From contig DASTNV010000289.1 of NCBI GenBank assembly GCA_035762725.1, positions 1 to 63,169 on the forward strand: a stretch of DNA of 63,169 nucleotides, read 5' to 3'. This document shows positions 1 to 63,169 of the stretch, one piece after another. The notes below the pieces were generated by a model. It made no database searches, was not told the DNA's origin, and was given only the letters and a program-made list of their open reading frames with translations. A program made the translations under genes and the position numbers. Source of the DNA: Lapillicoccus sp. GTDB lineage: Bacteria > Actinomycetota > Actinomycetes > Actinomycetales > Dermatophilaceae. The number at the start of each line of letters is the position of its first letter. Position 1 is the stretch's first letter.

Positions 1-1173
1 GGCGGCGCCGCCGTGCCGGCGCATCCGCCCGAGGATGCTTTCCCGCACCCCGAGCCGGTCGTCGCCGACGTCGCTCATCTCGAACCCGGGGCCGTGGTCG
101 CGAACGAACGCCTCCACGCCGGCAGGCCCGACCTCGACGTACGCCGACACCGGCGGCGACCCGTGGCGAACCGCGTTGAGCAGCGCCTCGCGGGTGGCCT
201 TGACCAGCGCCTGGCCGCCGTCGTCCATCGGCCGGTCGCCGGTGACGACGAGCTCGATCGGGGTGCCGTGCTCGTCCTCGACCTCATGAGTCACGGCGGT
301 CACGGCTGAGGCGAGGCTGTCCGAGGACCGGTTCTGGTCGGCGTAGAGCCACTCGCGCAGCTCGCGCTCCTGGGACCGCGCCAGCCGGATCACCGTGGCC
401 GGGTCGTCGGCCCGGCGCTGCACCAGCGCCAGGGTCTGCAGCACCGAGTCGTGCAGGTGGGCTGCAATGTCGGCGCGCTCGGTGGCCCGGATCCGCTCGG
501 TCTGCTCGGCCTGGAGCCCCTGCCACATCCGGACGACCCACGGCAGCGCAATGACCGTGGCGCCGACGAGAACCGCCACCGCCGCGAGGGCACTGGTCAG
601 CACCACGTCGAACCCCTGGCCCTGGGTCGCCAGGGCCACGACACCGACGGTCGCCAGGACTACGCCGATGACCGGCCGGGCGATGGCCAATGCACGCCCG
701 CGCTTCGACCGGCCGGCCCAGCGGGACCGCTCGTTCGTGTCGAGCTGCGACCAGGCGAGGAAGGCGCCGAAGGCCACCGCGATGACCGGCAGGAGGAACC
801 CCATCTGCCGCCCGAGCTGTCCGGCCGGACCGCCCCAACCGATCCCGATGACGAGCACCGCGGCGCCGATGACGAGCAGGACCTGGTTCTTGGTCAGCGC
901 CTTCTTCGGCCGCGCGACGGGAACTCCGTCCGGCGCCGAGGTGTCGGGTCGGGTCATCACCCAGAAGAAGCCGTAGACGAAGATCCCCGGCCCGGCGAGC
1001 GCCGCGAGGATCATCAGCAGCCGGACCAGACCGGAGCTGATGCCGAGGTGCTCGGCGATGCCGCCGCAAACCCCAGCGATCCAGCGGTCGCTCGACGACC
1101 GATAGAGCTTGGGACGCTCTACGGCCGGTGAGACGGCAGGCTGGGCCTCGGACACGCCTCCATACTCGCCCAT
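1..1173 (-). CDS. PspC-domain membrane sensor histidine kinase (partial, runs off left edge; alternative GTG start 1155)
   Basis: Not in the ORF track because it has no stop in the window. Manual translation: PKLYRSSSDRWIAGVCGGIAEHLG (PspC domain), TM segments, H-box IAAHLHDSVLQTLAL, HATPase EALLNAVRHG...VRDHGPGF. Confidence 0.88.
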   Translation of the reverse strand, partial: MGEYGGVSEAQPAVSPAVERPKLYRSSSDRWIAGVCGGIAEHLGISSGLVRLLMILAALAGPGIFVYGFFWVMTRPDTSAPDGVPVARPKKALTKNQVLLVIGAAVLVIGIGWGGPAGQLGRQMGFLLPVIAVAFGAFLAWSQLDTNERSRWAGRSKRGRALAIARPVIGVVLATVGVVALATQGQGFDVVLTSALAAVAVLVGATVIALPWVVRMWQGLQAEQTERIRATERADIAAHLHDSVLQTLALVQRRADDPATVIRLARSQERELREWLYADQNRSSDSLASAVTAVTHEVEDEHGTPIELVVTGDRPMDDGGQALVKATREALLNAVRHGSPPVSAYVEVGPAGVEAFVRDHGPGFEMSDVGDDRLGVRESILGRMRRHGGAA

Positions 1174-1196
1174 GCCAGCGGCCCTGGTAAGGCCGC

Positions 1197-1234
1197 TCGG
1201 GGTGGGTTCAGGGTGAGGTCAGGGTCGACCCTCA
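1197..1234. promoter_or_regulatory. Putative response-regulator operator array between divergent PspC genes
   Basis: TCRGGG at 1197, 1208 and 1219 (11-bp spacing), plus near-palindrome TCAGGG-TCGA-CCCTCA at 1219-1234. Confidence 0.55.
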
Positions 1235-1270
1235 TGGCTCGGGGGCGGCGCGCGCGGCCAGCATGGAGCC

Positions 1271-2512
1271 ATGGCCGAACCCAGCACGTCCAGCTCAGCC
1301 CGCTCCGGACTCGACGGGATGTTCTCGTCGCTGCGGGGCTTCGGCATCCGCCGCAACACGGACGACCGCTGGCTGGCCGGCGTCTGCTCCGGGATCGCCG
1401 ACCGCCTCGGCATCGACCCGTTGATCGTGCGTGGCGCCCTGATCGTGCTGCTCTTCGTCGGTGGGATCGGCGGCCTGGCCTACCTCATCGCCTGGGCGCT
1501 GCTGCCGGACCAGAATGGCCGGATCCTCGCCGAGGCCGCCCTCCACGGCGACGGCTGGGGGATCGCGCTCCTCGTCGTCATCGGTATCGCCCTGATCAGC
1601 AACATCTCCGACCGCTGGTGGCTGTGGACCATCCTCGTCCCGGTCGGCCTCCTGGTCTGGTGGGCCATCCACTCGGCCCGGCAGGGCAAGACGCCGGAGC
1701 AGATGAGCGAAGAGGCCCGCGAGTTCGGCAACAAGGTCGCCGCGACGTTCTCCCGGCCCCCCACGACCACGCCGACCGACTCATCCGCCACGTCGACCCC
1801 GGAGGCACCCACGGTGTCCACCACCGCCCCTCCGCACGCCATGGGTCCGGGCCGCACCGGCACCGTCGTCGCCCCCGAGCGGGTCGTCCACCGCGCTCGA
1901 CGGCGTGGGGGCTTCCTCGGCCTGCTACTCACCGCCGGCCTCGCCGTCACGGGGTACGGCCTCGGCACCTGGTATGCCGGCGAGAGCGGCTTCTCGGGGT
2001 CTCCTGAGGTTCTCGCCGCCGGGGTCGCCATCGTCGGTGCCGGCCTGGCCTTGCTCCTCATCGGCCTCGCCGGGCGCCGCGCGGGCTTCACCGTCTTCCT
2101 CGTAACGATCGCCGCGCTGGCCACCGTTGCGGGGACGTCGGTCCCCAACCTCCCTCAGGGTGGTGTGGGCGAACGTCAGTGGGTCGCCCTGTCGCAGCCG
2201 GCCGGCGGGTTCAGCCTCACCGCGGGCGAGGCGAAGCTCAACCTGGACGGGATGACGGGCGGAACCCCGGTCAACGTCTCGATGGGCTTCGGCCAGCTCA
2301 ACATCAGCGTGCCCAAGGACACCACCGCCACCATCGTCCCGAACGTCAAGGCCGGCCAGATCGTCGTGCACCGGCCGGGTGAGGACAAGGCCGTCCACAG
2401 CGGCGTCAACGCCGAGAACGCGCAGCCGATCACCGTCGGCAGCGGCCCCAACGCCGTCACCGTGAACGTCACGATGGTGGGCGGCGAGATCGTCGTCACC
2501 CAGGAGTCCTGA
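1271..2512 (+). CDS. PspC domain-containing membrane protein with C-terminal beta-rich (LiaF/DUF2154-like) region
   Basis: RRNTDDRWLAGVCSGIADRLGIDPLIVR PspC motif, several TM helices, C-terminal GEAKLNL..VSMGFGQLNISVP. Confidence 0.85.
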   Translation: MAEPSTSSSARSGLDGMFSSLRGFGIRRNTDDRWLAGVCSGIADRLGIDPLIVRGALIVLLFVGGIGGLAYLIAWALLPDQNGRILAEAALHGDGWGIALLVVIGIALISNISDRWWLWTILVPVGLLVWWAIHSARQGKTPEQMSEEAREFGNKVAATFSRPPTTTPTDSSATSTPEAPTVSTTAPPHAMGPGRTGTVVAPERVVHRARRRGGFLGLLLTAGLAVTGYGLGTWYAGESGFSGSPEVLAAGVAIVGAGLALLLIGLAGRRAGFTVFLVTIAALATVAGTSVPNLPQGGVGERQWVALSQPAGGFSLTAGEAKLNLDGMTGGTPVNVSMGFGQLNISVPKDTTATIVPNVKAGQIVVHRPGEDKAVHSGVNAENAQPITVGSGPNAVTVNVTMVGGEIVVTQES

Positions 2513-3006
2513 TGACCGACCCCACTGCCCCAACGCCCCAGGACGCCGACACCACCCAGGCCGTCCCCACCGAGGCGACCCAGCACCTTCCCGCCCAGGG
2601 AACCGGCTCCACGGCCTGGACCACGTGGGTCCCCGCGTCCGAGCAGCGTCCACCGAGCGCGCCGAGTACCTGGTCGCCCCCACCGGGCGGAAGTCCGTGG
2701 ACCCCGCCGCCGGCACCGCCGACCACTCCGGCACCGGTCGCCACACCGGCCCCGATGGCCCCACCGGCTCAGCCCACGCCGAAGCCTCATGTGACCTACC
2801 TGCCGCCGCCCTCCGGTCCTAACTGGGGCCTCGTCCTCATCGGCGTCGTCTTCGGGCTGGTCGGAGCGGGCGTCGTCGCGAACCAGCTGACGGGGTTCCA
2901 GATCTCGAGTGTCAGCGAGATGGGTCCGAGCGTCCTCGTCCTCGGCGGCCTCGCCTGCGCGCTGCTGGGGCTGGTCGGCATCCTCACCCGCCGTCGCCGG
3001 GGCTGA
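2512..3006 (+). CDS. Pro-rich membrane protein, third gene of the PspC locus
   Basis: TGATG overlap with the upstream gene; Pro/Thr-rich N-terminus and two C-terminal TM helices. Confidence 0.75.
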   Translation: MTDPTAPTPQDADTTQAVPTEATQHLPAQGTGSTAWTTWVPASEQRPPSAPSTWSPPPGGSPWTPPPAPPTTPAPVATPAPMAPPAQPTPKPHVTYLPPPSGPNWGLVLIGVVFGLVGAGVVANQLTGFQISSVSEMGPSVLVLGGLACALLGLVGILTRRRRG

Positions 3007-3688
3007 GGTCGGCCAGCAGCTCGCGCGTGCCCACCGCCAGCGGCAGCCCGTCCAGTTCCGCCGGCGCGAACCACGCCGAGGCCGCTGTCGTCCCGTTGAC
3101 GTCATGAACCACGGGTTCCGTGGGCGACGGACACGTCGCGAGATACACGAGTCGAACCGCGTGAAAGTCCTCCAGCCGACCGCTCGGCGCGCGCCCGACC
3201 CAGTGCCGCGTCGTCACCGCACCGATCCGGTCGACCTCCACGCGCTGGCCGGTCTCCTCCCACACCTCGCGGTGCAGGGCCGCTTCGGGCTGCTCGCCGG
3301 GGTCGAGCCCGCCGCCGGGGAAGCCCCAGGTACCGGCCGCATTGGTGAGCGCGGAGTTCTGGGCGAGCAGGACCCCTCGCGCGCTCCAGACGATCGCGTA
3401 CACCGCCACCCGCTGCAGGACCACCGGCTCCTCACCCGGCTCGAGCCGAAGGCCCTCATCCCGGGGCACCTCGCCGTCCTTCCGGAGCGTCCCGGATCCG
3501 GCCAGGACCTCGTAGAAGACCGAAACCGTATGCGGGTTCGCCTCTCCCACAACGAGACTCGGGCCTTGCGCCGCATACCCTTGGCGAGCCAGCAGGCGCA
3601 GCGGGTCGTCCCCGTGGGCCAGCCGCTCCCGGACCCGTTCGACACCGGAACCGTCGACGCCGACGACCCAGACCGCCGTACCGCTCAC
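2984..3688 (-). CDS. NUDIX hydrolase
   Basis: Nudix box GGGLDPGEQPEAALHREVWEETG; GTG start overlaps the GT4 stop (GTGA). Confidence 0.85.
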   Translation of the reverse strand: MSGTAVWVVGVDGSGVERVRERLAHGDDPLRLLARQGYAAQGPSLVVGEANPHTVSVFYEVLAGSGTLRKDGEVPRDEGLRLEPGEEPVVLQRVAVYAIVWSARGVLLAQNSALTNAAGTWGFPGGGLDPGEQPEAALHREVWEETGQRVEVDRIGAVTTRHWVGRAPSGRLEDFHAVRLVYLATCPSPTEPVVHDVNGTTAASAWFAPAELDGLPLAVGTRELLADLSPGDGG

Positions 3689-4812
3689 GCGCGGACCGCG
3701 GCCCCGACCGCGCGGAGGTACTCCGCCTCCGCCAGCTCGGCCACCTGCGGCCAGTCCTGCACCGGCGGCTGGTCGAGGTTGTGAGCACGCATCCGAGCGC
3801 GCAGCGCGTCGTCGGCCGCGAGCCGCGCGAGCGCCACCCCCATCGCGTCGTCGTCCCCCGCGAGGAACCCGTTCACCCCGTCCTCGACGAACTCCCCCAC
3901 TCCCGAACCCGACCTCGCGACCACCGGCAGCCCGCTGGTCCGGGCCTCGAGGGCGGCGATCCCGAACGACTCGAGGCGGGCCGGCGAGATGTAGACGTCC
4001 GCAGTCGCGTACCGCTCGCGCACCGACGACCGGGGAACCCGCCCCGGCAGACTCACCCACGAAGCCATGTCGTGCTCCGCCAGGTACCGCTCGACGCTTC
4101 CCCGGTCCGGTCCCTCACCCAGGACCTCCAGCGCAATCCGGCGGTCCGGCGGCACCACCGAGCGCACCTCTCGCATCACCCGCATCAGCGGCACCGGCCG
4201 TTTCCGGTTGGCGAGCCGCATCGCCGTGACGAACCGCACCACCCCGTCGTCGGGGCGCGCCGACACCGGCCGCCACGCCGCCACGTCGATCCCGTTGGGC
4301 AGCACGGCGACCGGACCAGCCGAGCCCAGCACCCGCCGCAACGGAGCCGCCGCGACATCGGACACCGCGCTCATCGCCATCCCCCGCGCGGCCCAGCGGC
4401 GGACCACTCCGAGCAACGAGACCACGGACGCGAACCGGTCGAGCATGCAGTGCCAGGTCATCGCCGTAGGCAGGCCGAGCCGCATGGTCAGGAACGCCGA
4501 GTCGACCGCGAACGGGCTCACCACCCCCATGTGCACGTGGGCTACGTCGAACGCAGCCAGCCGGTCGCGCATCCGCAGCGGGGCCAGCGGGTTGACCGGC
4601 AGGTCCCACGGCAGCCGGAGCGCCATCCGGTGCACGGTGATCCCGTCGACCTCCTCGGTGGCGCCGTGCCGCTCCCCGTGCGTTCCGGGAGTCGCCGTGA
4701 AGACTTCCACGTGGTGCCCACGCGCCGTGAGCTGCGCCGCAAGGTCGTGGACCTGGACCTCGATCCCGCCGAGCCGCGGCAGGTAGCAGTCCGACAGGAG
4801 GGCGACCTTCAC
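3685..4812 (-). CDS. Glycosyltransferase family 4 (GT-B)
   Basis: VKVALLSDCYLPRLGGIEVQV N-terminus; ESFGIAALEA (EX7E); VLPNGID. Confidence 0.9.
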   Translation of the reverse strand: MKVALLSDCYLPRLGGIEVQVHDLAAQLTARGHHVEVFTATPGTHGERHGATEEVDGITVHRMALRLPWDLPVNPLAPLRMRDRLAAFDVAHVHMGVVSPFAVDSAFLTMRLGLPTAMTWHCMLDRFASVVSLLGVVRRWAARGMAMSAVSDVAAAPLRRVLGSAGPVAVLPNGIDVAAWRPVSARPDDGVVRFVTAMRLANRKRPVPLMRVMREVRSVVPPDRRIALEVLGEGPDRGSVERYLAEHDMASWVSLPGRVPRSSVRERYATADVYISPARLESFGIAALEARTSGLPVVARSGSGVGEFVEDGVNGFLAGDDDAMGVALARLAADDALRARMRAHNLDQPPVQDWPQVAELAEAEYLRAVGAAVRA

Positions 4813-4848
4813 GGTTCCGAGGATGTCATGGGTCAGAATGGCGACCAC

Positions 4849-5667
4849 ATGGCACGGACACTGGTGGCGTTCCACGCCCACCCCGACGACGAGGCGCTGC
4901 TCACCTCCGGCACGATGGCGCGGGCCGCCGCCGAGGGTCACCGCGTCGTCCTCGTCGTCGCGACGGACGGCGGTCTCGGGCTCGCCGCGTCCGAGTTCGT
5001 CGGGCCCAGCGACACCAAGCTGGGCTCGGTCCGGATGGCCGAGCTCCAGGCCAGTGCCCACGCACTCGGCACCGCCCGCGTCGAGACCCTCGGGTATGCG
5101 GACAGCGGGCTCGGTCCTGAGACCCTGCCGGACCCGCCGGGCCGGGTCCGGTTCGTTCGAGCGGACCCCGAGGAGGCCGCGGAGCGGCTGGCCGCCATCC
5201 TTCGCGAGGAGCAGGCCGACGTGCTGCTGACCTACGACGCGAACGGCGGCTACGGCCACCGCGACCACGTCAAGGTCCACCACGTCGGAGCCCGCGCGGC
5301 CGAGCTGGCCGGCACCCCGCGCGTGCTGCAGGCCACCGTGCCGCGAGATCTCATCGTCCGCGCGATCCGGTTGGCCACCAAGGTGTACCGGTTCCCCCCG
5401 GAGTTCGACCCGACGTCGTTCGAGCGGGCCTACAGCCCGAAGGCCGCGGTCACCCACCGGATCGGGGTCCGCCGGTATGCGTCGCAGAAGCGGGCGTCGA
5501 TGCGCGCCCATGCGTCGCAGGCCTCGGCCGACGGCGGAGCCGACCGGACGCTGGCCGCCTTCCTGCGCATACCGCGTCCGCTGTTCGACCTCGTCTTCGG
5601 GCGGGAGTGGTACGTCGACGCCGCGCGGCCGGCCGGAGCGGGGGTGGCCCGTGGCATCTTCGACTGA
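4849..5667 (+). CDS. PIG-L/LmbE family N-acetylglucosaminyl deacetylase
   Basis: AFHAHPDDE, GGYGHRDH and KRASMRAHASQ motifs. Confidence 0.9.
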   Translation: MARTLVAFHAHPDDEALLTSGTMARAAAEGHRVVLVVATDGGLGLAASEFVGPSDTKLGSVRMAELQASAHALGTARVETLGYADSGLGPETLPDPPGRVRFVRADPEEAAERLAAILREEQADVLLTYDANGGYGHRDHVKVHHVGARAAELAGTPRVLQATVPRDLIVRAIRLATKVYRFPPEFDPTSFERAYSPKAAVTHRIGVRRYASQKRASMRAHASQASADGGADRTLAAFLRIPRPLFDLVFGREWYVDAARPAGAGVARGIFD

Positions 5668-6757
5668 GATCAGCGCTCCCGCCGTCGCCGTGTCGGAACC
5701 GCGCAAGCGGCGGGTCCCCTGGCTGCGCGCGCTCCAGGTCGTCGGCGGGCTCGGGCTGGCGGTCGGCCTGCTCGGCTGGGCGCTGCCCTACTTCGCCCAC
5801 ACGACGTGGGGCGACGTGTGGGCCGTCCTGCGCGGGATCCCGCTGACCACTGCCTTCGGGCTGTTCCTGCTCATGGTGCTCGGTCTGTGGCTCTACACCT
5901 TCACGTTCACCGGTTCGCTCCCCCACCTGCCGCACGTCAAGGCGTTCATCGTCAACATCTGCGGCTCGGCGGTCGGCAACCTGCTGCCGGCCGGCGGCGC
6001 GGCGGGGGCGGCCGCGACCTACAAGCAGCTGCGGTCATGGGGCCACTCGCGGCGGGCCATCTCGACCTCGCTCATCGTCACCGGCGTCTGGAACATCATG
6101 GCCCGGCTGTTGCTCCCGATCATCGGCATCGCGCTGATGCTCTTCTTCGCCGGTGACCTCAACCCGGCGGTGATGCGGGCCGCGGCGATCGGCGCGGTCG
6201 GTGGCGTCATCGTGCTCGCCGTCTTCATCACCATGCTCGCCTCGGAGAACGCCTGCCGGGTCATCGGGCGCTGGCTGGAGCGGACTTTCCGGTTCCTCCC
6301 GTTCGTCCGGAACGCGGAGCCGAGCCTCGGGCAGCACGTCCTCGACCAGCGCCACCAGACGATCGCCGTGGTCCGGCACGGCTGGCTCTCGATGACCTTC
6401 GGGCTGGTCGGCTTCTTCGGGATGAACTACCTGCTGTTCTGGTTCTGCATGAACACCGTGGGAGTGCAGTTCGCGTTCCCCTACATGTTCTTCGCCTTTG
6501 CCCTGAGCCGGCTGCTGACCAGCGTCACCGTGACTCCGGGCGGCGTCGGCGTGTCCGAGACCGGCGTCGCCGCACTACTCGTCGGCTGGGGTGCCGACCC
6601 CGCCCAGGCCACGGCGGGGGTCGTCCTCTACTCGCTGTACGTCCACTTCCTCGAGGTACCGCTGGGCGCCATCGGCTGGCTCGCATGGTGGCTCGGCCCG
6701 AAAGCGGATCAGTCCCAGGGCGTTTCGTTGCCGGTCACGAGCGGCACGAACACGTAG
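5651..6757 (+). CDS. YbhN/LPG-synthase TM (flippase-like) membrane protein
   Basis: Polytopic; NLLPAGGAAG and VTPGGVGVSE motifs typical of the LPG_synthase_TM family. Start approximate. Confidence 0.8.
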   Translation: MASSTEISAPAVAVSEPRKRRVPWLRALQVVGGLGLAVGLLGWALPYFAHTTWGDVWAVLRGIPLTTAFGLFLLMVLGLWLYTFTFTGSLPHLPHVKAFIVNICGSAVGNLLPAGGAAGAAATYKQLRSWGHSRRAISTSLIVTGVWNIMARLLLPIIGIALMLFFAGDLNPAVMRAAAIGAVGGVIVLAVFITMLASENACRVIGRWLERTFRFLPFVRNAEPSLGQHVLDQRHQTIAVVRHGWLSMTFGLVGFFGMNYLLFWFCMNTVGVQFAFPYMFFAFALSRLLTSVTVTPGGVGVSETGVAALLVGWGADPAQATAGVVLYSLYVHFLEVPLGAIGWLAWWLGPKADQSQGVSLPVTSGTNT

Positions 6758-7317
6758 CAGCCGAGGTCCTCCTGCCGGCCGAGCGCGTCGACGCGTAGCA
6801 GCTGGCCCTCGACGGGCACGACCATGAGGCCACTGCCGTCGAGCTGGTCGACCAGCTCGCGGGGAACCTCGTGGGCCTGCGCCGACACGAGGATCCGGTC
6901 GAACGGCGCCTCCTCGGGCAGGCCGAGCACGGGTCCGGCCCGGCGCACCGTCGCCCACGGCAGGCCGGCGGCCGCCACCGCACGACCACCGTCGTCGACG
7001 AGCTCCGCGATCCGTTCCACACCGACCACGCGCCCGGTCTCCCCGACCAGGCGGGCGAGCAGCACCGTCGTCCAGCCGGACCCGGAGCCCACGTCGAGGA
7101 CGCGCATACCGGGTCGAACCCGCAGCGCCCGCAGCATCGCCCGTACCGTGGTCGGCTGACTGTTGGTCTGCCCGTAGCCGATCGGCAGCGCACGGTCGAG
7201 GTCGGCGTACTGCTGCTGTCCCCGGGGCAGGTGGTTGGCGCGCGGGGTCGCCGCGATCGCCGCCTCGACGGCGTCGCGTTCCGTCTTCCCCGCAGGGGTG
7301 GCGTGACGCCAGCCCAT
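6709..7317 (-). CDS. pcm: Protein-L-isoaspartate O-methyltransferase
   Basis: LPIGYGQTNSQP, VLDVGSGSGW, APFDRILVSA. Confidence 0.88.
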   Translation of the reverse strand: MGWRHATPAGKTERDAVEAAIAATPRANHLPRGQQQYADLDRALPIGYGQTNSQPTTVRAMLRALRVRPGMRVLDVGSGSGWTTVLLARLVGETGRVVGVERIAELVDDGGRAVAAAGLPWATVRRAGPVLGLPEEAPFDRILVSAQAHEVPRELVDQLDGSGLMVVPVEGQLLRVDALGRQEDLGCYVFVPLVTGNETPWD

Positions 7318-7338
7318 CCAGTGAGTATGCCGCCGTCG

Positions 7339-8580
7339 TCAGCTTCGCGCAGCCCGCTCGCCGGCGACCACCCGGCCGGCCTGCACGACGTAGGCCAGGC
7401 GGCTCTCGGCCAGCACGGTGATATCGGCCACCGGATCCGTGTCGGTGATCACGAGGTCGCCGGCCGCACCCGGCGCCACCACGCCCAGCTCGCCCTCGCG
7501 CTGGAGCAGTGCCGCCGCCACCGTCGTCGCGCCGCGGATGACGTCGATCGTGGGGATGGTCCGCGCGCGGATCGCGAGCTCGCGGGCCTGGTACCGGTGC
7601 ATGCCGCCGAGCAGGTCGGTCCCGTATGCGGGGTTGACGCCGGCCGCGTGGGCCCGGCCGAGCGCGTCGTGGGCCTGGTCGAGAATCGCTGCGACCTTGG
7701 CCCAGCTGTCCTGCGAGAGGCCGTGGTCGCGGCCCTCCTCCTGGAGCGCCCAGTAGGTCACGAGGTTCATCGTGAGGAACGCTCCGTGCTCCTTGACGAC
7801 GGCCAGCGCCTCGTCGTCGACGAGGTTCGCGTGCTCGATGCCGCGAACGCCGGCCTGGACGGCGCGGGCGATCGCCCGACCGGTGTAGGCGTGCGCGGTC
7901 ACGTACCGGTAGGCCGCCTCGGCCTCCTCGACCACCGCCTCGATCTCGGCGACCGAGTACTGCGTCGAGTCGATCCGGTCGGTGGGTGACGCCACACCGC
8001 CGCTGGCCATGATCTTCACGTGGTGAGCGCCCTTGCGGAGCTCGTCCCGCGCGGCGATCCGGACCGCCGTGACGCCGTCGGCAATGCGGCTGATCCCCGG
8101 GCGGGTCGGGTGGTACTCGTCGGCGACCTGACCTCGCGACCGCGGATCGCCGTGACCCCCGGTCTGCGAAAGTGCCTTGCCACCGAAGAAGATTCGCGGA
8201 CCGCGGACCAGGCCCTCGCGCTGAGCGTCGTGGATCCCGTAGTCGGCGCCGCCCACGTCGCGGACCGTCGTGAACCCCCGCTCGAGCATGCCGTCGAGGA
8301 TGCGAGCCGTCCCGAACGCCACGTAGGTCGGCGAGAGCTCGGGGAGGTGGGCGAGGTCGGCCGTCACCGCAGTGACGTGGACGTGCGCGTCGATGAGGCC
8401 GGGCAGGACGTAACGACCGGTCGCGTCGAGGGTGTCGACGCCGGGGTTCGGCTCCAGCTGCGGGCCGACCTCGGTGATGAACCCGTCCCGGATCCGGACG
8501 TCGCCGGTGCGCCACTCGCCCGTAACGACATCGAGGAACTGACCGCCATGGACGAGGAGGTCGCCGGGGCTGGCCGTCAT
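7339..8580 (-). CDS. Metal-dependent amidohydrolase (Xaa-Pro dipeptidase-like)
   Basis: LPGLIDAHVH, GFTTVRDVGG, KIMASGGVASP, AHAY, IEHAN, YGTD. Confidence 0.88.
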   Translation of the reverse strand: MTASPGDLLVHGGQFLDVVTGEWRTGDVRIRDGFITEVGPQLEPNPGVDTLDATGRYVLPGLIDAHVHVTAVTADLAHLPELSPTYVAFGTARILDGMLERGFTTVRDVGGADYGIHDAQREGLVRGPRIFFGGKALSQTGGHGDPRSRGQVADEYHPTRPGISRIADGVTAVRIAARDELRKGAHHVKIMASGGVASPTDRIDSTQYSVAEIEAVVEEAEAAYRYVTAHAYTGRAIARAVQAGVRGIEHANLVDDEALAVVKEHGAFLTMNLVTYWALQEEGRDHGLSQDSWAKVAAILDQAHDALGRAHAAGVNPAYGTDLLGGMHRYQARELAIRARTIPTIDVIRGATTVAAALLQREGELGVVAPGAAGDLVITDTDPVADITVLAESRLAYVVQAGRVVAGERAARS

Positions 8581-8603
8581 GCCGACATGCATACCGGATC
8601 GAA

Positions 8604-8690
8604 GCCCCGCGGCCCCCTGACCGCGGGGCCCGGCGGCGCCCCGGCACACCCCCCAATGCGTGCCGGGGCGCCGTGAGCGCCCCCCGAGGT
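8604..8690 (+). ncRNA. Candidate structured RNA with two hairpins and C-rich loops (6C-RNA-like)
   Basis: Stem GCCCCGCGG/CCGCGGGGC (8604-8629, loop CCCCCTGA); 14-bp stem 8634-8647/8660-8673 with loop ACCCCCCAATGC; third C6 run at 8680-8685. Confidence 0.35.
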
Positions 8691-8824
8691 GGTCGTGGAC
8701 GCACGCCCCACAGCGAACGGTAGACCGGTCCGCCAGCCCGTCCCATCGTCCGATCGGCCGACCGGCCCGTAGGTGGTCCGGATGAGTCATTCCGCTGGAC
8801 GCTTCGGCAAGTCAGGCTCGATTC

Positions 8825-8986
8825 ATGCCCACAGACCGGGGCGACGACACCCGGTTGACCGATGCGCGACTGGCAGCCGAGATCGAGCTGCTCGGCCGGG
8901 TGATCGCCATCGCCGCCGAGCACGATAGCGCTCTCACCGCCGCCGAGGTCGACGAGGCGCTGGGGCCAGCGGACGACGAGGACTGA
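8825..8986 (+). CDS. Small acidic hypothetical protein (53 aa)
   Basis: Manual translation MPTDRGDDTRLTDARLAAEIELLGRVIAIAAEHDSALTAAEVDEALGPADDED; GC3-rich codons; fills an intergenic gap; below the ORF-track cutoff. Confidence 0.6.
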   Translation: MPTDRGDDTRLTDARLAAEIELLGRVIAIAAEHDSALTAAEVDEALGPADDED

Positions 8987-8994
8987 GCCGGAGC

Positions 8995-9798
8995 TCAGCG
9001 GGAGTCGACGGTGATGTCGCCTGACGCCGTCCGCACGTCGATCCGGTTCGTCGCGTCGGTCTGGCGTGGCACGTTGACGTCGACATCGCCTGAGGTGGTG
9101 TTGGCGTCCACCGCGTAGGTGTCGCCCCGCGGTACCCGAAGGTCGATGTCCCCGGAGACCGACTCAGCGGTGAGCTGGGTGGGAGCGGAGCTCAGGTGAA
9201 GGTCCATGTCCCCGCTTCCGGTCTCACTCCTGAAGTTCGCCGTGCTGATGTTGGCATCGACGTCGCCCGACACCGCGTCGAGGGACACATTCCCCAGCCG
9301 ACCGGACAGCTCCACGTCTCCCGAACCGGTCCGCACCGTCACCGCCACCGCCGCGGGCACCCGGATCTCGTAGTCGACATCGCAGACCGTGGTGCAGTCC
9401 GGGGTGATGGTGAGCGTGTCGCCCTGCCAGGTCTCGCCGCCGACCTGGGTGCCCTCGTCACCGCGGAACCGGCGGATCACCTCGACGGTGCCGTCTCGGG
9501 CGCCAGCGCGGACCGTGACGTCGCCGCTCTGCGTCTCCACGTCGAGCGCACTGATCGCACGCGTCAGCACGGAACGCTGTTCGACCCGCGGCGAGCTGTT
9601 GACGGCGATCGCGGTGCCCGCTCCGGCGACCACCAGCGCGCCGGCCGCGAACACCGCGATCCGTCGGGGACGTCGGGACCGGACCGGTGCGGGCGCCGGG
9701 GCGGTTGTTGGCGCGGGGGCGGTTGTGGGCGGCGGGTCGACACGGTCCTGAGGGGGCGGTGGCCAGGTCGGACTGTCCTGAGGTCCTGTCGAGCTCAC
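8995..9798 (-). CDS. DUF4097 family beta-strand repeat protein, membrane anchored
   Basis: Repeated T/S-x-SGD-V/I motifs after a single TM helix. Confidence 0.85.
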   Translation of the reverse strand: MSSTGPQDSPTWPPPPQDRVDPPPTTAPAPTTAPAPAPVRSRRPRRIAVFAAGALVVAGAGTAIAVNSSPRVEQRSVLTRAISALDVETQSGDVTVRAGARDGTVEVIRRFRGDEGTQVGGETWQGDTLTITPDCTTVCDVDYEIRVPAAVAVTVRTGSGDVELSGRLGNVSLDAVSGDVDANISTANFRSETGSGDMDLHLSSAPTQLTAESVSGDIDLRVPRGDTYAVDANTTSGDVDVNVPRQTDATNRIDVRTASGDITVDSR

Positions 9799-9887
9799 GA
9801 TGGTCCCTTCACCCGAGGAGCGGGAAGCGATCTGCTTCGGCTCTCAGCGTCGCACGGTCCAGGCTGGACAGGCATACGACTGTTCGG

Positions 9888-10616
9888 TCATGCCACGAGG
9901 CGGCGGACCTGTCGCGAGCGGGCCTGGTTGGCGAGCGTGTCGTCGAGGTCGCCCGGCTCGAAGGGACGGCCGGTGGCCAGCTGGGCCGCGCGTCCGATGA
10001 GGTGGTCGGCCAGCCGCGGGTTGGCCGGGAGGATCGGCCCGTGCAGGTAGGAGCCGATGACGTGATCCGTGACCGCACCCTCCGTGCCGTCGGATCCGTT
10101 GTTGCCGCGGCCGGCTCGCACCCGCCCGAACGGGGCCTGCCCAGCGCCGAGAACCGTTGCGCCGGAATGGTTCTCGAACCCGACAACCTCGCCGAACTCG
10201 GTGTCGAGGACGATCCCGCCGATCATCCGCGTGGGGTTGCCGCGCGTCGTCACGTCGAGGATGCCGAGCCCGGGCAGCTCTTGCCCGTCGACGGTGATGA
10301 AGGCGTTGCCGAAGAGCTGGTACATCCCGCAGATCATGATCATCGGCGTCCCCTCGGCAGCCAGGCTGCGGAGCCGGTCACCGATGACCGCGAGGTCGTC
10401 CTCGACGCGGCTCTGCCCGGAGTCCTGACCCCCGCCGCCCATGAGGAGGTGGGGCGTGTCCGGCAACGTCGAGCCCGGGTCGTGGTTGTGGACCCGCACC
10501 TCGTACCCGTGCCGACGGATCCGCTGCGCGAGGCACCGGGTGTTGCCGAGATCGCCGTAGATCGACATCTCGCGCGGGTACAGGTGGACGAGGTCGATGG
10601 TGCCCTTGCTGGTCAC
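9888..10616 (-). CDS. gatD: Lipid II isoglutaminyl synthase glutaminase subunit (CobQ-like)
   Basis: HLYPREMSIYGDLGN, ICGMYQLFG, GFENHSG, SYLHGPILPANP; GTGA-coupled to murT. Confidence 0.9.
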   Translation of the reverse strand: MTSKGTIDLVHLYPREMSIYGDLGNTRCLAQRIRRHGYEVRVHNHDPGSTLPDTPHLLMGGGGQDSGQSRVEDDLAVIGDRLRSLAAEGTPMIMICGMYQLFGNAFITVDGQELPGLGILDVTTRGNPTRMIGGIVLDTEFGEVVGFENHSGATVLGAGQAPFGRVRAGRGNNGSDGTEGAVTDHVIGSYLHGPILPANPRLADHLIGRAAQLATGRPFEPGDLDDTLANQARSRQVRRLVA

Positions 10617-11920
10617 GCGCCCTCCTCGCCGAAGCCGGCCAAGCCGTACCGCGCGGCCAGCAACCGCCGCAGCCGCATCATCGCCGTGTAGGTGCAGAAG
10701 ATCCGACGCGGCTCGGCCGGGTGCTCGGCCAGCAGCCGGTCCAGCGCGCGCTCGAGGTCGGGTTCGACCGCGCCGACAGTCACGTCGTCGTAGTCGAGTC
10801 GGAGGGCCATGTCGTAGGCGCGGACGCCGGACGTCAGCGTGACGCCGCTGTCGCGCAGCGACTCGAACGACACGTCGTAGAGCCAGGACACGTCCTGGCC
10901 GTCGGCGTAGTCGTCGTTGATGGCGACCATCGTGGTCACCGGTTCCGCGTGGTAGGTGCCGAGCGCGACGGTGAACCCGGCCGGGTTCTTGACGAGGACG
11001 AGCTCGAGCGGATGGCCGCCGGCGTCGATGACCTCGCCGCGCCCGAACGGCGGAGTCACGGCGCGCAGCGCCTCCTCGGCCGTGATCGCCCGGAAGGCCT
11101 CGCCGAGAACCAGCCGCGCGGTGGTCGTCGCCGCCGTGGCGTTGATCATCGCCGCCAGGCCGCGCTGCTTGAGCGCGAGCGGTCCAACGGTCTCGGAGCC
11201 GAAGTCGATGCGGAAGTCGCTGGCGCCCAACGGATGCAGCAGGCCGTCGTCCGGCGATGGCAGAGGCGGAGCGAACGCGTCGTCGAACCGGGCGTCCGCC
11301 TCGTGCAACGGTGGAAGGTCCGCCGCCACCGCCGGGTCGATGCCGAACCACCGGGTCGTCACGCCGGGCCGGAAGCCGGACTCGTCCAGGCGGGCGACGA
11401 ACGAGTCGTCCCGGTTCCGGACAACGCCGGTGGACGTTCCGGCGGCCAGGGTGCCGAGCAGCTTGGCCGTCGTGTCGATCTCGGCGAACCGGTCCAGCTG
11501 GTCGCGGGCGACGTTGAGCAGCAGCGCATGAGTAGGGGTGACGACCTTGGCGAACTGGAGCGCGTGCCACTCGTCGAGCTCGAGCACGGCCACATCGGCG
11601 TCGAGGCGGCCGGTCAGCGGCAGGTCGCCGAGCATCGCCGAGATGACGCCGCGGGTGAAGTTGCTGCCGGTCGGGTTGCTGAACACCCGCTTGCCGTGGG
11701 CCCGCAGGATGGCGGCGAGCATCTTGGTGGTGGTCGTCTTGCCGTTGGTCCCCGTGACGACGACGATCCCGTCCTCCACCCCGGACAGCGCATGGGCCAG
11801 CAGCTGCGGGTCGATCCGCTCCGCGACGAGGCCCGGCATCGCCGAGCCGCCACCCCCGCGGACCCGGGCGGCCGCGCGCGCGGTCTTCCCGGCCACGATC
11901 GCGGCGGTCGTCCTCAGCAC
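10613..11920 (-). CDS. murT: Lipid II isoglutaminyl synthase MurT (Mur ligase + DUF1727)
   Basis: VTGTNGKTTT, NPTGSNF, RDQLDRF, LVKNPAG, ADGQDVSWLYDV, TYTAM. Start approximate. Confidence 0.9.
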   Translation of the reverse strand: MLRTTAAIVAGKTARAAARVRGGGGSAMPGLVAERIDPQLLAHALSGVEDGIVVVTGTNGKTTTTKMLAAILRAHGKRVFSNPTGSNFTRGVISAMLGDLPLTGRLDADVAVLELDEWHALQFAKVVTPTHALLLNVARDQLDRFAEIDTTAKLLGTLAAGTSTGVVRNRDDSFVARLDESGFRPGVTTRWFGIDPAVAADLPPLHEADARFDDAFAPPLPSPDDGLLHPLGASDFRIDFGSETVGPLALKQRGLAAMINATAATTTARLVLGEAFRAITAEEALRAVTPPFGRGEVIDAGGHPLELVLVKNPAGFTVALGTYHAEPVTTMVAINDDYADGQDVSWLYDVSFESLRDSGVTLTSGVRAYDMALRLDYDDVTVGAVEPDLERALDRLLAEHPAEPRRIFCTYTAMMRLRRLLAARYGLAGFGEEGA

Positions 11921-11970
11921 GACCCAAACCCTACGGTGTCGGACCGGACGGCCCGGGGTACGCATCCGGC

Positions 11971-12417
11971 ATGACAACGACCACCCCTGGCCTCCGCGAC
12001 CTCGGCGACGAGGAGTTCGTGCAGCTGACGACGTTCAAGCGCTCCGGCGCCCCGGTCCGCACGCCGGTCTGGGTCGTCCCCGACGGCGACGCGCTGCTGG
12101 TGACCACGCCGTCGGGGAGCGGCAAGGTCAAGCGGCTGCGTCAGGACTCGCGGGTAGAGCTGCGGCCGTGCAGCCGTCGCGGGCACGTGGAGTCGGGGGC
12201 ACCGAGGTTCACCGCAGTAGCGGCGCTGGACCCGGATCCCGACGCCTACGAGCGGGAAGCGGACCGGTTCGCGACCAAGTACGGCTGGCAGTACCGCATC
12301 GCGATGGTCGTCGAACGGGTCATCGTCGCGGTGCGCCGGACCACCGGTCCGGCCCGGCGGATCGTGCGGATCACCCCCGCCGAGGCAACTCCGGGGTTGC
12401 CAACGCCGGCAAACTAG
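11971..12417 (+). CDS. PPOX-class F420-dependent oxidoreductase
   Basis: LTTFKRSGAPVRTPVW...SGKVKRLR..RVELRPCSRRG. Confidence 0.85.
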   Translation: MTTTTPGLRDLGDEEFVQLTTFKRSGAPVRTPVWVVPDGDALLVTTPSGSGKVKRLRQDSRVELRPCSRRGHVESGAPRFTAVAALDPDPDAYEREADRFATKYGWQYRIAMVVERVIVAVRRTTGPARRIVRITPAEATPGLPTPAN

Positions 12418-12433
12418 GCAACCATCTGGTTGC
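12385..12433. promoter_or_regulatory. Two GCAAC-N6-GTTGC palindromes, putative ArsR operators
   Basis: 12385-12400 and 12418-12433; the second abuts the ATG at 12434. Confidence 0.65.
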
Positions 12434-12871
12434 ATGGAGAACACCAACACTCTGGCCGACCGGATCGAGCGGTCGGTCGCCATCAACGCAAGACCGGAAC
12501 GGGTCTGGGCGATCATCAGCGAACCCGGCTGGTGGATCAACGAAGGCACCATCCGGCCGCACCGGATCGACGACCAGGGCGACGGCGTCGTCGTCGTCCA
12601 CGACGAGACCCACGGGGCCTGGCGCCTCCGCATCGAGCGCCTCGACCCACCTCGGTATGCGGCGTTCCGCTGGCTCGGCCGCGAAGGCGAGGCCGGAGCC
12701 GGGACGCTGACCGAGTTCTGGGTCGAGGACGCCGCCGACGGCGTAACCCTCCGGGTCGTCGAAAGCGGCCTCGACAACGTCCCCGAGGCGGAGCGCGAGA
12801 GCTACCTCCGCGAGAACACCTCCGGGTGGGAGACCGAGCTCGCTGCCGCCCGCACGGCGGCGGAGGCGTGA
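12434..12871 (+). CDS. SRPBCC/AHSA1-like ligand-binding protein
   Basis: IERSVAINARPERVW, PPRYAAFRW, LRVVESG, GWETEL. Confidence 0.85.
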   Translation: MENTNTLADRIERSVAINARPERVWAIISEPGWWINEGTIRPHRIDDQGDGVVVVHDETHGAWRLRIERLDPPRYAAFRWLGREGEAGAGTLTEFWVEDAADGVTLRVVESGLDNVPEAERESYLRENTSGWETELAAARTAAEA

Positions 12872-13200
12872 CGAATCCTCCTGGGCCGGTGGCCGTCTTC
12901 GCGGCCCTCGGCGACCCGACCCGGCAGCGGCTGCTCCAAGCGGTCGCTGCCGGTGAGCCGTCGGCCGCCGACCTCGCCGGGCTGCTCGCCATCACCCGCC
13001 AGGCGGTCGAGAAGCAGCTGCGGGTCCTCGAGCAGGCCGGCCTGGTCCGCCGGGAACAGCTGGGCCGGCGGGTCCGGTTCGCGGTCCGAGCGCAGACCCT
13101 CTCGGATACGGCTCACTGGCTCAGCGCCCTCGCCGACACCTGGGACCACCGCCTCGCGTCGGTCAAGGCGCTCGCCGAGGCCCCCGAACAGCGGAGCTAG
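12868..13200 (+). CDS. ArsR/SmtB family transcriptional regulator
   Basis: FAALGDPTRQRLL, ITRQAVEKQLRVLEQAGLV; GTGA overlap. Confidence 0.88.
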   Translation: MTNPPGPVAVFAALGDPTRQRLLQAVAAGEPSAADLAGLLAITRQAVEKQLRVLEQAGLVRREQLGRRVRFAVRAQTLSDTAHWLSALADTWDHRLASVKALAEAPEQRS

Positions 13201-13206
13201 CCGACC

Positions 13207-13596
13207 TCAGCGGCTCGCCGCGACCGCCTCACGGACCAGCGCCTTCAGGGCGGCCTCGGGTGGTTTAGCGCCCTCGGGAAAGTCGATGGCGCGGACGCTC
13301 TTGCTGTCGAGACGCGTGTTGAACAGCTGCTTCGGGTCCTTCAGCTCGGCACCCTTGGGGAACGTCAGCCGTACCGCGTTCTTAAGCATCTCGCCGATGC
13401 AGAGGTTGCTGCCGTCGAGAGTCCACACCGCCACGCCTTCGGGCCGGGACGGCTTCTTCCACTTGACGTCCTCGTCGATGGCCGGGTCTGCCGCCAGGAC
13501 GATCCCGCGGAGCCGCGAGAGCAGCTCCCCGTGCCAGTCGTCGGCATTGCGGATGATCGCGTCGATCTCCTGCGCAGCGGTTCCCGACATGTCCAT
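13207..13596 (-). CDS. DUF1801 (YdhG-like) domain protein
   Basis: EDVKWKKP, VRLTFPKGAELKDPKQLFN, RAIDF. Confidence 0.85.
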   Translation of the reverse strand: MDMSGTAAQEIDAIIRNADDWHGELLSRLRGIVLAADPAIDEDVKWKKPSRPEGVAVWTLDGSNLCIGEMLKNAVRLTFPKGAELKDPKQLFNTRLDSKSVRAIDFPEGAKPPEAALKALVREAVAASR

Positions 13597-13605
13597 CCCG
13601 CTCCG

Positions 13606-15177
<1,572 letters not shown>

Positions 15178-15186
15178 GCGTTCACC

Positions 15187-15564
15187 CTATCCGGCGGTCT
15201 GCTCGTCCCCCGCGAAGTACGCGCGCGACAGGAGCGCCTCCGTGGACCGCGTGACGCGGGCCTCGGCGACGAACGGCAGGATCGGCACGAACCCGGTCAG
15301 CAGGTTGAGGACGATCCGCTTCAGCCCCCACGCGCACTTGAACCCGAGGTTGGCGATCGACACCGCGTAGGCGAGGTAGATGACCCCGTGGATCGGGCTC
15401 CAGATCGCCGAGAAGCTCGGATTCTGCGGCGGACCGTACTTGACGAACATCGCCGCCAGAAGGACGAACAGCGCGATGCCCGCGATGACCGCCATAACCC
15501 GGTAGAAGCGCAGCGCCGTGCGGATCTGGGCCGGCTTCGCCAGGGTGGTGGGGTACGTGCTCAC
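15187..15564 (-). CDS. DUF3817 family membrane protein
   Basis: ALRFYRVMA, HGVIYLAY, GFVPILPFVAE; usual position next to guaA. Confidence 0.8.
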   Translation of the reverse strand: MSTYPTTLAKPAQIRTALRFYRVMAVIAGIALFVLLAAMFVKYGPPQNPSFSAIWSPIHGVIYLAYAVSIANLGFKCAWGLKRIVLNLLTGFVPILPFVAEARVTRSTEALLSRAYFAGDEQTAG

Positions 15565-16325
15565 GTGGTGGCTCCCGCGGGTTGGTTCGAGGTGGCGGCC
15601 GCCTGCTCGCGGCGGTGGTCGTCGCGCACCATCCTCCACCACATGTAGACGGCGAACAGACCGAAGACCCACCACTGCAGGGCGTATGCCGCATTGCGCC
15701 AGGTCAGGCCGGTGGGGATCGGCGGTGGTGGTACCCGCTGCACTCCGGGGCTGACGTCCGGAGACTCCGCCGTGACGAAGACGAACGCGTTGTAGAGCTC
15801 GCCCGGCCAGAGGTTGACCAGCCGGGCGAGGTCGACCGAGCCGAGCTGCCCCGGCGCCAGAGGGCCGCCCGACGAGGCCGGCGACTCGCCTGGGGCCAGC
15901 GTGCCGCTCACCGTCACCGGCCCGTTCGGCGATGGTGCTGGTCCCGTGCCCGAGCCGTCGGTGACGAACCCCCGCAGGACCGCGATCCGCGCCCCCGACC
16001 CGTCGACGACGAGGGGGGTGACGACCCACCAGCCCGGGACGTCGTCGAGGCGGCGACCGGCTACCAGCACCTGGCCGCTGGGGTCGTAACGTCCGGTCAT
16101 TGTCACCGGCCGACCCGACGCCTCCGCCGGGAAGGGGGTATGTGGTGTGAGCACCTGGTCGAGCGCGACGGGCGTCTGCGACGGCGCCTTGGCGATCGCC
16201 TCACGCGCGGCGTCGTCACGGGCCACGCTGAGCTGCCACAGGCCGAGGAAGGTGAACGCCACGAGCAACACGACGAGCGCCCCGAGAAGCCCCAGCCAGC
16301 GCGGCTTGAGCATCGTCCTCAGCAC
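15561..16325 (-). CDS. SURF1 family protein
   Basis: LGLWQL, GWWVVTPL, RGF, NAAYALQWWVFG. Confidence 0.88.
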   Translation of the reverse strand: MLRTMLKPRWLGLLGALVVLLVAFTFLGLWQLSVARDDAAREAIAKAPSQTPVALDQVLTPHTPFPAEASGRPVTMTGRYDPSGQVLVAGRRLDDVPGWWVVTPLVVDGSGARIAVLRGFVTDGSGTGPAPSPNGPVTVSGTLAPGESPASSGGPLAPGQLGSVDLARLVNLWPGELYNAFVFVTAESPDVSPGVQRVPPPPIPTGLTWRNAAYALQWWVFGLFAVYMWWRMVRDDHRREQAAATSNQPAGATT

Positions 16326-16406
16326 CGTTCAAGGCTAAGCGACCTGCGGGTATGCGTCGCCCGCCGAGGGTTCGACAGGAGCCGCCGGTGTGGCACCCTG
16401 TCCCCC

Positions 16407-17021
16407 GTGAGTGCCCGCCCCAGCACGTCGCGCGCCCTTCTCGGCGCCCTCGCGGTCACAGTCGTCAGCGTCGTCCTCGGCGGGTGTGGGGGCGGCGACC
16501 CGGTGACGCCGCGAACCACGACGATCACCATCACGCCGACCCCGACCGCTGCCGCGACCACGTCGACGACGACCACGACCACGGCTCCGGCGGCGACCCC
16601 GCCGAAGACCTACCAGCAGGCCATGCAGCACTTCGCCGCGGGCAAGGTCGACACGGCGGCGAAGGCGCAGTTCACCAGCCCGACCGGCAACATCTACTGC
16701 TCCATCGCGGCGTCCGGGGACGTCCCGCCGGGCTGCGAGGTGCGCGACGGCCGGATCAACCCGCCGGCCGGCACCTGCGACTCGGGTGGCGGCGGAGCCA
16801 AGGACGTCGGCCGGATCGAGTGGAGCGGCGACACCCCCAAACCGGTCTGCAACAGCGACACGATGATCCAGCCGGGCGCGACGGTGCTCCAGTACGGCTC
16901 GATCGCGCAAGTGCAAGGTTCCCCGTTCCAGTGCGTCAGCGAGACGATCGGGATGACCTGCATCAACACGGCCGGCAAGAAGGGATTCTTCCTGGCGAAG
17001 GGCGCCTACAACCTGTTCTGA
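16407..17021 (+). CDS. Cys-rich secreted lipoprotein, hypothetical
   Basis: Lipobox LGGC, Thr-rich linker, FTSPTGNIYC...LQYG...FQCVSETIGMTC..GF domain. Confidence 0.75.
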   Translation: MSARPSTSRALLGALAVTVVSVVLGGCGGGDPVTPRTTTITITPTPTAAATTSTTTTTTAPAATPPKTYQQAMQHFAAGKVDTAAKAQFTSPTGNIYCSIAASGDVPPGCEVRDGRINPPAGTCDSGGGGAKDVGRIEWSGDTPKPVCNSDTMIQPGATVLQYGSIAQVQGSPFQCVSETIGMTCINTAGKKGFFLAKGAYNLF

Positions 17022-17038
17022 CGCCCTACCGTGCCTTC

Positions 17039-18421
17039 GTGGGAGCCGGACGCGACGCATACGAGGAACCCCTGGAGCGGGCGCACGAGCTCGCCCTCGA
17101 CTGGATCGTGTCGCTCGACACCCGGCGGATCGCGCCCGCGACCAACGCGGATGCGGTACGGACCGCCCTCGACGGGCCGCTGGCCGAGGACGGTGCCGAC
17201 CCGACCGCGGTCGTCGACGAGCTGGCCGCCGCGGCCGAGCCCGGCCTCATGGCCATGCCCTCCGGTCGGTTCTTCGGCTGGGTCATCGGCGGTAGTCTCC
17301 CCGCCGCCCTCGCCGCGGACTGGCTGGTCAGCGCCTGGGACCAGAACGCGGCACTCCGGTATGCCACGCCGGCGGCGGCCGCGATCGAGGAGACCGCGAG
17401 CGCCTGGCTGCTCGACCTGCTGGGGCTGCCGCCCGGGAGTGACGTCGGGTTCGTCACCGGGGCGACGATGGCCAACTTCACCGCGCTCGCGGCGGCGCGA
17501 CACCGGGTACTCGAGGAGGTGGGCTGGGACGTCAACCGGCTCGGCCTGACCGGTTCGCCGCGGATCCACGTCCTCGTCGGCGCCGAGCGCCACGACACGG
17601 TGGACATCGCGCTGCGCTACCTCGGTCTTGGCGAACCGACACCGGTCGCCGCGGACGACGAGGGTCGGCTCCGTGTCGACGCGCTGGCCGAGGCCCTCGA
17701 CGCTTTGCCCGCGGGAGCGCCGGTCATCGTCTGCCTCCAAGCCGGCAACGTCCACTCGGGCGCGTACGACCCGTTCGCCGAGGCGATCCCGCTGGCCCAC
17801 GAACGACGCGCCTGGGTGCACGTCGACGGGGCGTTCGGGCTGTGGGCGGCGGCCAGCCCGCGGTTCGATGGGCTGACCGCCGGCCTGTCGGACGCCGACT
17901 CGTGGGCGACCGACGCACATAAGACGCTCAACGTCCCCTACGACTGCGGGGTGGTCGTGGTCCGCAATCCCGCGGCGGTCCGGAGCACGTTCGGCGTTCA
18001 CGCGAGCTACCTGGTGCACGACGCCGTCGGACCGGGTGACATGGAGGACAAGGTCCCGGAACTGTCCCGCCGGGCGCGGGGCATCCCCGTGTGGGCGGCG
18101 CTGCGCTCGCTCGGGCGCACCGGCGTCCGCGAGCTCGTCGAGCGGTTGGCCGACCGGGCTGCGGCGCTCGCCAACGGCGTACGGGAGCTGGACGGGGTCG
18201 AGGTGCTCAACGACGTCGTCTTCACCCAGGTGTGCTTCGCGTTCCCCGACGACGCCCGGACCCAAGAGGTGGGCGCGCAGCTGATCGAGGACGGCAGCGT
18301 CTGGATCTCCGGCTCGCGGTGGCGCGACCGGGCGGTCCTGCGGATCTCGGTGAGCAACTGGTCGACCGACGAGTCCGACGTGGCGCGGACCCTGGAGACG
18401 GTTCGCCGGGCTGCGGGCTGA
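17039..18421 (+). CDS. PLP-dependent group II (aromatic amino acid-like) decarboxylase
   Basis: RFFGWVIGG, FVTGATMAN, WVHVDGAFG, DSWATDAHKTLNVPYDCG. Confidence 0.88.
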   Translation: MGAGRDAYEEPLERAHELALDWIVSLDTRRIAPATNADAVRTALDGPLAEDGADPTAVVDELAAAAEPGLMAMPSGRFFGWVIGGSLPAALAADWLVSAWDQNAALRYATPAAAAIEETASAWLLDLLGLPPGSDVGFVTGATMANFTALAAARHRVLEEVGWDVNRLGLTGSPRIHVLVGAERHDTVDIALRYLGLGEPTPVAADDEGRLRVDALAEALDALPAGAPVIVCLQAGNVHSGAYDPFAEAIPLAHERRAWVHVDGAFGLWAAASPRFDGLTAGLSDADSWATDAHKTLNVPYDCGVVVVRNPAAVRSTFGVHASYLVHDAVGPGDMEDKVPELSRRARGIPVWAALRSLGRTGVRELVERLADRAAALANGVRELDGVEVLNDVVFTQVCFAFPDDARTQEVGAQLIEDGSVWISGSRWRDRAVLRISVSNWSTDESDVARTLETVRRAAG

Positions 18422-18430
18422 GGCGCCGGC

Positions 18431-19240
18431 TCAGGCGCCGGGGACCAGCTCGACGTGCGGCCGCGCGCCCAAGGCGGCCCAGTCGCCGCTGATCCGGCTG
18501 GCCGTCTCGAGCAGTCGCGGCAGGTGCACGGTCAGGAGGCGCTCGGTCGTGGTCTCGGCGGCGTGCACCGTGACGTTCATGGCGGCGCGCACCCGCCCGG
18601 AACCGTCCCGTACCGGTGCCGCCACGGAACGGACTCCCGGAGCAAGCTCCTCGTCGGCCAGCGCCCAGCCCTGGGCGCGGATCCGAGTCAGCTCCCGCCG
18701 CAGGTCCGCGATCGGGCGCGGCGCCACGGCGGGCAGCCCGGACCGCGACGGCTCCGCCAGCACCGCCCCGACCTCGTCCTCCGGCAGTGCCGCCAGCAGC
18801 ACCTTGCCCTGGGACGTCCGCTCGGCGGGGAACCGCGTCCCGATGTCGACCCGCAGCGCGATGATCTTCGGCACCGCCACCCGGGCGACGTAGACGATGT
18901 CCGACCCGTCGAGCTGGGCCATCGACGAGGACTCACCGGTCTGGTGGACGAGTGCCTCCAGGTGCGGTCGGGCGACCTCCCACAGCCCGAGCGACGAGGT
19001 GTATGCCGTGCCCAGCCCGAGGACCCGCGGCGTCAAGGCATACCCGCCGTCCTCGACGCGCACGTAGCCGAGCTCCACCAGGGTCAGCAGCAGCCGACGG
19101 GCCGTCGGCCTGGCCAGGTCGGCGGCGACCGCGACCTCGCTGAGCGTCATCGTGCGCCGGCGGGCGTCGAAGCAGGCGAGCACGTCGAGGCCGCGGGCGA
19201 GGGCCTCGACGAAGTCCGGTCCGCTGCCCCGTCCAGCCAT
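18431..19240 (-). CDS. IclR family regulator (PcaR/PobR-like)
   Basis: FVEALARGLDVL, LARPTARRLLLTL, QGWALADEELAPGVRSVAAP. Confidence 0.92.
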   Translation of the reverse strand: MAGRGSGPDFVEALARGLDVLACFDARRRTMTLSEVAVAADLARPTARRLLLTLVELGYVRVEDGGYALTPRVLGLGTAYTSSLGLWEVARPHLEALVHQTGESSSMAQLDGSDIVYVARVAVPKIIALRVDIGTRFPAERTSQGKVLLAALPEDEVGAVLAEPSRSGLPAVAPRPIADLRRELTRIRAQGWALADEELAPGVRSVAAPVRDGSGRVRAAMNVTVHAAETTTERLLTVHLPRLLETASRISGDWAALGARPHVELVPGA

Positions 19241-19255
19241 GGCTCGTGAGTACGG

Positions 19256-20722
19256 TCAGCCGGCCGAGTCGCCGAACATCGACTCGCGGGCCTCGCGGGT
19301 CGAGGACGACTTGTACTCGGTGTACGTGTAGGGGTTGTCGAGCACGGCGGAGTCCTCCGGCAGGTCGGGGAACATCCCCTTCTGCCAGGTCTCCTCGCCC
19401 ATCTCCGAGCGCAGGTAGTCGACCGTGGACTCGATCGCTGCCCGGACGGCCGGCAGGTCGGCCCCGACGAGGCGACCGTCCCGTTTCACGACGACGCCGT
19501 CGACGAGCACGGTGTGAACGTCACCGCGCTGGGCCTGGAAGGCGACGTGACCGTAGGGGTTGAGCACGGGGAACGACACCGGCGAGTCGTCGTTCTTGAG
19601 CAGGACGACGTCGGCCTTGGCGCCGGCGGTCAGGCGGCCGAGGTCGTCGCGGCCGAGGTTCCTGGCGCCGCCGCGGGTCGCCCAGTCGACGACGTGCTCG
19701 GCCCGCAGGTGTGAGGCGGTCACCGTCTCGCCGCCGACGTGCGCCTCGAGGTGTTCCCGGGCCCGGTCGGCGCCGAGGGTGGTCCGCATCGCCGAGAAGA
19801 GGTCGCCGCTCCACCAGACGCTGGTGTCCATCGACAAAGAGACGGGGATGTCGAACTGGCGGACCTGCCAGGTGGGCGGGTAGCCCTGACCCGCACTCTG
19901 CTCGGACTCCGTCGCCACCGAGACGGAACCTCCGGTGGCGGCGATCCGCAGGTACGAGTCGGTGTCGAGGGTCGCGGCGTGGACGTACGTCGTCTCAGGC
20001 GTCATGAACCCGTGCTCGTGCATGAGCCGGATGCCGTCGTCGTTCGTCGCACCCCAGACGCCCGCATGCGTCGTCACGCGGAGCCCGAGCTCGCGGGCGA
20101 CCTCGAAGGCCGCCTTCTCGGGGAAGGCGGGGTCTCCCGTGACGTCGAAGGCCATCTGCACGCCGAGGCGGTCGTCCTTGGCATCCCGCAGGCTGGTGAG
20201 GAACCGCTGAACCTCCGGCTGGGCGCTCCACTCCCACGGCCCGGCCTGGATGTTGCCGTAGGCCAGGACGAACCGGCCCGGGGTGCTCCGGAGCCCCTCG
20301 ACCGCGGCCTCCGCGTGCTCCACGGTCTGGAGGCCGTGCGACCAGTCCACGACCGTCGTCACACCGGCGTCCAGGGCCTCCCAGGCCGCGAGGAGGTTGC
20401 CCGCGCGCATGTCCTCGGGGCGGAACCGACGGCCGTGCTCGAGGTAGTACCAGACGAAGTACTGGGTCAGCGTCCAGTCGGCGCCGTACCCACGCATCGC
20501 CGTCTGCCACATGTGCCGGTGCGTGTCGATCATCCCCGGCATGACGATGCCGCCGGTCGCGTCGACCTCTACCGCGCCGTCCGGGGCGGTGAGGCCGGTT
20601 CCCACCTCGGCGACCCGGTCGCCGACGACGAGGACGTCGGCATCGGTGAGGACGCGATGGCTGTCGTCCATGGTCAGGACGGTGCCGTTCCGGAACACGA
20701 CGGCGGTGGGGGCAGGGTTCAC
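19256..20722 (-). CDS. Metal-dependent amidohydrolase (SsnA/deaminase-like)
   Basis: MPGMIDTHRHMWQT, ALDAGVTT, LSMDTS, GAKADVV; GAGGAG RBS before the GTG. Confidence 0.85.
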   Translation of the reverse strand: MNPAPTAVVFRNGTVLTMDDSHRVLTDADVLVVGDRVAEVGTGLTAPDGAVEVDATGGIVMPGMIDTHRHMWQTAMRGYGADWTLTQYFVWYYLEHGRRFRPEDMRAGNLLAAWEALDAGVTTVVDWSHGLQTVEHAEAAVEGLRSTPGRFVLAYGNIQAGPWEWSAQPEVQRFLTSLRDAKDDRLGVQMAFDVTGDPAFPEKAAFEVARELGLRVTTHAGVWGATNDDGIRLMHEHGFMTPETTYVHAATLDTDSYLRIAATGGSVSVATESEQSAGQGYPPTWQVRQFDIPVSLSMDTSVWWSGDLFSAMRTTLGADRAREHLEAHVGGETVTASHLRAEHVVDWATRGGARNLGRDDLGRLTAGAKADVVLLKNDDSPVSFPVLNPYGHVAFQAQRGDVHTVLVDGVVVKRDGRLVGADLPAVRAAIESTVDYLRSEMGEETWQKGMFPDLPEDSAVLDNPYTYTEYKSSSTREARESMFGDSAG

Positions 20723-20760
20723 GGCTCCTCCTCGAGTCGGCGACGCCGGGGCAGGACGTC

Positions 20761-20871
20761 TGCGGACGATCGTCCGCACTCCGGACGCTGCTGTCAAGGC
20801 TCCTCTTGACGGTCCCGACTCTGCTTGCGAGGCTGGCCACTGACGGACGGACGTTCGTCCGCATACCGAAT
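20761..20871. promoter_or_regulatory. Divergent promoter region with IclR-type boxes
   Basis: Perfect palindrome TGCGGACGATCGTCCGCA (20761-20778); GTCCG-N5-CGGAC (20772-20786); GTCCG-N5-CGAAT (20857-20871); back-to-back TTGAC -35-like elements. Confidence 0.6.
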
Positions 20872-20888
20872 GATCTCCAGGAGCCACC

Positions 20889-22046
20889 GTGCCGGACGCC
20901 GCCCGAGGCCCGCTCGACGGGATCCTCGTCGCGGACTTCTCCCGGATCCTGGCCGGCCCCTACGCGACGATGCTCCTCGCCGACCTCGGAGCCGACGTCG
21001 TCAAGGTCGAGGGACCGCGCGGCGACGACACCCGCTCGTGGCAGCCGCCTGTCCACGACGGCGTCTCGACCTACTTCCTCGGGGTCAACCGCAACAAGCG
21101 CTCGGTGGTCCTCGACTTCGCCGACCCGCACGACGGCGACCTCGCCCGCGAGCTGGCCCGCCGCGCCGACATCGTCGTCGAGAACTTCCGGCCCGGTGGC
21201 CTCGCCAAGTACGCCCTCGACTACGACTCGGTCGCCGCCACGAACCCGAGAGTCCTGTATGCGTCGATCTCCGGCTTCGGCAGCGGTGAGCAGGGCCGGG
21301 CGCTGCCGGGCTACGACCTCATCGTCCAGGCCATCTCCGGGCTGATGAGCCTCACCGGCGACGCCGACGGCGAGCCGTACCGCGCCGGGATCTCGGTGTT
21401 CGACGTGATGGCCGGGCTGCACGCGACGATCGGGCTGCTGGCCGCGCTGCACCGCCGCGACGAGACCGGCCAGGGGCAGCACGTCGAGGTCAACCTGCTG
21501 GCCTCGGCGCTCTCGGGGATGGTCAACCACACCAGCGCCTTCGTCGCCGGCGGCGTCGTCCCGTACCGGATGGGCAACAGCCACCCCAGCCTGTTCCCCT
21601 ACGAGCCGCTCCCCTGCGCCGACGGCGAGCTGATCATCACCGCCGGCAACGACCTCCAGTTCCGGCGGCTCGTCGACGTCCTCGGGATCCCGGAGCTGGC
21701 CGAGGACCCGCGATTCGGCAGCAACCCCGACCGAACCGCCCGCCGCGAGGAGCTACGGCCGCTGCTCGTCGAGCGGCTCCGGACCCGGTCGCGGATGGAC
21801 TGGTTCCGCGACCTCACCGCTGCAGGCGTCGCGTGTGGACCCATCAACACCGTCGATCAGGGCGTCGCCTTCGCCGAAGACATCGGGCTCGACCCGGTGG
21901 TCGAGGTCGGACCGTCCGGAACGTCGGTTCGCAGCGTCCGCAACCCGATCACCTTCTCCGCCACCCCGGCGAGCTACCGGTTCCCCCCACCGTCGCTCGA
22001 CCAGCAGGGTCCCGAGATCCGCTCCTGGCTGGAGGAGGGCCGATGA
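20889..22046 (+). CDS. CaiB/BaiF class III CoA transferase
   Basis: DFSRILAGPYAT, VNRNKRS, ENFRPG, PGYDLIVQAISGLM. Confidence 0.93.
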   Translation: MPDAARGPLDGILVADFSRILAGPYATMLLADLGADVVKVEGPRGDDTRSWQPPVHDGVSTYFLGVNRNKRSVVLDFADPHDGDLARELARRADIVVENFRPGGLAKYALDYDSVAATNPRVLYASISGFGSGEQGRALPGYDLIVQAISGLMSLTGDADGEPYRAGISVFDVMAGLHATIGLLAALHRRDETGQGQHVEVNLLASALSGMVNHTSAFVAGGVVPYRMGNSHPSLFPYEPLPCADGELIITAGNDLQFRRLVDVLGIPELAEDPRFGSNPDRTARREELRPLLVERLRTRSRMDWFRDLTAAGVACGPINTVDQGVAFAEDIGLDPVVEVGPSGTSVRSVRNPITFSATPASYRFPPPSLDQQGPEIRSWLEEGR

Positions 22047-22840
22047 CCGAACCGCTCCGGGTACCCACCTCGCTCGGCACCTCCGACGCCGACCAGATCC
22101 GGCTGCTCGGCGAGGACCTCACCGCCGACCTCATGGGTCAGGTGGGGTTCGGCGAGCTGGCGTTCTGGCTGGTCGCGCTCCGCCGTCCGACGCCCTCCGA
22201 GGTCCGCGTCTTCGAGGCGGTCCTCGTGGCGCTGGCCGACCACGGCTTCACGCCCACGGCGATCGCGGCGCGGCTCACCTACCTGTCGGCGCCCGACTCG
22301 CTCCAGGGCGCGCTGGCCGCCGGACTGCTCGGCGGTGGCTCGCGGTTCCTCGGGGTGACCGAGGACTGCGGCCAGTTCCTCGAAGCGGTGCTCGTCGACG
22401 CCGGCGACGACCTGCCGACCGACGACGCGGGCTGGGACGCCCTGGCGCTCGCCGCGGTGACCCGCACCCGCGAGGCCGGCCGGTTCGTTCCGGGTCTCGG
22501 CCACCCGGTCCACAGGGTCGAGGACCCACGGACCCCCGTGCTGCTGCGGATCGCCGAGGAGGAGGGGCTGCGCGGACCGCATCTGCGCCTGTTCGAGGCG
22601 GTCGGCCGGGTCCACGAACAGGTCCTCGGCCGCCGGCTTCCGCTCAACGGCGCAGGGGTATGCGGCGCCGCGCTCGCCGACCTCGGCCTGCCGGTCGAGC
22701 TGCTGCGCGGGTTCGCCCTGCTGGCCCGGGCCGCCGGGCTGCTCGGGCAGCTCGCCGAGGAGCGCCGGCGTCCCGTCGGCATGGACGTCTACCTCGCCGT
22801 CGACCGCGGCGCCTACTACGTGCCCCCGAACGAGGGCTGA
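22043..22840 (+). CDS. Citryl-CoA lyase / citrate-synthase-fold acyl-CoA lyase
   Basis: LADHGFTPTAIAARL, VPGLGHPVH..EDPR, LPLNGAG; ATGA overlap. Confidence 0.85.
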   Translation: MTEPLRVPTSLGTSDADQIRLLGEDLTADLMGQVGFGELAFWLVALRRPTPSEVRVFEAVLVALADHGFTPTAIAARLTYLSAPDSLQGALAAGLLGGGSRFLGVTEDCGQFLEAVLVDAGDDLPTDDAGWDALALAAVTRTREAGRFVPGLGHPVHRVEDPRTPVLLRIAEEEGLRGPHLRLFEAVGRVHEQVLGRRLPLNGAGVCGAALADLGLPVELLRGFALLARAAGLLGQLAEERRRPVGMDVYLAVDRGAYYVPPNEG

Positions 22841-22877
22841 GCCGCATACATCTCGAACATCGTTGGAGGAGAACCGT

Positions 22878-23741
22878 ATGGCCACCGTCGCCGCCGTCAT
22901 CGCCTCGACGCACCACCCGTTCTACTACCGCGCCAGCACGTCGACGGGAGCCGACCGGCCGCCGTTCGCCGACGAGTGGGTCGAGAAGATCGAGCGGTTC
23001 CGCGAGACCCTGACGCGGGCCCGACCGGACGTGCTGCTGATGGTCGGCAGCGATCACTTCCACCAGCTGTGGCTGGACAACATGCCGCAGTTCCTCGTCG
23101 GCAAGGCGCCGTTCTACGACGCGAACTTCTACAACGAGGAGCGTGAGTTCGGGCTGCCGCGGATGACCCTGCGCGGCCAGGAGGACCTATCGACGCACGT
23201 GCTGCGCAACGGGATCGACGCGGGGTTCGACCTGGCGTTCAGCAACGAGCTACGGATCGACCACAGCATCACCTGCCCGATCATCACGCTCCGGCCGGAG
23301 GCCGACCTGCCGATCGTGCCGGTGTACACCAACATCTTCGCGCCGCCGATGCCGCGACCCGAGCGGTTCGTCGAGCTGGGCCGGACGCTGCGGGCGCTGG
23401 TCGAGAGCTGGCCGTCCGACCTGCGAGTGGCCATCGTCGGAACCGGTCACCTCTCGCTGGAGCTGGGCGGACCACGACAGTTCGGGCCGCACGGACCGGA
23501 CCCCGAGTTCGACCGCAAGGCTGTGGAGTGGATCGCGACCGGTGACATCGACGGGTGTTGTCGCGAGGTGACCCTCGACAGCCTGCACGCGCCGGGGAAC
23601 GCGACGCACGGGTTCATGGACTTCATGCTGATGATGGGTGCGGCCGGGGACGGGGTGGCCGCCGACCACGTCGACAGCCTCGACCTGTTCCACACCATGG
23701 AGGCCTACTTCACCTGGTACCCCAAGGAGGCGTCGGCGTGA
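22878..23741 (+). CDS. Extradiol ring-cleavage dioxygenase, LigB family
   Basis: ASTHHP, GSDHFHQLWLDNMPQF, IDHSITCP, GTGHLSLELGG. Confidence 0.85.
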   Translation: MATVAAVIASTHHPFYYRASTSTGADRPPFADEWVEKIERFRETLTRARPDVLLMVGSDHFHQLWLDNMPQFLVGKAPFYDANFYNEEREFGLPRMTLRGQEDLSTHVLRNGIDAGFDLAFSNELRIDHSITCPIITLRPEADLPIVPVYTNIFAPPMPRPERFVELGRTLRALVESWPSDLRVAIVGTGHLSLELGGPRQFGPHGPDPEFDRKAVEWIATGDIDGCCREVTLDSLHAPGNATHGFMDFMLMMGAAGDGVAADHVDSLDLFHTMEAYFTWYPKEASA

Positions 23742-24097
23742 GCAAGTACCTGCTCGACAAATTCCTCTTCACTGTCGACCGCGACCCCGAGCTGGTCGAG
23801 CGGTACCGCGACGACCCCGCCGGCACCGTCGAGTGGTGGGAGTCGACGATGGCCAACCGGCTGCTCGGCTGCCACACCGGCGAGGCCAGTACCTGGCTGG
23901 CGTTCTCCGATGACGAGCGGAAGGCGTTGGTCGAGCAGGACCACGTCACGCTGTTCGGCATGGGCGCCCACCCGTTCCTCACGCTGACCCTGTTCATCGC
24001 GATGTTCGAGCGGGACCACGGGCCGCTGGAGTACCAGAAGGCCTACGGCGCGGCGATGCAGCACCTCTCGCTTCCCTACCCCGACATCGCCACCTGA
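23738..24097 (+). CDS. Probable LigA-like small subunit of the dioxygenase
   Basis: SKYLLDKFL..ERYRDDP...DERKAL...LFGMGAHPFL pattern; GTGA-coupled to the LigB-like gene. Confidence 0.7.
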   Translation: MSKYLLDKFLFTVDRDPELVERYRDDPAGTVEWWESTMANRLLGCHTGEASTWLAFSDDERKALVEQDHVTLFGMGAHPFLTLTLFIAMFERDHGPLEYQKAYGAAMQHLSLPYPDIAT

Positions 24098-24098
24098 C

Positions 24099-25061
24099 AT
24101 GCGGGCCGCCCTACTCGAGAGCTACGGCTCGCCGCCGGTCGCCGGTGTGCGGGAGGCGCCGTCCGGTGCGGGCCCGCTCGTCTCGGTCACCGTGGCGCCG
24201 ATCGTCCCGCTCGACCTGTTCTGCGCGAGCGGTTCGTCGTACTTCGGCCGGCTCCCCCTCCCCTACGTCCCCGGCGTCCAGGGCGTCGGGATGCTGGCGG
24301 ACACCGGCACGCGGGTGTGGTTCGCCACCTCGGCCGGGATGGCTCCGGGCGACGGCAGCCTCGCCGAGCAGTGCACCGTGGCCGCCGACGACCTCGTGCC
24401 ACTGCCGGACCGCGTCGCCGACGAGGACGCCGCCGCCATCGGCCTCTCCGGCGTGGCCGCGTGGATGTGCCTGACCTGGCGTGCGCGGCTCCAGCCGGGC
24501 GAGCGGGTGCTCGTGCTCGGCGCGGGCGGGGTGGTCGGCCAGGCCGCGGTCGCCGGTGCCCGCCGGCTCGGGGCATCGAGCGTCGTCGCGGTATGCCGGT
24601 CGGCGGCGGCCGAGGCCCGCGCCCGCCGCGCCGGAGCCGACTCGGTCGTCGTGGTGGCCGAGCCGGAGACGACCGACGTGGCGGCGCTCAGCGAACGGTT
24701 CGTGGCCGCCGGCGGTGGACCCGTGGACGTGGTCGTCGACCCGGTCTTCGGGCCGTCGGCCAGCGCCGCCTGCCTGGCGCTGGCTCCGGGTGGCCGGCTG
24801 GTCAACCTCGGTGGCCTGAGCGGCGACGGCGCCCAGCTGTCGTCGGCGGTGCTCCGGTCCCGGTCGGCCAGTGTGCTCGGCTACACCAACAACGCGATCA
24901 CCCCGGCGCAGCGGGCCGAGGCGCTGGGCGAGGTCCTGCGGATGGCGGCCGACGGTGACCTCGTCGTCGACCACCGGACCCACCCGCTCGACGATGTCGC
25001 GACCGCGTGGGCGGCGGCGGCCCGGGGCGACGGCGTCCGCTCCCTCGTGCGTCTGCGCTGA
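24099..25061 (+). CDS. MDR-family (quinone oxidoreductase-like) oxidoreductase
   Basis: LPYVPGVQGVG, PGERVLVLGAGGVVG, DVVVDPVFG. Confidence 0.85.
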   Translation: MRAALLESYGSPPVAGVREAPSGAGPLVSVTVAPIVPLDLFCASGSSYFGRLPLPYVPGVQGVGMLADTGTRVWFATSAGMAPGDGSLAEQCTVAADDLVPLPDRVADEDAAAIGLSGVAAWMCLTWRARLQPGERVLVLGAGGVVGQAAVAGARRLGASSVVAVCRSAAAEARARRAGADSVVVVAEPETTDVAALSERFVAAGGGPVDVVVDPVFGPSASAACLALAPGGRLVNLGGLSGDGAQLSSAVLRSRSASVLGYTNNAITPAQRAEALGEVLRMAADGDLVVDHRTHPLDDVATAWAAAARGDGVRSLVRLR

Positions 25062-25078
25062 GCCTCCCCAGTCACCGC

Positions 25079-25167
25079 CGCCCGGACGACAGGCACCTGC
25101 TCCGCCGTGTGCCCGGTTCAGGGTGATTGGTCCGGTTGTCCGGGGGATGGTGCCTGTCGAGCGGGCG
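25079..25167. repeat. Intergenic inverted repeat (REP-like or terminator)
   Basis: CGCCCG-GA-CGACAGGCACC ... GGTGCCTGTCG-AG-CGGGCG with a 51-nt spacer. Confidence 0.45.
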
Positions 25168-25258
25168 CGTCCGGGCACTACCTCGGGTCATGCCGTCGTC
25201 ACCGGACGGTAAGCGTGCACCGAGCCCGCACCGGGCCGGGACCATCGAGGATGAGGGC

Positions 25259-25855
25259 ATGATCCCCGCCCCGACGAGGACCATCGTCTCGCTCGTGTCC
25301 CTGCTGGTCACGGCGGCCCTGGTCGCCGGCTGCGGCAACCCGGCTCCGAATCCTGCTCCGGCCCCGTCCACCAGCCCCACCTCCAGCTCGGCCACGACAC
25401 CCACCACCCCCGCGCCGACCGCCAGCTCCTCCGCGGCCGCCGCGGTCCCCGCAACGCTCGACTTCACGGCCGGCCCCGTCGACGGCGCCGCGGTCTCCGG
25501 CGCCGACCTGGCCGGGCGCCGGACCGTGCTGTGGTTCTGGGCGCCCTGGTGCACGGTCTGTGCCCGCGCTGCCGCCGACGTCAAGCGCGCCGCGGCGGCA
25601 CTCGGGCCGGACGTCCGCGTGGTCGGCGTCGCGGGCCTCAGCTCCGACGCCGCCGGCATGCGGGTGTTCGTCGATCGCGGCGGTCTGCAGTCGATGACCC
25701 ACCTCGCCGACACCGGCGGCGACCTCTACGCCCGGTTCGGCGTCACCCAGCAGGACACCTTCGTCCTCGTCCGCCCGGACGGGACGGTGAGCCGGCACGC
25801 GTCCTACAGCCAGGACGTCGACCTCGTCGCCCTCGCTCGGCAGACCCTCGGCTGA
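25259..25855 (+). CDS. TlpA/DsbE-like thioredoxin lipoprotein
   Basis: Lipobox VAGC; WFWAPWCTVC active site; FGVTQQDTFV. Confidence 0.85.
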   Translation: MIPAPTRTIVSLVSLLVTAALVAGCGNPAPNPAPAPSTSPTSSSATTPTTPAPTASSSAAAAVPATLDFTAGPVDGAAVSGADLAGRRTVLWFWAPWCTVCARAAADVKRAAAALGPDVRVVGVAGLSSDAAGMRVFVDRGGLQSMTHLADTGGDLYARFGVTQQDTFVLVRPDGTVSRHASYSQDVDLVALARQTLG

Positions 25856-25874
25856 ACCAGGCGGCCAGCCGACC

Positions 25875-26738
25875 ATGGACACCGCAACTCTGGTCCTCGC
25901 CCTCAGTGCCGGCGCGCTCGCCGCCCTCAACCCGTGCGGCTTCGCCCTCCTCCCCGCCTGGCTGACCCTGTTGGTCGACCGGGAAACCCGCTCCCGAGGC
26001 AGCGCCGTCGCGCGGGCGGTCGGTCTCTCCGCGGCCATGACGGTCGGGTTCGTCGCGGTCTTCGGAGCGTTCGGAGCGGTCGTCGTCCCGCTGACCCTCT
26101 CTGTGGAGCAGTACCTGCCCTGGGCGACCATCGTCATCGGGCTGGTCCTCGTCGCGATCGGCGTCGTCCTCCTCACCGGCCGCGACCTCGTCGTCCGGGT
26201 TCCTCACTGGCACCGCGTCCCCGCCCGAGGCTGGGGCGCGATGGTCGCTTACGGAGCCGCCTATGCCTTGGCGTCGCTGTCCTGCACGGTGGGGCCGTTC
26301 CTCGCCGTCCTGGCCGCCACCACGCGAGCCGACGGGGTGGCGGCCGGGATGCTCGTCGTTCTCGCGTATGCCATCGGCATGGGCCTGCTCGTCACCCTGC
26401 TGGCGGTCGCGGTGGCTCTGGCTCAGGACGCGGTGGTTGGTGGGATGCGCAGGGTGCTCCCCTGGGTCAACCGGCTGAGCGGCGGCCTGCTGGTCCTCGC
26501 CGGGGCGTACGTGACCTGGTACGGCTGGTACGAGGTGCGGGTTGCCGCGGGCGGCAGCACCGAGGACCCGGTGGTCGACGCGGCCGCCGCCGTGCAGGGA
26601 GCGCTGGCCCAGCTCGTCGACCGCATCGGACCCGCCGGCCTGGCCGTGACCCTCGCCGTCGCGCTGGTCGTCATCGGACTCGTGACGGTCAGGGCGAGTC
26701 GACGGTCCCGCGGTCGATCGGCGGCATCCACTTCGTGA
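25875..26738 (+). CDS. ccdA: CcdA/DsbD family membrane electron transporter
   Basis: AALNPCGFALLP and ASLSCTVGPF conserved Cys motifs. Confidence 0.85.
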   Translation: MDTATLVLALSAGALAALNPCGFALLPAWLTLLVDRETRSRGSAVARAVGLSAAMTVGFVAVFGAFGAVVVPLTLSVEQYLPWATIVIGLVLVAIGVVLLTGRDLVVRVPHWHRVPARGWGAMVAYGAAYALASLSCTVGPFLAVLAATTRADGVAAGMLVVLAYAIGMGLLVTLLAVAVALAQDAVVGGMRRVLPWVNRLSGGLLVLAGAYVTWYGWYEVRVAAGGSTEDPVVDAAAAVQGALAQLVDRIGPAGLAVTLAVALVVIGLVTVRASRRSRGRSAASTS

Positions 26739-26785
26739 CGATGACGAGGACGAAGGAGAGGGCGAACGGCAGCAGCATCGCCTTC
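26689..26785 (-). pseudogene. Orphan 3' end of an MFS gene (left copy of 64-bp direct repeat)
   Basis: Reads KAMLLPFALSFVLVIVTKWMPPIDRGTVDSP*; 26722-26785 is 62/64 identical to 32855-32918. Confidence 0.8.
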
Positions 26786-26863
26786 GCGGCGGCCCGGGGC
26801 GACAGCGTCCGCGGCCCGTGACGTTGTCGAGGGCGGTCAGCGGCGAGAAGGGGACGTTGTCGT

Positions 26864-29356
26864 TCACTCCGATGTGGCGGCCAGTACCAGCTTCCGGACG
26901 TCGCTGGCGCTGGCCAGGGTCAGTGCCCGCTTGGCCAATGACGTGCACTGGTCCAGGTCGAGCTCACGGATGATCGCCTTCACTCTGGGCACGCTCGGGG
27001 GTGCGACGCTGAGCTCACGGACTCCCAGCCCGGCGAGGATCGGTATGGCCAGCTCGTCGGAGGCGGCCTCGCCGCAGACGCCGACGTCGATCCGGCCCTG
27101 CGCCGTTTGACAGACCTGGTCGATGAGCCGGAGCACCCCCGGGTCGAGGGCGTCGGACAGCGCAGCCACCGCGCTGTTCCCGCGCTCGGCCGCGAGCGCA
27201 TACTGCGTCAGGTCGTTCGTGCCGATGCTGACGAAGTCCACGTGAGGCAGGAACGCCTCGATCTTCAGGGCGGCCGACGGGACCTCGATCATCGTCCCCA
27301 GCCGCAGACCGGGCGGGAGTCCAGACGGTCCCGCCGCGTCGGTGAGCACGTGTCGAGCCTCGATCATCTCGTCGGGCGAGGACACCATCGGGATCATGAC
27401 GCTCGTGGGGTGCTGGCGCGCCGTGTGGCAGATGGCCACCATCTGGTCACGCAGCAGGTCGCGATGTTCGAGGCTGAGCCGGATGCCGCGCCTGCCGAGG
27501 AATGGGTTGGCCTCCTCCGGCATCCGCAGGTAGGGCAGTGGCTTGTCTCCACCGACGTCGAGGGTTCGCAAGATGATCGGCCGTCCGCACATCGCCGACG
27601 CGATGAGGTCGTACTCCGCCTGCTGCTCCTCGATGGTCGGTGGGACGCTCCGGTCCAGGAAGAGGAACTCGGTGCGGACCAGGCCGGCACCATCGGCCCC
27701 GGCCTGGTGGGCAGCGCGAGCGTCCGCGACGGATCCGAGGTTGGCCTCGACACGAAACGCCGTCCCGTCGCGCGAGACGGCAGGTCGGTCAGCGAGCGCC
27801 GCCTGCTCGGCGCGCAGCCGGATGTCCTCGAGGGCTCGACGTTCGTAGTTCTCGACCAAGTCGGTCGGCGGATCGACATACAGTTTTCCGATGCCCCCGT
27901 CGAGCACGACGGTGGTGCCCTCCGGGATGTCGAGGACCGCGGATCCCGCCGCGACGACAACGGGGATGTCGCGGGCGCGGGCCAGGATGGCGGCGTGCGA
28001 CGTCGCGCTGCCATGGGCGAGCACCACTCCGGTCACCAAGTCGAGGTCCAGACCGGCGGTCTCGACCGGGGTCAGGTCGTCGGCCACGAGGACCCCTGGG
28101 CCGGTCATCTCGCGGGCGACCTGCCCGGTCAGCGCCCGCAGTACGTGGTCTTTGACTGCCCCGACATCTGCAGCTCGCTCCCGTAAGTAAGGATCCGGGA
28201 GGTTGGCCCAGTCGCGTTCGACGTCGGCCAGGGAGTCAGCCCATGCCGCAACGGCGCCCGCGCCCCCTCCGATGCGGGCCTTCACGTCGGCCAGGAGCTC
28301 GGCATCGGTGAGGAGCGACAGGTGCGCATCGAAGATCCCGGCTTGCTCGGGGCCGACCTCTCGCAGCGTGAGGACTCTGACGCGGTCGATCTCCCGGCGC
28401 ACAGCCGCCACCGCCTCGGCGGAGCGCCGCCACTCGGCCGCCGGCACGTCCACCGTGTAGTCGGCGATGTCGACCGGGACCGCGCTGAGCCGACGAGCAG
28501 GTCCGATGGCGATGCCCGGGGACGCCGGCACCGGACCGGTCCGGCTGGGTGTCGACGGACCGGAAGCCGGCCGCGTCCGGACCTGCTCGACCTGTTCGTC
28601 GAATCGGCGCTTCGCGAGGCTCACGAGGTGCTCCACGGCTTCCTGCGCCTGCGGCCCGGACGCGCGGACCTCGACGTCGTGCCCGAAAAGCGCTGACAGC
28701 AAGGCGACCCGGCTCAGGCTTCCTGCGGGGACCGGCCCCGCCCCCGTCGTGAGGTTGCGCAGGTGCACGGTCGCATCGAGGCCGCGCACCTCGCTGACCA
28801 GCCGGGCGGCCGGCCTCGCGTGCAGTCCGTGGCGGTTGTCGACGCGAAACACCCCGACGACCTCATCGCGGCCGGCCTCGACCACGTCCGACGCCTCGCT
28901 GTGATCGCCCGCCGAGAGGTGGGCTGCCTTGCCCAACAACGCTGCTCGCGCTTCAGCGGCGACCTCCTCCCGGTTGGCTCCTCCTGCGGCGGCTACCGCG
29001 GCGACGACAAGGCCTTCGACGAGGGGCGCGGGAGACAGGGTCACCCGGTCGCGGATGGCCGGATCCGGGAGGAGGTCGAGAGCGAGTTCGGCGCTGAGCA
29101 ACGCGCTGCCGAGATCCATGAGAACCACGACACCCTTCGGCCGGTCCGCCCGCACAATCGCTTCCATGATGCTGACGGCATCGGTTCCAAAGGTGCTGTC
29201 GTCAAGTCCCGCAGCCACCTCGATGGTGACCGCGCGGCCGTGGAGCATCTCTCCCGCCAGCGCGACGGAAGCGCCCGCGAGTGCACGACTGTGGGAGACC
29301 ACGACGAGGCCGACCCGATCCTTGGCGTCGGCCGAAGGGCTCTGTGTCACGTCCAC
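26864..29356 (-). CDS. dhaM: DhaM(EIIA)-HPr-Enzyme I fusion phosphotransferase
   Basis: GLVVVSHS..GTDA (DhaM), GLHARPAA (HPr), TSHAAILAR, GLVRTEFLF, RTLDVGGDK, SIGTNDLTQY (EI). Confidence 0.9.
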   Translation of the reverse strand: MDVTQSPSADAKDRVGLVVVSHSRALAGASVALAGEMLHGRAVTIEVAAGLDDSTFGTDAVSIMEAIVRADRPKGVVVLMDLGSALLSAELALDLLPDPAIRDRVTLSPAPLVEGLVVAAVAAAGGANREEVAAEARAALLGKAAHLSAGDHSEASDVVEAGRDEVVGVFRVDNRHGLHARPAARLVSEVRGLDATVHLRNLTTGAGPVPAGSLSRVALLSALFGHDVEVRASGPQAQEAVEHLVSLAKRRFDEQVEQVRTRPASGPSTPSRTGPVPASPGIAIGPARRLSAVPVDIADYTVDVPAAEWRRSAEAVAAVRREIDRVRVLTLREVGPEQAGIFDAHLSLLTDAELLADVKARIGGGAGAVAAWADSLADVERDWANLPDPYLRERAADVGAVKDHVLRALTGQVAREMTGPGVLVADDLTPVETAGLDLDLVTGVVLAHGSATSHAAILARARDIPVVVAAGSAVLDIPEGTTVVLDGGIGKLYVDPPTDLVENYERRALEDIRLRAEQAALADRPAVSRDGTAFRVEANLGSVADARAAHQAGADGAGLVRTEFLFLDRSVPPTIEEQQAEYDLIASAMCGRPIILRTLDVGGDKPLPYLRMPEEANPFLGRRGIRLSLEHRDLLRDQMVAICHTARQHPTSVMIPMVSSPDEMIEARHVLTDAAGPSGLPPGLRLGTMIEVPSAALKIEAFLPHVDFVSIGTNDLTQYALAAERGNSAVAALSDALDPGVLRLIDQVCQTAQGRIDVGVCGEAASDELAIPILAGLGVRELSVAPPSVPRVKAIIRELDLDQCTSLAKRALTLASASDVRKLVLAATSE

Positions 29357-29371
29357 CTCGCTCGCCTTTCG

Positions 29372-30037
29372 TCAGGATTGGTCTGGCACCGCAGCCGTGG
29401 ATGTCGCCGCATCCGCCGCGGCCTGGATGAACAGGGCGACGCTCGCCGCGCCCGGGTCCATGTGACCGATACTGCGTTCGCCGAGGTAGCTCGCCCGGCC
29501 CTTACGGGCCAGCATCGGAGTCGTGGCATCGCGACCGGCGCGAGCAGCCTGACTGGCGGCGGTGAGTCCGGTCGCCAGCGAAGCGTCCTCGGCGAGGGAA
29601 CGCTCGAGCGCATCCACCGCGGGCGCCAGCGCGTCGTACATGGTCTTGTCCCCCGGTGCCGGCTTGCCGCGATCCACGACACCGCCGAGGCCTGCTCGCA
29701 GAGCGGCAGCGACGTCGCCGGCGGCCAGGGTCTCGCCAGCGGTTCCGAGCGAGCCGCCCATCCGCAGGAACATCGTGCCGAACAGTGGCCCGCTGGCTCC
29801 CCCGACGGTGGAGACCAACGTCATCCCCACCTTGGAAAGGAGTGCCCCGGCGTTAGGGGGCGGGTTTTCGTCGAGCGCGGCCACGGCGGCCTTCATGCCC
29901 CGATCCATGTTCGAGCCGTGATCGGCATCGCCGATCGCCGCGTCGAGCTCGGTCAGGTGCTCGCGGTTGTCCGCGATCAGCTGGGCGAAGTCGCGCACCC
30001 AGCGCTCGAAGACCGCCGTGGTCACGCTCTGGCTCAT
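29372..30037 (-). CDS. dhaL: Dihydroxyacetone kinase subunit L
   Basis: LTELDAAIGDADHG, VGGASGPLFG, GDKTMYD, KGRASYLGERSIGHMDPG. Confidence 0.95.
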   Translation of the reverse strand: MSQSVTTAVFERWVRDFAQLIADNREHLTELDAAIGDADHGSNMDRGMKAAVAALDENPPPNAGALLSKVGMTLVSTVGGASGPLFGTMFLRMGGSLGTAGETLAAGDVAAALRAGLGGVVDRGKPAPGDKTMYDALAPAVDALERSLAEDASLATGLTAASQAARAGRDATTPMLARKGRASYLGERSIGHMDPGAASVALFIQAAADAATSTAAVPDQS

Positions 30038-30039
30038 GG

Positions 30040-31041
30040 TCAGATTCCCCATCTCAGGGCCGGTGTATTGACCGGAGCGTCCCAGAGCGAGAGCAGCTCG
30101 TCATCCACCCGGAGCAGGGTGACGGACACGCCGGCCATGTCGAGCGAGGTGATGTAGGAGCCGACGAGCGATCTGGCCACCGGCACGCCGTGCTGGTCGA
30201 GGATCCTCTGTACCTCGTTGAACATGAGGTAGAGCTCGATGAGCGGCGTGCCACCGAGGCCGTTGACGAAGGCGATCACCGGATCGCCCTTGGCGAATGG
30301 CAGGTCGGAGAGGACAGGCTCGACAAGCAGCGCGGCGATCTCGCGCGCGGGTGCCAGTGGACGTCGCTCTCGACCGGGCTCACCGTGGATCCCGACGCCG
30401 AGCTCCATCTCGTCGTCCCCGAGCTCGAAGGTCGGATGACCGACCGCGGGCACGGTGCACGAGGTGAGCGCTAAGCCCATGCTGCGTCCGTTCACGTTCA
30501 CGGCGCGGGCGATCCTCGCGACCTCGTCGAGGTCGCGACCCTGCTCGGCGGCGGCTCCGGCGATCTTCTCGAGGAGGACCGTCACACCGACGCCGCGGCG
30601 CCCCGCCGTCCACGTGCTGTCCTGGACGGCCACGTCGTCGTCGGTGACGACCGAGACGACGCGAGCCCCGGTTTCGGCGGCCGCCATCTCGGCGGCCATC
30701 TCGAAGTTCATGACGTCGCCGGTGTAGTTCTTCACGACGTGCAGGATGCCGGCGCCGCCGTCCACCAGCTTCGTTGCGGCGAGGATCTGGTCCGGCACCG
30801 GCGACGTGAAGACGTCACCCGCACAGGCCGCATCCAGCATCCCCTGCCCGACGAACCCGCCGTGCAGCGGCTCGTGCCCCGAACCGCCCCCCGAGATGAT
30901 CCCCACCTTGCCGGTCGTCGGCGCGGCACCTCGGTAGATGACCTTGTTCTCGTAGTCGACCCGCAGGTCGGGATGAGCCGCCTCGACGCCGCGAAGGGCT
31001 TCAAGCACGACGTCGTTCGGGTCGTTGATGAGCTTTTTCAT
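30040..31041 (-). CDS. dhaK: Dihydroxyacetone kinase subunit K
   Basis: [37 protein letters not shown]. Confidence 0.96.
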
Positions 31042-31087
31042 GAGAGTCCCTTTCGGTGCGACTGGTCAGCGGTCCTGATGCGGAGGG

Positions 31088-31879
31088 TCAGACGGCGGTG
31101 GCGGGCTGCGCGTCCGCCGTCTGCAGCTCGGGATCACCGAGGTCCAGGCCTGGGGCGGCCACGGAGGACTCAGCTGGGGTGCGCGTCAGGACGCCGTAGA
31201 GCAGGGCCGCGAGAACACCCGCCAGGAGCTCGGCGACGAGGTAGACCGGAAGCTGCGACCACTTCACCTGGCCGCCCGCGATCTGCTGGACGAGCATGGG
31301 TCCCACGGTACGAGCGGGGTTGATCGAGGCGCCCGTGGTCGGCGCCACGGGGATGATGGCCGCGAAGACGACCAGGCCGATCGCCACGCCGGCGAATCCG
31401 GCCGCCGCCTTGCGGTGGATCACGCCGAAGATCGTGAAGACGAGAATGAAGGTGCCCACGAACTCGGCGGTGAACGCCTGTACCCAGCTGATGTCGCCGT
31501 ACGACGCGACGCCCAGGCCGACATCGCTCGCCTTCTGACCGAGGACGCCGATTATCGCGGCAGCTCCGATAATCGCGCCGACGACCTGCGCGCCGATGTA
31601 TGCCGGCACCTGCGACCAAGGGAACTTGCCCGACACGGCAAGACCCAGCGTCACGGCCGGATTGATGTGGTTGCCACCCACATGGCCGAGGGCGTACACG
31701 GTGGCGATGACCACCGTGCCGAACGCCAGCGAGATCACGCCAAGGTCGGCCATGGTGAAGGGCGCGTTGCCGTTGACGATCAGGGTGGCGGGGACGGAGC
31801 CCACCCCGATGAACACGAGGAACGCGGTCCCGATCACCTCGGCACCCAGGCGTTGGAGGAAGTTGGTCTCGTCAAGCAT
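31088..31879 (-). CDS. MIP family channel (glycerol/DHA facilitator-like)
   Basis: Two NPA motifs (HINPAVT, SINPART). Confidence 0.92.
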   Translation of the reverse strand: MLDETNFLQRLGAEVIGTAFLVFIGVGSVPATLIVNGNAPFTMADLGVISLAFGTVVIATVYALGHVGGNHINPAVTLGLAVSGKFPWSQVPAYIGAQVVGAIIGAAAIIGVLGQKASDVGLGVASYGDISWVQAFTAEFVGTFILVFTIFGVIHRKAAAGFAGVAIGLVVFAAIIPVAPTTGASINPARTVGPMLVQQIAGGQVKWSQLPVYLVAELLAGVLAALLYGVLTRTPAESSVAAPGLDLGDPELQTADAQPATAV

Positions 31880-31914
31880 GGGCCTTGCTCCTTCGCAAGT
31901 AGGCTCCGAATTTG

Positions 31915-31931
31915 ATTCGACAATGTCGAAT
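31915..31931. promoter_or_regulatory. Palindromic operator for the divergent IclR (GylR-like) regulator
   Basis: ATTCGACA-A-TGTCGAAT, perfect arms, in an AT-rich divergent intergenic region. Confidence 0.7.
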
Positions 31932-32003
31932 GTGTTTTGGAGGCTACACCTGTGATTCACTGGTGAGCAAGGGTTTTCGATAACCACGTCGGAGGGACAG
32001 GAC

Positions 32004-32777
32004 GTGATCCAGTCGGTCGACCGGGCGATCCGCGTACTCAGCGCACTCCAGGGCGCGCGGAGGATGAGCCTCTCGGAGTTGGCCGCCCGCCTCGACCTCG
32101 CTCCGTCGACGACCCACGGCATCGTCCGGACTCTCGTCGAGCACGGCATGGTCGTGCAGGAGCGCGGATCGAGCCGCTACCAGCTCGGACCGGCGGTACT
32201 CCGGCTGGGAAACGTCTACCTCGACACCCTGGAGCTGCGATCGAGGGCCATCCCCTGGGCCGAGGATCTCGCCCGACGCACGGGTCTCGCCGTGCGCACC
32301 GGCGTGCTGCTCGTGGACGACGTCGTGATCATCCACCACGAGCCGCGGCCCGACGGCAGCCGGCAGATGCCCGAAGTCGGCATCGTGATCCCGGTCCACG
32401 CCAGCGCGCTCGGCAAGGCCATGCTCGCGTTCCTTCCTGAGGACGAGAAGCGCGTGCTGACCTCAGGCGACCTGCGCAGCATGACCGGGGAGACCATCGG
32501 CTCGCCGGACGTGCTCCGCGAGCAGCTCGACGAGATCCGGTCCAGCGGCATCGCGGTGGAGCAGGACGAGGCCGTGATCGGGGAGAGCTCCCTCGCGAGC
32601 CCGATCTTCGACTCCTACGCGGAAGCCGTCGGCGCCATCGGCGTGGTGATCCCGTCCGACGGCGACATCGCACGCCACGACGCCCGGGACCTGGTCCGTG
32701 AAGCGGCGCGGTCCGTGTCACGAGAGCTGGGCGCCGCGGCGTGGCCTCCACGGGGGATCTCGGACCGACAACCCTGA
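32004..32777 (+). CDS. IclR family regulator, GylR-like
   Basis: IQSVDRAIRVL, STTHGIVRTL, VIIHHEPRPDGSRQ, HASALGKA. Confidence 0.9.
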   Translation: MIQSVDRAIRVLSALQGARRMSLSELAARLDLAPSTTHGIVRTLVEHGMVVQERGSSRYQLGPAVLRLGNVYLDTLELRSRAIPWAEDLARRTGLAVRTGVLLVDDVVIIHHEPRPDGSRQMPEVGIVIPVHASALGKAMLAFLPEDEKRVLTSGDLRSMTGETIGSPDVLREQLDEIRSSGIAVEQDEAVIGESSLASPIFDSYAEAVGAIGVVIPSDGDIARHDARDLVREAARSVSRELGAAAWPPRGISDRQP

Positions 32778-32809
32778 ACCGGTCCTGACCACCGAGAGAC
32801 CGACCGGTG

Positions 32810-34027
32810 TCAGGGCTGAGTGAGCTCCTCGGCCGATGCCCCCCGCTCGATGGCCGGCATCCACCTCGTGACGATGACGAGGACGAACGAGAGGGCGAAC
32901 GGCAGCAGCATCGCCTTCTGTACGCCGTAGGTGTGCACCAGCCAGCCCAGGATCGCGGGTCCGGCAAGGAACGCGGCATACCCGAAGGTCACCACCACGG
33001 CGAGCATCCGGCCACCGCCGAGATAGCCCGACGCGGCATACACCTGGGGCGCGATCATTGCCACGCCGAACCCGACGAACGCCCATCCGACGAGCAGGAC
33101 CGGAACGGCCGTCGCGAACACCGTGATCGCGTAGCCGAGCGCCGCGGCCGCCGCGCCGGCCCACACCACCGGCCGGTGCCCGAACCGGGCCACGGCCCAG
33201 TCGCCGGCCAGCCGCATCGCGACCATGAACAACGTCACCGTGACGACGGCGATCGAGGCGGTGCCGGGGTCGACCCCCGCGACGTCAGCCATGTGGATCG
33301 ACGACCAGTCGTAGGCGGTGCCCTCCATGAGACCAAAGCAGATGGCCATCACGCCGAGCAGCCAGGCGATCCGCGGAATCTTCTCCTTGGTCCCGTCGAC
33401 GGCTCGGGGCGCGGGCTCCGTCTCGGGGATCCACCGCATCGTCACCAGCAGCGACACCAGCCCGAGCGCCGCGACCGTGAGCATCGCCGGCATGACGACC
33501 GACCCGCTCTCGTCGCCGAAGACCGCGGAGGTCGCGAAGACAACCGCTGCACCGGCGAACGACCCGATGCTCCAGAACGCGTGGAACCGGCTCATCACCG
33601 GCATCGGGCGGGCCTTCTCGACCGCAACGCCGAGGGCGTTCATCGCCACGTCCATCGCGCCGTTGCCCAACCCGATGAGGACCCCGGCCACAACGGCCAC
33701 CGGGAACGAGGTCGCGAAGGCCAGCACCGCCGCACCAACGACGAGCATCGGCATTACCGTCAACGTCACCCGACGGCTACCGACCCGGTCGGCGAGCCGG
33801 CCACCGACCTGCATCGAGGCGACCGCCGCGACGCCGACGACGAAGAGCAGCACGGCCAGCATGCCGGCGTCGATCCCCAACCGAGCCCGCAGTGCCGGAA
33901 GAACACCGGCCCACGCACCGATCACCAAGCCGTTGGTGGCGAAGAGCGACCCGACCGCCACGACGGCGGCCCGGCTGCCGTGCGCGACCGAGCGCACGCC
34001 GGCGGATGAGGTGGACTGGAGCGACAC
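32810..34027 (-). CDS. MFS transporter
   Basis: GGRLADRVGSR motif A, DVAMNA, FHAFWSIG, about 12 TM helices. Start approximate. Confidence 0.88.
   Translation of the reverse strand: MSLQSTSSAGVRSVAHGSRAAVVAVGSLFATNGLVIGAWAGVLPALRARLGIDAGMLAVLLFVVGVAAVASMQVGGRLADRVGSRRVTLTVMPMLVVGAAVLAFATSFPVAVVAGVLIGLGNGAMDVAMNALGVAVEKARPMPVMSRFHAFWSIGSFAGAAVVFATSAVFGDESGSVVMPAMLTVAALGLVSLLVTMRWIPETEPAPRAVDGTKEKIPRIAWLLGVMAICFGLMEGTAYDWSSIHMADVAGVDPGTASIAVVTVTLFMVAMRLAGDWAVARFGHRPVVWAGAAAAALGYAITVFATAVPVLLVGWAFVGFGVAMIAPQVYAASGYLGGGRMLAVVVTFGYAAFLAGPAILGWLVHTYGVQKAMLLPFALSFVLVIVTRWMPAIERGASAEELTQP
32855..32918. repeat. Right copy of 64-bp direct repeat (inside MFS 3' end)
   Basis: 62/64 identity to 26722-26785. 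Confidence 0.85.
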
Positions 34028-34135
34028 GACGGATCCTGTTGGGAGAGCGGGCAATCGCGCTCCAGCGTACGGGGAGCGGCCGACAACCCGAAAACCGGTG
34101 GGCGGCTTCGGACGTCCCGCGTACCGTGAGTCGAC

Positions 34136-35851
34136 GTGCGTCTTCCGTACGAGCATCCGGGCACCCCGGACCTGCGCGGCCCCTTGAGCTTCCTGGGCTG
34201 GGTGGGCCGGGGTCAGTGGCGCACCCTCACGGTGGCGACGTGCTTCGGCGTCATCTGGATGGTCACCCAGGCGCTCTTCCCGGCCGCGATGAGCCGGGCC
34301 ATCGACGCGGGGATCGTCGCCGGCGACACCCAGGCCCTGCTGCTGTGGTGCGGCGTCCTCGTCGCTCTCGGGGTGGTCAGCGCGCTGGCCGGCGCGTGGC
34401 GGCACTGGTTCGCGGTGCACAACTGGCTGCGGGCGGCGTTCCGCTCGATCCAGCTGGTCGGCTGGCACAGCGCCGACATCGGCGAGGCGCTCCCGCGGCA
34501 GACGCCGACCGGCGACGTCGTGGCGGTCGTCGCCTCCGACGCGATGCGGCTCGGCGGCCTCTTCGACGTCATCGCCCGGATGATCGGCGCCATCGTCAGC
34601 TACGTCGTCGTCGCCGTCATCCTGCTCGGCACCTCCCGGACTCTGGGCCTCGTCGTCCTCGTCGGCGTTCCGGTGCTCGTGGCGTTGCTGGCGTTCATCG
34701 TCCGCCCGCTCCAGCAGCGGCAGGCCCACCAGCGCGAGGAGTCCGGCCGGCTGATCGGCCTCGGCGCGGACACCGTCGCCGGCCTGCGCGTGCTGCGCGG
34801 CATCGGTGGCGAGCACACCTTCCTCCGACGGTATGCGTCCCAGTCCCAGCAGGTCCGCCAGGTCGGCTACCGCGTCTCCGGGGTCCAGGCGGCGCTCGAC
34901 GCCGCCCAGGTGCTGCTGCCCGGGGTGTTCGTCCTCGTCGTCACCTGGCTGGGCGCCCGATACGCGCTGCAAGGCGACATCTCGGTGGGCGAGCTGGTCG
35001 CCTTCTACGGGTACTCCGCGTTCCTCGTCCTGCCGCTGCGAACCGCCACGGAGTTCGTCGACCGGTTCAGCCGGGCCCACATCGGCGCCCGGAAGCTGAT
35101 CCGCGTCCTGTCGGTGACCCCGGACCACCGCGACCACCCCGACCGCTCGCGCCACGCGGCCGAGCCGCCGCGCGGTGTGCCGCTGGTCGACGAGCGCAGC
35201 GGCGTCGTCGTCGAACCTGGCCTGCTCACCGCCGTCGTCTCGGCCCGGCCCGAGGAGTCAGCGGCGCTTGCCGACCGGCTCGGCCGGTTCGGGCCGGACG
35301 CGGCCGGGGCCCGGCTCGGCTCGACACCCCTGCTCGACCTGCCGCTCGAGACCGTCCGGCGGCGCGTCGTCGTCAGCGAGACCGACCCGCGCCTCTTCAC
35401 GGGCACGCTGCGCGACGAGCTCGACCCGTGGGGCCGCTACGACGACGCGACCATCCTCCGCACCCTGTCTGTGGCGAGCGGCGAGGACGTGCTCGAGGCC
35501 CTGGCCGACGGCCTGGACAGCGAGGTCGAGGAGCGCGGCCGGTCGTTCTCCGGCGGCCAGCGGCAGCGCCTGGCGCTGACCCGGGCACTGCTCACCGGAG
35601 CCGAGACGCTGGTCCTCGTCGAGCCCACGAGCGCCGTCGACGCGCATACCGAGGCCCGCATCGCCGGCCGCCTCGCGGCGGCCCGCGAGGGGCTGACCAC
35701 CGCGGTGATGACCGCCAGCCCGCTGCTGCTCGACCACGCCGACCGCGTCCTGTTCCTCCAGGGCGGCATCGTCACGGCGAGCGGGACCCACCACGAGCTG
35801 ATGCGAACCAACCCGGCCTACCGGGCCGTTGTCGTCCGAGGGGAGGACTGA
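34136..35851 (+). CDS. ABC exporter half-transporter (TMD + degenerate NBD)
   Basis: TMD, FSGGQRQRLAL signature, LVEPTSAVD; Walker A not recognisable. Confidence 0.9.
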   Translation: MRLPYEHPGTPDLRGPLSFLGWVGRGQWRTLTVATCFGVIWMVTQALFPAAMSRAIDAGIVAGDTQALLLWCGVLVALGVVSALAGAWRHWFAVHNWLRAAFRSIQLVGWHSADIGEALPRQTPTGDVVAVVASDAMRLGGLFDVIARMIGAIVSYVVVAVILLGTSRTLGLVVLVGVPVLVALLAFIVRPLQQRQAHQREESGRLIGLGADTVAGLRVLRGIGGEHTFLRRYASQSQQVRQVGYRVSGVQAALDAAQVLLPGVFVLVVTWLGARYALQGDISVGELVAFYGYSAFLVLPLRTATEFVDRFSRAHIGARKLIRVLSVTPDHRDHPDRSRHAAEPPRGVPLVDERSGVVVEPGLLTAVVSARPEESAALADRLGRFGPDAAGARLGSTPLLDLPLETVRRRVVVSETDPRLFTGTLRDELDPWGRYDDATILRTLSVASGEDVLEALADGLDSEVEERGRSFSGGQRQRLALTRALLTGAETLVLVEPTSAVDAHTEARIAGRLAAAREGLTTAVMTASPLLLDHADRVLFLQGGIVTASGTHHELMRTNPAYRAVVVRGED

Positions 35852-37638
35852 TGGCGTTCCTCATGACGCCGCCGACGCGCACCACGCTGCCCGTCGCCGA
35901 GATGTCCTCCGTGCGCACGCAGACGGCGGGGATGCTCCGTCAACACCGGGGGCAGCTGGTCCTCGTCATCGGGCTGCACGCCCTCGCGGCGGTAGCCGCC
36001 CTCGTCGCGCCGCGGATCGTCGGGCTGCTCGTCGACACCGTCACCGGTCACGGCGAGATCGAGCACGTCGACCGGCTCGCCCTCGCGCTGGCCGCGGCCG
36101 TGGTCGTCCAGACCGTGCTGACCTGGTTCGCGCGACGCGCCTCGTTCCGGATGGGCGAGGACCTCTTCGCCGAGCTGCGCGAGCAGTTCATGAACCGCGT
36201 CGTCTCGCTGCCGCTGTCGACGGTCGAGCGGGCCGGCACCGGTGACCTCGTGTCGCGCACGACCAACGACGTCGAGGCGCTGTCGCACGTGGCGCGGTTC
36301 GGCATCCCGTCGATCTTCGTCGCCGTCGTGACCGTGACCATCACCGTCGTCGCGGCGTTCCTCACCGGGTGGATGGTTGCCCTGGCGGTCGTCGTCGGCT
36401 TCCCGCTGTTGTGGTTCTCGACGGCGTGGTACTTGCGGTATGCGCCGAACGGCTACCTGCGCGAGCGGGCGACCTACGCGGTGATGAACGGCGTCGTCAC
36501 CGAGTCCGTCGACGGTGCCCGGACCGTCGACGCGCTGCGCCTGGGCGCCCGCCGCCGGGCCCGGATCGACCGGGCCATCAGCGACGCCTACGACGCGGAG
36601 ATGTACACCCTGCGGCTGCGGATGTGGTGGTTCCCGCAGGTCGAGGTGGCCTACCTCGTCCCCGTCGCGATCACCCTGCTGTGGGGCGGGTTCCTCGTCG
36701 CCAACGGGCAGACCACGGTCGGTACGGTGACAGCGGTCGCGCTCTACGTCCAGGCCCTGGCCATGCCCCTCGACGAGCTGCTCATGTGGCTCGACGAGAT
36801 CCAGGTCGGCGCGACCTCTCTGGCCCGGGTCATCGGCATCGCCGACGTCCCGCCCGACCGGACCGCCAGCGGTGAGACCCCGCGCGACGCGAAGCTCGAC
36901 GTCGAGGACGTCCGGTATGCGTACCGGGCCGGCCGCGACGTGCTCAAGGGCGTCTCGCTGGACCTGGTGCCCGGCGAGCGGCTGGCCATCGTCGGTCCCT
37001 CGGGGGCCGGAAAGTCGACCTTGGGTCGGCTGATGGCCGGCATCGACGGGCCGCGCACCGGCCGGGTCGACGTCGGCGGCGTCCGGCTCGTCGACCTCGA
37101 GCTGGAGCGTCTACGTGGCGAGGTCGCTCTGGTCACCCAGGAGCACCACGTCTTCGTCGGGACCCTGGAGGACAACCTCCTGCTGGCCCGCCCGGGTGCG
37201 TCCCAGGACACCCTGTTGGCCGCGCTCGAGGCGGTCGACGCCCGCGTGTGGGCGCTCGCCCTACCCCGCGGGCTGGAGACCGAGGTCGGCAGCGGCGGGC
37301 ACGCCCTGACCACGGCCCAGGCGCAGCAGCTGGCGCTGGCCCGGCTGGTCCTGGCCGACCCGCATACCCTCGTGCTCGACGAGGCCACCTCGTTGCTCGA
37401 CCCGCGAGCGGCGCGGCACCTGGAGCGATCCTTGGCCGCGGTGGTGTCCGGGCGCACCGTGGTCGCCATCGCGCACCGGCTGCACACCGCGCACGACGCC
37501 GACCGCGTGGCCGTCGTCGACGACGGCGTGGTGACCGAGATCGGCACGCACGACGAGCTCATCGACGCCGACGGCGCCTACGCCGCGCTGTGGCGTTCGT
37601 GGCGCGACGAGCCCCGACCGTCGCCGGCTGGTCACTGA
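35851..37638 (+). CDS. ABC exporter half-transporter (TMD + NBD)
   Basis: GPSGAGKST, LVLDEATS, IAHRL; TGATG coupling. Confidence 0.92.
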   Translation: MAFLMTPPTRTTLPVAEMSSVRTQTAGMLRQHRGQLVLVIGLHALAAVAALVAPRIVGLLVDTVTGHGEIEHVDRLALALAAAVVVQTVLTWFARRASFRMGEDLFAELREQFMNRVVSLPLSTVERAGTGDLVSRTTNDVEALSHVARFGIPSIFVAVVTVTITVVAAFLTGWMVALAVVVGFPLLWFSTAWYLRYAPNGYLRERATYAVMNGVVTESVDGARTVDALRLGARRRARIDRAISDAYDAEMYTLRLRMWWFPQVEVAYLVPVAITLLWGGFLVANGQTTVGTVTAVALYVQALAMPLDELLMWLDEIQVGATSLARVIGIADVPPDRTASGETPRDAKLDVEDVRYAYRAGRDVLKGVSLDLVPGERLAIVGPSGAGKSTLGRLMAGIDGPRTGRVDVGGVRLVDLELERLRGEVALVTQEHHVFVGTLEDNLLLARPGASQDTLLAALEAVDARVWALALPRGLETEVGSGGHALTTAQAQQLALARLVLADPHTLVLDEATSLLDPRAARHLERSLAAVVSGRTVVAIAHRLHTAHDADRVAVVDDGVVTEIGTHDELIDADGAYAALWRSWRDEPRPSPAGH

Positions 37639-37729
37639 CGTCACCCTGCGCGTGCTGCGCCGGCTCGTCCGGGGCGTGTGTTTAGGTGGAAGAACCAGGT
37701 CAGACAGCCGGCCGGGAGGGGTTCTTCAC

Positions 37730-38950
37730 GTGGCCGACGTGAGTCGACGACGCGTGCTCTCGAGCGGGCTCGGAGCCGGAGCGGCCGCGCTGCTGGCCGG
37801 GTGCGAGGTGCCGAAAGCCGGCAGGGGGACCGGTCCGTCGGGCGGAGCAGCCGAGACCCCGGCGGCTGAGGCGACCACCAACCCGGACAACGACGGTTCG
37901 TGGCGCGACACCGGCCCGCAGCCGCACCAGCCGCAGCCGAAGGCCCTGGAGCCCGGCGAGACACCACCTCAGTTCGTCGTCATCTCCTGGGACGGCGCCG
38001 GTGAGAGCCCGCGCCTGCCGCTGCTGTCGCACTTCCGGGGCGTCGCGAAGGAGCTCAACGCGTCGATGACGCTGTTCCTCTCCGGTCTCTACTTCTTGCC
38101 CAAGGAGCAACGGACCCGCTACCACCCGCCGGGCCGCGCACCGGGAGCGTCGGCTATCCCGTTCCTCGGCGACGACGCCGTCCACGCGACGATCGACAAC
38201 ATCGGCCAGGCCTGGTCCGAGGGACACGAGATCGGCACCCACTTCAACGGGCACTTCTGCGGGGCCGGCGGCGTGGGTACCTGGACGCCGGACCAGTGGA
38301 AGGTCGAGGTCGACCAAGCCGTGAAGTTCGTCATGACCTGGCGGACGGCGACCGGCTTCACCGACCTGCCGCCGACGCCGTTCGACTATCGCAAGGAGCT
38401 CGTCGGCGGGCGGACGCCGTGTCTGGAAGGCTCGGCGAACCTCCGCACCACCGCGGGCGGGCTGGGCTGGCGGTACGACACCAGCTCCACCGGCACCCAG
38501 GTCTGGCCGAGCAAGGCCGGGCCGCTCTGGGCCCTCGACCTGCAGTCGATCCCGTTCTCGGGCGGCAAGGGCAGCGTCCTGTCGATGGACTACAACCTCA
38601 TGTACAACCAGTCGACAACGCCGAACGGGGACCCCGCCAAGCGGCCCGGCTGGCAGCGGGACGCCACCAACACCTACCTGGCCGGCTTCACCCGCGCCTA
38701 CGAGGGCAACCGGGCGCCGCTGATCATCGGCAACCACTTCGAGGACTGGAACGGCGGCATCTACATGCAGGCCGTCGAGGACGCGATGTGGACCATGGCG
38801 ACCTACCCCGACACGCGGTTCGTCTCGTTCCGGCAGCTCTGCGACTACCTCGACGCGCAGCCGCCGACCACGCTGGCCACGTTGCAGAAACTCCCGATCG
38901 GCACGGCCCCGTCGAAGGGCTGGGCGGCCTATCTGACGCCGGAAGGGTGA
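37730..38950 (+). CDS. Tat-exported lipoprotein, polysaccharide-deacetylase-like
   Basis: SRRRVL twin-Arg plus LAGC lipobox; PQFVVISWDG, GHEIGTHFNGH, NRAPLIIGNHF. Confidence 0.75.
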   Translation: MADVSRRRVLSSGLGAGAAALLAGCEVPKAGRGTGPSGGAAETPAAEATTNPDNDGSWRDTGPQPHQPQPKALEPGETPPQFVVISWDGAGESPRLPLLSHFRGVAKELNASMTLFLSGLYFLPKEQRTRYHPPGRAPGASAIPFLGDDAVHATIDNIGQAWSEGHEIGTHFNGHFCGAGGVGTWTPDQWKVEVDQAVKFVMTWRTATGFTDLPPTPFDYRKELVGGRTPCLEGSANLRTTAGGLGWRYDTSSTGTQVWPSKAGPLWALDLQSIPFSGGKGSVLSMDYNLMYNQSTTPNGDPAKRPGWQRDATNTYLAGFTRAYEGNRAPLIIGNHFEDWNGGIYMQAVEDAMWTMATYPDTRFVSFRQLCDYLDAQPPTTLATLQKLPIGTAPSKGWAAYLTPEG

Positions 38951-38975
38951 GCGCCGCGCTCGTCAGGCGCGCTCG

Positions 38976-40097
38976 TCAGGCGCGCTCGTACGGCGCCACG
39001 ACGACCTCGACCCGCTGGAACTCCTTGACGTCGGAGTAGCCGGTCGTCGCCATCGCCCGGCGTAGGGCGCCGATGAGGTTCGTCGTGCCGTCGGCCACCC
39101 GACCGGGGCCGAAGAGGATCTCCTCCAGCGGAGCGGTCGCCCCGACCTCGACGCGCTCACCGCGCGGCAGCTGGCCGTGGTGGGCCTCGGGTCCCCAGTG
39201 GTACCCCCGACCCGGCGCGTCGCTGGCCCGCGCCAGGGCCGCGCCCAGCATGACCGCGTCGGCGCCACATGCGATGGCCTTGACGATGTCACCCGAGGTC
39301 CCGACGCCACCGTCGCCGATGACGTGGACGTAGCGGCCACCGGACTCGTCGAGGTAGTCCCGGCGGGCGGCGGCGACGTCGGCGATGGCCGAGGCCATCG
39401 GCGCGTGGATGCCCAGGGTCCGCCGGGTTGTGTGGGCCGCGCCGCCCCCGAACCCGACCAGCACACCGGCGGCGCCGGTCCGCATCAGGTGAAGCGCCGC
39501 CGTGTAGGACGCCGCCCCGCCGACGATGACCGGGATGTCGAGCTCGTAGATGAACCGCTTGAGGTTGAGCGGTTCGGCGCGGCCGCTGACGTGCTCGGCG
39601 CTGACCGTCGTCCCGCGGATGACGAAGAGGTCGCAGCCGGCGTCGACGACGGTCTTCCAGTGCTGCTGGGTGCGCTGTGGGCTGAGTGCGCCGGCCACGG
39701 TGACCCCGGCCTGGCGCACCTCGCGCAGCCGTTCGGCGATGAGTTCGGGTTTGATGTCCTCGGCGTAGATCTCCTGCATCCGGGCGGTGGCCTTGGCCGG
39801 CTCCAGCCGGACGATCTCGTCGAGGTACGGCTCGGGGTCCTCGTACCGCGTCCACAGCCCCTCGAGGTCGAGGACGGGTAGGCCGCCGAGTTTGCCCAGC
39901 GCGATCGCCGCCTGCGGCGACATCACCGAGTCCATCGGTGCGGCGATCACCGGGATGGCAAAGTGGTAGGCGTCGATCTGCCAGGTGACCGAGACCTCCT
40001 CGGGGTCTCGGGTCCGGCGCGACGGCACGACGGCGATGTCGTCGAACGAGTAGGCGCGGCGACCCCGCTTGCCCCGGCCGATCTCGATCTCGGTCAT
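38976..40097 (-). CDS. guaB3: GuaB3 family IMP dehydrogenase-related protein
   Basis: IEIGRGKRGRRAYSFDDIAVVPSRRTRDP, LHLMRTGAAGVLVG. Confidence 0.93.
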   Translation of the reverse strand: MTEIEIGRGKRGRRAYSFDDIAVVPSRRTRDPEEVSVTWQIDAYHFAIPVIAAPMDSVMSPQAAIALGKLGGLPVLDLEGLWTRYEDPEPYLDEIVRLEPAKATARMQEIYAEDIKPELIAERLREVRQAGVTVAGALSPQRTQQHWKTVVDAGCDLFVIRGTTVSAEHVSGRAEPLNLKRFIYELDIPVIVGGAASYTAALHLMRTGAAGVLVGFGGGAAHTTRRTLGIHAPMASAIADVAAARRDYLDESGGRYVHVIGDGGVGTSGDIVKAIACGADAVMLGAALARASDAPGRGYHWGPEAHHGQLPRGERVEVGATAPLEEILFGPGRVADGTTNLIGALRRAMATTGYSDVKEFQRVEVVVAPYERA

Positions 40098-40184
40098 CGG
40101 GTGGTCGTCCCTCGCTGGCGCACCGCGCGAGCCTACCCGTCGGGGGCGGTGCGCTCGGCGCGCAGCACGGTCTCTGGTCCGCTC

Positions 40185-41170
40185 TCAGTCCTCGGGCAGC
40201 GTGTGGTCCTCAAGAACCAGCTCGAGGAAGAACTTCGGGCTGTCACCCCACTCGGCGAGCTCTTCGACCGTGGCACCCGGGAGACAAGACCACCAGGTCA
40301 CAGCCCGGTTCACCGCGTGGGTGACCATCGCCGCCGGAAGGAGCCGGCGGAGCGCAGCGGGATCGAGCATGTCCTCCCACACCGACGCATACGCCGTCAC
40401 GACCGCGGGGAAGGGGACGCTCGAGAGCCGGTCGATCCAGCCCCAGGGCACCGCGAGGGTCTCCAGCGGATGGGCCCACTGCGCGTCGCCGAAGTCGAAA
40501 ACCCGCAGCCGGTCTCCGGCGGCGAAGACGTTGCCGGGATGGAGGTCGCCGTGCTGGAACGACGCGGCGGGCATCGGCCCGTCGAGCAGCGCCGCGACCG
40601 AGTCCTCGACCAGTCCCTCGGCAGCGCGCAGCCGGCGGGCGGCGGCATCATCCAGACGGGACGGATGCTCAGGCGGCAGTGCGGCCAATGCGGCGGTGAG
40701 CTCGACGAACCGAGCCGGCACAGTGTGCGGCGCACAGTCCGGCAGCCGCGCGGCGAGCAGCTCCGGGCCGTGGTCGGCGAGCCGGCGTTGGAGCCCGGCG
40801 GCCACCCGGACGACCGCCTGCCAGTCGTCGGGAGTCGCATCACGGGAGTCGCCGAGCGTTGTGCCCCAGTCCGAGGTCAGCAACCAGCCGCGCATCGGCT
40901 CGACGGCGACGGGGGCGTCGACCTCGCCCGGGTCGAGGCGCGCGAGGACCTCGTGGACGCCCGCCTCGAAGGCGAGCGCCGGGCAGTTGGCCTTGAACCA
41001 CCAGCGCCCCGAGTCGGTTGGTACGACGATCTGCGTCGACCACATTCGAACCCGCGGCTGCTCCAGCTCGCCGACGATACGGCCGCTCTGCTCGGCGACG
41101 CGGTCCCGGATCCAGCCCTCGGCCTCGACCCGCCAGCCCGGGGACGACGCGAGCTCGCTGAACGAGCCCA

Positions 41171-41171
<1 letters not shown>
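40185..41171 (-). CDS. APH/choline-kinase-like phosphotransferase
   Basis: WWFKA, HGDLHPGN, VFDFGDA. Confidence 0.82.
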
Positions 41172-43599
<2,428 letters not shown>

Positions 43600-43618
43600 C
43601 TACGGGCGGGCCCGCGGG

Positions 43619-44674
43619 CTACGGCGTGACGGTACCGCCGTCGGCGGGGACCGTTTCCGCGGTGGCGGCAGCGGTGGTGCCTGCGCTGGTGGAGGTCGGC
43701 GTGGGCCTCGTCGGCGCAGTGCCGCTGGTGGCCTTGTCCCTGACGGGCGCCGTGGCGGTGGTGAGTCGCATCGTCTTGCCGTGCTTGTCGGGCCCACCAG
43801 AGGCCGGGTCGTCGCCGGTGTCCTCGTCGTCAGTCGTGCCCGTCCCGTCGATGGCTCCGGTGTCGCCCGTGGTGGTGCCACCGGTAGTCGTGCCGGTCGT
43901 GGTACGACCGTGACCGTTGCCGTTTCCGGCGCCGTTGGCCTGGCCGTTCGTGGCGCCGTTTCCAGTGTTGGTCGTCGTCGGCGTCGGCGTCGGCGTGGGA
44001 GTCGGCTTGGTCGGTTTGGTCGTCGGTGCCGGCTGCGGCTCGTCGCCCTGGTCACCGTCGCCCGGGTCGGCCGTGGCGCCGGACTGGTCGACGATCTGGC
44101 CCTGGCCGATCTGGCCCTGGTTGGTCTGGGTGCCCTTGGCCTCGGTCTTCTGGCGGCTGAGGTCCTGCTGCTCCTGGTTGCCCAGCTCGGAGTCGGCGAA
44201 CGGCGTCGCACCGGAGGAGGGGAGGGCGAGAGCGTCGACGGGGAGGGACGCGCCAGGAAGGCCCGCCGCCGTCGACGTGCCGACGAGCGGCACGGTCGGC
44301 AGGGACCCGAACGGCAGCACCAGTCGCCCCTGGAACGGGGTGCCGGCGAGGAACGGCATGACCAACGCCTGGAGCGACGGCGGCAGGAAGGTGCGGGTGT
44401 GCGGCCTACCGGACGCCTGGTCGGACGGCATCGGGGCCAGCTCGACGGCCGCGGCGACCGTCGCGCCGGACACGGCGACCCCGAGGGCGGCGAGGACGGT
44501 CAGGCCGCGGTGCCCACGACGGCGGCGTCTCGGCGGGGCCGGGATCGGGGTGTCGGCCTGGTGCGCGACGGCGAGGAGCAGGGCGCCGAGGTCGTCGTCG
44601 GCGTCGAGGCGAGCTCCGACCCGGTCGAGGAGCAGGTCGTCGGCGAGCACGGCGCTGAGGGGCGAGGGCTTCAT
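43619..44674 (-). CDS. Probable anti-sigma factor (RsdA-like) with Thr/Gly-rich tail
   Basis: ATGA-coupled to the ECF sigma; DDLLLDRVG N-terminus, basic stretch, single TM helix, low-complexity C-terminus. Confidence 0.55.
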   Translation of the reverse strand: MKPSPLSAVLADDLLLDRVGARLDADDDLGALLLAVAHQADTPIPAPPRRRRRGHRGLTVLAALGVAVSGATVAAAVELAPMPSDQASGRPHTRTFLPPSLQALVMPFLAGTPFQGRLVLPFGSLPTVPLVGTSTAAGLPGASLPVDALALPSSGATPFADSELGNQEQQDLSRQKTEAKGTQTNQGQIGQGQIVDQSGATADPGDGDQGDEPQPAPTTKPTKPTPTPTPTPTTTNTGNGATNGQANGAGNGNGHGRTTTGTTTGGTTTGDTGAIDGTGTTDDEDTGDDPASGGPDKHGKTMRLTTATAPVRDKATSGTAPTRPTPTSTSAGTTAAATAETVPADGGTVTP

Positions 44675-45240
44675 GACGCCACCCCTTCCTGTGCGGCGAG
44701 GAGCTCGCGAAGCTTGCTGAGGGCTCGATGCTGGGCGACTCGGATGGAGCCGGGCGTCATGCCCAGCGCGGCGGCCGTCTCGTCGGTGGACATGCCGACG
44801 GCCACGCGCAGCGTGAGGATCTCCTGCTGTTGCGTGGGAAGGGTACGGATCAGGGCCATGGCCCGGCTGGCCTCGTCGCGGACGACGGCGACCTGCTCGG
44901 GTCCCGCCGTCTCGTCGGAGGTGTCGGGCACCTCAGCGACCGCCTCGGGGCCGCGGATCAGCTGACGCTGCGCGTCGGCGACCTTGCGGGCCGCGATCGA
45001 GTAGACGAACGCCTCGAACGGGAGACCGCGGTCGTCGTAGGTGCGCAGACCGGTATGGACCGCCATGCACACCTCCTGCGCCACGTCCTGGGCAACGTCC
45101 TCGGCTCCGAAACGCCCGAGCCTCGCCCGCGCGTACCGCAGGGCCAGCTGCCGTACGCGCCCCAGAAGAGTCTCGGCCGCGTCACCGCCCTCACGTCGGG
45201 CCAGGGCGGCGAGGTCGCGCAGCGTGGGCGGCGCGTCCAC
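44671..45240 (-). CDS. sigD: ECF RNA polymerase sigma factor, SigD/ShbA family (start 45240 or 45249)
   Basis: ALRYARARLG, DVAQEVC, PFEAFVYSIAARKVADA, GSIRVAQHRALSKLR; whiB3-guaB context. Confidence 0.85.
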   Translation of the reverse strand: MDAPPTLRDLAALARREGGDAAETLLGRVRQLALRYARARLGRFGAEDVAQDVAQEVCMAVHTGLRTYDDRGLPFEAFVYSIAARKVADAQRQLIRGPEAVAEVPDTSDETAGPEQVAVVRDEASRAMALIRTLPTQQQEILTLRVAVGMSTDETAAALGMTPGSIRVAQHRALSKLRELLAAQEGVAS

Positions 45241-45245
45241 TGTGG

Positions 45246-45273
45246 CCATCGTGTCGAGGGGGGTTGGCGTTAC
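45246..45273 (-). promoter_or_regulatory. SigD/ShbA-type autoregulatory promoter
   Basis: Minus strand GTAACG-N17-GAT (CGATGG), 5 nt before the GTG at 45240. Confidence 0.6.
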
Positions 45274-45662
45274 CGATCCGTCCCGAGGGGTGGACAGCGC
45301 AACCCCCTGGGCGTCGTCCAGCGGCGCGGCAACCGAGGGTCGGCGGGGCACAGCCCCTCGCCCGGCCCACGACGCAGCAGCGCTCACTGCACCCCCAAGG
45401 ATCTCCCGATATCCGCCCAGCGCTGGAACGATACCCGGTCCGTCGGGCCCGTGAGGGGTTGATGGCAAACCTCTCGTCCGAGGGCAACTCGGGCAAACGA
45501 GTTCGTTCCGTGACGCGTGAAGCCGAACGACAGTGGGTAGGACTCCCCCGAGATGACCTCCGGCCGGCTCCTCCAAGGGGCGGGGAACGCCGCGCACGAG
45601 GCCAGGACCGGGTTCGGCGAGTCGGGACGCCGCAACCTCCCTGCAGGACTGAGGAGGAGACG

Positions 45663-45968
45663 ATGGCGGAGATTTCGAGGCTGCCTGGCCCGGTGGCGGA
45701 TCTGTGGGACTGGCAGCTCCAGGGGCTGTGCCGGCGCGAGAACCCGGACGTGTTCTTCCACCCCGAGGGCGAGCGCGGCCCGGCCCGGCGCAACCGGGAC
45801 TCCCGGGCCAAGGAGGTCTGCCAGACCTGTCCGGTCCTCACCCAGTGCCGCGCCCACGCCCTTCAGGTCCGCGAGCCCTACGGCGTCTGGGGCGGGATGA
45901 CCGAGGACGAGCGAGAAGCGGTGTATGCCACGTATGCGACCACCGGTTCCCCGGTCCCGGCCGCCTGA
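45663..45968 (+). CDS. whiB3: WhiB family Fe-S regulator (WhiB3/WhiD)
   Basis: WDWQLQGLC, FFHPEGERG, CxxC, EPYGVWGG; GAGGAGGAG RBS. Confidence 0.93.
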   Translation: MAEISRLPGPVADLWDWQLQGLCRRENPDVFFHPEGERGPARRNRDSRAKEVCQTCPVLTQCRAHALQVREPYGVWGGMTEDEREAVYATYATTGSPVPAA

Positions 45969-46132
45969 CCCACTTCCCGAACCTGACCCACTTCCCGAAC
46001 CTGACCCGCATACCGGCGCCTGACCCGCATACCGGCGCCTGACCCGCATACCGGCACCCGACCCGCATACCGGCACCGGAGCCGCATACCGGCTCCCGAC
46101 CTGCATACCGGCACCGGAGCCGCGTACCGGCT
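45964..46132 (+). repeat. Tandem array: 2 x 18-bp plus 7 x 19-bp units (core GCATACCGGC)
   Basis: CCTGACCCACTTCCCGAA x2, then CCTGACCCGCATACCGGCG-type units starting at 46000, 46019, 46038, 46057, 46076, 46095 and 46114. Confidence 0.9.
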
Positions 46133-46156
46133 GGCCGGAACCTGCTTCGGCGCCGA

Positions 46157-46228
46157 CTTCTCCGCACGTGCGGAGAAGGAATCGGGGCATGTCCGACATG
46201 TTCCGAGGCGATCTCCTCACGTGCGGAG
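46157..46228. repeat. Composite palindromic (REP/BIME-like) element
   Basis: Perfect 22-bp palindrome CTTCTCCGCACGTGCGGAGAAG, central imperfect hairpin, second copy CTCCTCACGTGCGGAG. Confidence 0.6.
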
Positions 46229-46274
46229 TTCTTGGCCCGGGGACGGGTCGCGCGCGAACGGGACCGTGACCACG

Positions 46275-46315
46275 ACGAGAGCGGGCCGCCCCCGAGGGGA
46301 GCGGCCCGCTGTCGT
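46275..46315 (-). terminator. Intrinsic terminator hairpin after groEL
   Basis: AGCGGGCCGC...GCGGCCCGCT stem just downstream of the groEL stop. Confidence 0.7.
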
Positions 46316-46331
46316 TGCCGGCGAGAAGCGG

Positions 46332-48323
<1,992 letters not shown>

Positions 48324-48350
48324 TCAGCACTCTCGGGGGGAGAGTGCCAG
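48324..48350. promoter_or_regulatory. CIRCE element (HrcA operator) 1
   Basis: TCAGCACTC-N9-GAGTGCCAG. Confidence 0.9.
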
Positions 48351-48355
48351 CCTCA

Positions 48356-48397
48356 AATCTAGGTACGTGATTAGCACTCGGTCAAGTCGAGTGCCAG
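48356..48397 (-). promoter_or_regulatory. CIRCE element 2 overlapping the groES sigma-A-type promoter
   Basis: TTAGCACTC-N9-GAGTGCCAG (48371-48397); minus strand TTGACC-N18-TAGATT. Confidence 0.88.
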
Positions 48398-48424
48398 CCG
48401 CCGGCCGACCCGTAGCGTGGAGGG

Positions 48425-49657
48425 GTGGACCTCGGTGCGCTCGCCCTCCTCATCGACGGGGAGGGATGGGAGCTGCTGGCCTCCCTGCCGGCTTACGACC
48501 CGGCTTCCGAGCTGGCCCTGCAGACCCGGCTTCGCGACGCCGGGTATGCGCCGGAGCTGGTCTCCGTCGCCCTGCTCCAGTCGCAGCTGCGGGCGAAGGC
48601 TCGCGACAAGTTCGGGCCGTTCGCTGACGGGATGCTGTTCACCCCCGACGGCCTCGAGCAGGCGACCCGGTTCGAGGTCGCGGCCCGGCACGCGGCGCGC
48701 TACCTGCGCGCCGAGATCCGCCTCATCCACGACATCGGCTGCGGGATCGGCGCCGACGCGATGGCCTTCGCCGGCCTCGACCTCGGGGTGCAGGCGGTCG
48801 ACGCGGACGACGTCACGGCGGTGGTCGCCGGCGTGAACCTGCGGCACTGGCCCGGGGCCTACGTGGCCCACGCTCGCGCCGAGGACGTCGAGCTGCCCTC
48901 CGGGGAGGCGGCGACGCATACCGGCGTCTGGCTCGACCCGGCCCGACGCCTCGGCGGACCGGCCGACGCGACCGGACGCTCGCGCCGCGTCTTCTCCTTG
49001 GACCGGATGTCACCGAGCTGGCGGGAGGTGCAGAGGTATGCGGCGCAGGTGCCGGCCACGGGGGCCAAGCTGTCGCCGGCTTTCCCCCACGCCGCCCGAC
49101 CGGACGGATCAGAGGCGCAATGGGTCTCGTGGCGGGGCGATGTCGTGGAGTGCGCCCTCTGGTGGGGACCCCTCGTGGAGACGCCGGGGCGCACCGCCAC
49201 GGTGCTGAGCTCCGGCGCTGACGCCGTGACCGTGACCGAGGACGACGCAGCGGGTGCGCCGCCGCCGCTGGTCGGCCCCGGCGGGCTCGGTCCCTACCTC
49301 TACGAGCCCGATCGGGCCGTCATCCGGGCGGGCCTGACCGGTGCGTTGGCGCGTCTGGTCGGGGGGGCCGAGCTGGACGACGGGGTCGGCTACGTCGCGG
49401 CCGCGGTCGACCTGCCGGTGCCGTGGGCGCACCGCTACGCGCTCGTCGAGGCGATCCCCTGGAACGTCAAGACGGTCCGGGGCTGGTTGCGCGAGCGCGG
49501 TCTCGGTCGGCTGACCATCAAGAAGCGCGGCGTCGCGCTGGAGCCGGACGCCGTCCGGCGGCAGCTCCGGCTGACCGGGTCCGGTGAGGCGATCCTCGTC
49601 CTGACCCGGGTGGGCGGGCGCCCCTACGCGCTGGTCGTGGAGAACAGCCCGCGGTAG
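48425..49657 (+). CDS. Class I SAM-dependent methyltransferase with THUMP-like domain
   Basis: DGLEQATR, DIGCGIGADA, WLDPARR, YEPDRAVIRAG; divergent from groES. Confidence 0.85.
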   Translation: MDLGALALLIDGEGWELLASLPAYDPASELALQTRLRDAGYAPELVSVALLQSQLRAKARDKFGPFADGMLFTPDGLEQATRFEVAARHAARYLRAEIRLIHDIGCGIGADAMAFAGLDLGVQAVDADDVTAVVAGVNLRHWPGAYVAHARAEDVELPSGEAATHTGVWLDPARRLGGPADATGRSRRVFSLDRMSPSWREVQRYAAQVPATGAKLSPAFPHAARPDGSEAQWVSWRGDVVECALWWGPLVETPGRTATVLSSGADAVTVTEDDAAGAPPPLVGPGGLGPYLYEPDRAVIRAGLTGALARLVGGAELDDGVGYVAAAVDLPVPWAHRYALVEAIPWNVKTVRGWLRERGLGRLTIKKRGVALEPDAVRRQLRLTGSGEAILVLTRVGGRPYALVVENSPR

Positions 49658-50142
49658 TAGTCGGCGTCGGCCGGGTGGTACTCCGCGAAGTCGATCGCCC
49701 CGACGTCCCCGCCGGTCTCGGCGGCGACCAGGCGGTCGAGGTAGTAGTCCCAGCCGGGTCCGACGTCGGCCGCCTGGGCGGGGTCGGACATCCGCTGCGA
49801 GAAGGTCAGCGTGGTGACGCCCTCCGCCTCCTCGAGCTCCATGGCCAGGTACCAGTCGCCGTACGGTGTGCTCGAGTGGACGGCCAGCCGTCGCGGTGGG
49901 TCGCACTCGTCGACAAACATCCGCTCGGCCGTCGCGTCGGGGCTCTCGGCGGTCATCCGGAAGCCCACCCAGCCGTCGGTGGGGTCGCCTTCCCAGGTAC
50001 CGACCCAACGAGCGAGGCGGTCGGGTTCGGTGACGGCCGCCCAGACGTCCGCCAGCGGCGCGTGGAACCGCCGCTTGTAGGCGACGACCTCGTGGCCGCT
50101 GCGGATCTCGCGACGGCCGGTGGGGTGGGTCGGTGTGGTCAT
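49624..50142 (-). CDS. SRPBCC/AHSA1 family protein
   Basis: DVWAAVTEPDRLARW, GPGWDYYLDRL. Confidence 0.87.
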   Translation of the reverse strand: MTTPTHPTGRREIRSGHEVVAYKRRFHAPLADVWAAVTEPDRLARWVGTWEGDPTDGWVGFRMTAESPDATAERMFVDECDPPRRLAVHSSTPYGDWYLAMELEEAEGVTTLTFSQRMSDPAQAADVGPGWDYYLDRLVAAETGGDVGAIDFAEYHPADADYYRGLFSTTSA

Positions 50143-50513
50143 CCCACGTCCTCTCGGGCTCGGTCGGTGGCGGACGGCGTATGCCGGTGGCGCTCGCGCC
50201 GGGTTCGGTGGACCTCGGTGTCGAGGGCGTCGAGGGCCGACTCGGCGATCCGGGCCGGTCGGCGTGCCGCGAGCTCGTCGAGCATCTGCCGGACCGGCTC
50301 CAGACCGGCTGGTTCCAGGCGGTAGTGCCGCTCCCGGCCGCGGTCCTCCGCGCTGGCGACCCCGGCCTCGGTCAGCAGTCGCAGGTGGCGGCTCACCGCC
50401 GGGCGACTGACGTCGTAGGCCGCGGTGAGGTCGACGACCCGCGCCGGGCCGGCGGCCAGCTGCCGCAGGAGGTCACGCCGGATCGGGTCGGCGAGCGCCT
50501 CGAACCCGTCCAT
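50139..50513 (-). CDS. ArsR family regulator
   Basis: FEALADPIRR, VSRPAVSRHLRLL, GRERHYRL. Confidence 0.9.
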   Translation of the reverse strand: MDGFEALADPIRRDLLRQLAAGPARVVDLTAAYDVSRPAVSRHLRLLTEAGVASAEDRGRERHYRLEPAGLEPVRQMLDELAARRPARIAESALDALDTEVHRTRRERHRHTPSATDRAREDVG

Positions 50514-50518
50514 GCGTC

Positions 50519-50542
50519 ATTGGTAACAGAACACTTACCAAT
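50519..50542. promoter_or_regulatory. Palindromic ArsR operator
   Basis: ATTGGTAA-N8-TTACCAAT just upstream of the ATG; TTGACC on the minus strand at 50544-50549. Confidence 0.7.
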
Positions 50543-51323
50543 CGGTCAAGGCCGACGCGGCCACAGCGTCACGCAGGGCCGCTCGGCGGTCGAGCCCGGC
50601 CGCGAGCCCGGCGGCGAGCGTGCCGCAGAACGCCTCCGTACCGCCGTCGGGCATCGCCGGCGTCCCGAGGTCGTCGCTGTCGACGCGCGTGCCGTCCCAC
50701 ACCGCGCCGGCTCGCCCGAAGGTCACGCACAGCGATGCCGGCATGAGGCCGACGTCGGCGAGCAGCGCGGCGTCCCGCTCACCCACGACGAACGGGTCGG
50801 CGATCGCCGCGGCGTCCGGGTCGAGCACGGCGAACGGTGACGCATTGACGACCGCGCGCAGCTGGCGTCGGTCGGCCTCGCGCAGCACGTCCGCGGCGGC
50901 CGGCGGCGGGACGTCGAGCTGGACGAGGACCACGTCTCCGTCGGCCGCGGCGGCCAGCGCCGCTCGGCCGTCGAACCGGGCGGCGGCGCCGTGGAGGAGG
51001 AGGCTGGCGTCCCGCTCGTGGCCCGCGGTCATGACCACCCGAGTGGCGGTCGACTCACCAGGCACGACGTGGAGCCGCGGTTCGACGCCGAGGCTGGCGA
51101 GATGGTCCTCGCACCAGCGGCCCGCGTCGTCGTCGCCGACGGACGCCACGAGGGCGACGCGGGCGCCGGCCCGACGCGCGGCGAGCGCCTGGTCAAGCCC
51201 ACGACCGCCCACCGTGCGCCGGGTACCGGTGGCGGTCACGGCGTCCCCCACCGCCGGCACGCGGTCTACCTCGGCGTGGACGACGACCTGCAGCGACCCG
51301 ACGACGAGGACCTGTCCCGTCAC
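50535..51323 (-). CDS. PfkB/ribokinase-like protein with degenerate motifs
   Basis: VLVVGS, GGRGLDQALAARRAGA, VGDDDAG, LVQLDVP; C-terminal DGGTEAF instead of GAGDAF. Confidence 0.75.
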   Translation of the reverse strand: MTGQVLVVGSLQVVVHAEVDRVPAVGDAVTATGTRRTVGGRGLDQALAARRAGARVALVASVGDDDAGRWCEDHLASLGVEPRLHVVPGESTATRVVMTAGHERDASLLLHGAAARFDGRAALAAAADGDVVLVQLDVPPPAAADVLREADRRQLRAVVNASPFAVLDPDAAAIADPFVVGERDAALLADVGLMPASLCVTFGRAGAVWDGTRVDSDDLGTPAMPDGGTEAFCGTLAAGLAAGLDRRAALRDAVAASALTDW

Positions 51324-52273
51324 CGGCCGCCCACTGTCTCGAGCCAGAGCGACGCATACCGAGGTCCGTCGACCCTGAGCCCCACGTCGACCTCGACCGA
51401 CGACCGGCCATGCGGGTCGTGGCTCATGTCGCCGGCCCAGCTGCGCCGGTCGACGACGGTCCGGCCGCGCGACCAGGAGCCGCCGAGCTCGACGCGGATG
51501 GGGAGACGCTCGGTATGGAGGGCGGTCGCGTCGAGGACGACGCAGACGGCTCCGGCATCGCCGATCGTGGCCGGGCCGCCGAACCGTTGGCACTGGTAGG
51601 CGATCAGCAACCCGCCCAGCCGCGCTGCCGGGTCGCTCCGCGCGGCGAGGTCGGCGGCCTGGGCGGCGGTGACCGTGGGTTCGTAGAAGACGTCGAGCCC
51701 GTAGAGCGTGACGTCGAGGCGCAGGTCGGCAGCCGCGTCGAGAGCGATGGCGGCGGCCTCGGGGTCGTGGAACACGTTGAACTCGGCCGAGGCGGTCGCG
51801 TTTCCCACGTTCGCGGCGCCGCCCATGATGACGATGTCGCGCAGGTGGGCCGCCACGTCGGGGTAGGTCCGCAGGAGCAGCGCGATGTTGGTCAGCGGCG
51901 CGAGCGTGACGAGGGTGACCGGCTCGTCGGCCGCGCGGAGCACGTCGCGGAGCAGCTCGACGGCGTGCCGCGGGTCGGGGCGGCGCGTCGACCTCGGCCA
52001 GTCCAGGTCGCCGAGCCCGTCCGCGCCGTGGACGTGCCGGGCGTCGGCCGGTTCCTCGAGGAGGGGTCGGGCGCTCCCGGCGGCCACCGGGACGTCCGGC
52101 CGGCCGGCGGCGTCGAGGACGGTGAGCGTGTTGGCGACGACGAGGTCGAGCGGGGCGTTGCCGCCGACGCAGCTGACCGCCCGAAGGTCGAGGACCGGGT
52201 GCCGCGCGGCGAGGAGCAGCGCACAGGCGTCGTCCACCCCGGTGTCGACGTCGAGCACGACCGGGCGAGACAT
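51320..52273 (-). CDS. Inosine/uridine-preferring nucleoside hydrolase
   Basis: LDVDTGVDDA, VHGADGLG, APLTNIA, AEFNVFHDPEAA. Confidence 0.92.
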   Translation of the reverse strand: MSRPVVLDVDTGVDDACALLLAARHPVLDLRAVSCVGGNAPLDLVVANTLTVLDAAGRPDVPVAAGSARPLLEEPADARHVHGADGLGDLDWPRSTRRPDPRHAVELLRDVLRAADEPVTLVTLAPLTNIALLLRTYPDVAAHLRDIVIMGGAANVGNATASAEFNVFHDPEAAAIALDAAADLRLDVTLYGLDVFYEPTVTAAQAADLAARSDPAARLGGLLIAYQCQRFGGPATIGDAGAVCVVLDATALHTERLPIRVELGGSWSRGRTVVDRRSWAGDMSHDPHGRSSVEVDVGLRVDGPRYASLWLETVGGR

Positions 52274-52310
52274 GGCCAGCGAGCATACGGGCCGCCGGTA
52301 GCGTCGAGCC

Positions 52311-53507
52311 GTGCCCCGCCGTCCCGCCTTCGTCGCCTTCGCCCTGGCCGGGCTCGGCGCGCTGGCGGCCTGCTCGGCGGATCCGGCACCGTCGGGCGGA
52401 GGTTCGACCACCGCCCCCTTGTCGAACACGACCATCACGCCGTCGCCGACGAGCACGACGACCCCACCCAGCTGTGCCGAGGCGTTGGCGGCGGCGCTCA
52501 CCCTCGAGCAGAAGGTCGGTCAGCTGCTCATGGTGGGGGCGCAGGCCGGGACCGCACCGGCCGCCCTGGACCCGGTCCTCACCGACCAGAAGGCCGGCGG
52601 GGTCGTCCTGCTCGGTACCTGGAACAGCGCGCCGACGGTCAGTGGTGCCACGCAGCACTGGCAGCCGATCGGGCGCACGGTATCGGGTGGGGTGGGGCTG
52701 CTCGTGTCCGCCGACCAGGAGGGCGGCCAGGTCCGCCACCTGCAGGGCACCGGTTTCGCGAGCACGCCCTCGGCCTTGAGCCAGGGCCGGGCCGGTACGG
52801 CGGGACCCAACGCCACCACGGTCGCCGCGAACCTCAAGGCCGTTGGCGTCAACGTCAACCTGGCCCCGGTGGCCGACACGGTCGCGGCGTCCTTCGCGCG
52901 GCAGAACGGGCCCATCGGCGTGTACCAGCGCGAGTACGGCAACGACCCGGCGACGGTCACCCGGTCGGTCACGGCCGCGGTCAGTGCGCTGCAGGCCGGT
53001 GGGGTGAGCGCGACCGTCAAGCACTTCCCGGGGCTCGGGCGCGTGACCGGGAACACGGACCTCACCGCCAACGGCACGACCGACACGACGACGACCGCCG
53101 ACGACGCCTACCTCGAGCCGTTCCGCGCGGGGATCCAGGCGGGCGTCGACCTCGTGATGATCTCGTCGGCGACCTACAGCCAGATCGACCCGGACAACCG
53201 GGCCCCGTTCTCGAGCCGGGTGGTCACCGGGCTGTTGCGGGAGCAGCTGCGGTACGACGGGGTGGTCGTGTCCGACGACCTCGGCGGTGCCGTCGCCGTG
53301 GCCTCCGTGCCCCCGGGCGAGCGGGCGACGCGGTTCGTCGCCGCCGGTGGCGACATCGTGCTGACCGGGCTGCCGGCCACCGCCCCGACCATGGCGGGGG
53401 CGTTGCGCGACAAGGCGCAGGCCGAACCCGCCTTCGCCGCGCAGGTCGACGCCGCGGCCACCCGGGTGCTGGAGCTCAAGGTCCGACGCGGCCTGGCCAG
53501 CTGCTAG
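52311..53507 (+). CDS. Glycoside hydrolase family 3 (NagZ-like) lipoprotein
   Basis: Lipobox LAAC; KVGQL, ADQEGG, NLAPVAD, KHFPGLG, VVSDDL. Confidence 0.88.
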   Translation: MPRRPAFVAFALAGLGALAACSADPAPSGGGSTTAPLSNTTITPSPTSTTTPPSCAEALAAALTLEQKVGQLLMVGAQAGTAPAALDPVLTDQKAGGVVLLGTWNSAPTVSGATQHWQPIGRTVSGGVGLLVSADQEGGQVRHLQGTGFASTPSALSQGRAGTAGPNATTVAANLKAVGVNVNLAPVADTVAASFARQNGPIGVYQREYGNDPATVTRSVTAAVSALQAGGVSATVKHFPGLGRVTGNTDLTANGTTDTTTTADDAYLEPFRAGIQAGVDLVMISSATYSQIDPDNRAPFSSRVVTGLLREQLRYDGVVVSDDLGGAVAVASVPPGERATRFVAAGGDIVLTGLPATAPTMAGALRDKAQAEPAFAAQVDAAATRVLELKVRRGLASC

Positions 53508-53510
53508 TCA

Positions 53511-53598
53511 CCCCACGAAGTTCTCCCCACAACGCTCTTCGCTTCGCTCCGAACGTTGCGTGGGCCCGCGCTCCGCTCCGATACTTCGCGGGGACCCC
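53511..53598. repeat. Nested-hairpin intergenic element between convergent genes
   Basis: CCCCACGAAGT/ACTTCGCGGGG outer stem, CCCACAACG/CGTTGCGTGGG inner stem, GCTTCGCTCC and GCTCCGCTCC segments. Confidence 0.5.
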
Positions 53599-53601
53599 GA
53601 C

Positions 53602-54093
53602 TTAGTCGAGCTGACCGGCATACCCCTCGTAGGCCCGGCCCCAGTCCGAATCCCAGGTGTCGGCGACCGCTCGGCCGGCGACCTCGTCGTCGAGGCGCCG
53701 GACGTAGACGTCCCAGCCGGCGGTGTAGCCGGCCACGCTGCTCGCGGACAGGCGGGCATGCGTGACGCGCAGCCGGGCTTGGTCTCCGGCCGGTTCGACG
53801 GCGACGGTGACGAGCGACGTATGCGTGGCGTGCGGCCACTCCCAGGCGAACCCGCGAGGGGCGTCGCAGGCGGTCAGGCGGCAGCCGCGCACCGCGTTGT
53901 CGTCGAACCGGACCGTGAACGTGCCGCCCGGCTCAAGGTCGCCGTCGACCGGTGCGAACCAGCGGGCCAGGCGGTCAGGTTCGGTGACCGCGCGCCACAG
54001 GTCGGCGGGGTCGGTGTCGTAGACGCGGTCGAAGGAGGCCTCGGCGGTGTCTCCGGTTCGCGTGATGGTTCCGAGCAGGGTGCCGGAAGTCAT
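53602..54093 (-). CDS. SRPBCC/AHSA1 family protein
   Basis: DLWRAVTEPDRLARWF, AGWDVYVRRL. Confidence 0.87.
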   Translation of the reverse strand: MTSGTLLGTITRTGDTAEASFDRVYDTDPADLWRAVTEPDRLARWFAPVDGDLEPGGTFTVRFDDNAVRGCRLTACDAPRGFAWEWPHATHTSLVTVAVEPAGDQARLRVTHARLSASSVAGYTAGWDVYVRRLDDEVAGRAVADTWDSDWGRAYEGYAGQLD

Positions 54094-54419
54094 GAGGTCT
54101 CCTGGGGTCGGGCGGCGCGGCGGCCGCGGGTGATCTCGGTATCGAGGGCGTCGAGGCGCTGCGACCAGAACCGCCGCACGTCGGCGCACCACTGCTCGAC
54201 CTCGTCGAGGACGACCGGTCGCAGCGAGTAGATCCGGCGCTGGGCCTCCTGGCGGACCTCGACGACCTCCGCTTCCCGGAGGACGCGCAGGTGGCGGCTC
54301 ACGCCCGGGCGAGCGATGTCGAACGCCTCGGCCAACGCACCGGCGGTGGCCTCGCCGACAGCCAGCCGCCGGACGATCTCGCGGCGGGTCGGGTCGGCGA
54401 GCGCCTCCCAGATCTCCAT
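54090..54419 (-). CDS. ArsR family regulator
   Basis: EALADPTRR, IARPGVSRHLRVL, AQRRIYSL, FWSQRLDALDTEI. Confidence 0.9.
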   Translation of the reverse strand: MEIWEALADPTRREIVRRLAVGEATAGALAEAFDIARPGVSRHLRVLREAEVVEVRQEAQRRIYSLRPVVLDEVEQWCADVRRFWSQRLDALDTEITRGRRAARPQETS

Positions 54420-54429
54420 GCCGCCTTGT

Positions 54430-54461
54430 GTACCTTATTCGTTACGTAACCGTCAAGGTAC
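54430..54461. promoter_or_regulatory. Tandem ArsR operator boxes
   Basis: GTACC-N6-GTTAC directly followed by GTAAC-N6-GGTAC, together an imperfect 32-bp inverted repeat containing a minus-strand TTGACG. Confidence 0.65.
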
Positions 54462-54470
54462 CTTTGGAAG

Positions 54471-55526
54471 TCAGGCGCGGACCAGGGTCACCGGCATCGA
54501 GGAGTCGGCCGGCAGGTCCAGGGCCGACGGCGCCACGCCGCGGGCGACCATCTGCGCGCCGAGCGCCGCCACCATGGCCCCGTTGTCGGTGCAGAGCCCC
54601 GGTCGCGGTACCCGCAACCGGATCCCGCCCGACTCACACCGTTCCAGGGCCAGCGCCCGCAGCCTCGAGTTCGCCGCCACGCCGCCACCGATGAGGAGGT
54701 CGTCGACCCCCTCGGCACGACAGGCGGCTACCGCCTTCCGGGTCAGCACGTCGACCACCGCCTCCTGGAAGCTCGCCGCCACATCGGCCACCGGCACCGG
54801 TGAGCCGGACTGCTCCTGCAGCTGGACCCACCGGGACACCGCCGTCTTCAGCCCGGAGAACGAGAAGTCGAACCGGTGCCGCTCGAGGTCCCTGCCCGCC
54901 GTCAGCCCGCGGGGGAACTCGATCGCCACCGAGGATCCGCTCAGTGCGGCCCGGTCGATGTGCGGGCCGCCCGGGAAGGGCAGCCCGAGAACCCGCGCCA
55001 CCTTGTCGAACGCCTCCCCCGCCGCGTCGTCGATCGTCGACCCCAGCGGCTGGACGTCCTTCGTGACGTCGGGTACCAGCAGCAGCGACGAGTGCCCGCC
55101 ACTGACCAACAGGGCCATCGTCGGCTCGGGCAGCGGGCCGTGCTCGACGACGTCCACCGCGACGTGCGAGGCCAGGTGGTTGACGCCATACAAGGGCTTC
55201 CCCAGCCCCACCGCGAGCGCCTTGGCCGCGGCCACGCCAACCAGCAGCGCCCCCGCCAGCCCCGGACCCGAGGTCACCGCGATCGCGTCCAGGTCGGCGA
55301 GACGCACGCCCGAGGTCTGGCAGGCCCGTTCGATCGTCGGAACCATCGCCTCCAGGTGCGCCCGAGACGCCACCTCCGGGACGACGCCCCCGAACCGGGC
55401 GTGCTCGTCGACGCTGCTCGCCACCGCGTCGACCAGCAGCGTCGAGCCCCGCACGATCCCGACACCCGTCTCGTCGCAGGACGTCTCGATCCCGAGGACC
55501 AGCGGCTCGTCAGCCACGACCATCAC
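54471..55526 (-). CDS. tsaD: tRNA t6A37 threonylcarbamoyltransferase (start may be 55517)
   Basis: [46 protein letters not shown]. Confidence 0.96.
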
Positions 55527-55968
55527 CCACCCGTCGCCGCATGACGACCGCGTCGACGCCGTCCGGCTGGTAGTACCGCCGCCGCACCGCCACCTCGGCG
55601 AACCCGTGCCGCTCGTACAGCCGCCGCGCCGGACCGTTGTCGGCCCGAACCTCCAGCATCACCGAACCGGCGCCGTCGTCCGCCGCCCGCCGCAGCAGCT
55701 CGTCCACCAGCCGGTCCCCGAGCCCCTGGCCGCGCCGCCCCGGCGCGACGGCCACCGTCATCACGTCGGCGACCTCCCCGCCCAGGTCGACACCGGCATA
55801 CCCGTCGATCCCGTCCGATCCCTCGAGGACCACGTACGACCGGCGCGGCCGCCCGGCCAGCTCGCCCCACCATGTCGGCTCCGACCAGGCGTCCGTCGCG
55901 AAGAGCTCGCGCTCCAGCCGCGCCAGCTGCGGGATGTCCCGCCACGTCATCTCGCGCAGCTCGCTCAC
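55510..55968 (-). CDS. rimI: Ribosomal protein N-acetyltransferase
   Basis: [29 protein letters not shown]; between tsaB and tsaD. Confidence 0.9.
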
Positions 55969-56630
55969 CCGAGGGCCGACTTCGTCGTGACCGACGGTGC
56001 CGCGTCCGGCCGCCGCAGGTAGATCGGCTCGTGCTCGTCGACCGGGTCCCCGGCGGCCAGCCGCCGCACGACGAGGTCGGCCAGCGTCGCGGCCGACACG
56101 TCGAGCGGCCCGTCCAGAGCCTGCGCGAAGGCCGACGGGTAGAGCAACGGCCCCCGTCCTACCGCAGGAAGGTCCACGACCTCCGCAGGCAGGTCGGCCG
56201 GCTTGCTGACGTGCGGCCCGTCGAGCCGAGCCGGTATGCGCGCGCCCGCCACCGCGTACCGCGCCCAGTAGACCTCCTTGCGTCGGGCGTCGGTCGCCAC
56301 GACGACCTCGCCGTCGACGCCGACCTCGGCGGCCAGCGCGTCGAGGCTGCACAGGCCGTGCAGCCGCGCCCCGGTCACCAGCGCCAGGGTCCGCGCCGTG
56401 ACGATCCCGACTCGTAGGCCGGTGAACGGACCCGGCCCCAGCCCGCAGGCGATGTCGGTGAGGTCGCTCGGCCCCACACCAGCCTCCAAGAGGACCCGCG
56501 TGATCCCGGGCGCGAGGTGCTCGGCGTGTCCGCGGGCGTCCAGCGTGGTCGCCTCCGCAAGGACCACCGACCCGTCGTGCAGCGCCACGGAGATCGCCGT
56601 CGTCGACGTGTCGATGGCGAGCAGCAGCAC
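55965..56630 (-). CDS. tsaB: t6A biosynthesis protein TsaB
   Basis: LAIDTST, GPGPFTGLRVG, DARRKEVY, PIYLRRPDA. Confidence 0.95.
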   Translation of the reverse strand: MLLLAIDTSTTAISVALHDGSVVLAEATTLDARGHAEHLAPGITRVLLEAGVGPSDLTDIACGLGPGPFTGLRVGIVTARTLALVTGARLHGLCSLDALAAEVGVDGEVVVATDARRKEVYWARYAVAGARIPARLDGPHVSKPADLPAEVVDLPAVGRGPLLYPSAFAQALDGPLDVSAATLADLVVRRLAAGDPVDEHEPIYLRRPDAAPSVTTKSALG

Positions 56631-56639
56631 CCCGGCAGG

Positions 56640-57101
56640 CTACCGATCGGCCCAGCGCCCGCCGACGCCGGACAGCGTCGCGGTCCGCACCTCGCCGGGT
56701 CCGGTCGTGAGAACCACCTCGAGGTACGCGTCGGCCAGCCGTTCAGCGACCCCGTGGCCCCACTCCACCACGGTCACCGACTCGTCGATGTCGGCATCGA
56801 GGTCGAGGTCGTCGAGCTCGAGGGCACCGCCCAGCCGGTAGGCGTCGACGTGCACCAGCGCGGGTCCGCCGACCAGCGACGGGTGCACCCGGGCGATGAC
56901 GAAGGTCGGCGATGTCACCGGCCCCCGCACGCCGAGGCCCGCGCCGATGCCCTGGGTCAGCGTGGTCTTGCCCGCGCCGAGACCACCGGTGAGGACGACG
57001 AGGTCACCGGCCCGCAGCAGCCGGCCGAGCCGCATACCGAAGGCATGGGTGTCCTCCGCCGAGACCAGGCCGACCCGGTCCGGGAGACCTCCGGTGGTCA
57101 C
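56640..57101 (-). CDS. tsaE: t6A biosynthesis ATPase TsaE
   Basis: LGAGKTT, VTSPTF, HVDAYRL, VVEW. Confidence 0.95.
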   Translation of the reverse strand: MTTGGLPDRVGLVSAEDTHAFGMRLGRLLRAGDLVVLTGGLGAGKTTLTQGIGAGLGVRGPVTSPTFVIARVHPSLVGGPALVHVDAYRLGGALELDDLDLDADIDESVTVVEWGHGVAERLADAYLEVVLTTGPGEVRTATLSGVGGRWADR

Positions 57102-58330
57102 GAGGCCTCGCGGCGCCGCTCTCGGCTGGATCGGGGCCGCGACGGACTGTCGTTAGCGCGGTCCAGTCGCTCGAGCCCGCGCTCGATCCGGCGCTTCTTG
57201 TCGACGTCGGTCACCACCCGCCGCACCCGCGGCACGAGCTCCGCGGGGATCTCCTCGTCGGCGCGGCGGGTGGCCCGCTGGATGAGCGCGTCGAGCTGCT
57301 GGTTGAGCAGGTCGGGATGCTCGAGCATGATGACGTGCCCCGCGTCGCGGACGATGACGTGCTGGGCGCCCGGGAGCGCCCGGACGATCGCCTCGCTGTG
57401 TACCGGTGGGGTGAGGATGTCCTGCTCGCCGTTGAAGACGAGGGTCTCGCAGCCCGCGTAGTTGACCAGGCCGGCCGTCTGGTCGTAGTCGTCGAACGCC
57501 GGCGTGAACGACGACAGCACGGTGAGGTTGGTGCCGAGCAGCATCTTCGCGGCGAGCTTGACGACGCTGCGGGGTACCGGCGAGGCGAACGAGTACCGCT
57601 CGACGAGGAAGTCGGCCAGCTCCGAGTTGGCCGAGAGGATGTTCTTGAGCAGCTCGGGACGGTGCTCGAAGACTCCGGCCACGCCCGGACCGAGCCGTTC
57701 GATCATCAGCCGGCCGATCGTCGGCGCGAACCCGCCGGCGGCGAGCGGCATACCCCCCGCCGACGTCGAGATCGCTCCGAAGGCGACCACCCGGTCGCGG
57801 ACCAGGTGCGGATGGAGGGCGCCGAGGGCCATCGTCGTCATGCCGCCCATCGAGTGCCCGACCAGGGTGAGTGGGCCCTCCGGGGCGGTCTGCTCGATGA
57901 CCGTCGCGAGGTCCTCACCGAGCTGGGCGATGGTGTACGACGAGGCGGCGCCGCGACCGGACTTCCCGTGGCCGCGCTGGTCCCAGACGACGACGCGGTA
58001 CCCCGCCCACCGCAGGTACCGCCGCTGGAACACCCAGCACTCGGACGTCAGGCAGTAGCCATGGGACAGGACCACGGTCGGCCGCGGCTGGCCGTCCTCG
58101 TCGACGCCGTCGCCGGACAGCGGCTCGTCGACCTCGACGTGGAGGGATACGCCGTCGGTGGAGATGACATCCAGCTCGCGGCTGGGCTTCTCCACCAGGC
58201 TCGCACCGGTCTCCAGGGCGTCCTGACGACGCCGGTGCATCCGGTCCGCGACGATGCCCGCGGCCGTCGCCGCTCCGGCCACGCCGAGACCGATGCCCAG
58301 GCCGATCAGGCCGTTCTTGCTCGAACTCAC
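57098..58330 (-). CDS. Alpha/beta hydrolase
   Basis: SHGYCL, DQRGHG, GHSMGG, GEQD, AGH; lies between alr and tsaE. Confidence 0.9.
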   Translation of the reverse strand: MSSSKNGLIGLGIGLGVAGAATAAGIVADRMHRRRQDALETGASLVEKPSRELDVISTDGVSLHVEVDEPLSGDGVDEDGQPRPTVVLSHGYCLTSECWVFQRRYLRWAGYRVVVWDQRGHGKSGRGAASSYTIAQLGEDLATVIEQTAPEGPLTLVGHSMGGMTTMALGALHPHLVRDRVVAFGAISTSAGGMPLAAGGFAPTIGRLMIERLGPGVAGVFEHRPELLKNILSANSELADFLVERYSFASPVPRSVVKLAAKMLLGTNLTVLSSFTPAFDDYDQTAGLVNYAGCETLVFNGEQDILTPPVHSEAIVRALPGAQHVIVRDAGHVIMLEHPDLLNQQLDALIQRATRRADEEIPAELVPRVRRVVTDVDKKRRIERGLERLDRANDSPSRPRSSRERRREAS

Positions 58331-59472
58331 GCCTTCCCTCCGACATAGACCCTGGGCACCCGCGGCCCGATCCGCGTCACGATCTCATAGCTGATCGTGC
58401 CGGTCGCGTCCGCCCACGCCTGCGCGGACGGCCCGTCCGGATCCGCGCCGAAGAGGACGACCTCGTCACCCTCGCGCGCCTCGGAGTCCGGACCGAGGTC
58501 GACGACGAACTGGTCCATGCATACCCGCCCGGCGATCACGTTAGGCCTGCCCTGCACCGAGACCGGGCCGACGTTGGTGGCGTTGCGAGGGATCCCGTCG
58601 GCGTAGCCGAGCGGGACCAGCCCGAGCACGGTCTCCCGCGGGGTCGTGTAGGCGTGACCGTAGGAGACGCCTTGCCCGGCCGGGACCCGCTTGACCAGGG
58701 ACAACCGCGCCACGAGCGTCATCGCCGGGGTCAGCCCGTATGCCTGCGGTCCGGCCAGCTGGGGCACCGGGCTCAGGCCATAGACGGCGATGCCGGGGCG
58801 GACGAGGTCGTAGTGGACCGACGAGTTCGTCACGGTCGCGGCCGAGTTGGCGAGGTGGCGCACCTCCAGCTTGCAGCCGGCGGCTTCGGCGGCGCGGATC
58901 GCCTCCTCGAAGACCTCGCGCTGGCGGCGGACCGTCGGATGGTCGGGTTCGTCGGCGTAGGCGAAGTGCGACCACACGCCGACGACCCGGATGCTGCCCT
59001 CCGCCTCGTGGAGCCTGGCCGCCGCGATGAGGTCGAGGAAGTCCTGGCCGTACGCCCCGTTGCGACCAAGGCCGGTGTCGGCCTTGAGGTGCACGCGGGC
59101 GGTCCGGCCGGTGGTGCGCGCGGCCGTGACGATGTCGTCGAGGGCCCAGGTCGCCGAGGCGGCGACGTCGATGTCGCGGGTGAGGGGGGCCGTGAAGTCA
59201 TTACCGGGGACGTGCAGCCAGGTGAAGAGCCGGCCCTGGACGCCGGCGTCGCGCAGCGCGACCGCCTCCGGCTGCTGGGCGGTCCCGAGCCAGGTGGCGC
59301 CGCCGGCCTGAGCGGCCCTAGCCGCCTGGAGCAGCCCGTGCCCGTAGGCGTCGGCCTTGACGATGGCCATCAGCTCGGCCGTTGCCGACTGCTCGTGGAG
59401 GGCCCGGACGTTCGCCGTGATGGCGTCGAGATCGACGACGGCGGCGCCGGGCGCACCGGTGGGCAGGGTCAC
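58327..59472 (-). CDS. alr: Alanine racemase
   Basis: AIVKADAYGHG, HLKADTGLGRNG, GVSYG, GRVCMDQ. Confidence 0.96.
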   Translation of the reverse strand: MTLPTGAPGAAVVDLDAITANVRALHEQSATAELMAIVKADAYGHGLLQAARAAQAGGATWLGTAQQPEAVALRDAGVQGRLFTWLHVPGNDFTAPLTRDIDVAASATWALDDIVTAARTTGRTARVHLKADTGLGRNGAYGQDFLDLIAAARLHEAEGSIRVVGVWSHFAYADEPDHPTVRRQREVFEEAIRAAEAAGCKLEVRHLANSAATVTNSSVHYDLVRPGIAVYGLSPVPQLAGPQAYGLTPAMTLVARLSLVKRVPAGQGVSYGHAYTTPRETVLGLVPLGYADGIPRNATNVGPVSVQGRPNVIAGRVCMDQFVVDLGPDSEAREGDEVVLFGADPDGPSAQAWADATGTISYEIVTRIGPRVPRVYVGGKA

Positions 59473-59577
59473 GGGCGTCAGTGTGGCAGGCGAGGCTCCT
59501 GAGCCCCCCGCGTCTCCGGTTCGTGCTCTGAGTCGCACCGAAATCCGTACTCGCGCCGCACGAATCAGCGGGAGGCG

Positions 59578-61035
59578 TCACGCATACCGGAGAAGCGCGG
59601 CGACGGTCTCGGGTATGCGTCGGGCCACCTCGCTGATCCGGACCGGACCTCCGGGGTTGGCCCGGTCTGCGGCCACCCCGTGGACGAGGGCGCCGAGCGC
59701 CCCGGCGTCAAGCGGGTCGAGTCCCGCGGCGAGGAGGGTGCCCAGCAGGCCGCCGAGGACGTCGCCGGCGCCGGCGGTGGCCAGCCACGCGGGAGCGTCG
59801 GCCTGGCTGCGGACCGCCCGGTTCGCGTCGGGAGAGACGACGAGGGTATGCGCGCCCTTGAGCAGGACAGTGCACCTGGTCCGCTCGGCCGCCTCGCGGG
59901 CATGGGCGAGGGGTGCGGCACTGACCTGCTCACGGTTGACCTCCTCGCCGCGGAGCCGGGTCAGCAGCCGGGCCAGCTCACCCGCGTGAGGGGTGAGCAG
60001 CGTCGGCGCGTCGCGACGTCCGACCAGCTCCAGCGCGCCCGCGTCGACAACGGCCGGCAGGTCGGACGCCAGGGCCTCTTCCACATGGTGCTTCTGCTCG
60101 GCCACTCCCTTGGCGCGGCTCGACGGGTCGAACCCCGACCCGCACACCCACGCCTGGACCCGGCCCTCGGCGGTGACCGCCTCCGGCGCCGCCGCGTGGA
60201 CGAGCGCCTGGACCTCGGGCGGCCCGTAGTACCGGACCATGCCTGGCCCGGCACCAAGCGCCCCGAGCACGCTGAGGACGGCGGCCCCGGGATACGTGGG
60301 CGTCCCCGCGACGATGCCGACCACGCCGCGGGAGTACTTGTCCGAGCTCGCGCCCGGAACGGGCCAGAGCGCGGCGACGTCGTCGAAGGTGAGCCGCTCC
60401 ACCACCGACTTCCCCGATTCCACGGCCAGGCCGATGTCGACGACGGTCAGCCGGCCGACCGCGGGCTCGGTGGCCGGGAGCAGGTGAACCGGCTTGGGGA
60501 CGCCGAAGGTGACCGTCTCGTCCGCAAAGACGGCGTCGCTGACCGGCACCTCGCCGGCCGGGTCGGCGCCACTCGGCAGGTCGACGGCCACAACCCAGGC
60601 GTCCTCGGGAACCCCGTCGGCCCAGGCGACCGCATCGCCGCTGAGCCCGGGTCGCCCGCCGATCCCGAGGATCCCGTCGACGACGACGTCGGCCTCGGCC
60701 AACACCGAACCCCACGCGTCGCCGTCGCCCGGGACCAGGGCCACTCCCGCGACACGGGCCGCCTCGAGGCCGCCGCCATGAGCAGACGCCGCGTGCACCG
60801 CCGCCGCGGCGAACCCCTGCTCGGCAAGGTGGGCCAACGCATACAGGGCGTCCCCGCCGTTGTTGCCGGCCCCGACCAGGCCGACGACACGCATACCGCC
60901 GCGTTCCTCGAGCCGCGCGGCGACGACGGCAGCGAGTCCCCGAGCGGCCCGGCTCATCAGCTCGCCGTCGGGCAGGGCCGACATCGCCGCCTCCTCGGCG
61001 GCGCGGACGTCGGCGACGGAGTAGGCCTCGATCAC
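59578..61035 (-). CDS. nnr: Bifunctional NAD(P)HX epimerase/dehydratase
   Basis: GAGNNGGD, DLPSG, DKYSRG, LTPHAGE, LATAGAGDVL. Confidence 0.93.
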   Translation of the reverse strand: MIEAYSVADVRAAEEAAMSALPDGELMSRAARGLAAVVAARLEERGGMRVVGLVGAGNNGGDALYALAHLAEQGFAAAAVHAASAHGGGLEAARVAGVALVPGDGDAWGSVLAEADVVVDGILGIGGRPGLSGDAVAWADGVPEDAWVVAVDLPSGADPAGEVPVSDAVFADETVTFGVPKPVHLLPATEPAVGRLTVVDIGLAVESGKSVVERLTFDDVAALWPVPGASSDKYSRGVVGIVAGTPTYPGAAVLSVLGALGAGPGMVRYYGPPEVQALVHAAAPEAVTAEGRVQAWVCGSGFDPSSRAKGVAEQKHHVEEALASDLPAVVDAGALELVGRRDAPTLLTPHAGELARLLTRLRGEEVNREQVSAAPLAHAREAAERTRCTVLLKGAHTLVVSPDANRAVRSQADAPAWLATAGAGDVLGGLLGTLLAAGLDPLDAGALGALVHGVAADRANPGGPVRISEVARRIPETVAALLRYA

Positions 61036-61039
61036 GAGG

Positions 61040-61390
61040 TCAACCCTCCGCCACCACGACCGCCGACGCGATCCCGGCGTCGTGCGACATGGACAGGTGG
61101 AACGCGGCGACCCCGAGATCGTCGGCGCGCGACTCGACGCTGCCGGTCACCCGCAGCGACGGGCGGCCGTTGCCGTCCTGGACCACGGTCGCGTCGAGCC
61201 AGCTCAGCCCGGCCGGCGCGCCGAGCGACTTGGCCAGCGCCTCCTTGGCGGCGAACCGGGCGGCCAGCGAGGCCAGTCCGAGGTGTCGCTCGGTCGGGGT
61301 GAAGAGGCGCTCCCGGAGGGCCGGGCTGCGGTCGAGGGTCTGTCCGAACCGCTCGATGTCGACGACGTCGATCCCGACCCCGATGATCAC
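61040..61390 (-). CDS. acpS: Holo-ACP synthase
   Basis: [24 protein letters not shown]. Confidence 0.95.
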
Positions 61391-63168
61391 TCGACCGTGA
61401 CCGACTTGGCGAGGTTGCGCGGCTGGTCGACGTCGAGGCCCTTCGCCGAGGCCAGCTCGCAGGCGAACACCTGGAGCGGGACGACGGTGAGCAGCGGCGC
61501 CAGCAGCGTGGACACCGCCGGGACGCGGATCACCTCGTCGGCGAAGGGCACCACGTCCTCGTCACCCTCCTCGGCCACGACGATCGTCCGGGCGCCGCGG
61601 GCGCGGATCTCCTGGATGTTCGACACGAGCTTCGCGTGCAGGCCGTGAGCGGTCGACGGCGCCGGCACGACGACGAACACCGGCTGCCCGGGTTCGATGA
61701 GGGCGATCGGGCCGTGCTTGAGCTCGCCCGCGGCGAACCCTTCCGCGTGGATGTAGGCGAGCTCCTTGAGCTTCAGCGCTCCCTCCAGCGCGACGGGGAA
61801 CCCGACGTGCCGGCCGAGGAACAGCACCGCCCGCGAGTCGGCCATGAACCGGGCGAACTCGCGGACCCGGCCCATCGAGTCGAGGACGGTCTGGATCTTG
61901 TCCGGCACGCCCTGCAGCTCCGACATCACCGCGGCCGCCTGGGCCGCCGACGACTCGTCGCCCCGCAGCTGCGCCAGGTACAGACCCAGGATGTAGACGG
62001 CAGTGATCTGGGCGAGGAACGCCTTGGTCGACGCGACGGCGATCTCCGGACCGGCGTGCGTGTAGAGCACCGCGTCGGACTCGCGAGGGATCGTCGCGCC
62101 GTGGGTGTTGCAGATCGAGATGGTCAGCGCACCCAGCTCGCGGGCGTGCTTCACCGCCATGAGCGTGTCCATCGTCTCGCCGGACTGGCTGATCGAGACG
62201 ACCAGCGTGCGGCCGTCGATGACCGGGTCGCGGTAGCGGAACTCGTGCGCCAGCTCGACCTCGCAGGGTATGCGGGTCCAGTGCTCGATCGCGTACTTGG
62301 CGATCATCCCGGCGTAGGCCGCCGTGCCGCAGGCGATGACGACGATCTTGTCGACGTTGCGGAGGGCGGTCTCGGAGATGCGGAGCTCGTCGAGCACCAG
62401 GCGTCCCGATTGGTCGGTGCGGCCCAGCAGGGTGTCCGCGACGGCCTGCGGCTGCTCCTGGATCTCCTTGCTCATGAAGTTCGGGTAGCCGCCCTTCTCG
62501 GCGGCGGCGGCGTCCCAGTCGACGTGGTAGGGCCGGCCCTCGACCGGACTGCCGTCGAACCCGATCACCGCGACCGAGGACGGTGTGATCGTGGCGATCT
62601 GGTCCTGCCCGAGCTCGAGGGCGTCGCGGGTGTGCCCGATGAACGCCGCGACGTCGGAGCCGAGGAAGTTCTCGCCGTCGCCGAGCCCGACGACGAGCGG
62701 GCTGTTGCGCCGCGCCCCCACGACGACCCCCGGGGCATCGGCGTGGATCGCCAGCAGCGTGAACGCGCCCTCGAGGTCGCCGACGACAAGCCGCATCGCC
62801 TCGGTGAGGTCGCGGGTCTCGTCGAAGGCCCTCGCCACTAGATGGGCGGCCACCTCGGTGTCGGTCTCGGACGTGAACTGGACGCCGTCGTCGACGAGCT
62901 TGGCCTTGAGGCTGTGGAAGTTCTCGATGATCCCGTTGTGGATCAGGGCCAGCTTGCCGTCGCTGCCGCCGCGGTGCGGGTGGGCGTTGTGGTCGGTCGG
63001 CCCCCCGTGGGTGGCCCAGCGGGTATGCCCGATGCCGGTGCTCGACGGCGGCAGCGGGTGGGCGGCGATCGCCTCCCGCAGGTTGCCCAGCTTGCCGGAC
63101 CGCTTCTCCGTGGCGACGTGGTCGCCGTCGACGAGCGCGACGCCGGCCGAGTCGTAGCCGCGGTACTC
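61387..63168 (-). CDS. glmS: Glutamine-fructose-6-phosphate aminotransferase (partial; N-terminus beyond right edge)
   Basis: [37 protein letters not shown]. Confidence 0.97.
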
Positions 63169-63169
63169 G

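Follow-up and report, generated by a model that had tools for sequence, protein, structure and literature searches.

The hexamer GCATAC, together with its complement GTATGC, is supported as a lineage-specific, non-palindromic and unpolarised signal that overrides codon preference. We put the probability that it is a directional signal, read separately on each strand and with a reach of 1-2 kb, at roughly 80%. The original prediction had already called the word lineage-specific, non-palindromic and unlike the polarised Chi or KOPS motifs, which agrees with the absence of replichore polarity and with a distribution restricted to one family. The exclusion of sites along each strand, a step in base composition at the sites and the equal occupancy of both strands within a replichore are new observations reported here.

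The window, i.e. the whole stretch of 63,169 nucleotides that was analysed (72.0% GC), contains by direct count 35 copies of GCATAC and 34 of GTATGC. The original prediction had named these numbers as approximate, with about one copy per kb and balanced strands, and the ten coordinates quoted in it are all exact. Its rough expectation of about 16 corresponds to a computed mononucleotide value of 16.2; a first-order Markov model expects 7.6, and the observed number is 9.1 times the latter. The word was also said to outnumber GTACGC and GCGTAC, and does so with 69 against 27 copies. The called genes of the window hold 53 sites, compared to a mean of 12.6 and a maximum of 23 in 1,000 synonymous shuffles. 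The features concerned are the following.

1972..63028, both strands: hexamer present in 69 scattered copies (plus strand 35, minus strand 34), 53 of them in called genes in all six frame and strand settings and 16 non-coding or in uncalled genes
24591..24596, minus strand: example site read as Val-Cys (GTA TGC), gene 24099-25061
26864..32777, no strand assigned: dha island, two sites in 5.9 kb
45923..45937, minus strand: pair of sites 9 nt apart, both read as Tyr-Ala, at the end of a whiB-family gene (45693-45968)
45981..46131, plus strand: 19-bp tandem array in the stretch that separates whiB from the end of groEL, eight copies with 85% matches, containing six GCATAC in the same orientation
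46332..48205, minus strand: groES-groEL, no site
62268..62273, minus strand: example site in glmS, read as Arg-Ile-Pro with ATA, a rare codon

The Val-Cys and the glmS examples are thus found as described, and so is the scarcity claimed for some loci, with no site in groES-groEL or in either guaB and two in the dha island. This island is missing from the syntenic region of the genome G012. The count of 35 GCATAC holds, but six of them lie within the single tandem array, which is a local repeat atypical of the signal and leaves the overall result unaffected.

The genome to which the window belongs, a member of the Lapillicoccus clade (Dermatophilaceae), carries 3,604 sites, or 1.09/kb. Disappearance of the excess under codon-preserving shuffling had been named as an argument against a signal; the word remains at 4.4–5.3 times the codon-shuffled expectation, in all six frames. 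It is the top hexamer of the genome at first order (8.6x), and 51% of all ATA trinucleotides sit inside its sites. All 55 contigs above 15 kb have densities of 0.62-1.54/kb. The density is raised outside genes (1.63/kb), highly expressed genes are depleted, and GCATGC and GTATAC, both of them palindromes, are under-represented. Even the peptide level is distorted, as Gly-Met-Arg, Gly-Met-Pro and Gly-Ile-Pro occur at 1.7-2.3x, compared to 0.6-1.1x in G015, where the counts are small. The core comprises 6 bp, with weak flanking preferences over about 35 bp that are T-rich at +9 to +19.

Within this family of soil actinobacteria 180 of 301 genomes carry at least 0.3 sites/kb, and the word reaches about one per kb in over half of the genera. 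A similar frequency in unrelated actinobacteria would likewise have spoken against the original prediction, but none of 248 genomes from other actinomycetes reaches 0.3/kb. Nested lineages within the family, G015 among them, lost the enrichment; cultured strains of Knoellia and Pedococcus carry the word, whereas close relatives lost it. Core and accessory regions of G012 differ little (0.86-1.1 and 0.79/kb). Five prophage loci contain 11 sites in 20.4 kb, their hosts having 0.67-1.37/kb, and the phage TJE1 is not enriched (5 sites, 9.5 expected). TJE1 has no annotated polymerase. Our searches listed no plasmids or phages of this family, and the literature search found neither a published description of a GCATAC signal nor any highly iterated genome word described for Actinobacteria.

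The arrangement of the sites speaks for directional reading. Pairs in the same orientation within 1 kb occur at 0.52-0.67 of expectation in the genome G000 and at 0.40-0.75 in four relatives, and the deficit recovers by 1.5-2 kb. In G000 the corresponding ratio for opposite pairs is 0.9-1.3, and three control hexamers show no comparable same-orientation deficit. The deficit (0.51-0.64) persists within genes, between genes that point the same way or opposite ways, and where intergenic sites are involved. Of consecutive sites, 35.9% (1,175 of 3,272; also 37.2%, and 157 of 408 in other genera) share their orientation, and the occupancy of silent opportunities climbs from 0.38 to 0.74 with the size of the same-orientation gap to be split. 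Spacing per strand has a mean of 2.0-2.3 kb and a median of 1.7-1.9 kb; no pair distance is preferred, and neither are inverted pairs. Copies that are evenly spaced on each strand likely represent a one-way signal for a DNA-processing enzyme.

KOPS-type motifs are strongly polarised along replichores, and no such polarity is seen here. The two orientations occur 190/175, 184/184 and 178/195 times in three segments of 400 kb, and the two strands of one replichore segment are occupied at 0.572 and 0.576, a result that rests on segments of 250-400 kb and on contigs. A leading or lagging bias is absent from counts, occupancy and skew lobes.

The silent-site G/C skew steps at each site, with +0.066 (z 10) measured 3' of it and -0.037 (z -6) measured 5' of it. 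The step is governed by the nearest upstream site of the same orientation and is not masked by an opposite one, which results in a sawtooth between same-orientation sites. An early reading, skew on the 3' side only, was dropped; gene fixed effects shift the split between the sides and the step stays. On the 3' side A and T are lower and G is higher, and both A and T, not A alone, increase with distance from the site. A wider left-hand gap brings no increase of the 3' G excess (z -3.5), which levels off as the right-hand gap widens. Polarised substitution rates do not change significantly with distance (G>A observed/expected 0.90-1.06).

Sites are gained more often than the background, by transition (5/87 compared to 1.6%) as well as by transversion (6/164 compared to 0.48%). 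Losses are reduced (10/173 compared to 14.9%, and 1/144 compared to 8.0%), those between C and G about tenfold; two loss classes are not significantly reduced (1/196, p 0.38; 4/70, p 0.31). Increased gain and a decrease in most loss classes form the pattern that selection or conversion drive would give. The tendency to avoid A at -1 was considered as reader specificity and rejected, as it is better explained by a genome-wide avoidance of TAnnnT, the shape of a -10 box (T at 4.4%, compared to 11-15% after other dinucleotides); the shortage of T at +8 is of the same kind.

Within the directional class we tentatively favour an unpolarised Chi-like recombination signal. GCATAC, which either strand retains about every 2 kb independently of the other, would act as a one-way signal for an enzyme travelling along the DNA, at which end resection would stop and strand invasion would begin. 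A machine moving in one direction would presumably need only the first site facing it; a second site facing the same way nearby would therefore add little, and a site on the other strand would serve the other direction. If breaks or incoming fragments are two-ended, both orientations would be needed equally and no replichore polarity would be expected. Alleles bearing a site may win by gene conversion or selection, with an advantage of about 3-4 log-odds units. The unenriched TJE1 is consistent with this reading, and the weak T-rich flank parallels the 3' context effects reported for E. coli Chi (PMC5041463), although the preference there is for A or G and here for T. PMC8022716 reports non-polarised Chi candidates in Vibrio, but describes Chi as normally polarised with consecutive sites on one strand, whereas the sites studied here alternate and occupy both strands of a replichore segment equally. 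Further points against the Chi-like reading are the 3' G excess, for which simple Chi models predict growth with the gaps, the nearly equal core and accessory densities, and the two loss classes without significant reduction.

We know of no Chi for AdnAB. In one AdnAB paper (PMC13000450) the term occurs only among the references. AdnAB, which all family genomes searched possess, would be the default candidate reader, but we see no link between it and GCATAC. AdnA occurs in 30 of 30 genomes, low-density ones included, and a residue scan found no position of AdnA or of N-terminal AdnB that tracks the trait. RecC does not track it either (54/180 enriched, 41/106 low genomes). A stand-alone RecB/Cas4-like nuclease fitted five of five genomes and failed family-wide (132/180 enriched, 56/106 low). 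With the same tentativeness as for Chi we consider a previously undescribed signal, which would punctuate each strand every 2 kb or so regardless of replication direction, start a strand-specific tract of synthesis or repair, leave the silent-site sawtooth, and have a reader unrelated to RecBCD/AddAB/AdnAB, DnaG, methyltransferases or pilins. A scan by eye for syntenic losses in 400 kb of G015, under a tenth of its genome, gave no obvious DNA-acting gene.

Okazaki fragments have a length range that covers a spacing of about 2 kb. The word could be a priming signal. The GTATGC strand would be the template, a primer would be made at the site, and synthesis would proceed in the 3' direction of the GCATAC strand until it meets the next site facing the same way; the sawtooth reset by the nearest upstream same-orientation site would fit. 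We regard this as unlikely in view of the missing leading/lagging bias, and the joint rise of A and T is not a clean signature of single-strand deamination. No DnaG column separates enriched from low genomes among 27 aligned (four missing, G015 inspected by eye only), the presence of AEP primases does not follow the trait, and TJE1, lacking an annotated polymerase, is not enriched.

Rather improbable is a mark of the parental strand or a site at which long-patch repair is loaded. With an asymmetric mark, which identifies one strand only, evenly spaced copies are required on both strands, and this is the most direct account of the equal and independent use of both strands; lower A and T and higher G 3' of the sites would also agree. 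The substitution rates, which show no significant slope with distance, speak rather against it, even though a composition gradient exists; so does the lack of a conserved methyltransferase in six families (PF00145, PF01555, PF02384, PF07669, PF02086, PF20473; five genomes each, a search which unusual families could escape). Searches for C5 methyltransferases, Dam and Vsr had zero matches in five genomes each, and none of the N6/N4, type I, Eco57I and MmeI-type searches gave a conserved orthologue. The weak N6/N4 match of G000 and G011 is to a 332-aa protein beside truB, which has only sub-threshold methyltransferase matches and was not found in the enriched G016; the Eco57I and MmeI matches are unrelated proteins of differing sizes. 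NucS occurs in five of five genomes tested, losers included, and its repair is described as short-patch (PMC11551767).

A DNA-uptake or single-strand entry sequence would set the place and strand at which incoming DNA enters and recombines, and would therefore spread by molecular drive. The uptake/recombination candidate of the original prediction comes closest to our own reading; uptake as such we judge improbable. The density, the extended weak flank and the peptide-level distortion resemble uptake sequences, whose spacing matches conversion-tract length (PMC2397512), and HIP1 has been linked to transformation (PMC13756078). ComEC is present in 61 of 62 genomes, but regardless of the word, and the type IV pilus component PilM in only two of 80, both with reduced density. 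The core has just 6 bp, inverted pairs are not preferred, and uptake of double strands should, we infer, be orientation-blind.

It is very unlikely that selection maintains the word as a static binding site for a nucleoid or architectural protein. The nucleoid-protein candidate of the original prediction is compatible with the selection-like gain and loss, the extended footprint and the higher density outside genes, but in its plain version gives no reason for the same-orientation-only exclusion or the signed skew step; the AP2 search was empty, with its control silent too. Context-dependent mutation without function, for example by deamination of m5C in GTACGC or GCATGC, is already largely refuted. 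In its favour, three transition neighbours (GCGTAC, GCATGC, GCACAC) reach 0.45-0.81 of shuffle expectation and three transversion neighbours 0.85-1.1. Draining of the former as a mechanism is, however, confounded by a general GTAC avoidance, of which the GCGTAC deficit is part. Three different cytosines, distributed over both strands, would need to be hotspots exclusively where mutation creates GCATAC, and occupancy is influenced by neighbours 1 kb off. The methyltransferase/deamination route of the original prediction is rejected on the lack of a conserved (including C5) methyltransferase or Vsr in the five genomes of each search, on transversion gains raised like transition gains and on the about tenfold lower C-G losses.

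Chi, DUS and HIP1 are highly iterated words, each of which marks a fundamental DNA transaction; GCATAC fails defining tests of all three. Strand-specific signals acting over 1-2 kb are known in primase sites and Dam/MutH GATC marks, from which it differs in having no lagging-strand bias, DnaG change or methyltransferase. If it marks priming or the strand for repair, it represents a new route of strand discrimination in a phylum which, to our knowledge, is without MutS and MutL. DUS and USS have a core of 9-12 bp, unlike the 6 bp found here, and GCATAC also deviates from them by the lack of inverted terminator pairs, the rarity of PilM and its orientation-specific redundancy. It resembles them in a density of about 1/kb, in being written into proteins, in a spacing on the scale of recombination tracts and in loss from some lineages (PMC2397512). 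With Chi of RecBCD/AddAB (PMC8022716; PMC5041463) it shares a short, non-palindromic sequence over-represented beyond Markov and codon models, a probable reading in one orientation and effects of flanking context. It is unlike Chi in being unpolarised with alternating strands, in showing no tie to AdnAB or RecBCD, and in a density about fivefold that of E. coli Chi, for which one of these papers gives one per 5 kb. A Chi-like role would make GCATAC a regulatory sequence of end resection in actinobacteria. HIP1 and the alternate HIPs of cyanobacteria are likewise clade-wide words of 1,000-2,000 copies per Mb that override codon choice and have an unsettled function (PMC4390886; PMC13756078); GCATAC differs by its AT-rich core in a 71% GC genome, by the lack of a cognate methyltransferase in our searches and by being non-palindromic, and for this last reason it shows a per-strand spacing rule that palindromes like HIP1 hide.

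The window holds 35 GCATAC and 34 GTATGC hexamers, in accord with the approximate manual count of the original prediction, and every site coordinate it quoted is correct. This is a 9.1-fold excess over a first-order Markov model; six of the copies lie inside one 19-bp tandem array. Two features of the window belong here:

45964-46131, between whiB and the groEL end: a pair of directly adjoining tandem arrays (18 bp x 2.4; 19 bp x 8)
~59516-59565, intergenic, between an alr-like gene and the next gene: an element of ~50 bp

No site cluster comparably tight to that of the arrays was found in the segments of two relatives, G012 and G011. The ~50-bp element has many further copies in the genome and in congeners (80-94% identity) and is probably a REP-like repeat.

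The genome which holds the window (G000; 3.31 Mb, 70.9% GC, 74% complete) contains 3,604 sites. The word is sharply defined: the nine one-base variants keeping ATA occur 27-251 times each, and half of all ATA trinucleotides are contained in GCATAC. The 3,070 genes called with an in-house dicodon model carry 3,036 sites, compared to 577 after within-gene synonymous shuffles and 683 after context-preserving shuffles. The excess holds under the codon-preserving check proposed earlier, and it is present in all six frames, in agreement with the claim that the word is carried in several. It supplies 1,272 of 2,097 TAT codons and 126 of 256 ATA codons. At positions where a single silent transition would create or destroy the word (C or G at -1), its occupancy is 63-75%, compared to 1-22% in one-base-off contexts; occupancy corresponds to 3.3-4.3 log-odds units over assumed backgrounds of 4-6%. 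Peptides compatible with the word have about twice their expected frequency in enriched genomes, i.e. those with at least 0.3 sites/kb. Depletion is seen in the highest-GC3 genes and in 21 genes picked heuristically as ribosomal-protein-like. Both rplK (contigs C245 and C262) and rplJ-rplL (C176 and C245) exist in differing versions that carry few sites, possibly due to the 3% contamination of the assembly.

Enrichment was found in 21 of 24 congeners, a tally which takes in G007 and G017, two unpublished genomes used for no other result. Elsewhere in the order, 16 genomes belonging to other families carry GCATAC at control-word level. Density is bimodal across the Dermatophilaceae: 180 of 301 genomes have at least 0.3 sites/kb, 106 have less than 0.15 and 15 are intermediate, these and the other genome counts of this comparison being tallies of non-independent kin rather than tests. 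Genus medians are at least 0.3/kb in 39 of 71 genera, with a maximum of 1.75/kb; densities at named loci are 0.77/kb for Knoellia, 0.60/kb for Pedococcus and 0.07/kb for Streptomyces. Beyond the family, 248 genomes sampled across the class, the unpublished G353 and G360 included, reach at most 0.25/kb (table read by eye), which supports the predicted lineage specificity. G015 has 78 sites in 4.6 Mb, and since it is nested in its genus beside two reduced-density genomes, its low density represents a loss. G256 and G079 look like additional losses in a single-gene tree. A mild SGCATAC excess, up to 0.25/kb and ~1.8x the control word, is seen in G390 and its family f52, a different actinomycete family.

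Silent changes on four terminal branches were polarised by parsimony in 225 orthologue alignments. Word-creating transitions (5/87 vs 1.6%) and transversions (6/164 vs 0.48%) were raised. Word-destroying changes were lowered in two classes (10/173 vs 14.9%; 1/144 vs 8.0%), and two others (1/196; 4/70) showed no significant change. The counts are small, but selection or conversion drive would produce this pattern and a hotspot would not. The proposed origin by m5C deamination is rejected, because gains are raised in transversions as well as in transitions.

The sites are spaced more evenly than expected by chance (CV 0.863 vs 0.945 +/- 0.012; 0 of 300 occupancy permutations). Same-orientation pairs account for this evenness: within 1 kb they reach about half their expected number, a deficit that does not depend on gene context and is made up by 1.5-2 kb; opposite-orientation pairs are at expectation or slightly above, and three control hexamers have no such deficit. 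The share of consecutive sites with the same orientation is 35.9% for G000 and 37.2% for four relatives, compared to 45-52% for controls, and other genera agree. Silent opportunities splitting a same-orientation gap are filled in 38% of cases for gaps below 1 kb and in 74% for gaps of 4-6 kb. Replichore polarity is absent: in syntenic segments of 250-400 kb the two strands have similar counts, occupancy and skew, in agreement with the description of the signal as balanced and unpolarised.

A compositional footprint surrounds the sites. On the GCATAC strand G-minus-C at fourfold-degenerate sites steps from about -0.04 just 5' to +0.03 just 3' and decays over 1-2 kb. With block-clustered errors the lobes are +0.066 (3', z 10) and -0.037 (5', z -6), the division between the two sides being unstable. 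The 3' lobe gains nothing from a second upstream same-orientation site and is not masked by an intervening opposite-orientation site. A model that takes orientation into account has a better fit than one that ignores it, the step persists under gene fixed effects and gene-position terms, and the steps at control hexamers are far smaller (up to ~0.03) except in one poorly sampled case. Polarised substitutions were too scarce to reveal any effect of distance. Weak flank preferences extend over ~35 bp, equally at silent and non-coding positions: purines at -16 to -8, A at -4 and -2, C at -1 and +6, and T at +9 to +19. A is almost never found at -1, consistent with a general avoidance of -10 boxes.

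The process suggested by these data would recognise the word in a single orientation, have a reach of 1-2 kb, give site-bearing alleles an advantage, and act on each strand separately and to the same extent. Our preferred reading, to which we assign a probability of roughly one in three, is that GCATAC would be a Chi-like hand-off point when two-ended breaks or incoming fragments undergo recombinational repair. It is preferred because redundancy specific to orientation would follow from Chi-type logic, and conversion drive could follow too, with no additional components. However, polarity and an enzyme link are missing, and the gap-length test of the 3' G excess speaks against it. A priming site would explain the spacing and the skew sawtooth but is at odds with the strand symmetry, and we regard it as unlikely. 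Strand symmetry would suit a mark for the repair strand; no mark was found, however, and this seems more doubtful still. An entry site for DNA uptake, for which the usual pilus is lacking, is the least probable of these four.

For a putative protein acting on the word, candidates were guesses tried family by family rather than a full profile. No conserved methyltransferase or Vsr was found with five genomes per search, which argues against maintenance by a methyltransferase as originally suggested. NucS, ComEC, AEP primases, DnaG and AdnA are present in trait-positive and trait-negative genomes alike (for NucS repair see PMC11551767, for AdnAB PMC13000450). In residue-by-residue scans, nothing in DnaG, AdnA or the N-terminal part of AdnB followed the losses. 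PilM, RecC and a stand-alone RecB-like nuclease were rejected, as none tracks the trait. PilM occurs in 2 of 80 family genomes, the congeners G005 and G014 with partly eroded site density, and an SPP1-type portal gene in 4 of 55 family genomes, all 55 enriched. The nuclease gene is located as follows:

G000 contig C266, ~7005-8020 (locus L232, 1297-2310, minus strand): stand-alone nuclease of RecB/Cas4-like type containing four cysteines, encoded upstream of a ParA-family gene

Nuclease and RecC are almost mutually exclusive across the family (n=301: nuclease only 189, RecC only 91, both 8, neither 13). The nuclease may stand in for RecBCD function and is unrelated to the GCATAC trait. As seen at loci L001, L002, L005, L208 and L209, the two losses covered, G015 and G256, each have a type I M gene and an N6/N4 methyltransferase of ~670 aa, a size like that of type III Mod; G000 and its relative G011 have neither, and G024, which is enriched, carries a type I M gene. 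GTAC is avoided genome-wide in G000 and its GCATAC-rich relatives. For G preceding TAC at fourfold sites other than Ala, odds ratios are 0.18-0.45 for enriched sets, 0.48 for low-density family loci, 0.68 for G015 and 1.74 for Streptomyces. GTAC may be a decoy for the reading protein or a restriction target.

The GCATAC signal is real and clade-wide. No bacterial description of the word was found in the literature searched, which was drawn from outside subscription journals and methylome databases; the 24 papers containing GCATAC or GTATGC were unrelated, judged by title and abstract start. Among the defining features of known iterated words, GCATAC lacks the palindromy and methyltransferase of HIP1, the core length and pilus of DUS, and the polarity of Chi (on HIP1, see PMC4390886 and PMC13756078; on DUS, PMC2397512; on Chi, PMC8022716 and PMC5041463). 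It resembles Chi and DUS as an iterated, selected DNA word, and its per-strand spacing rule renders its function testable.
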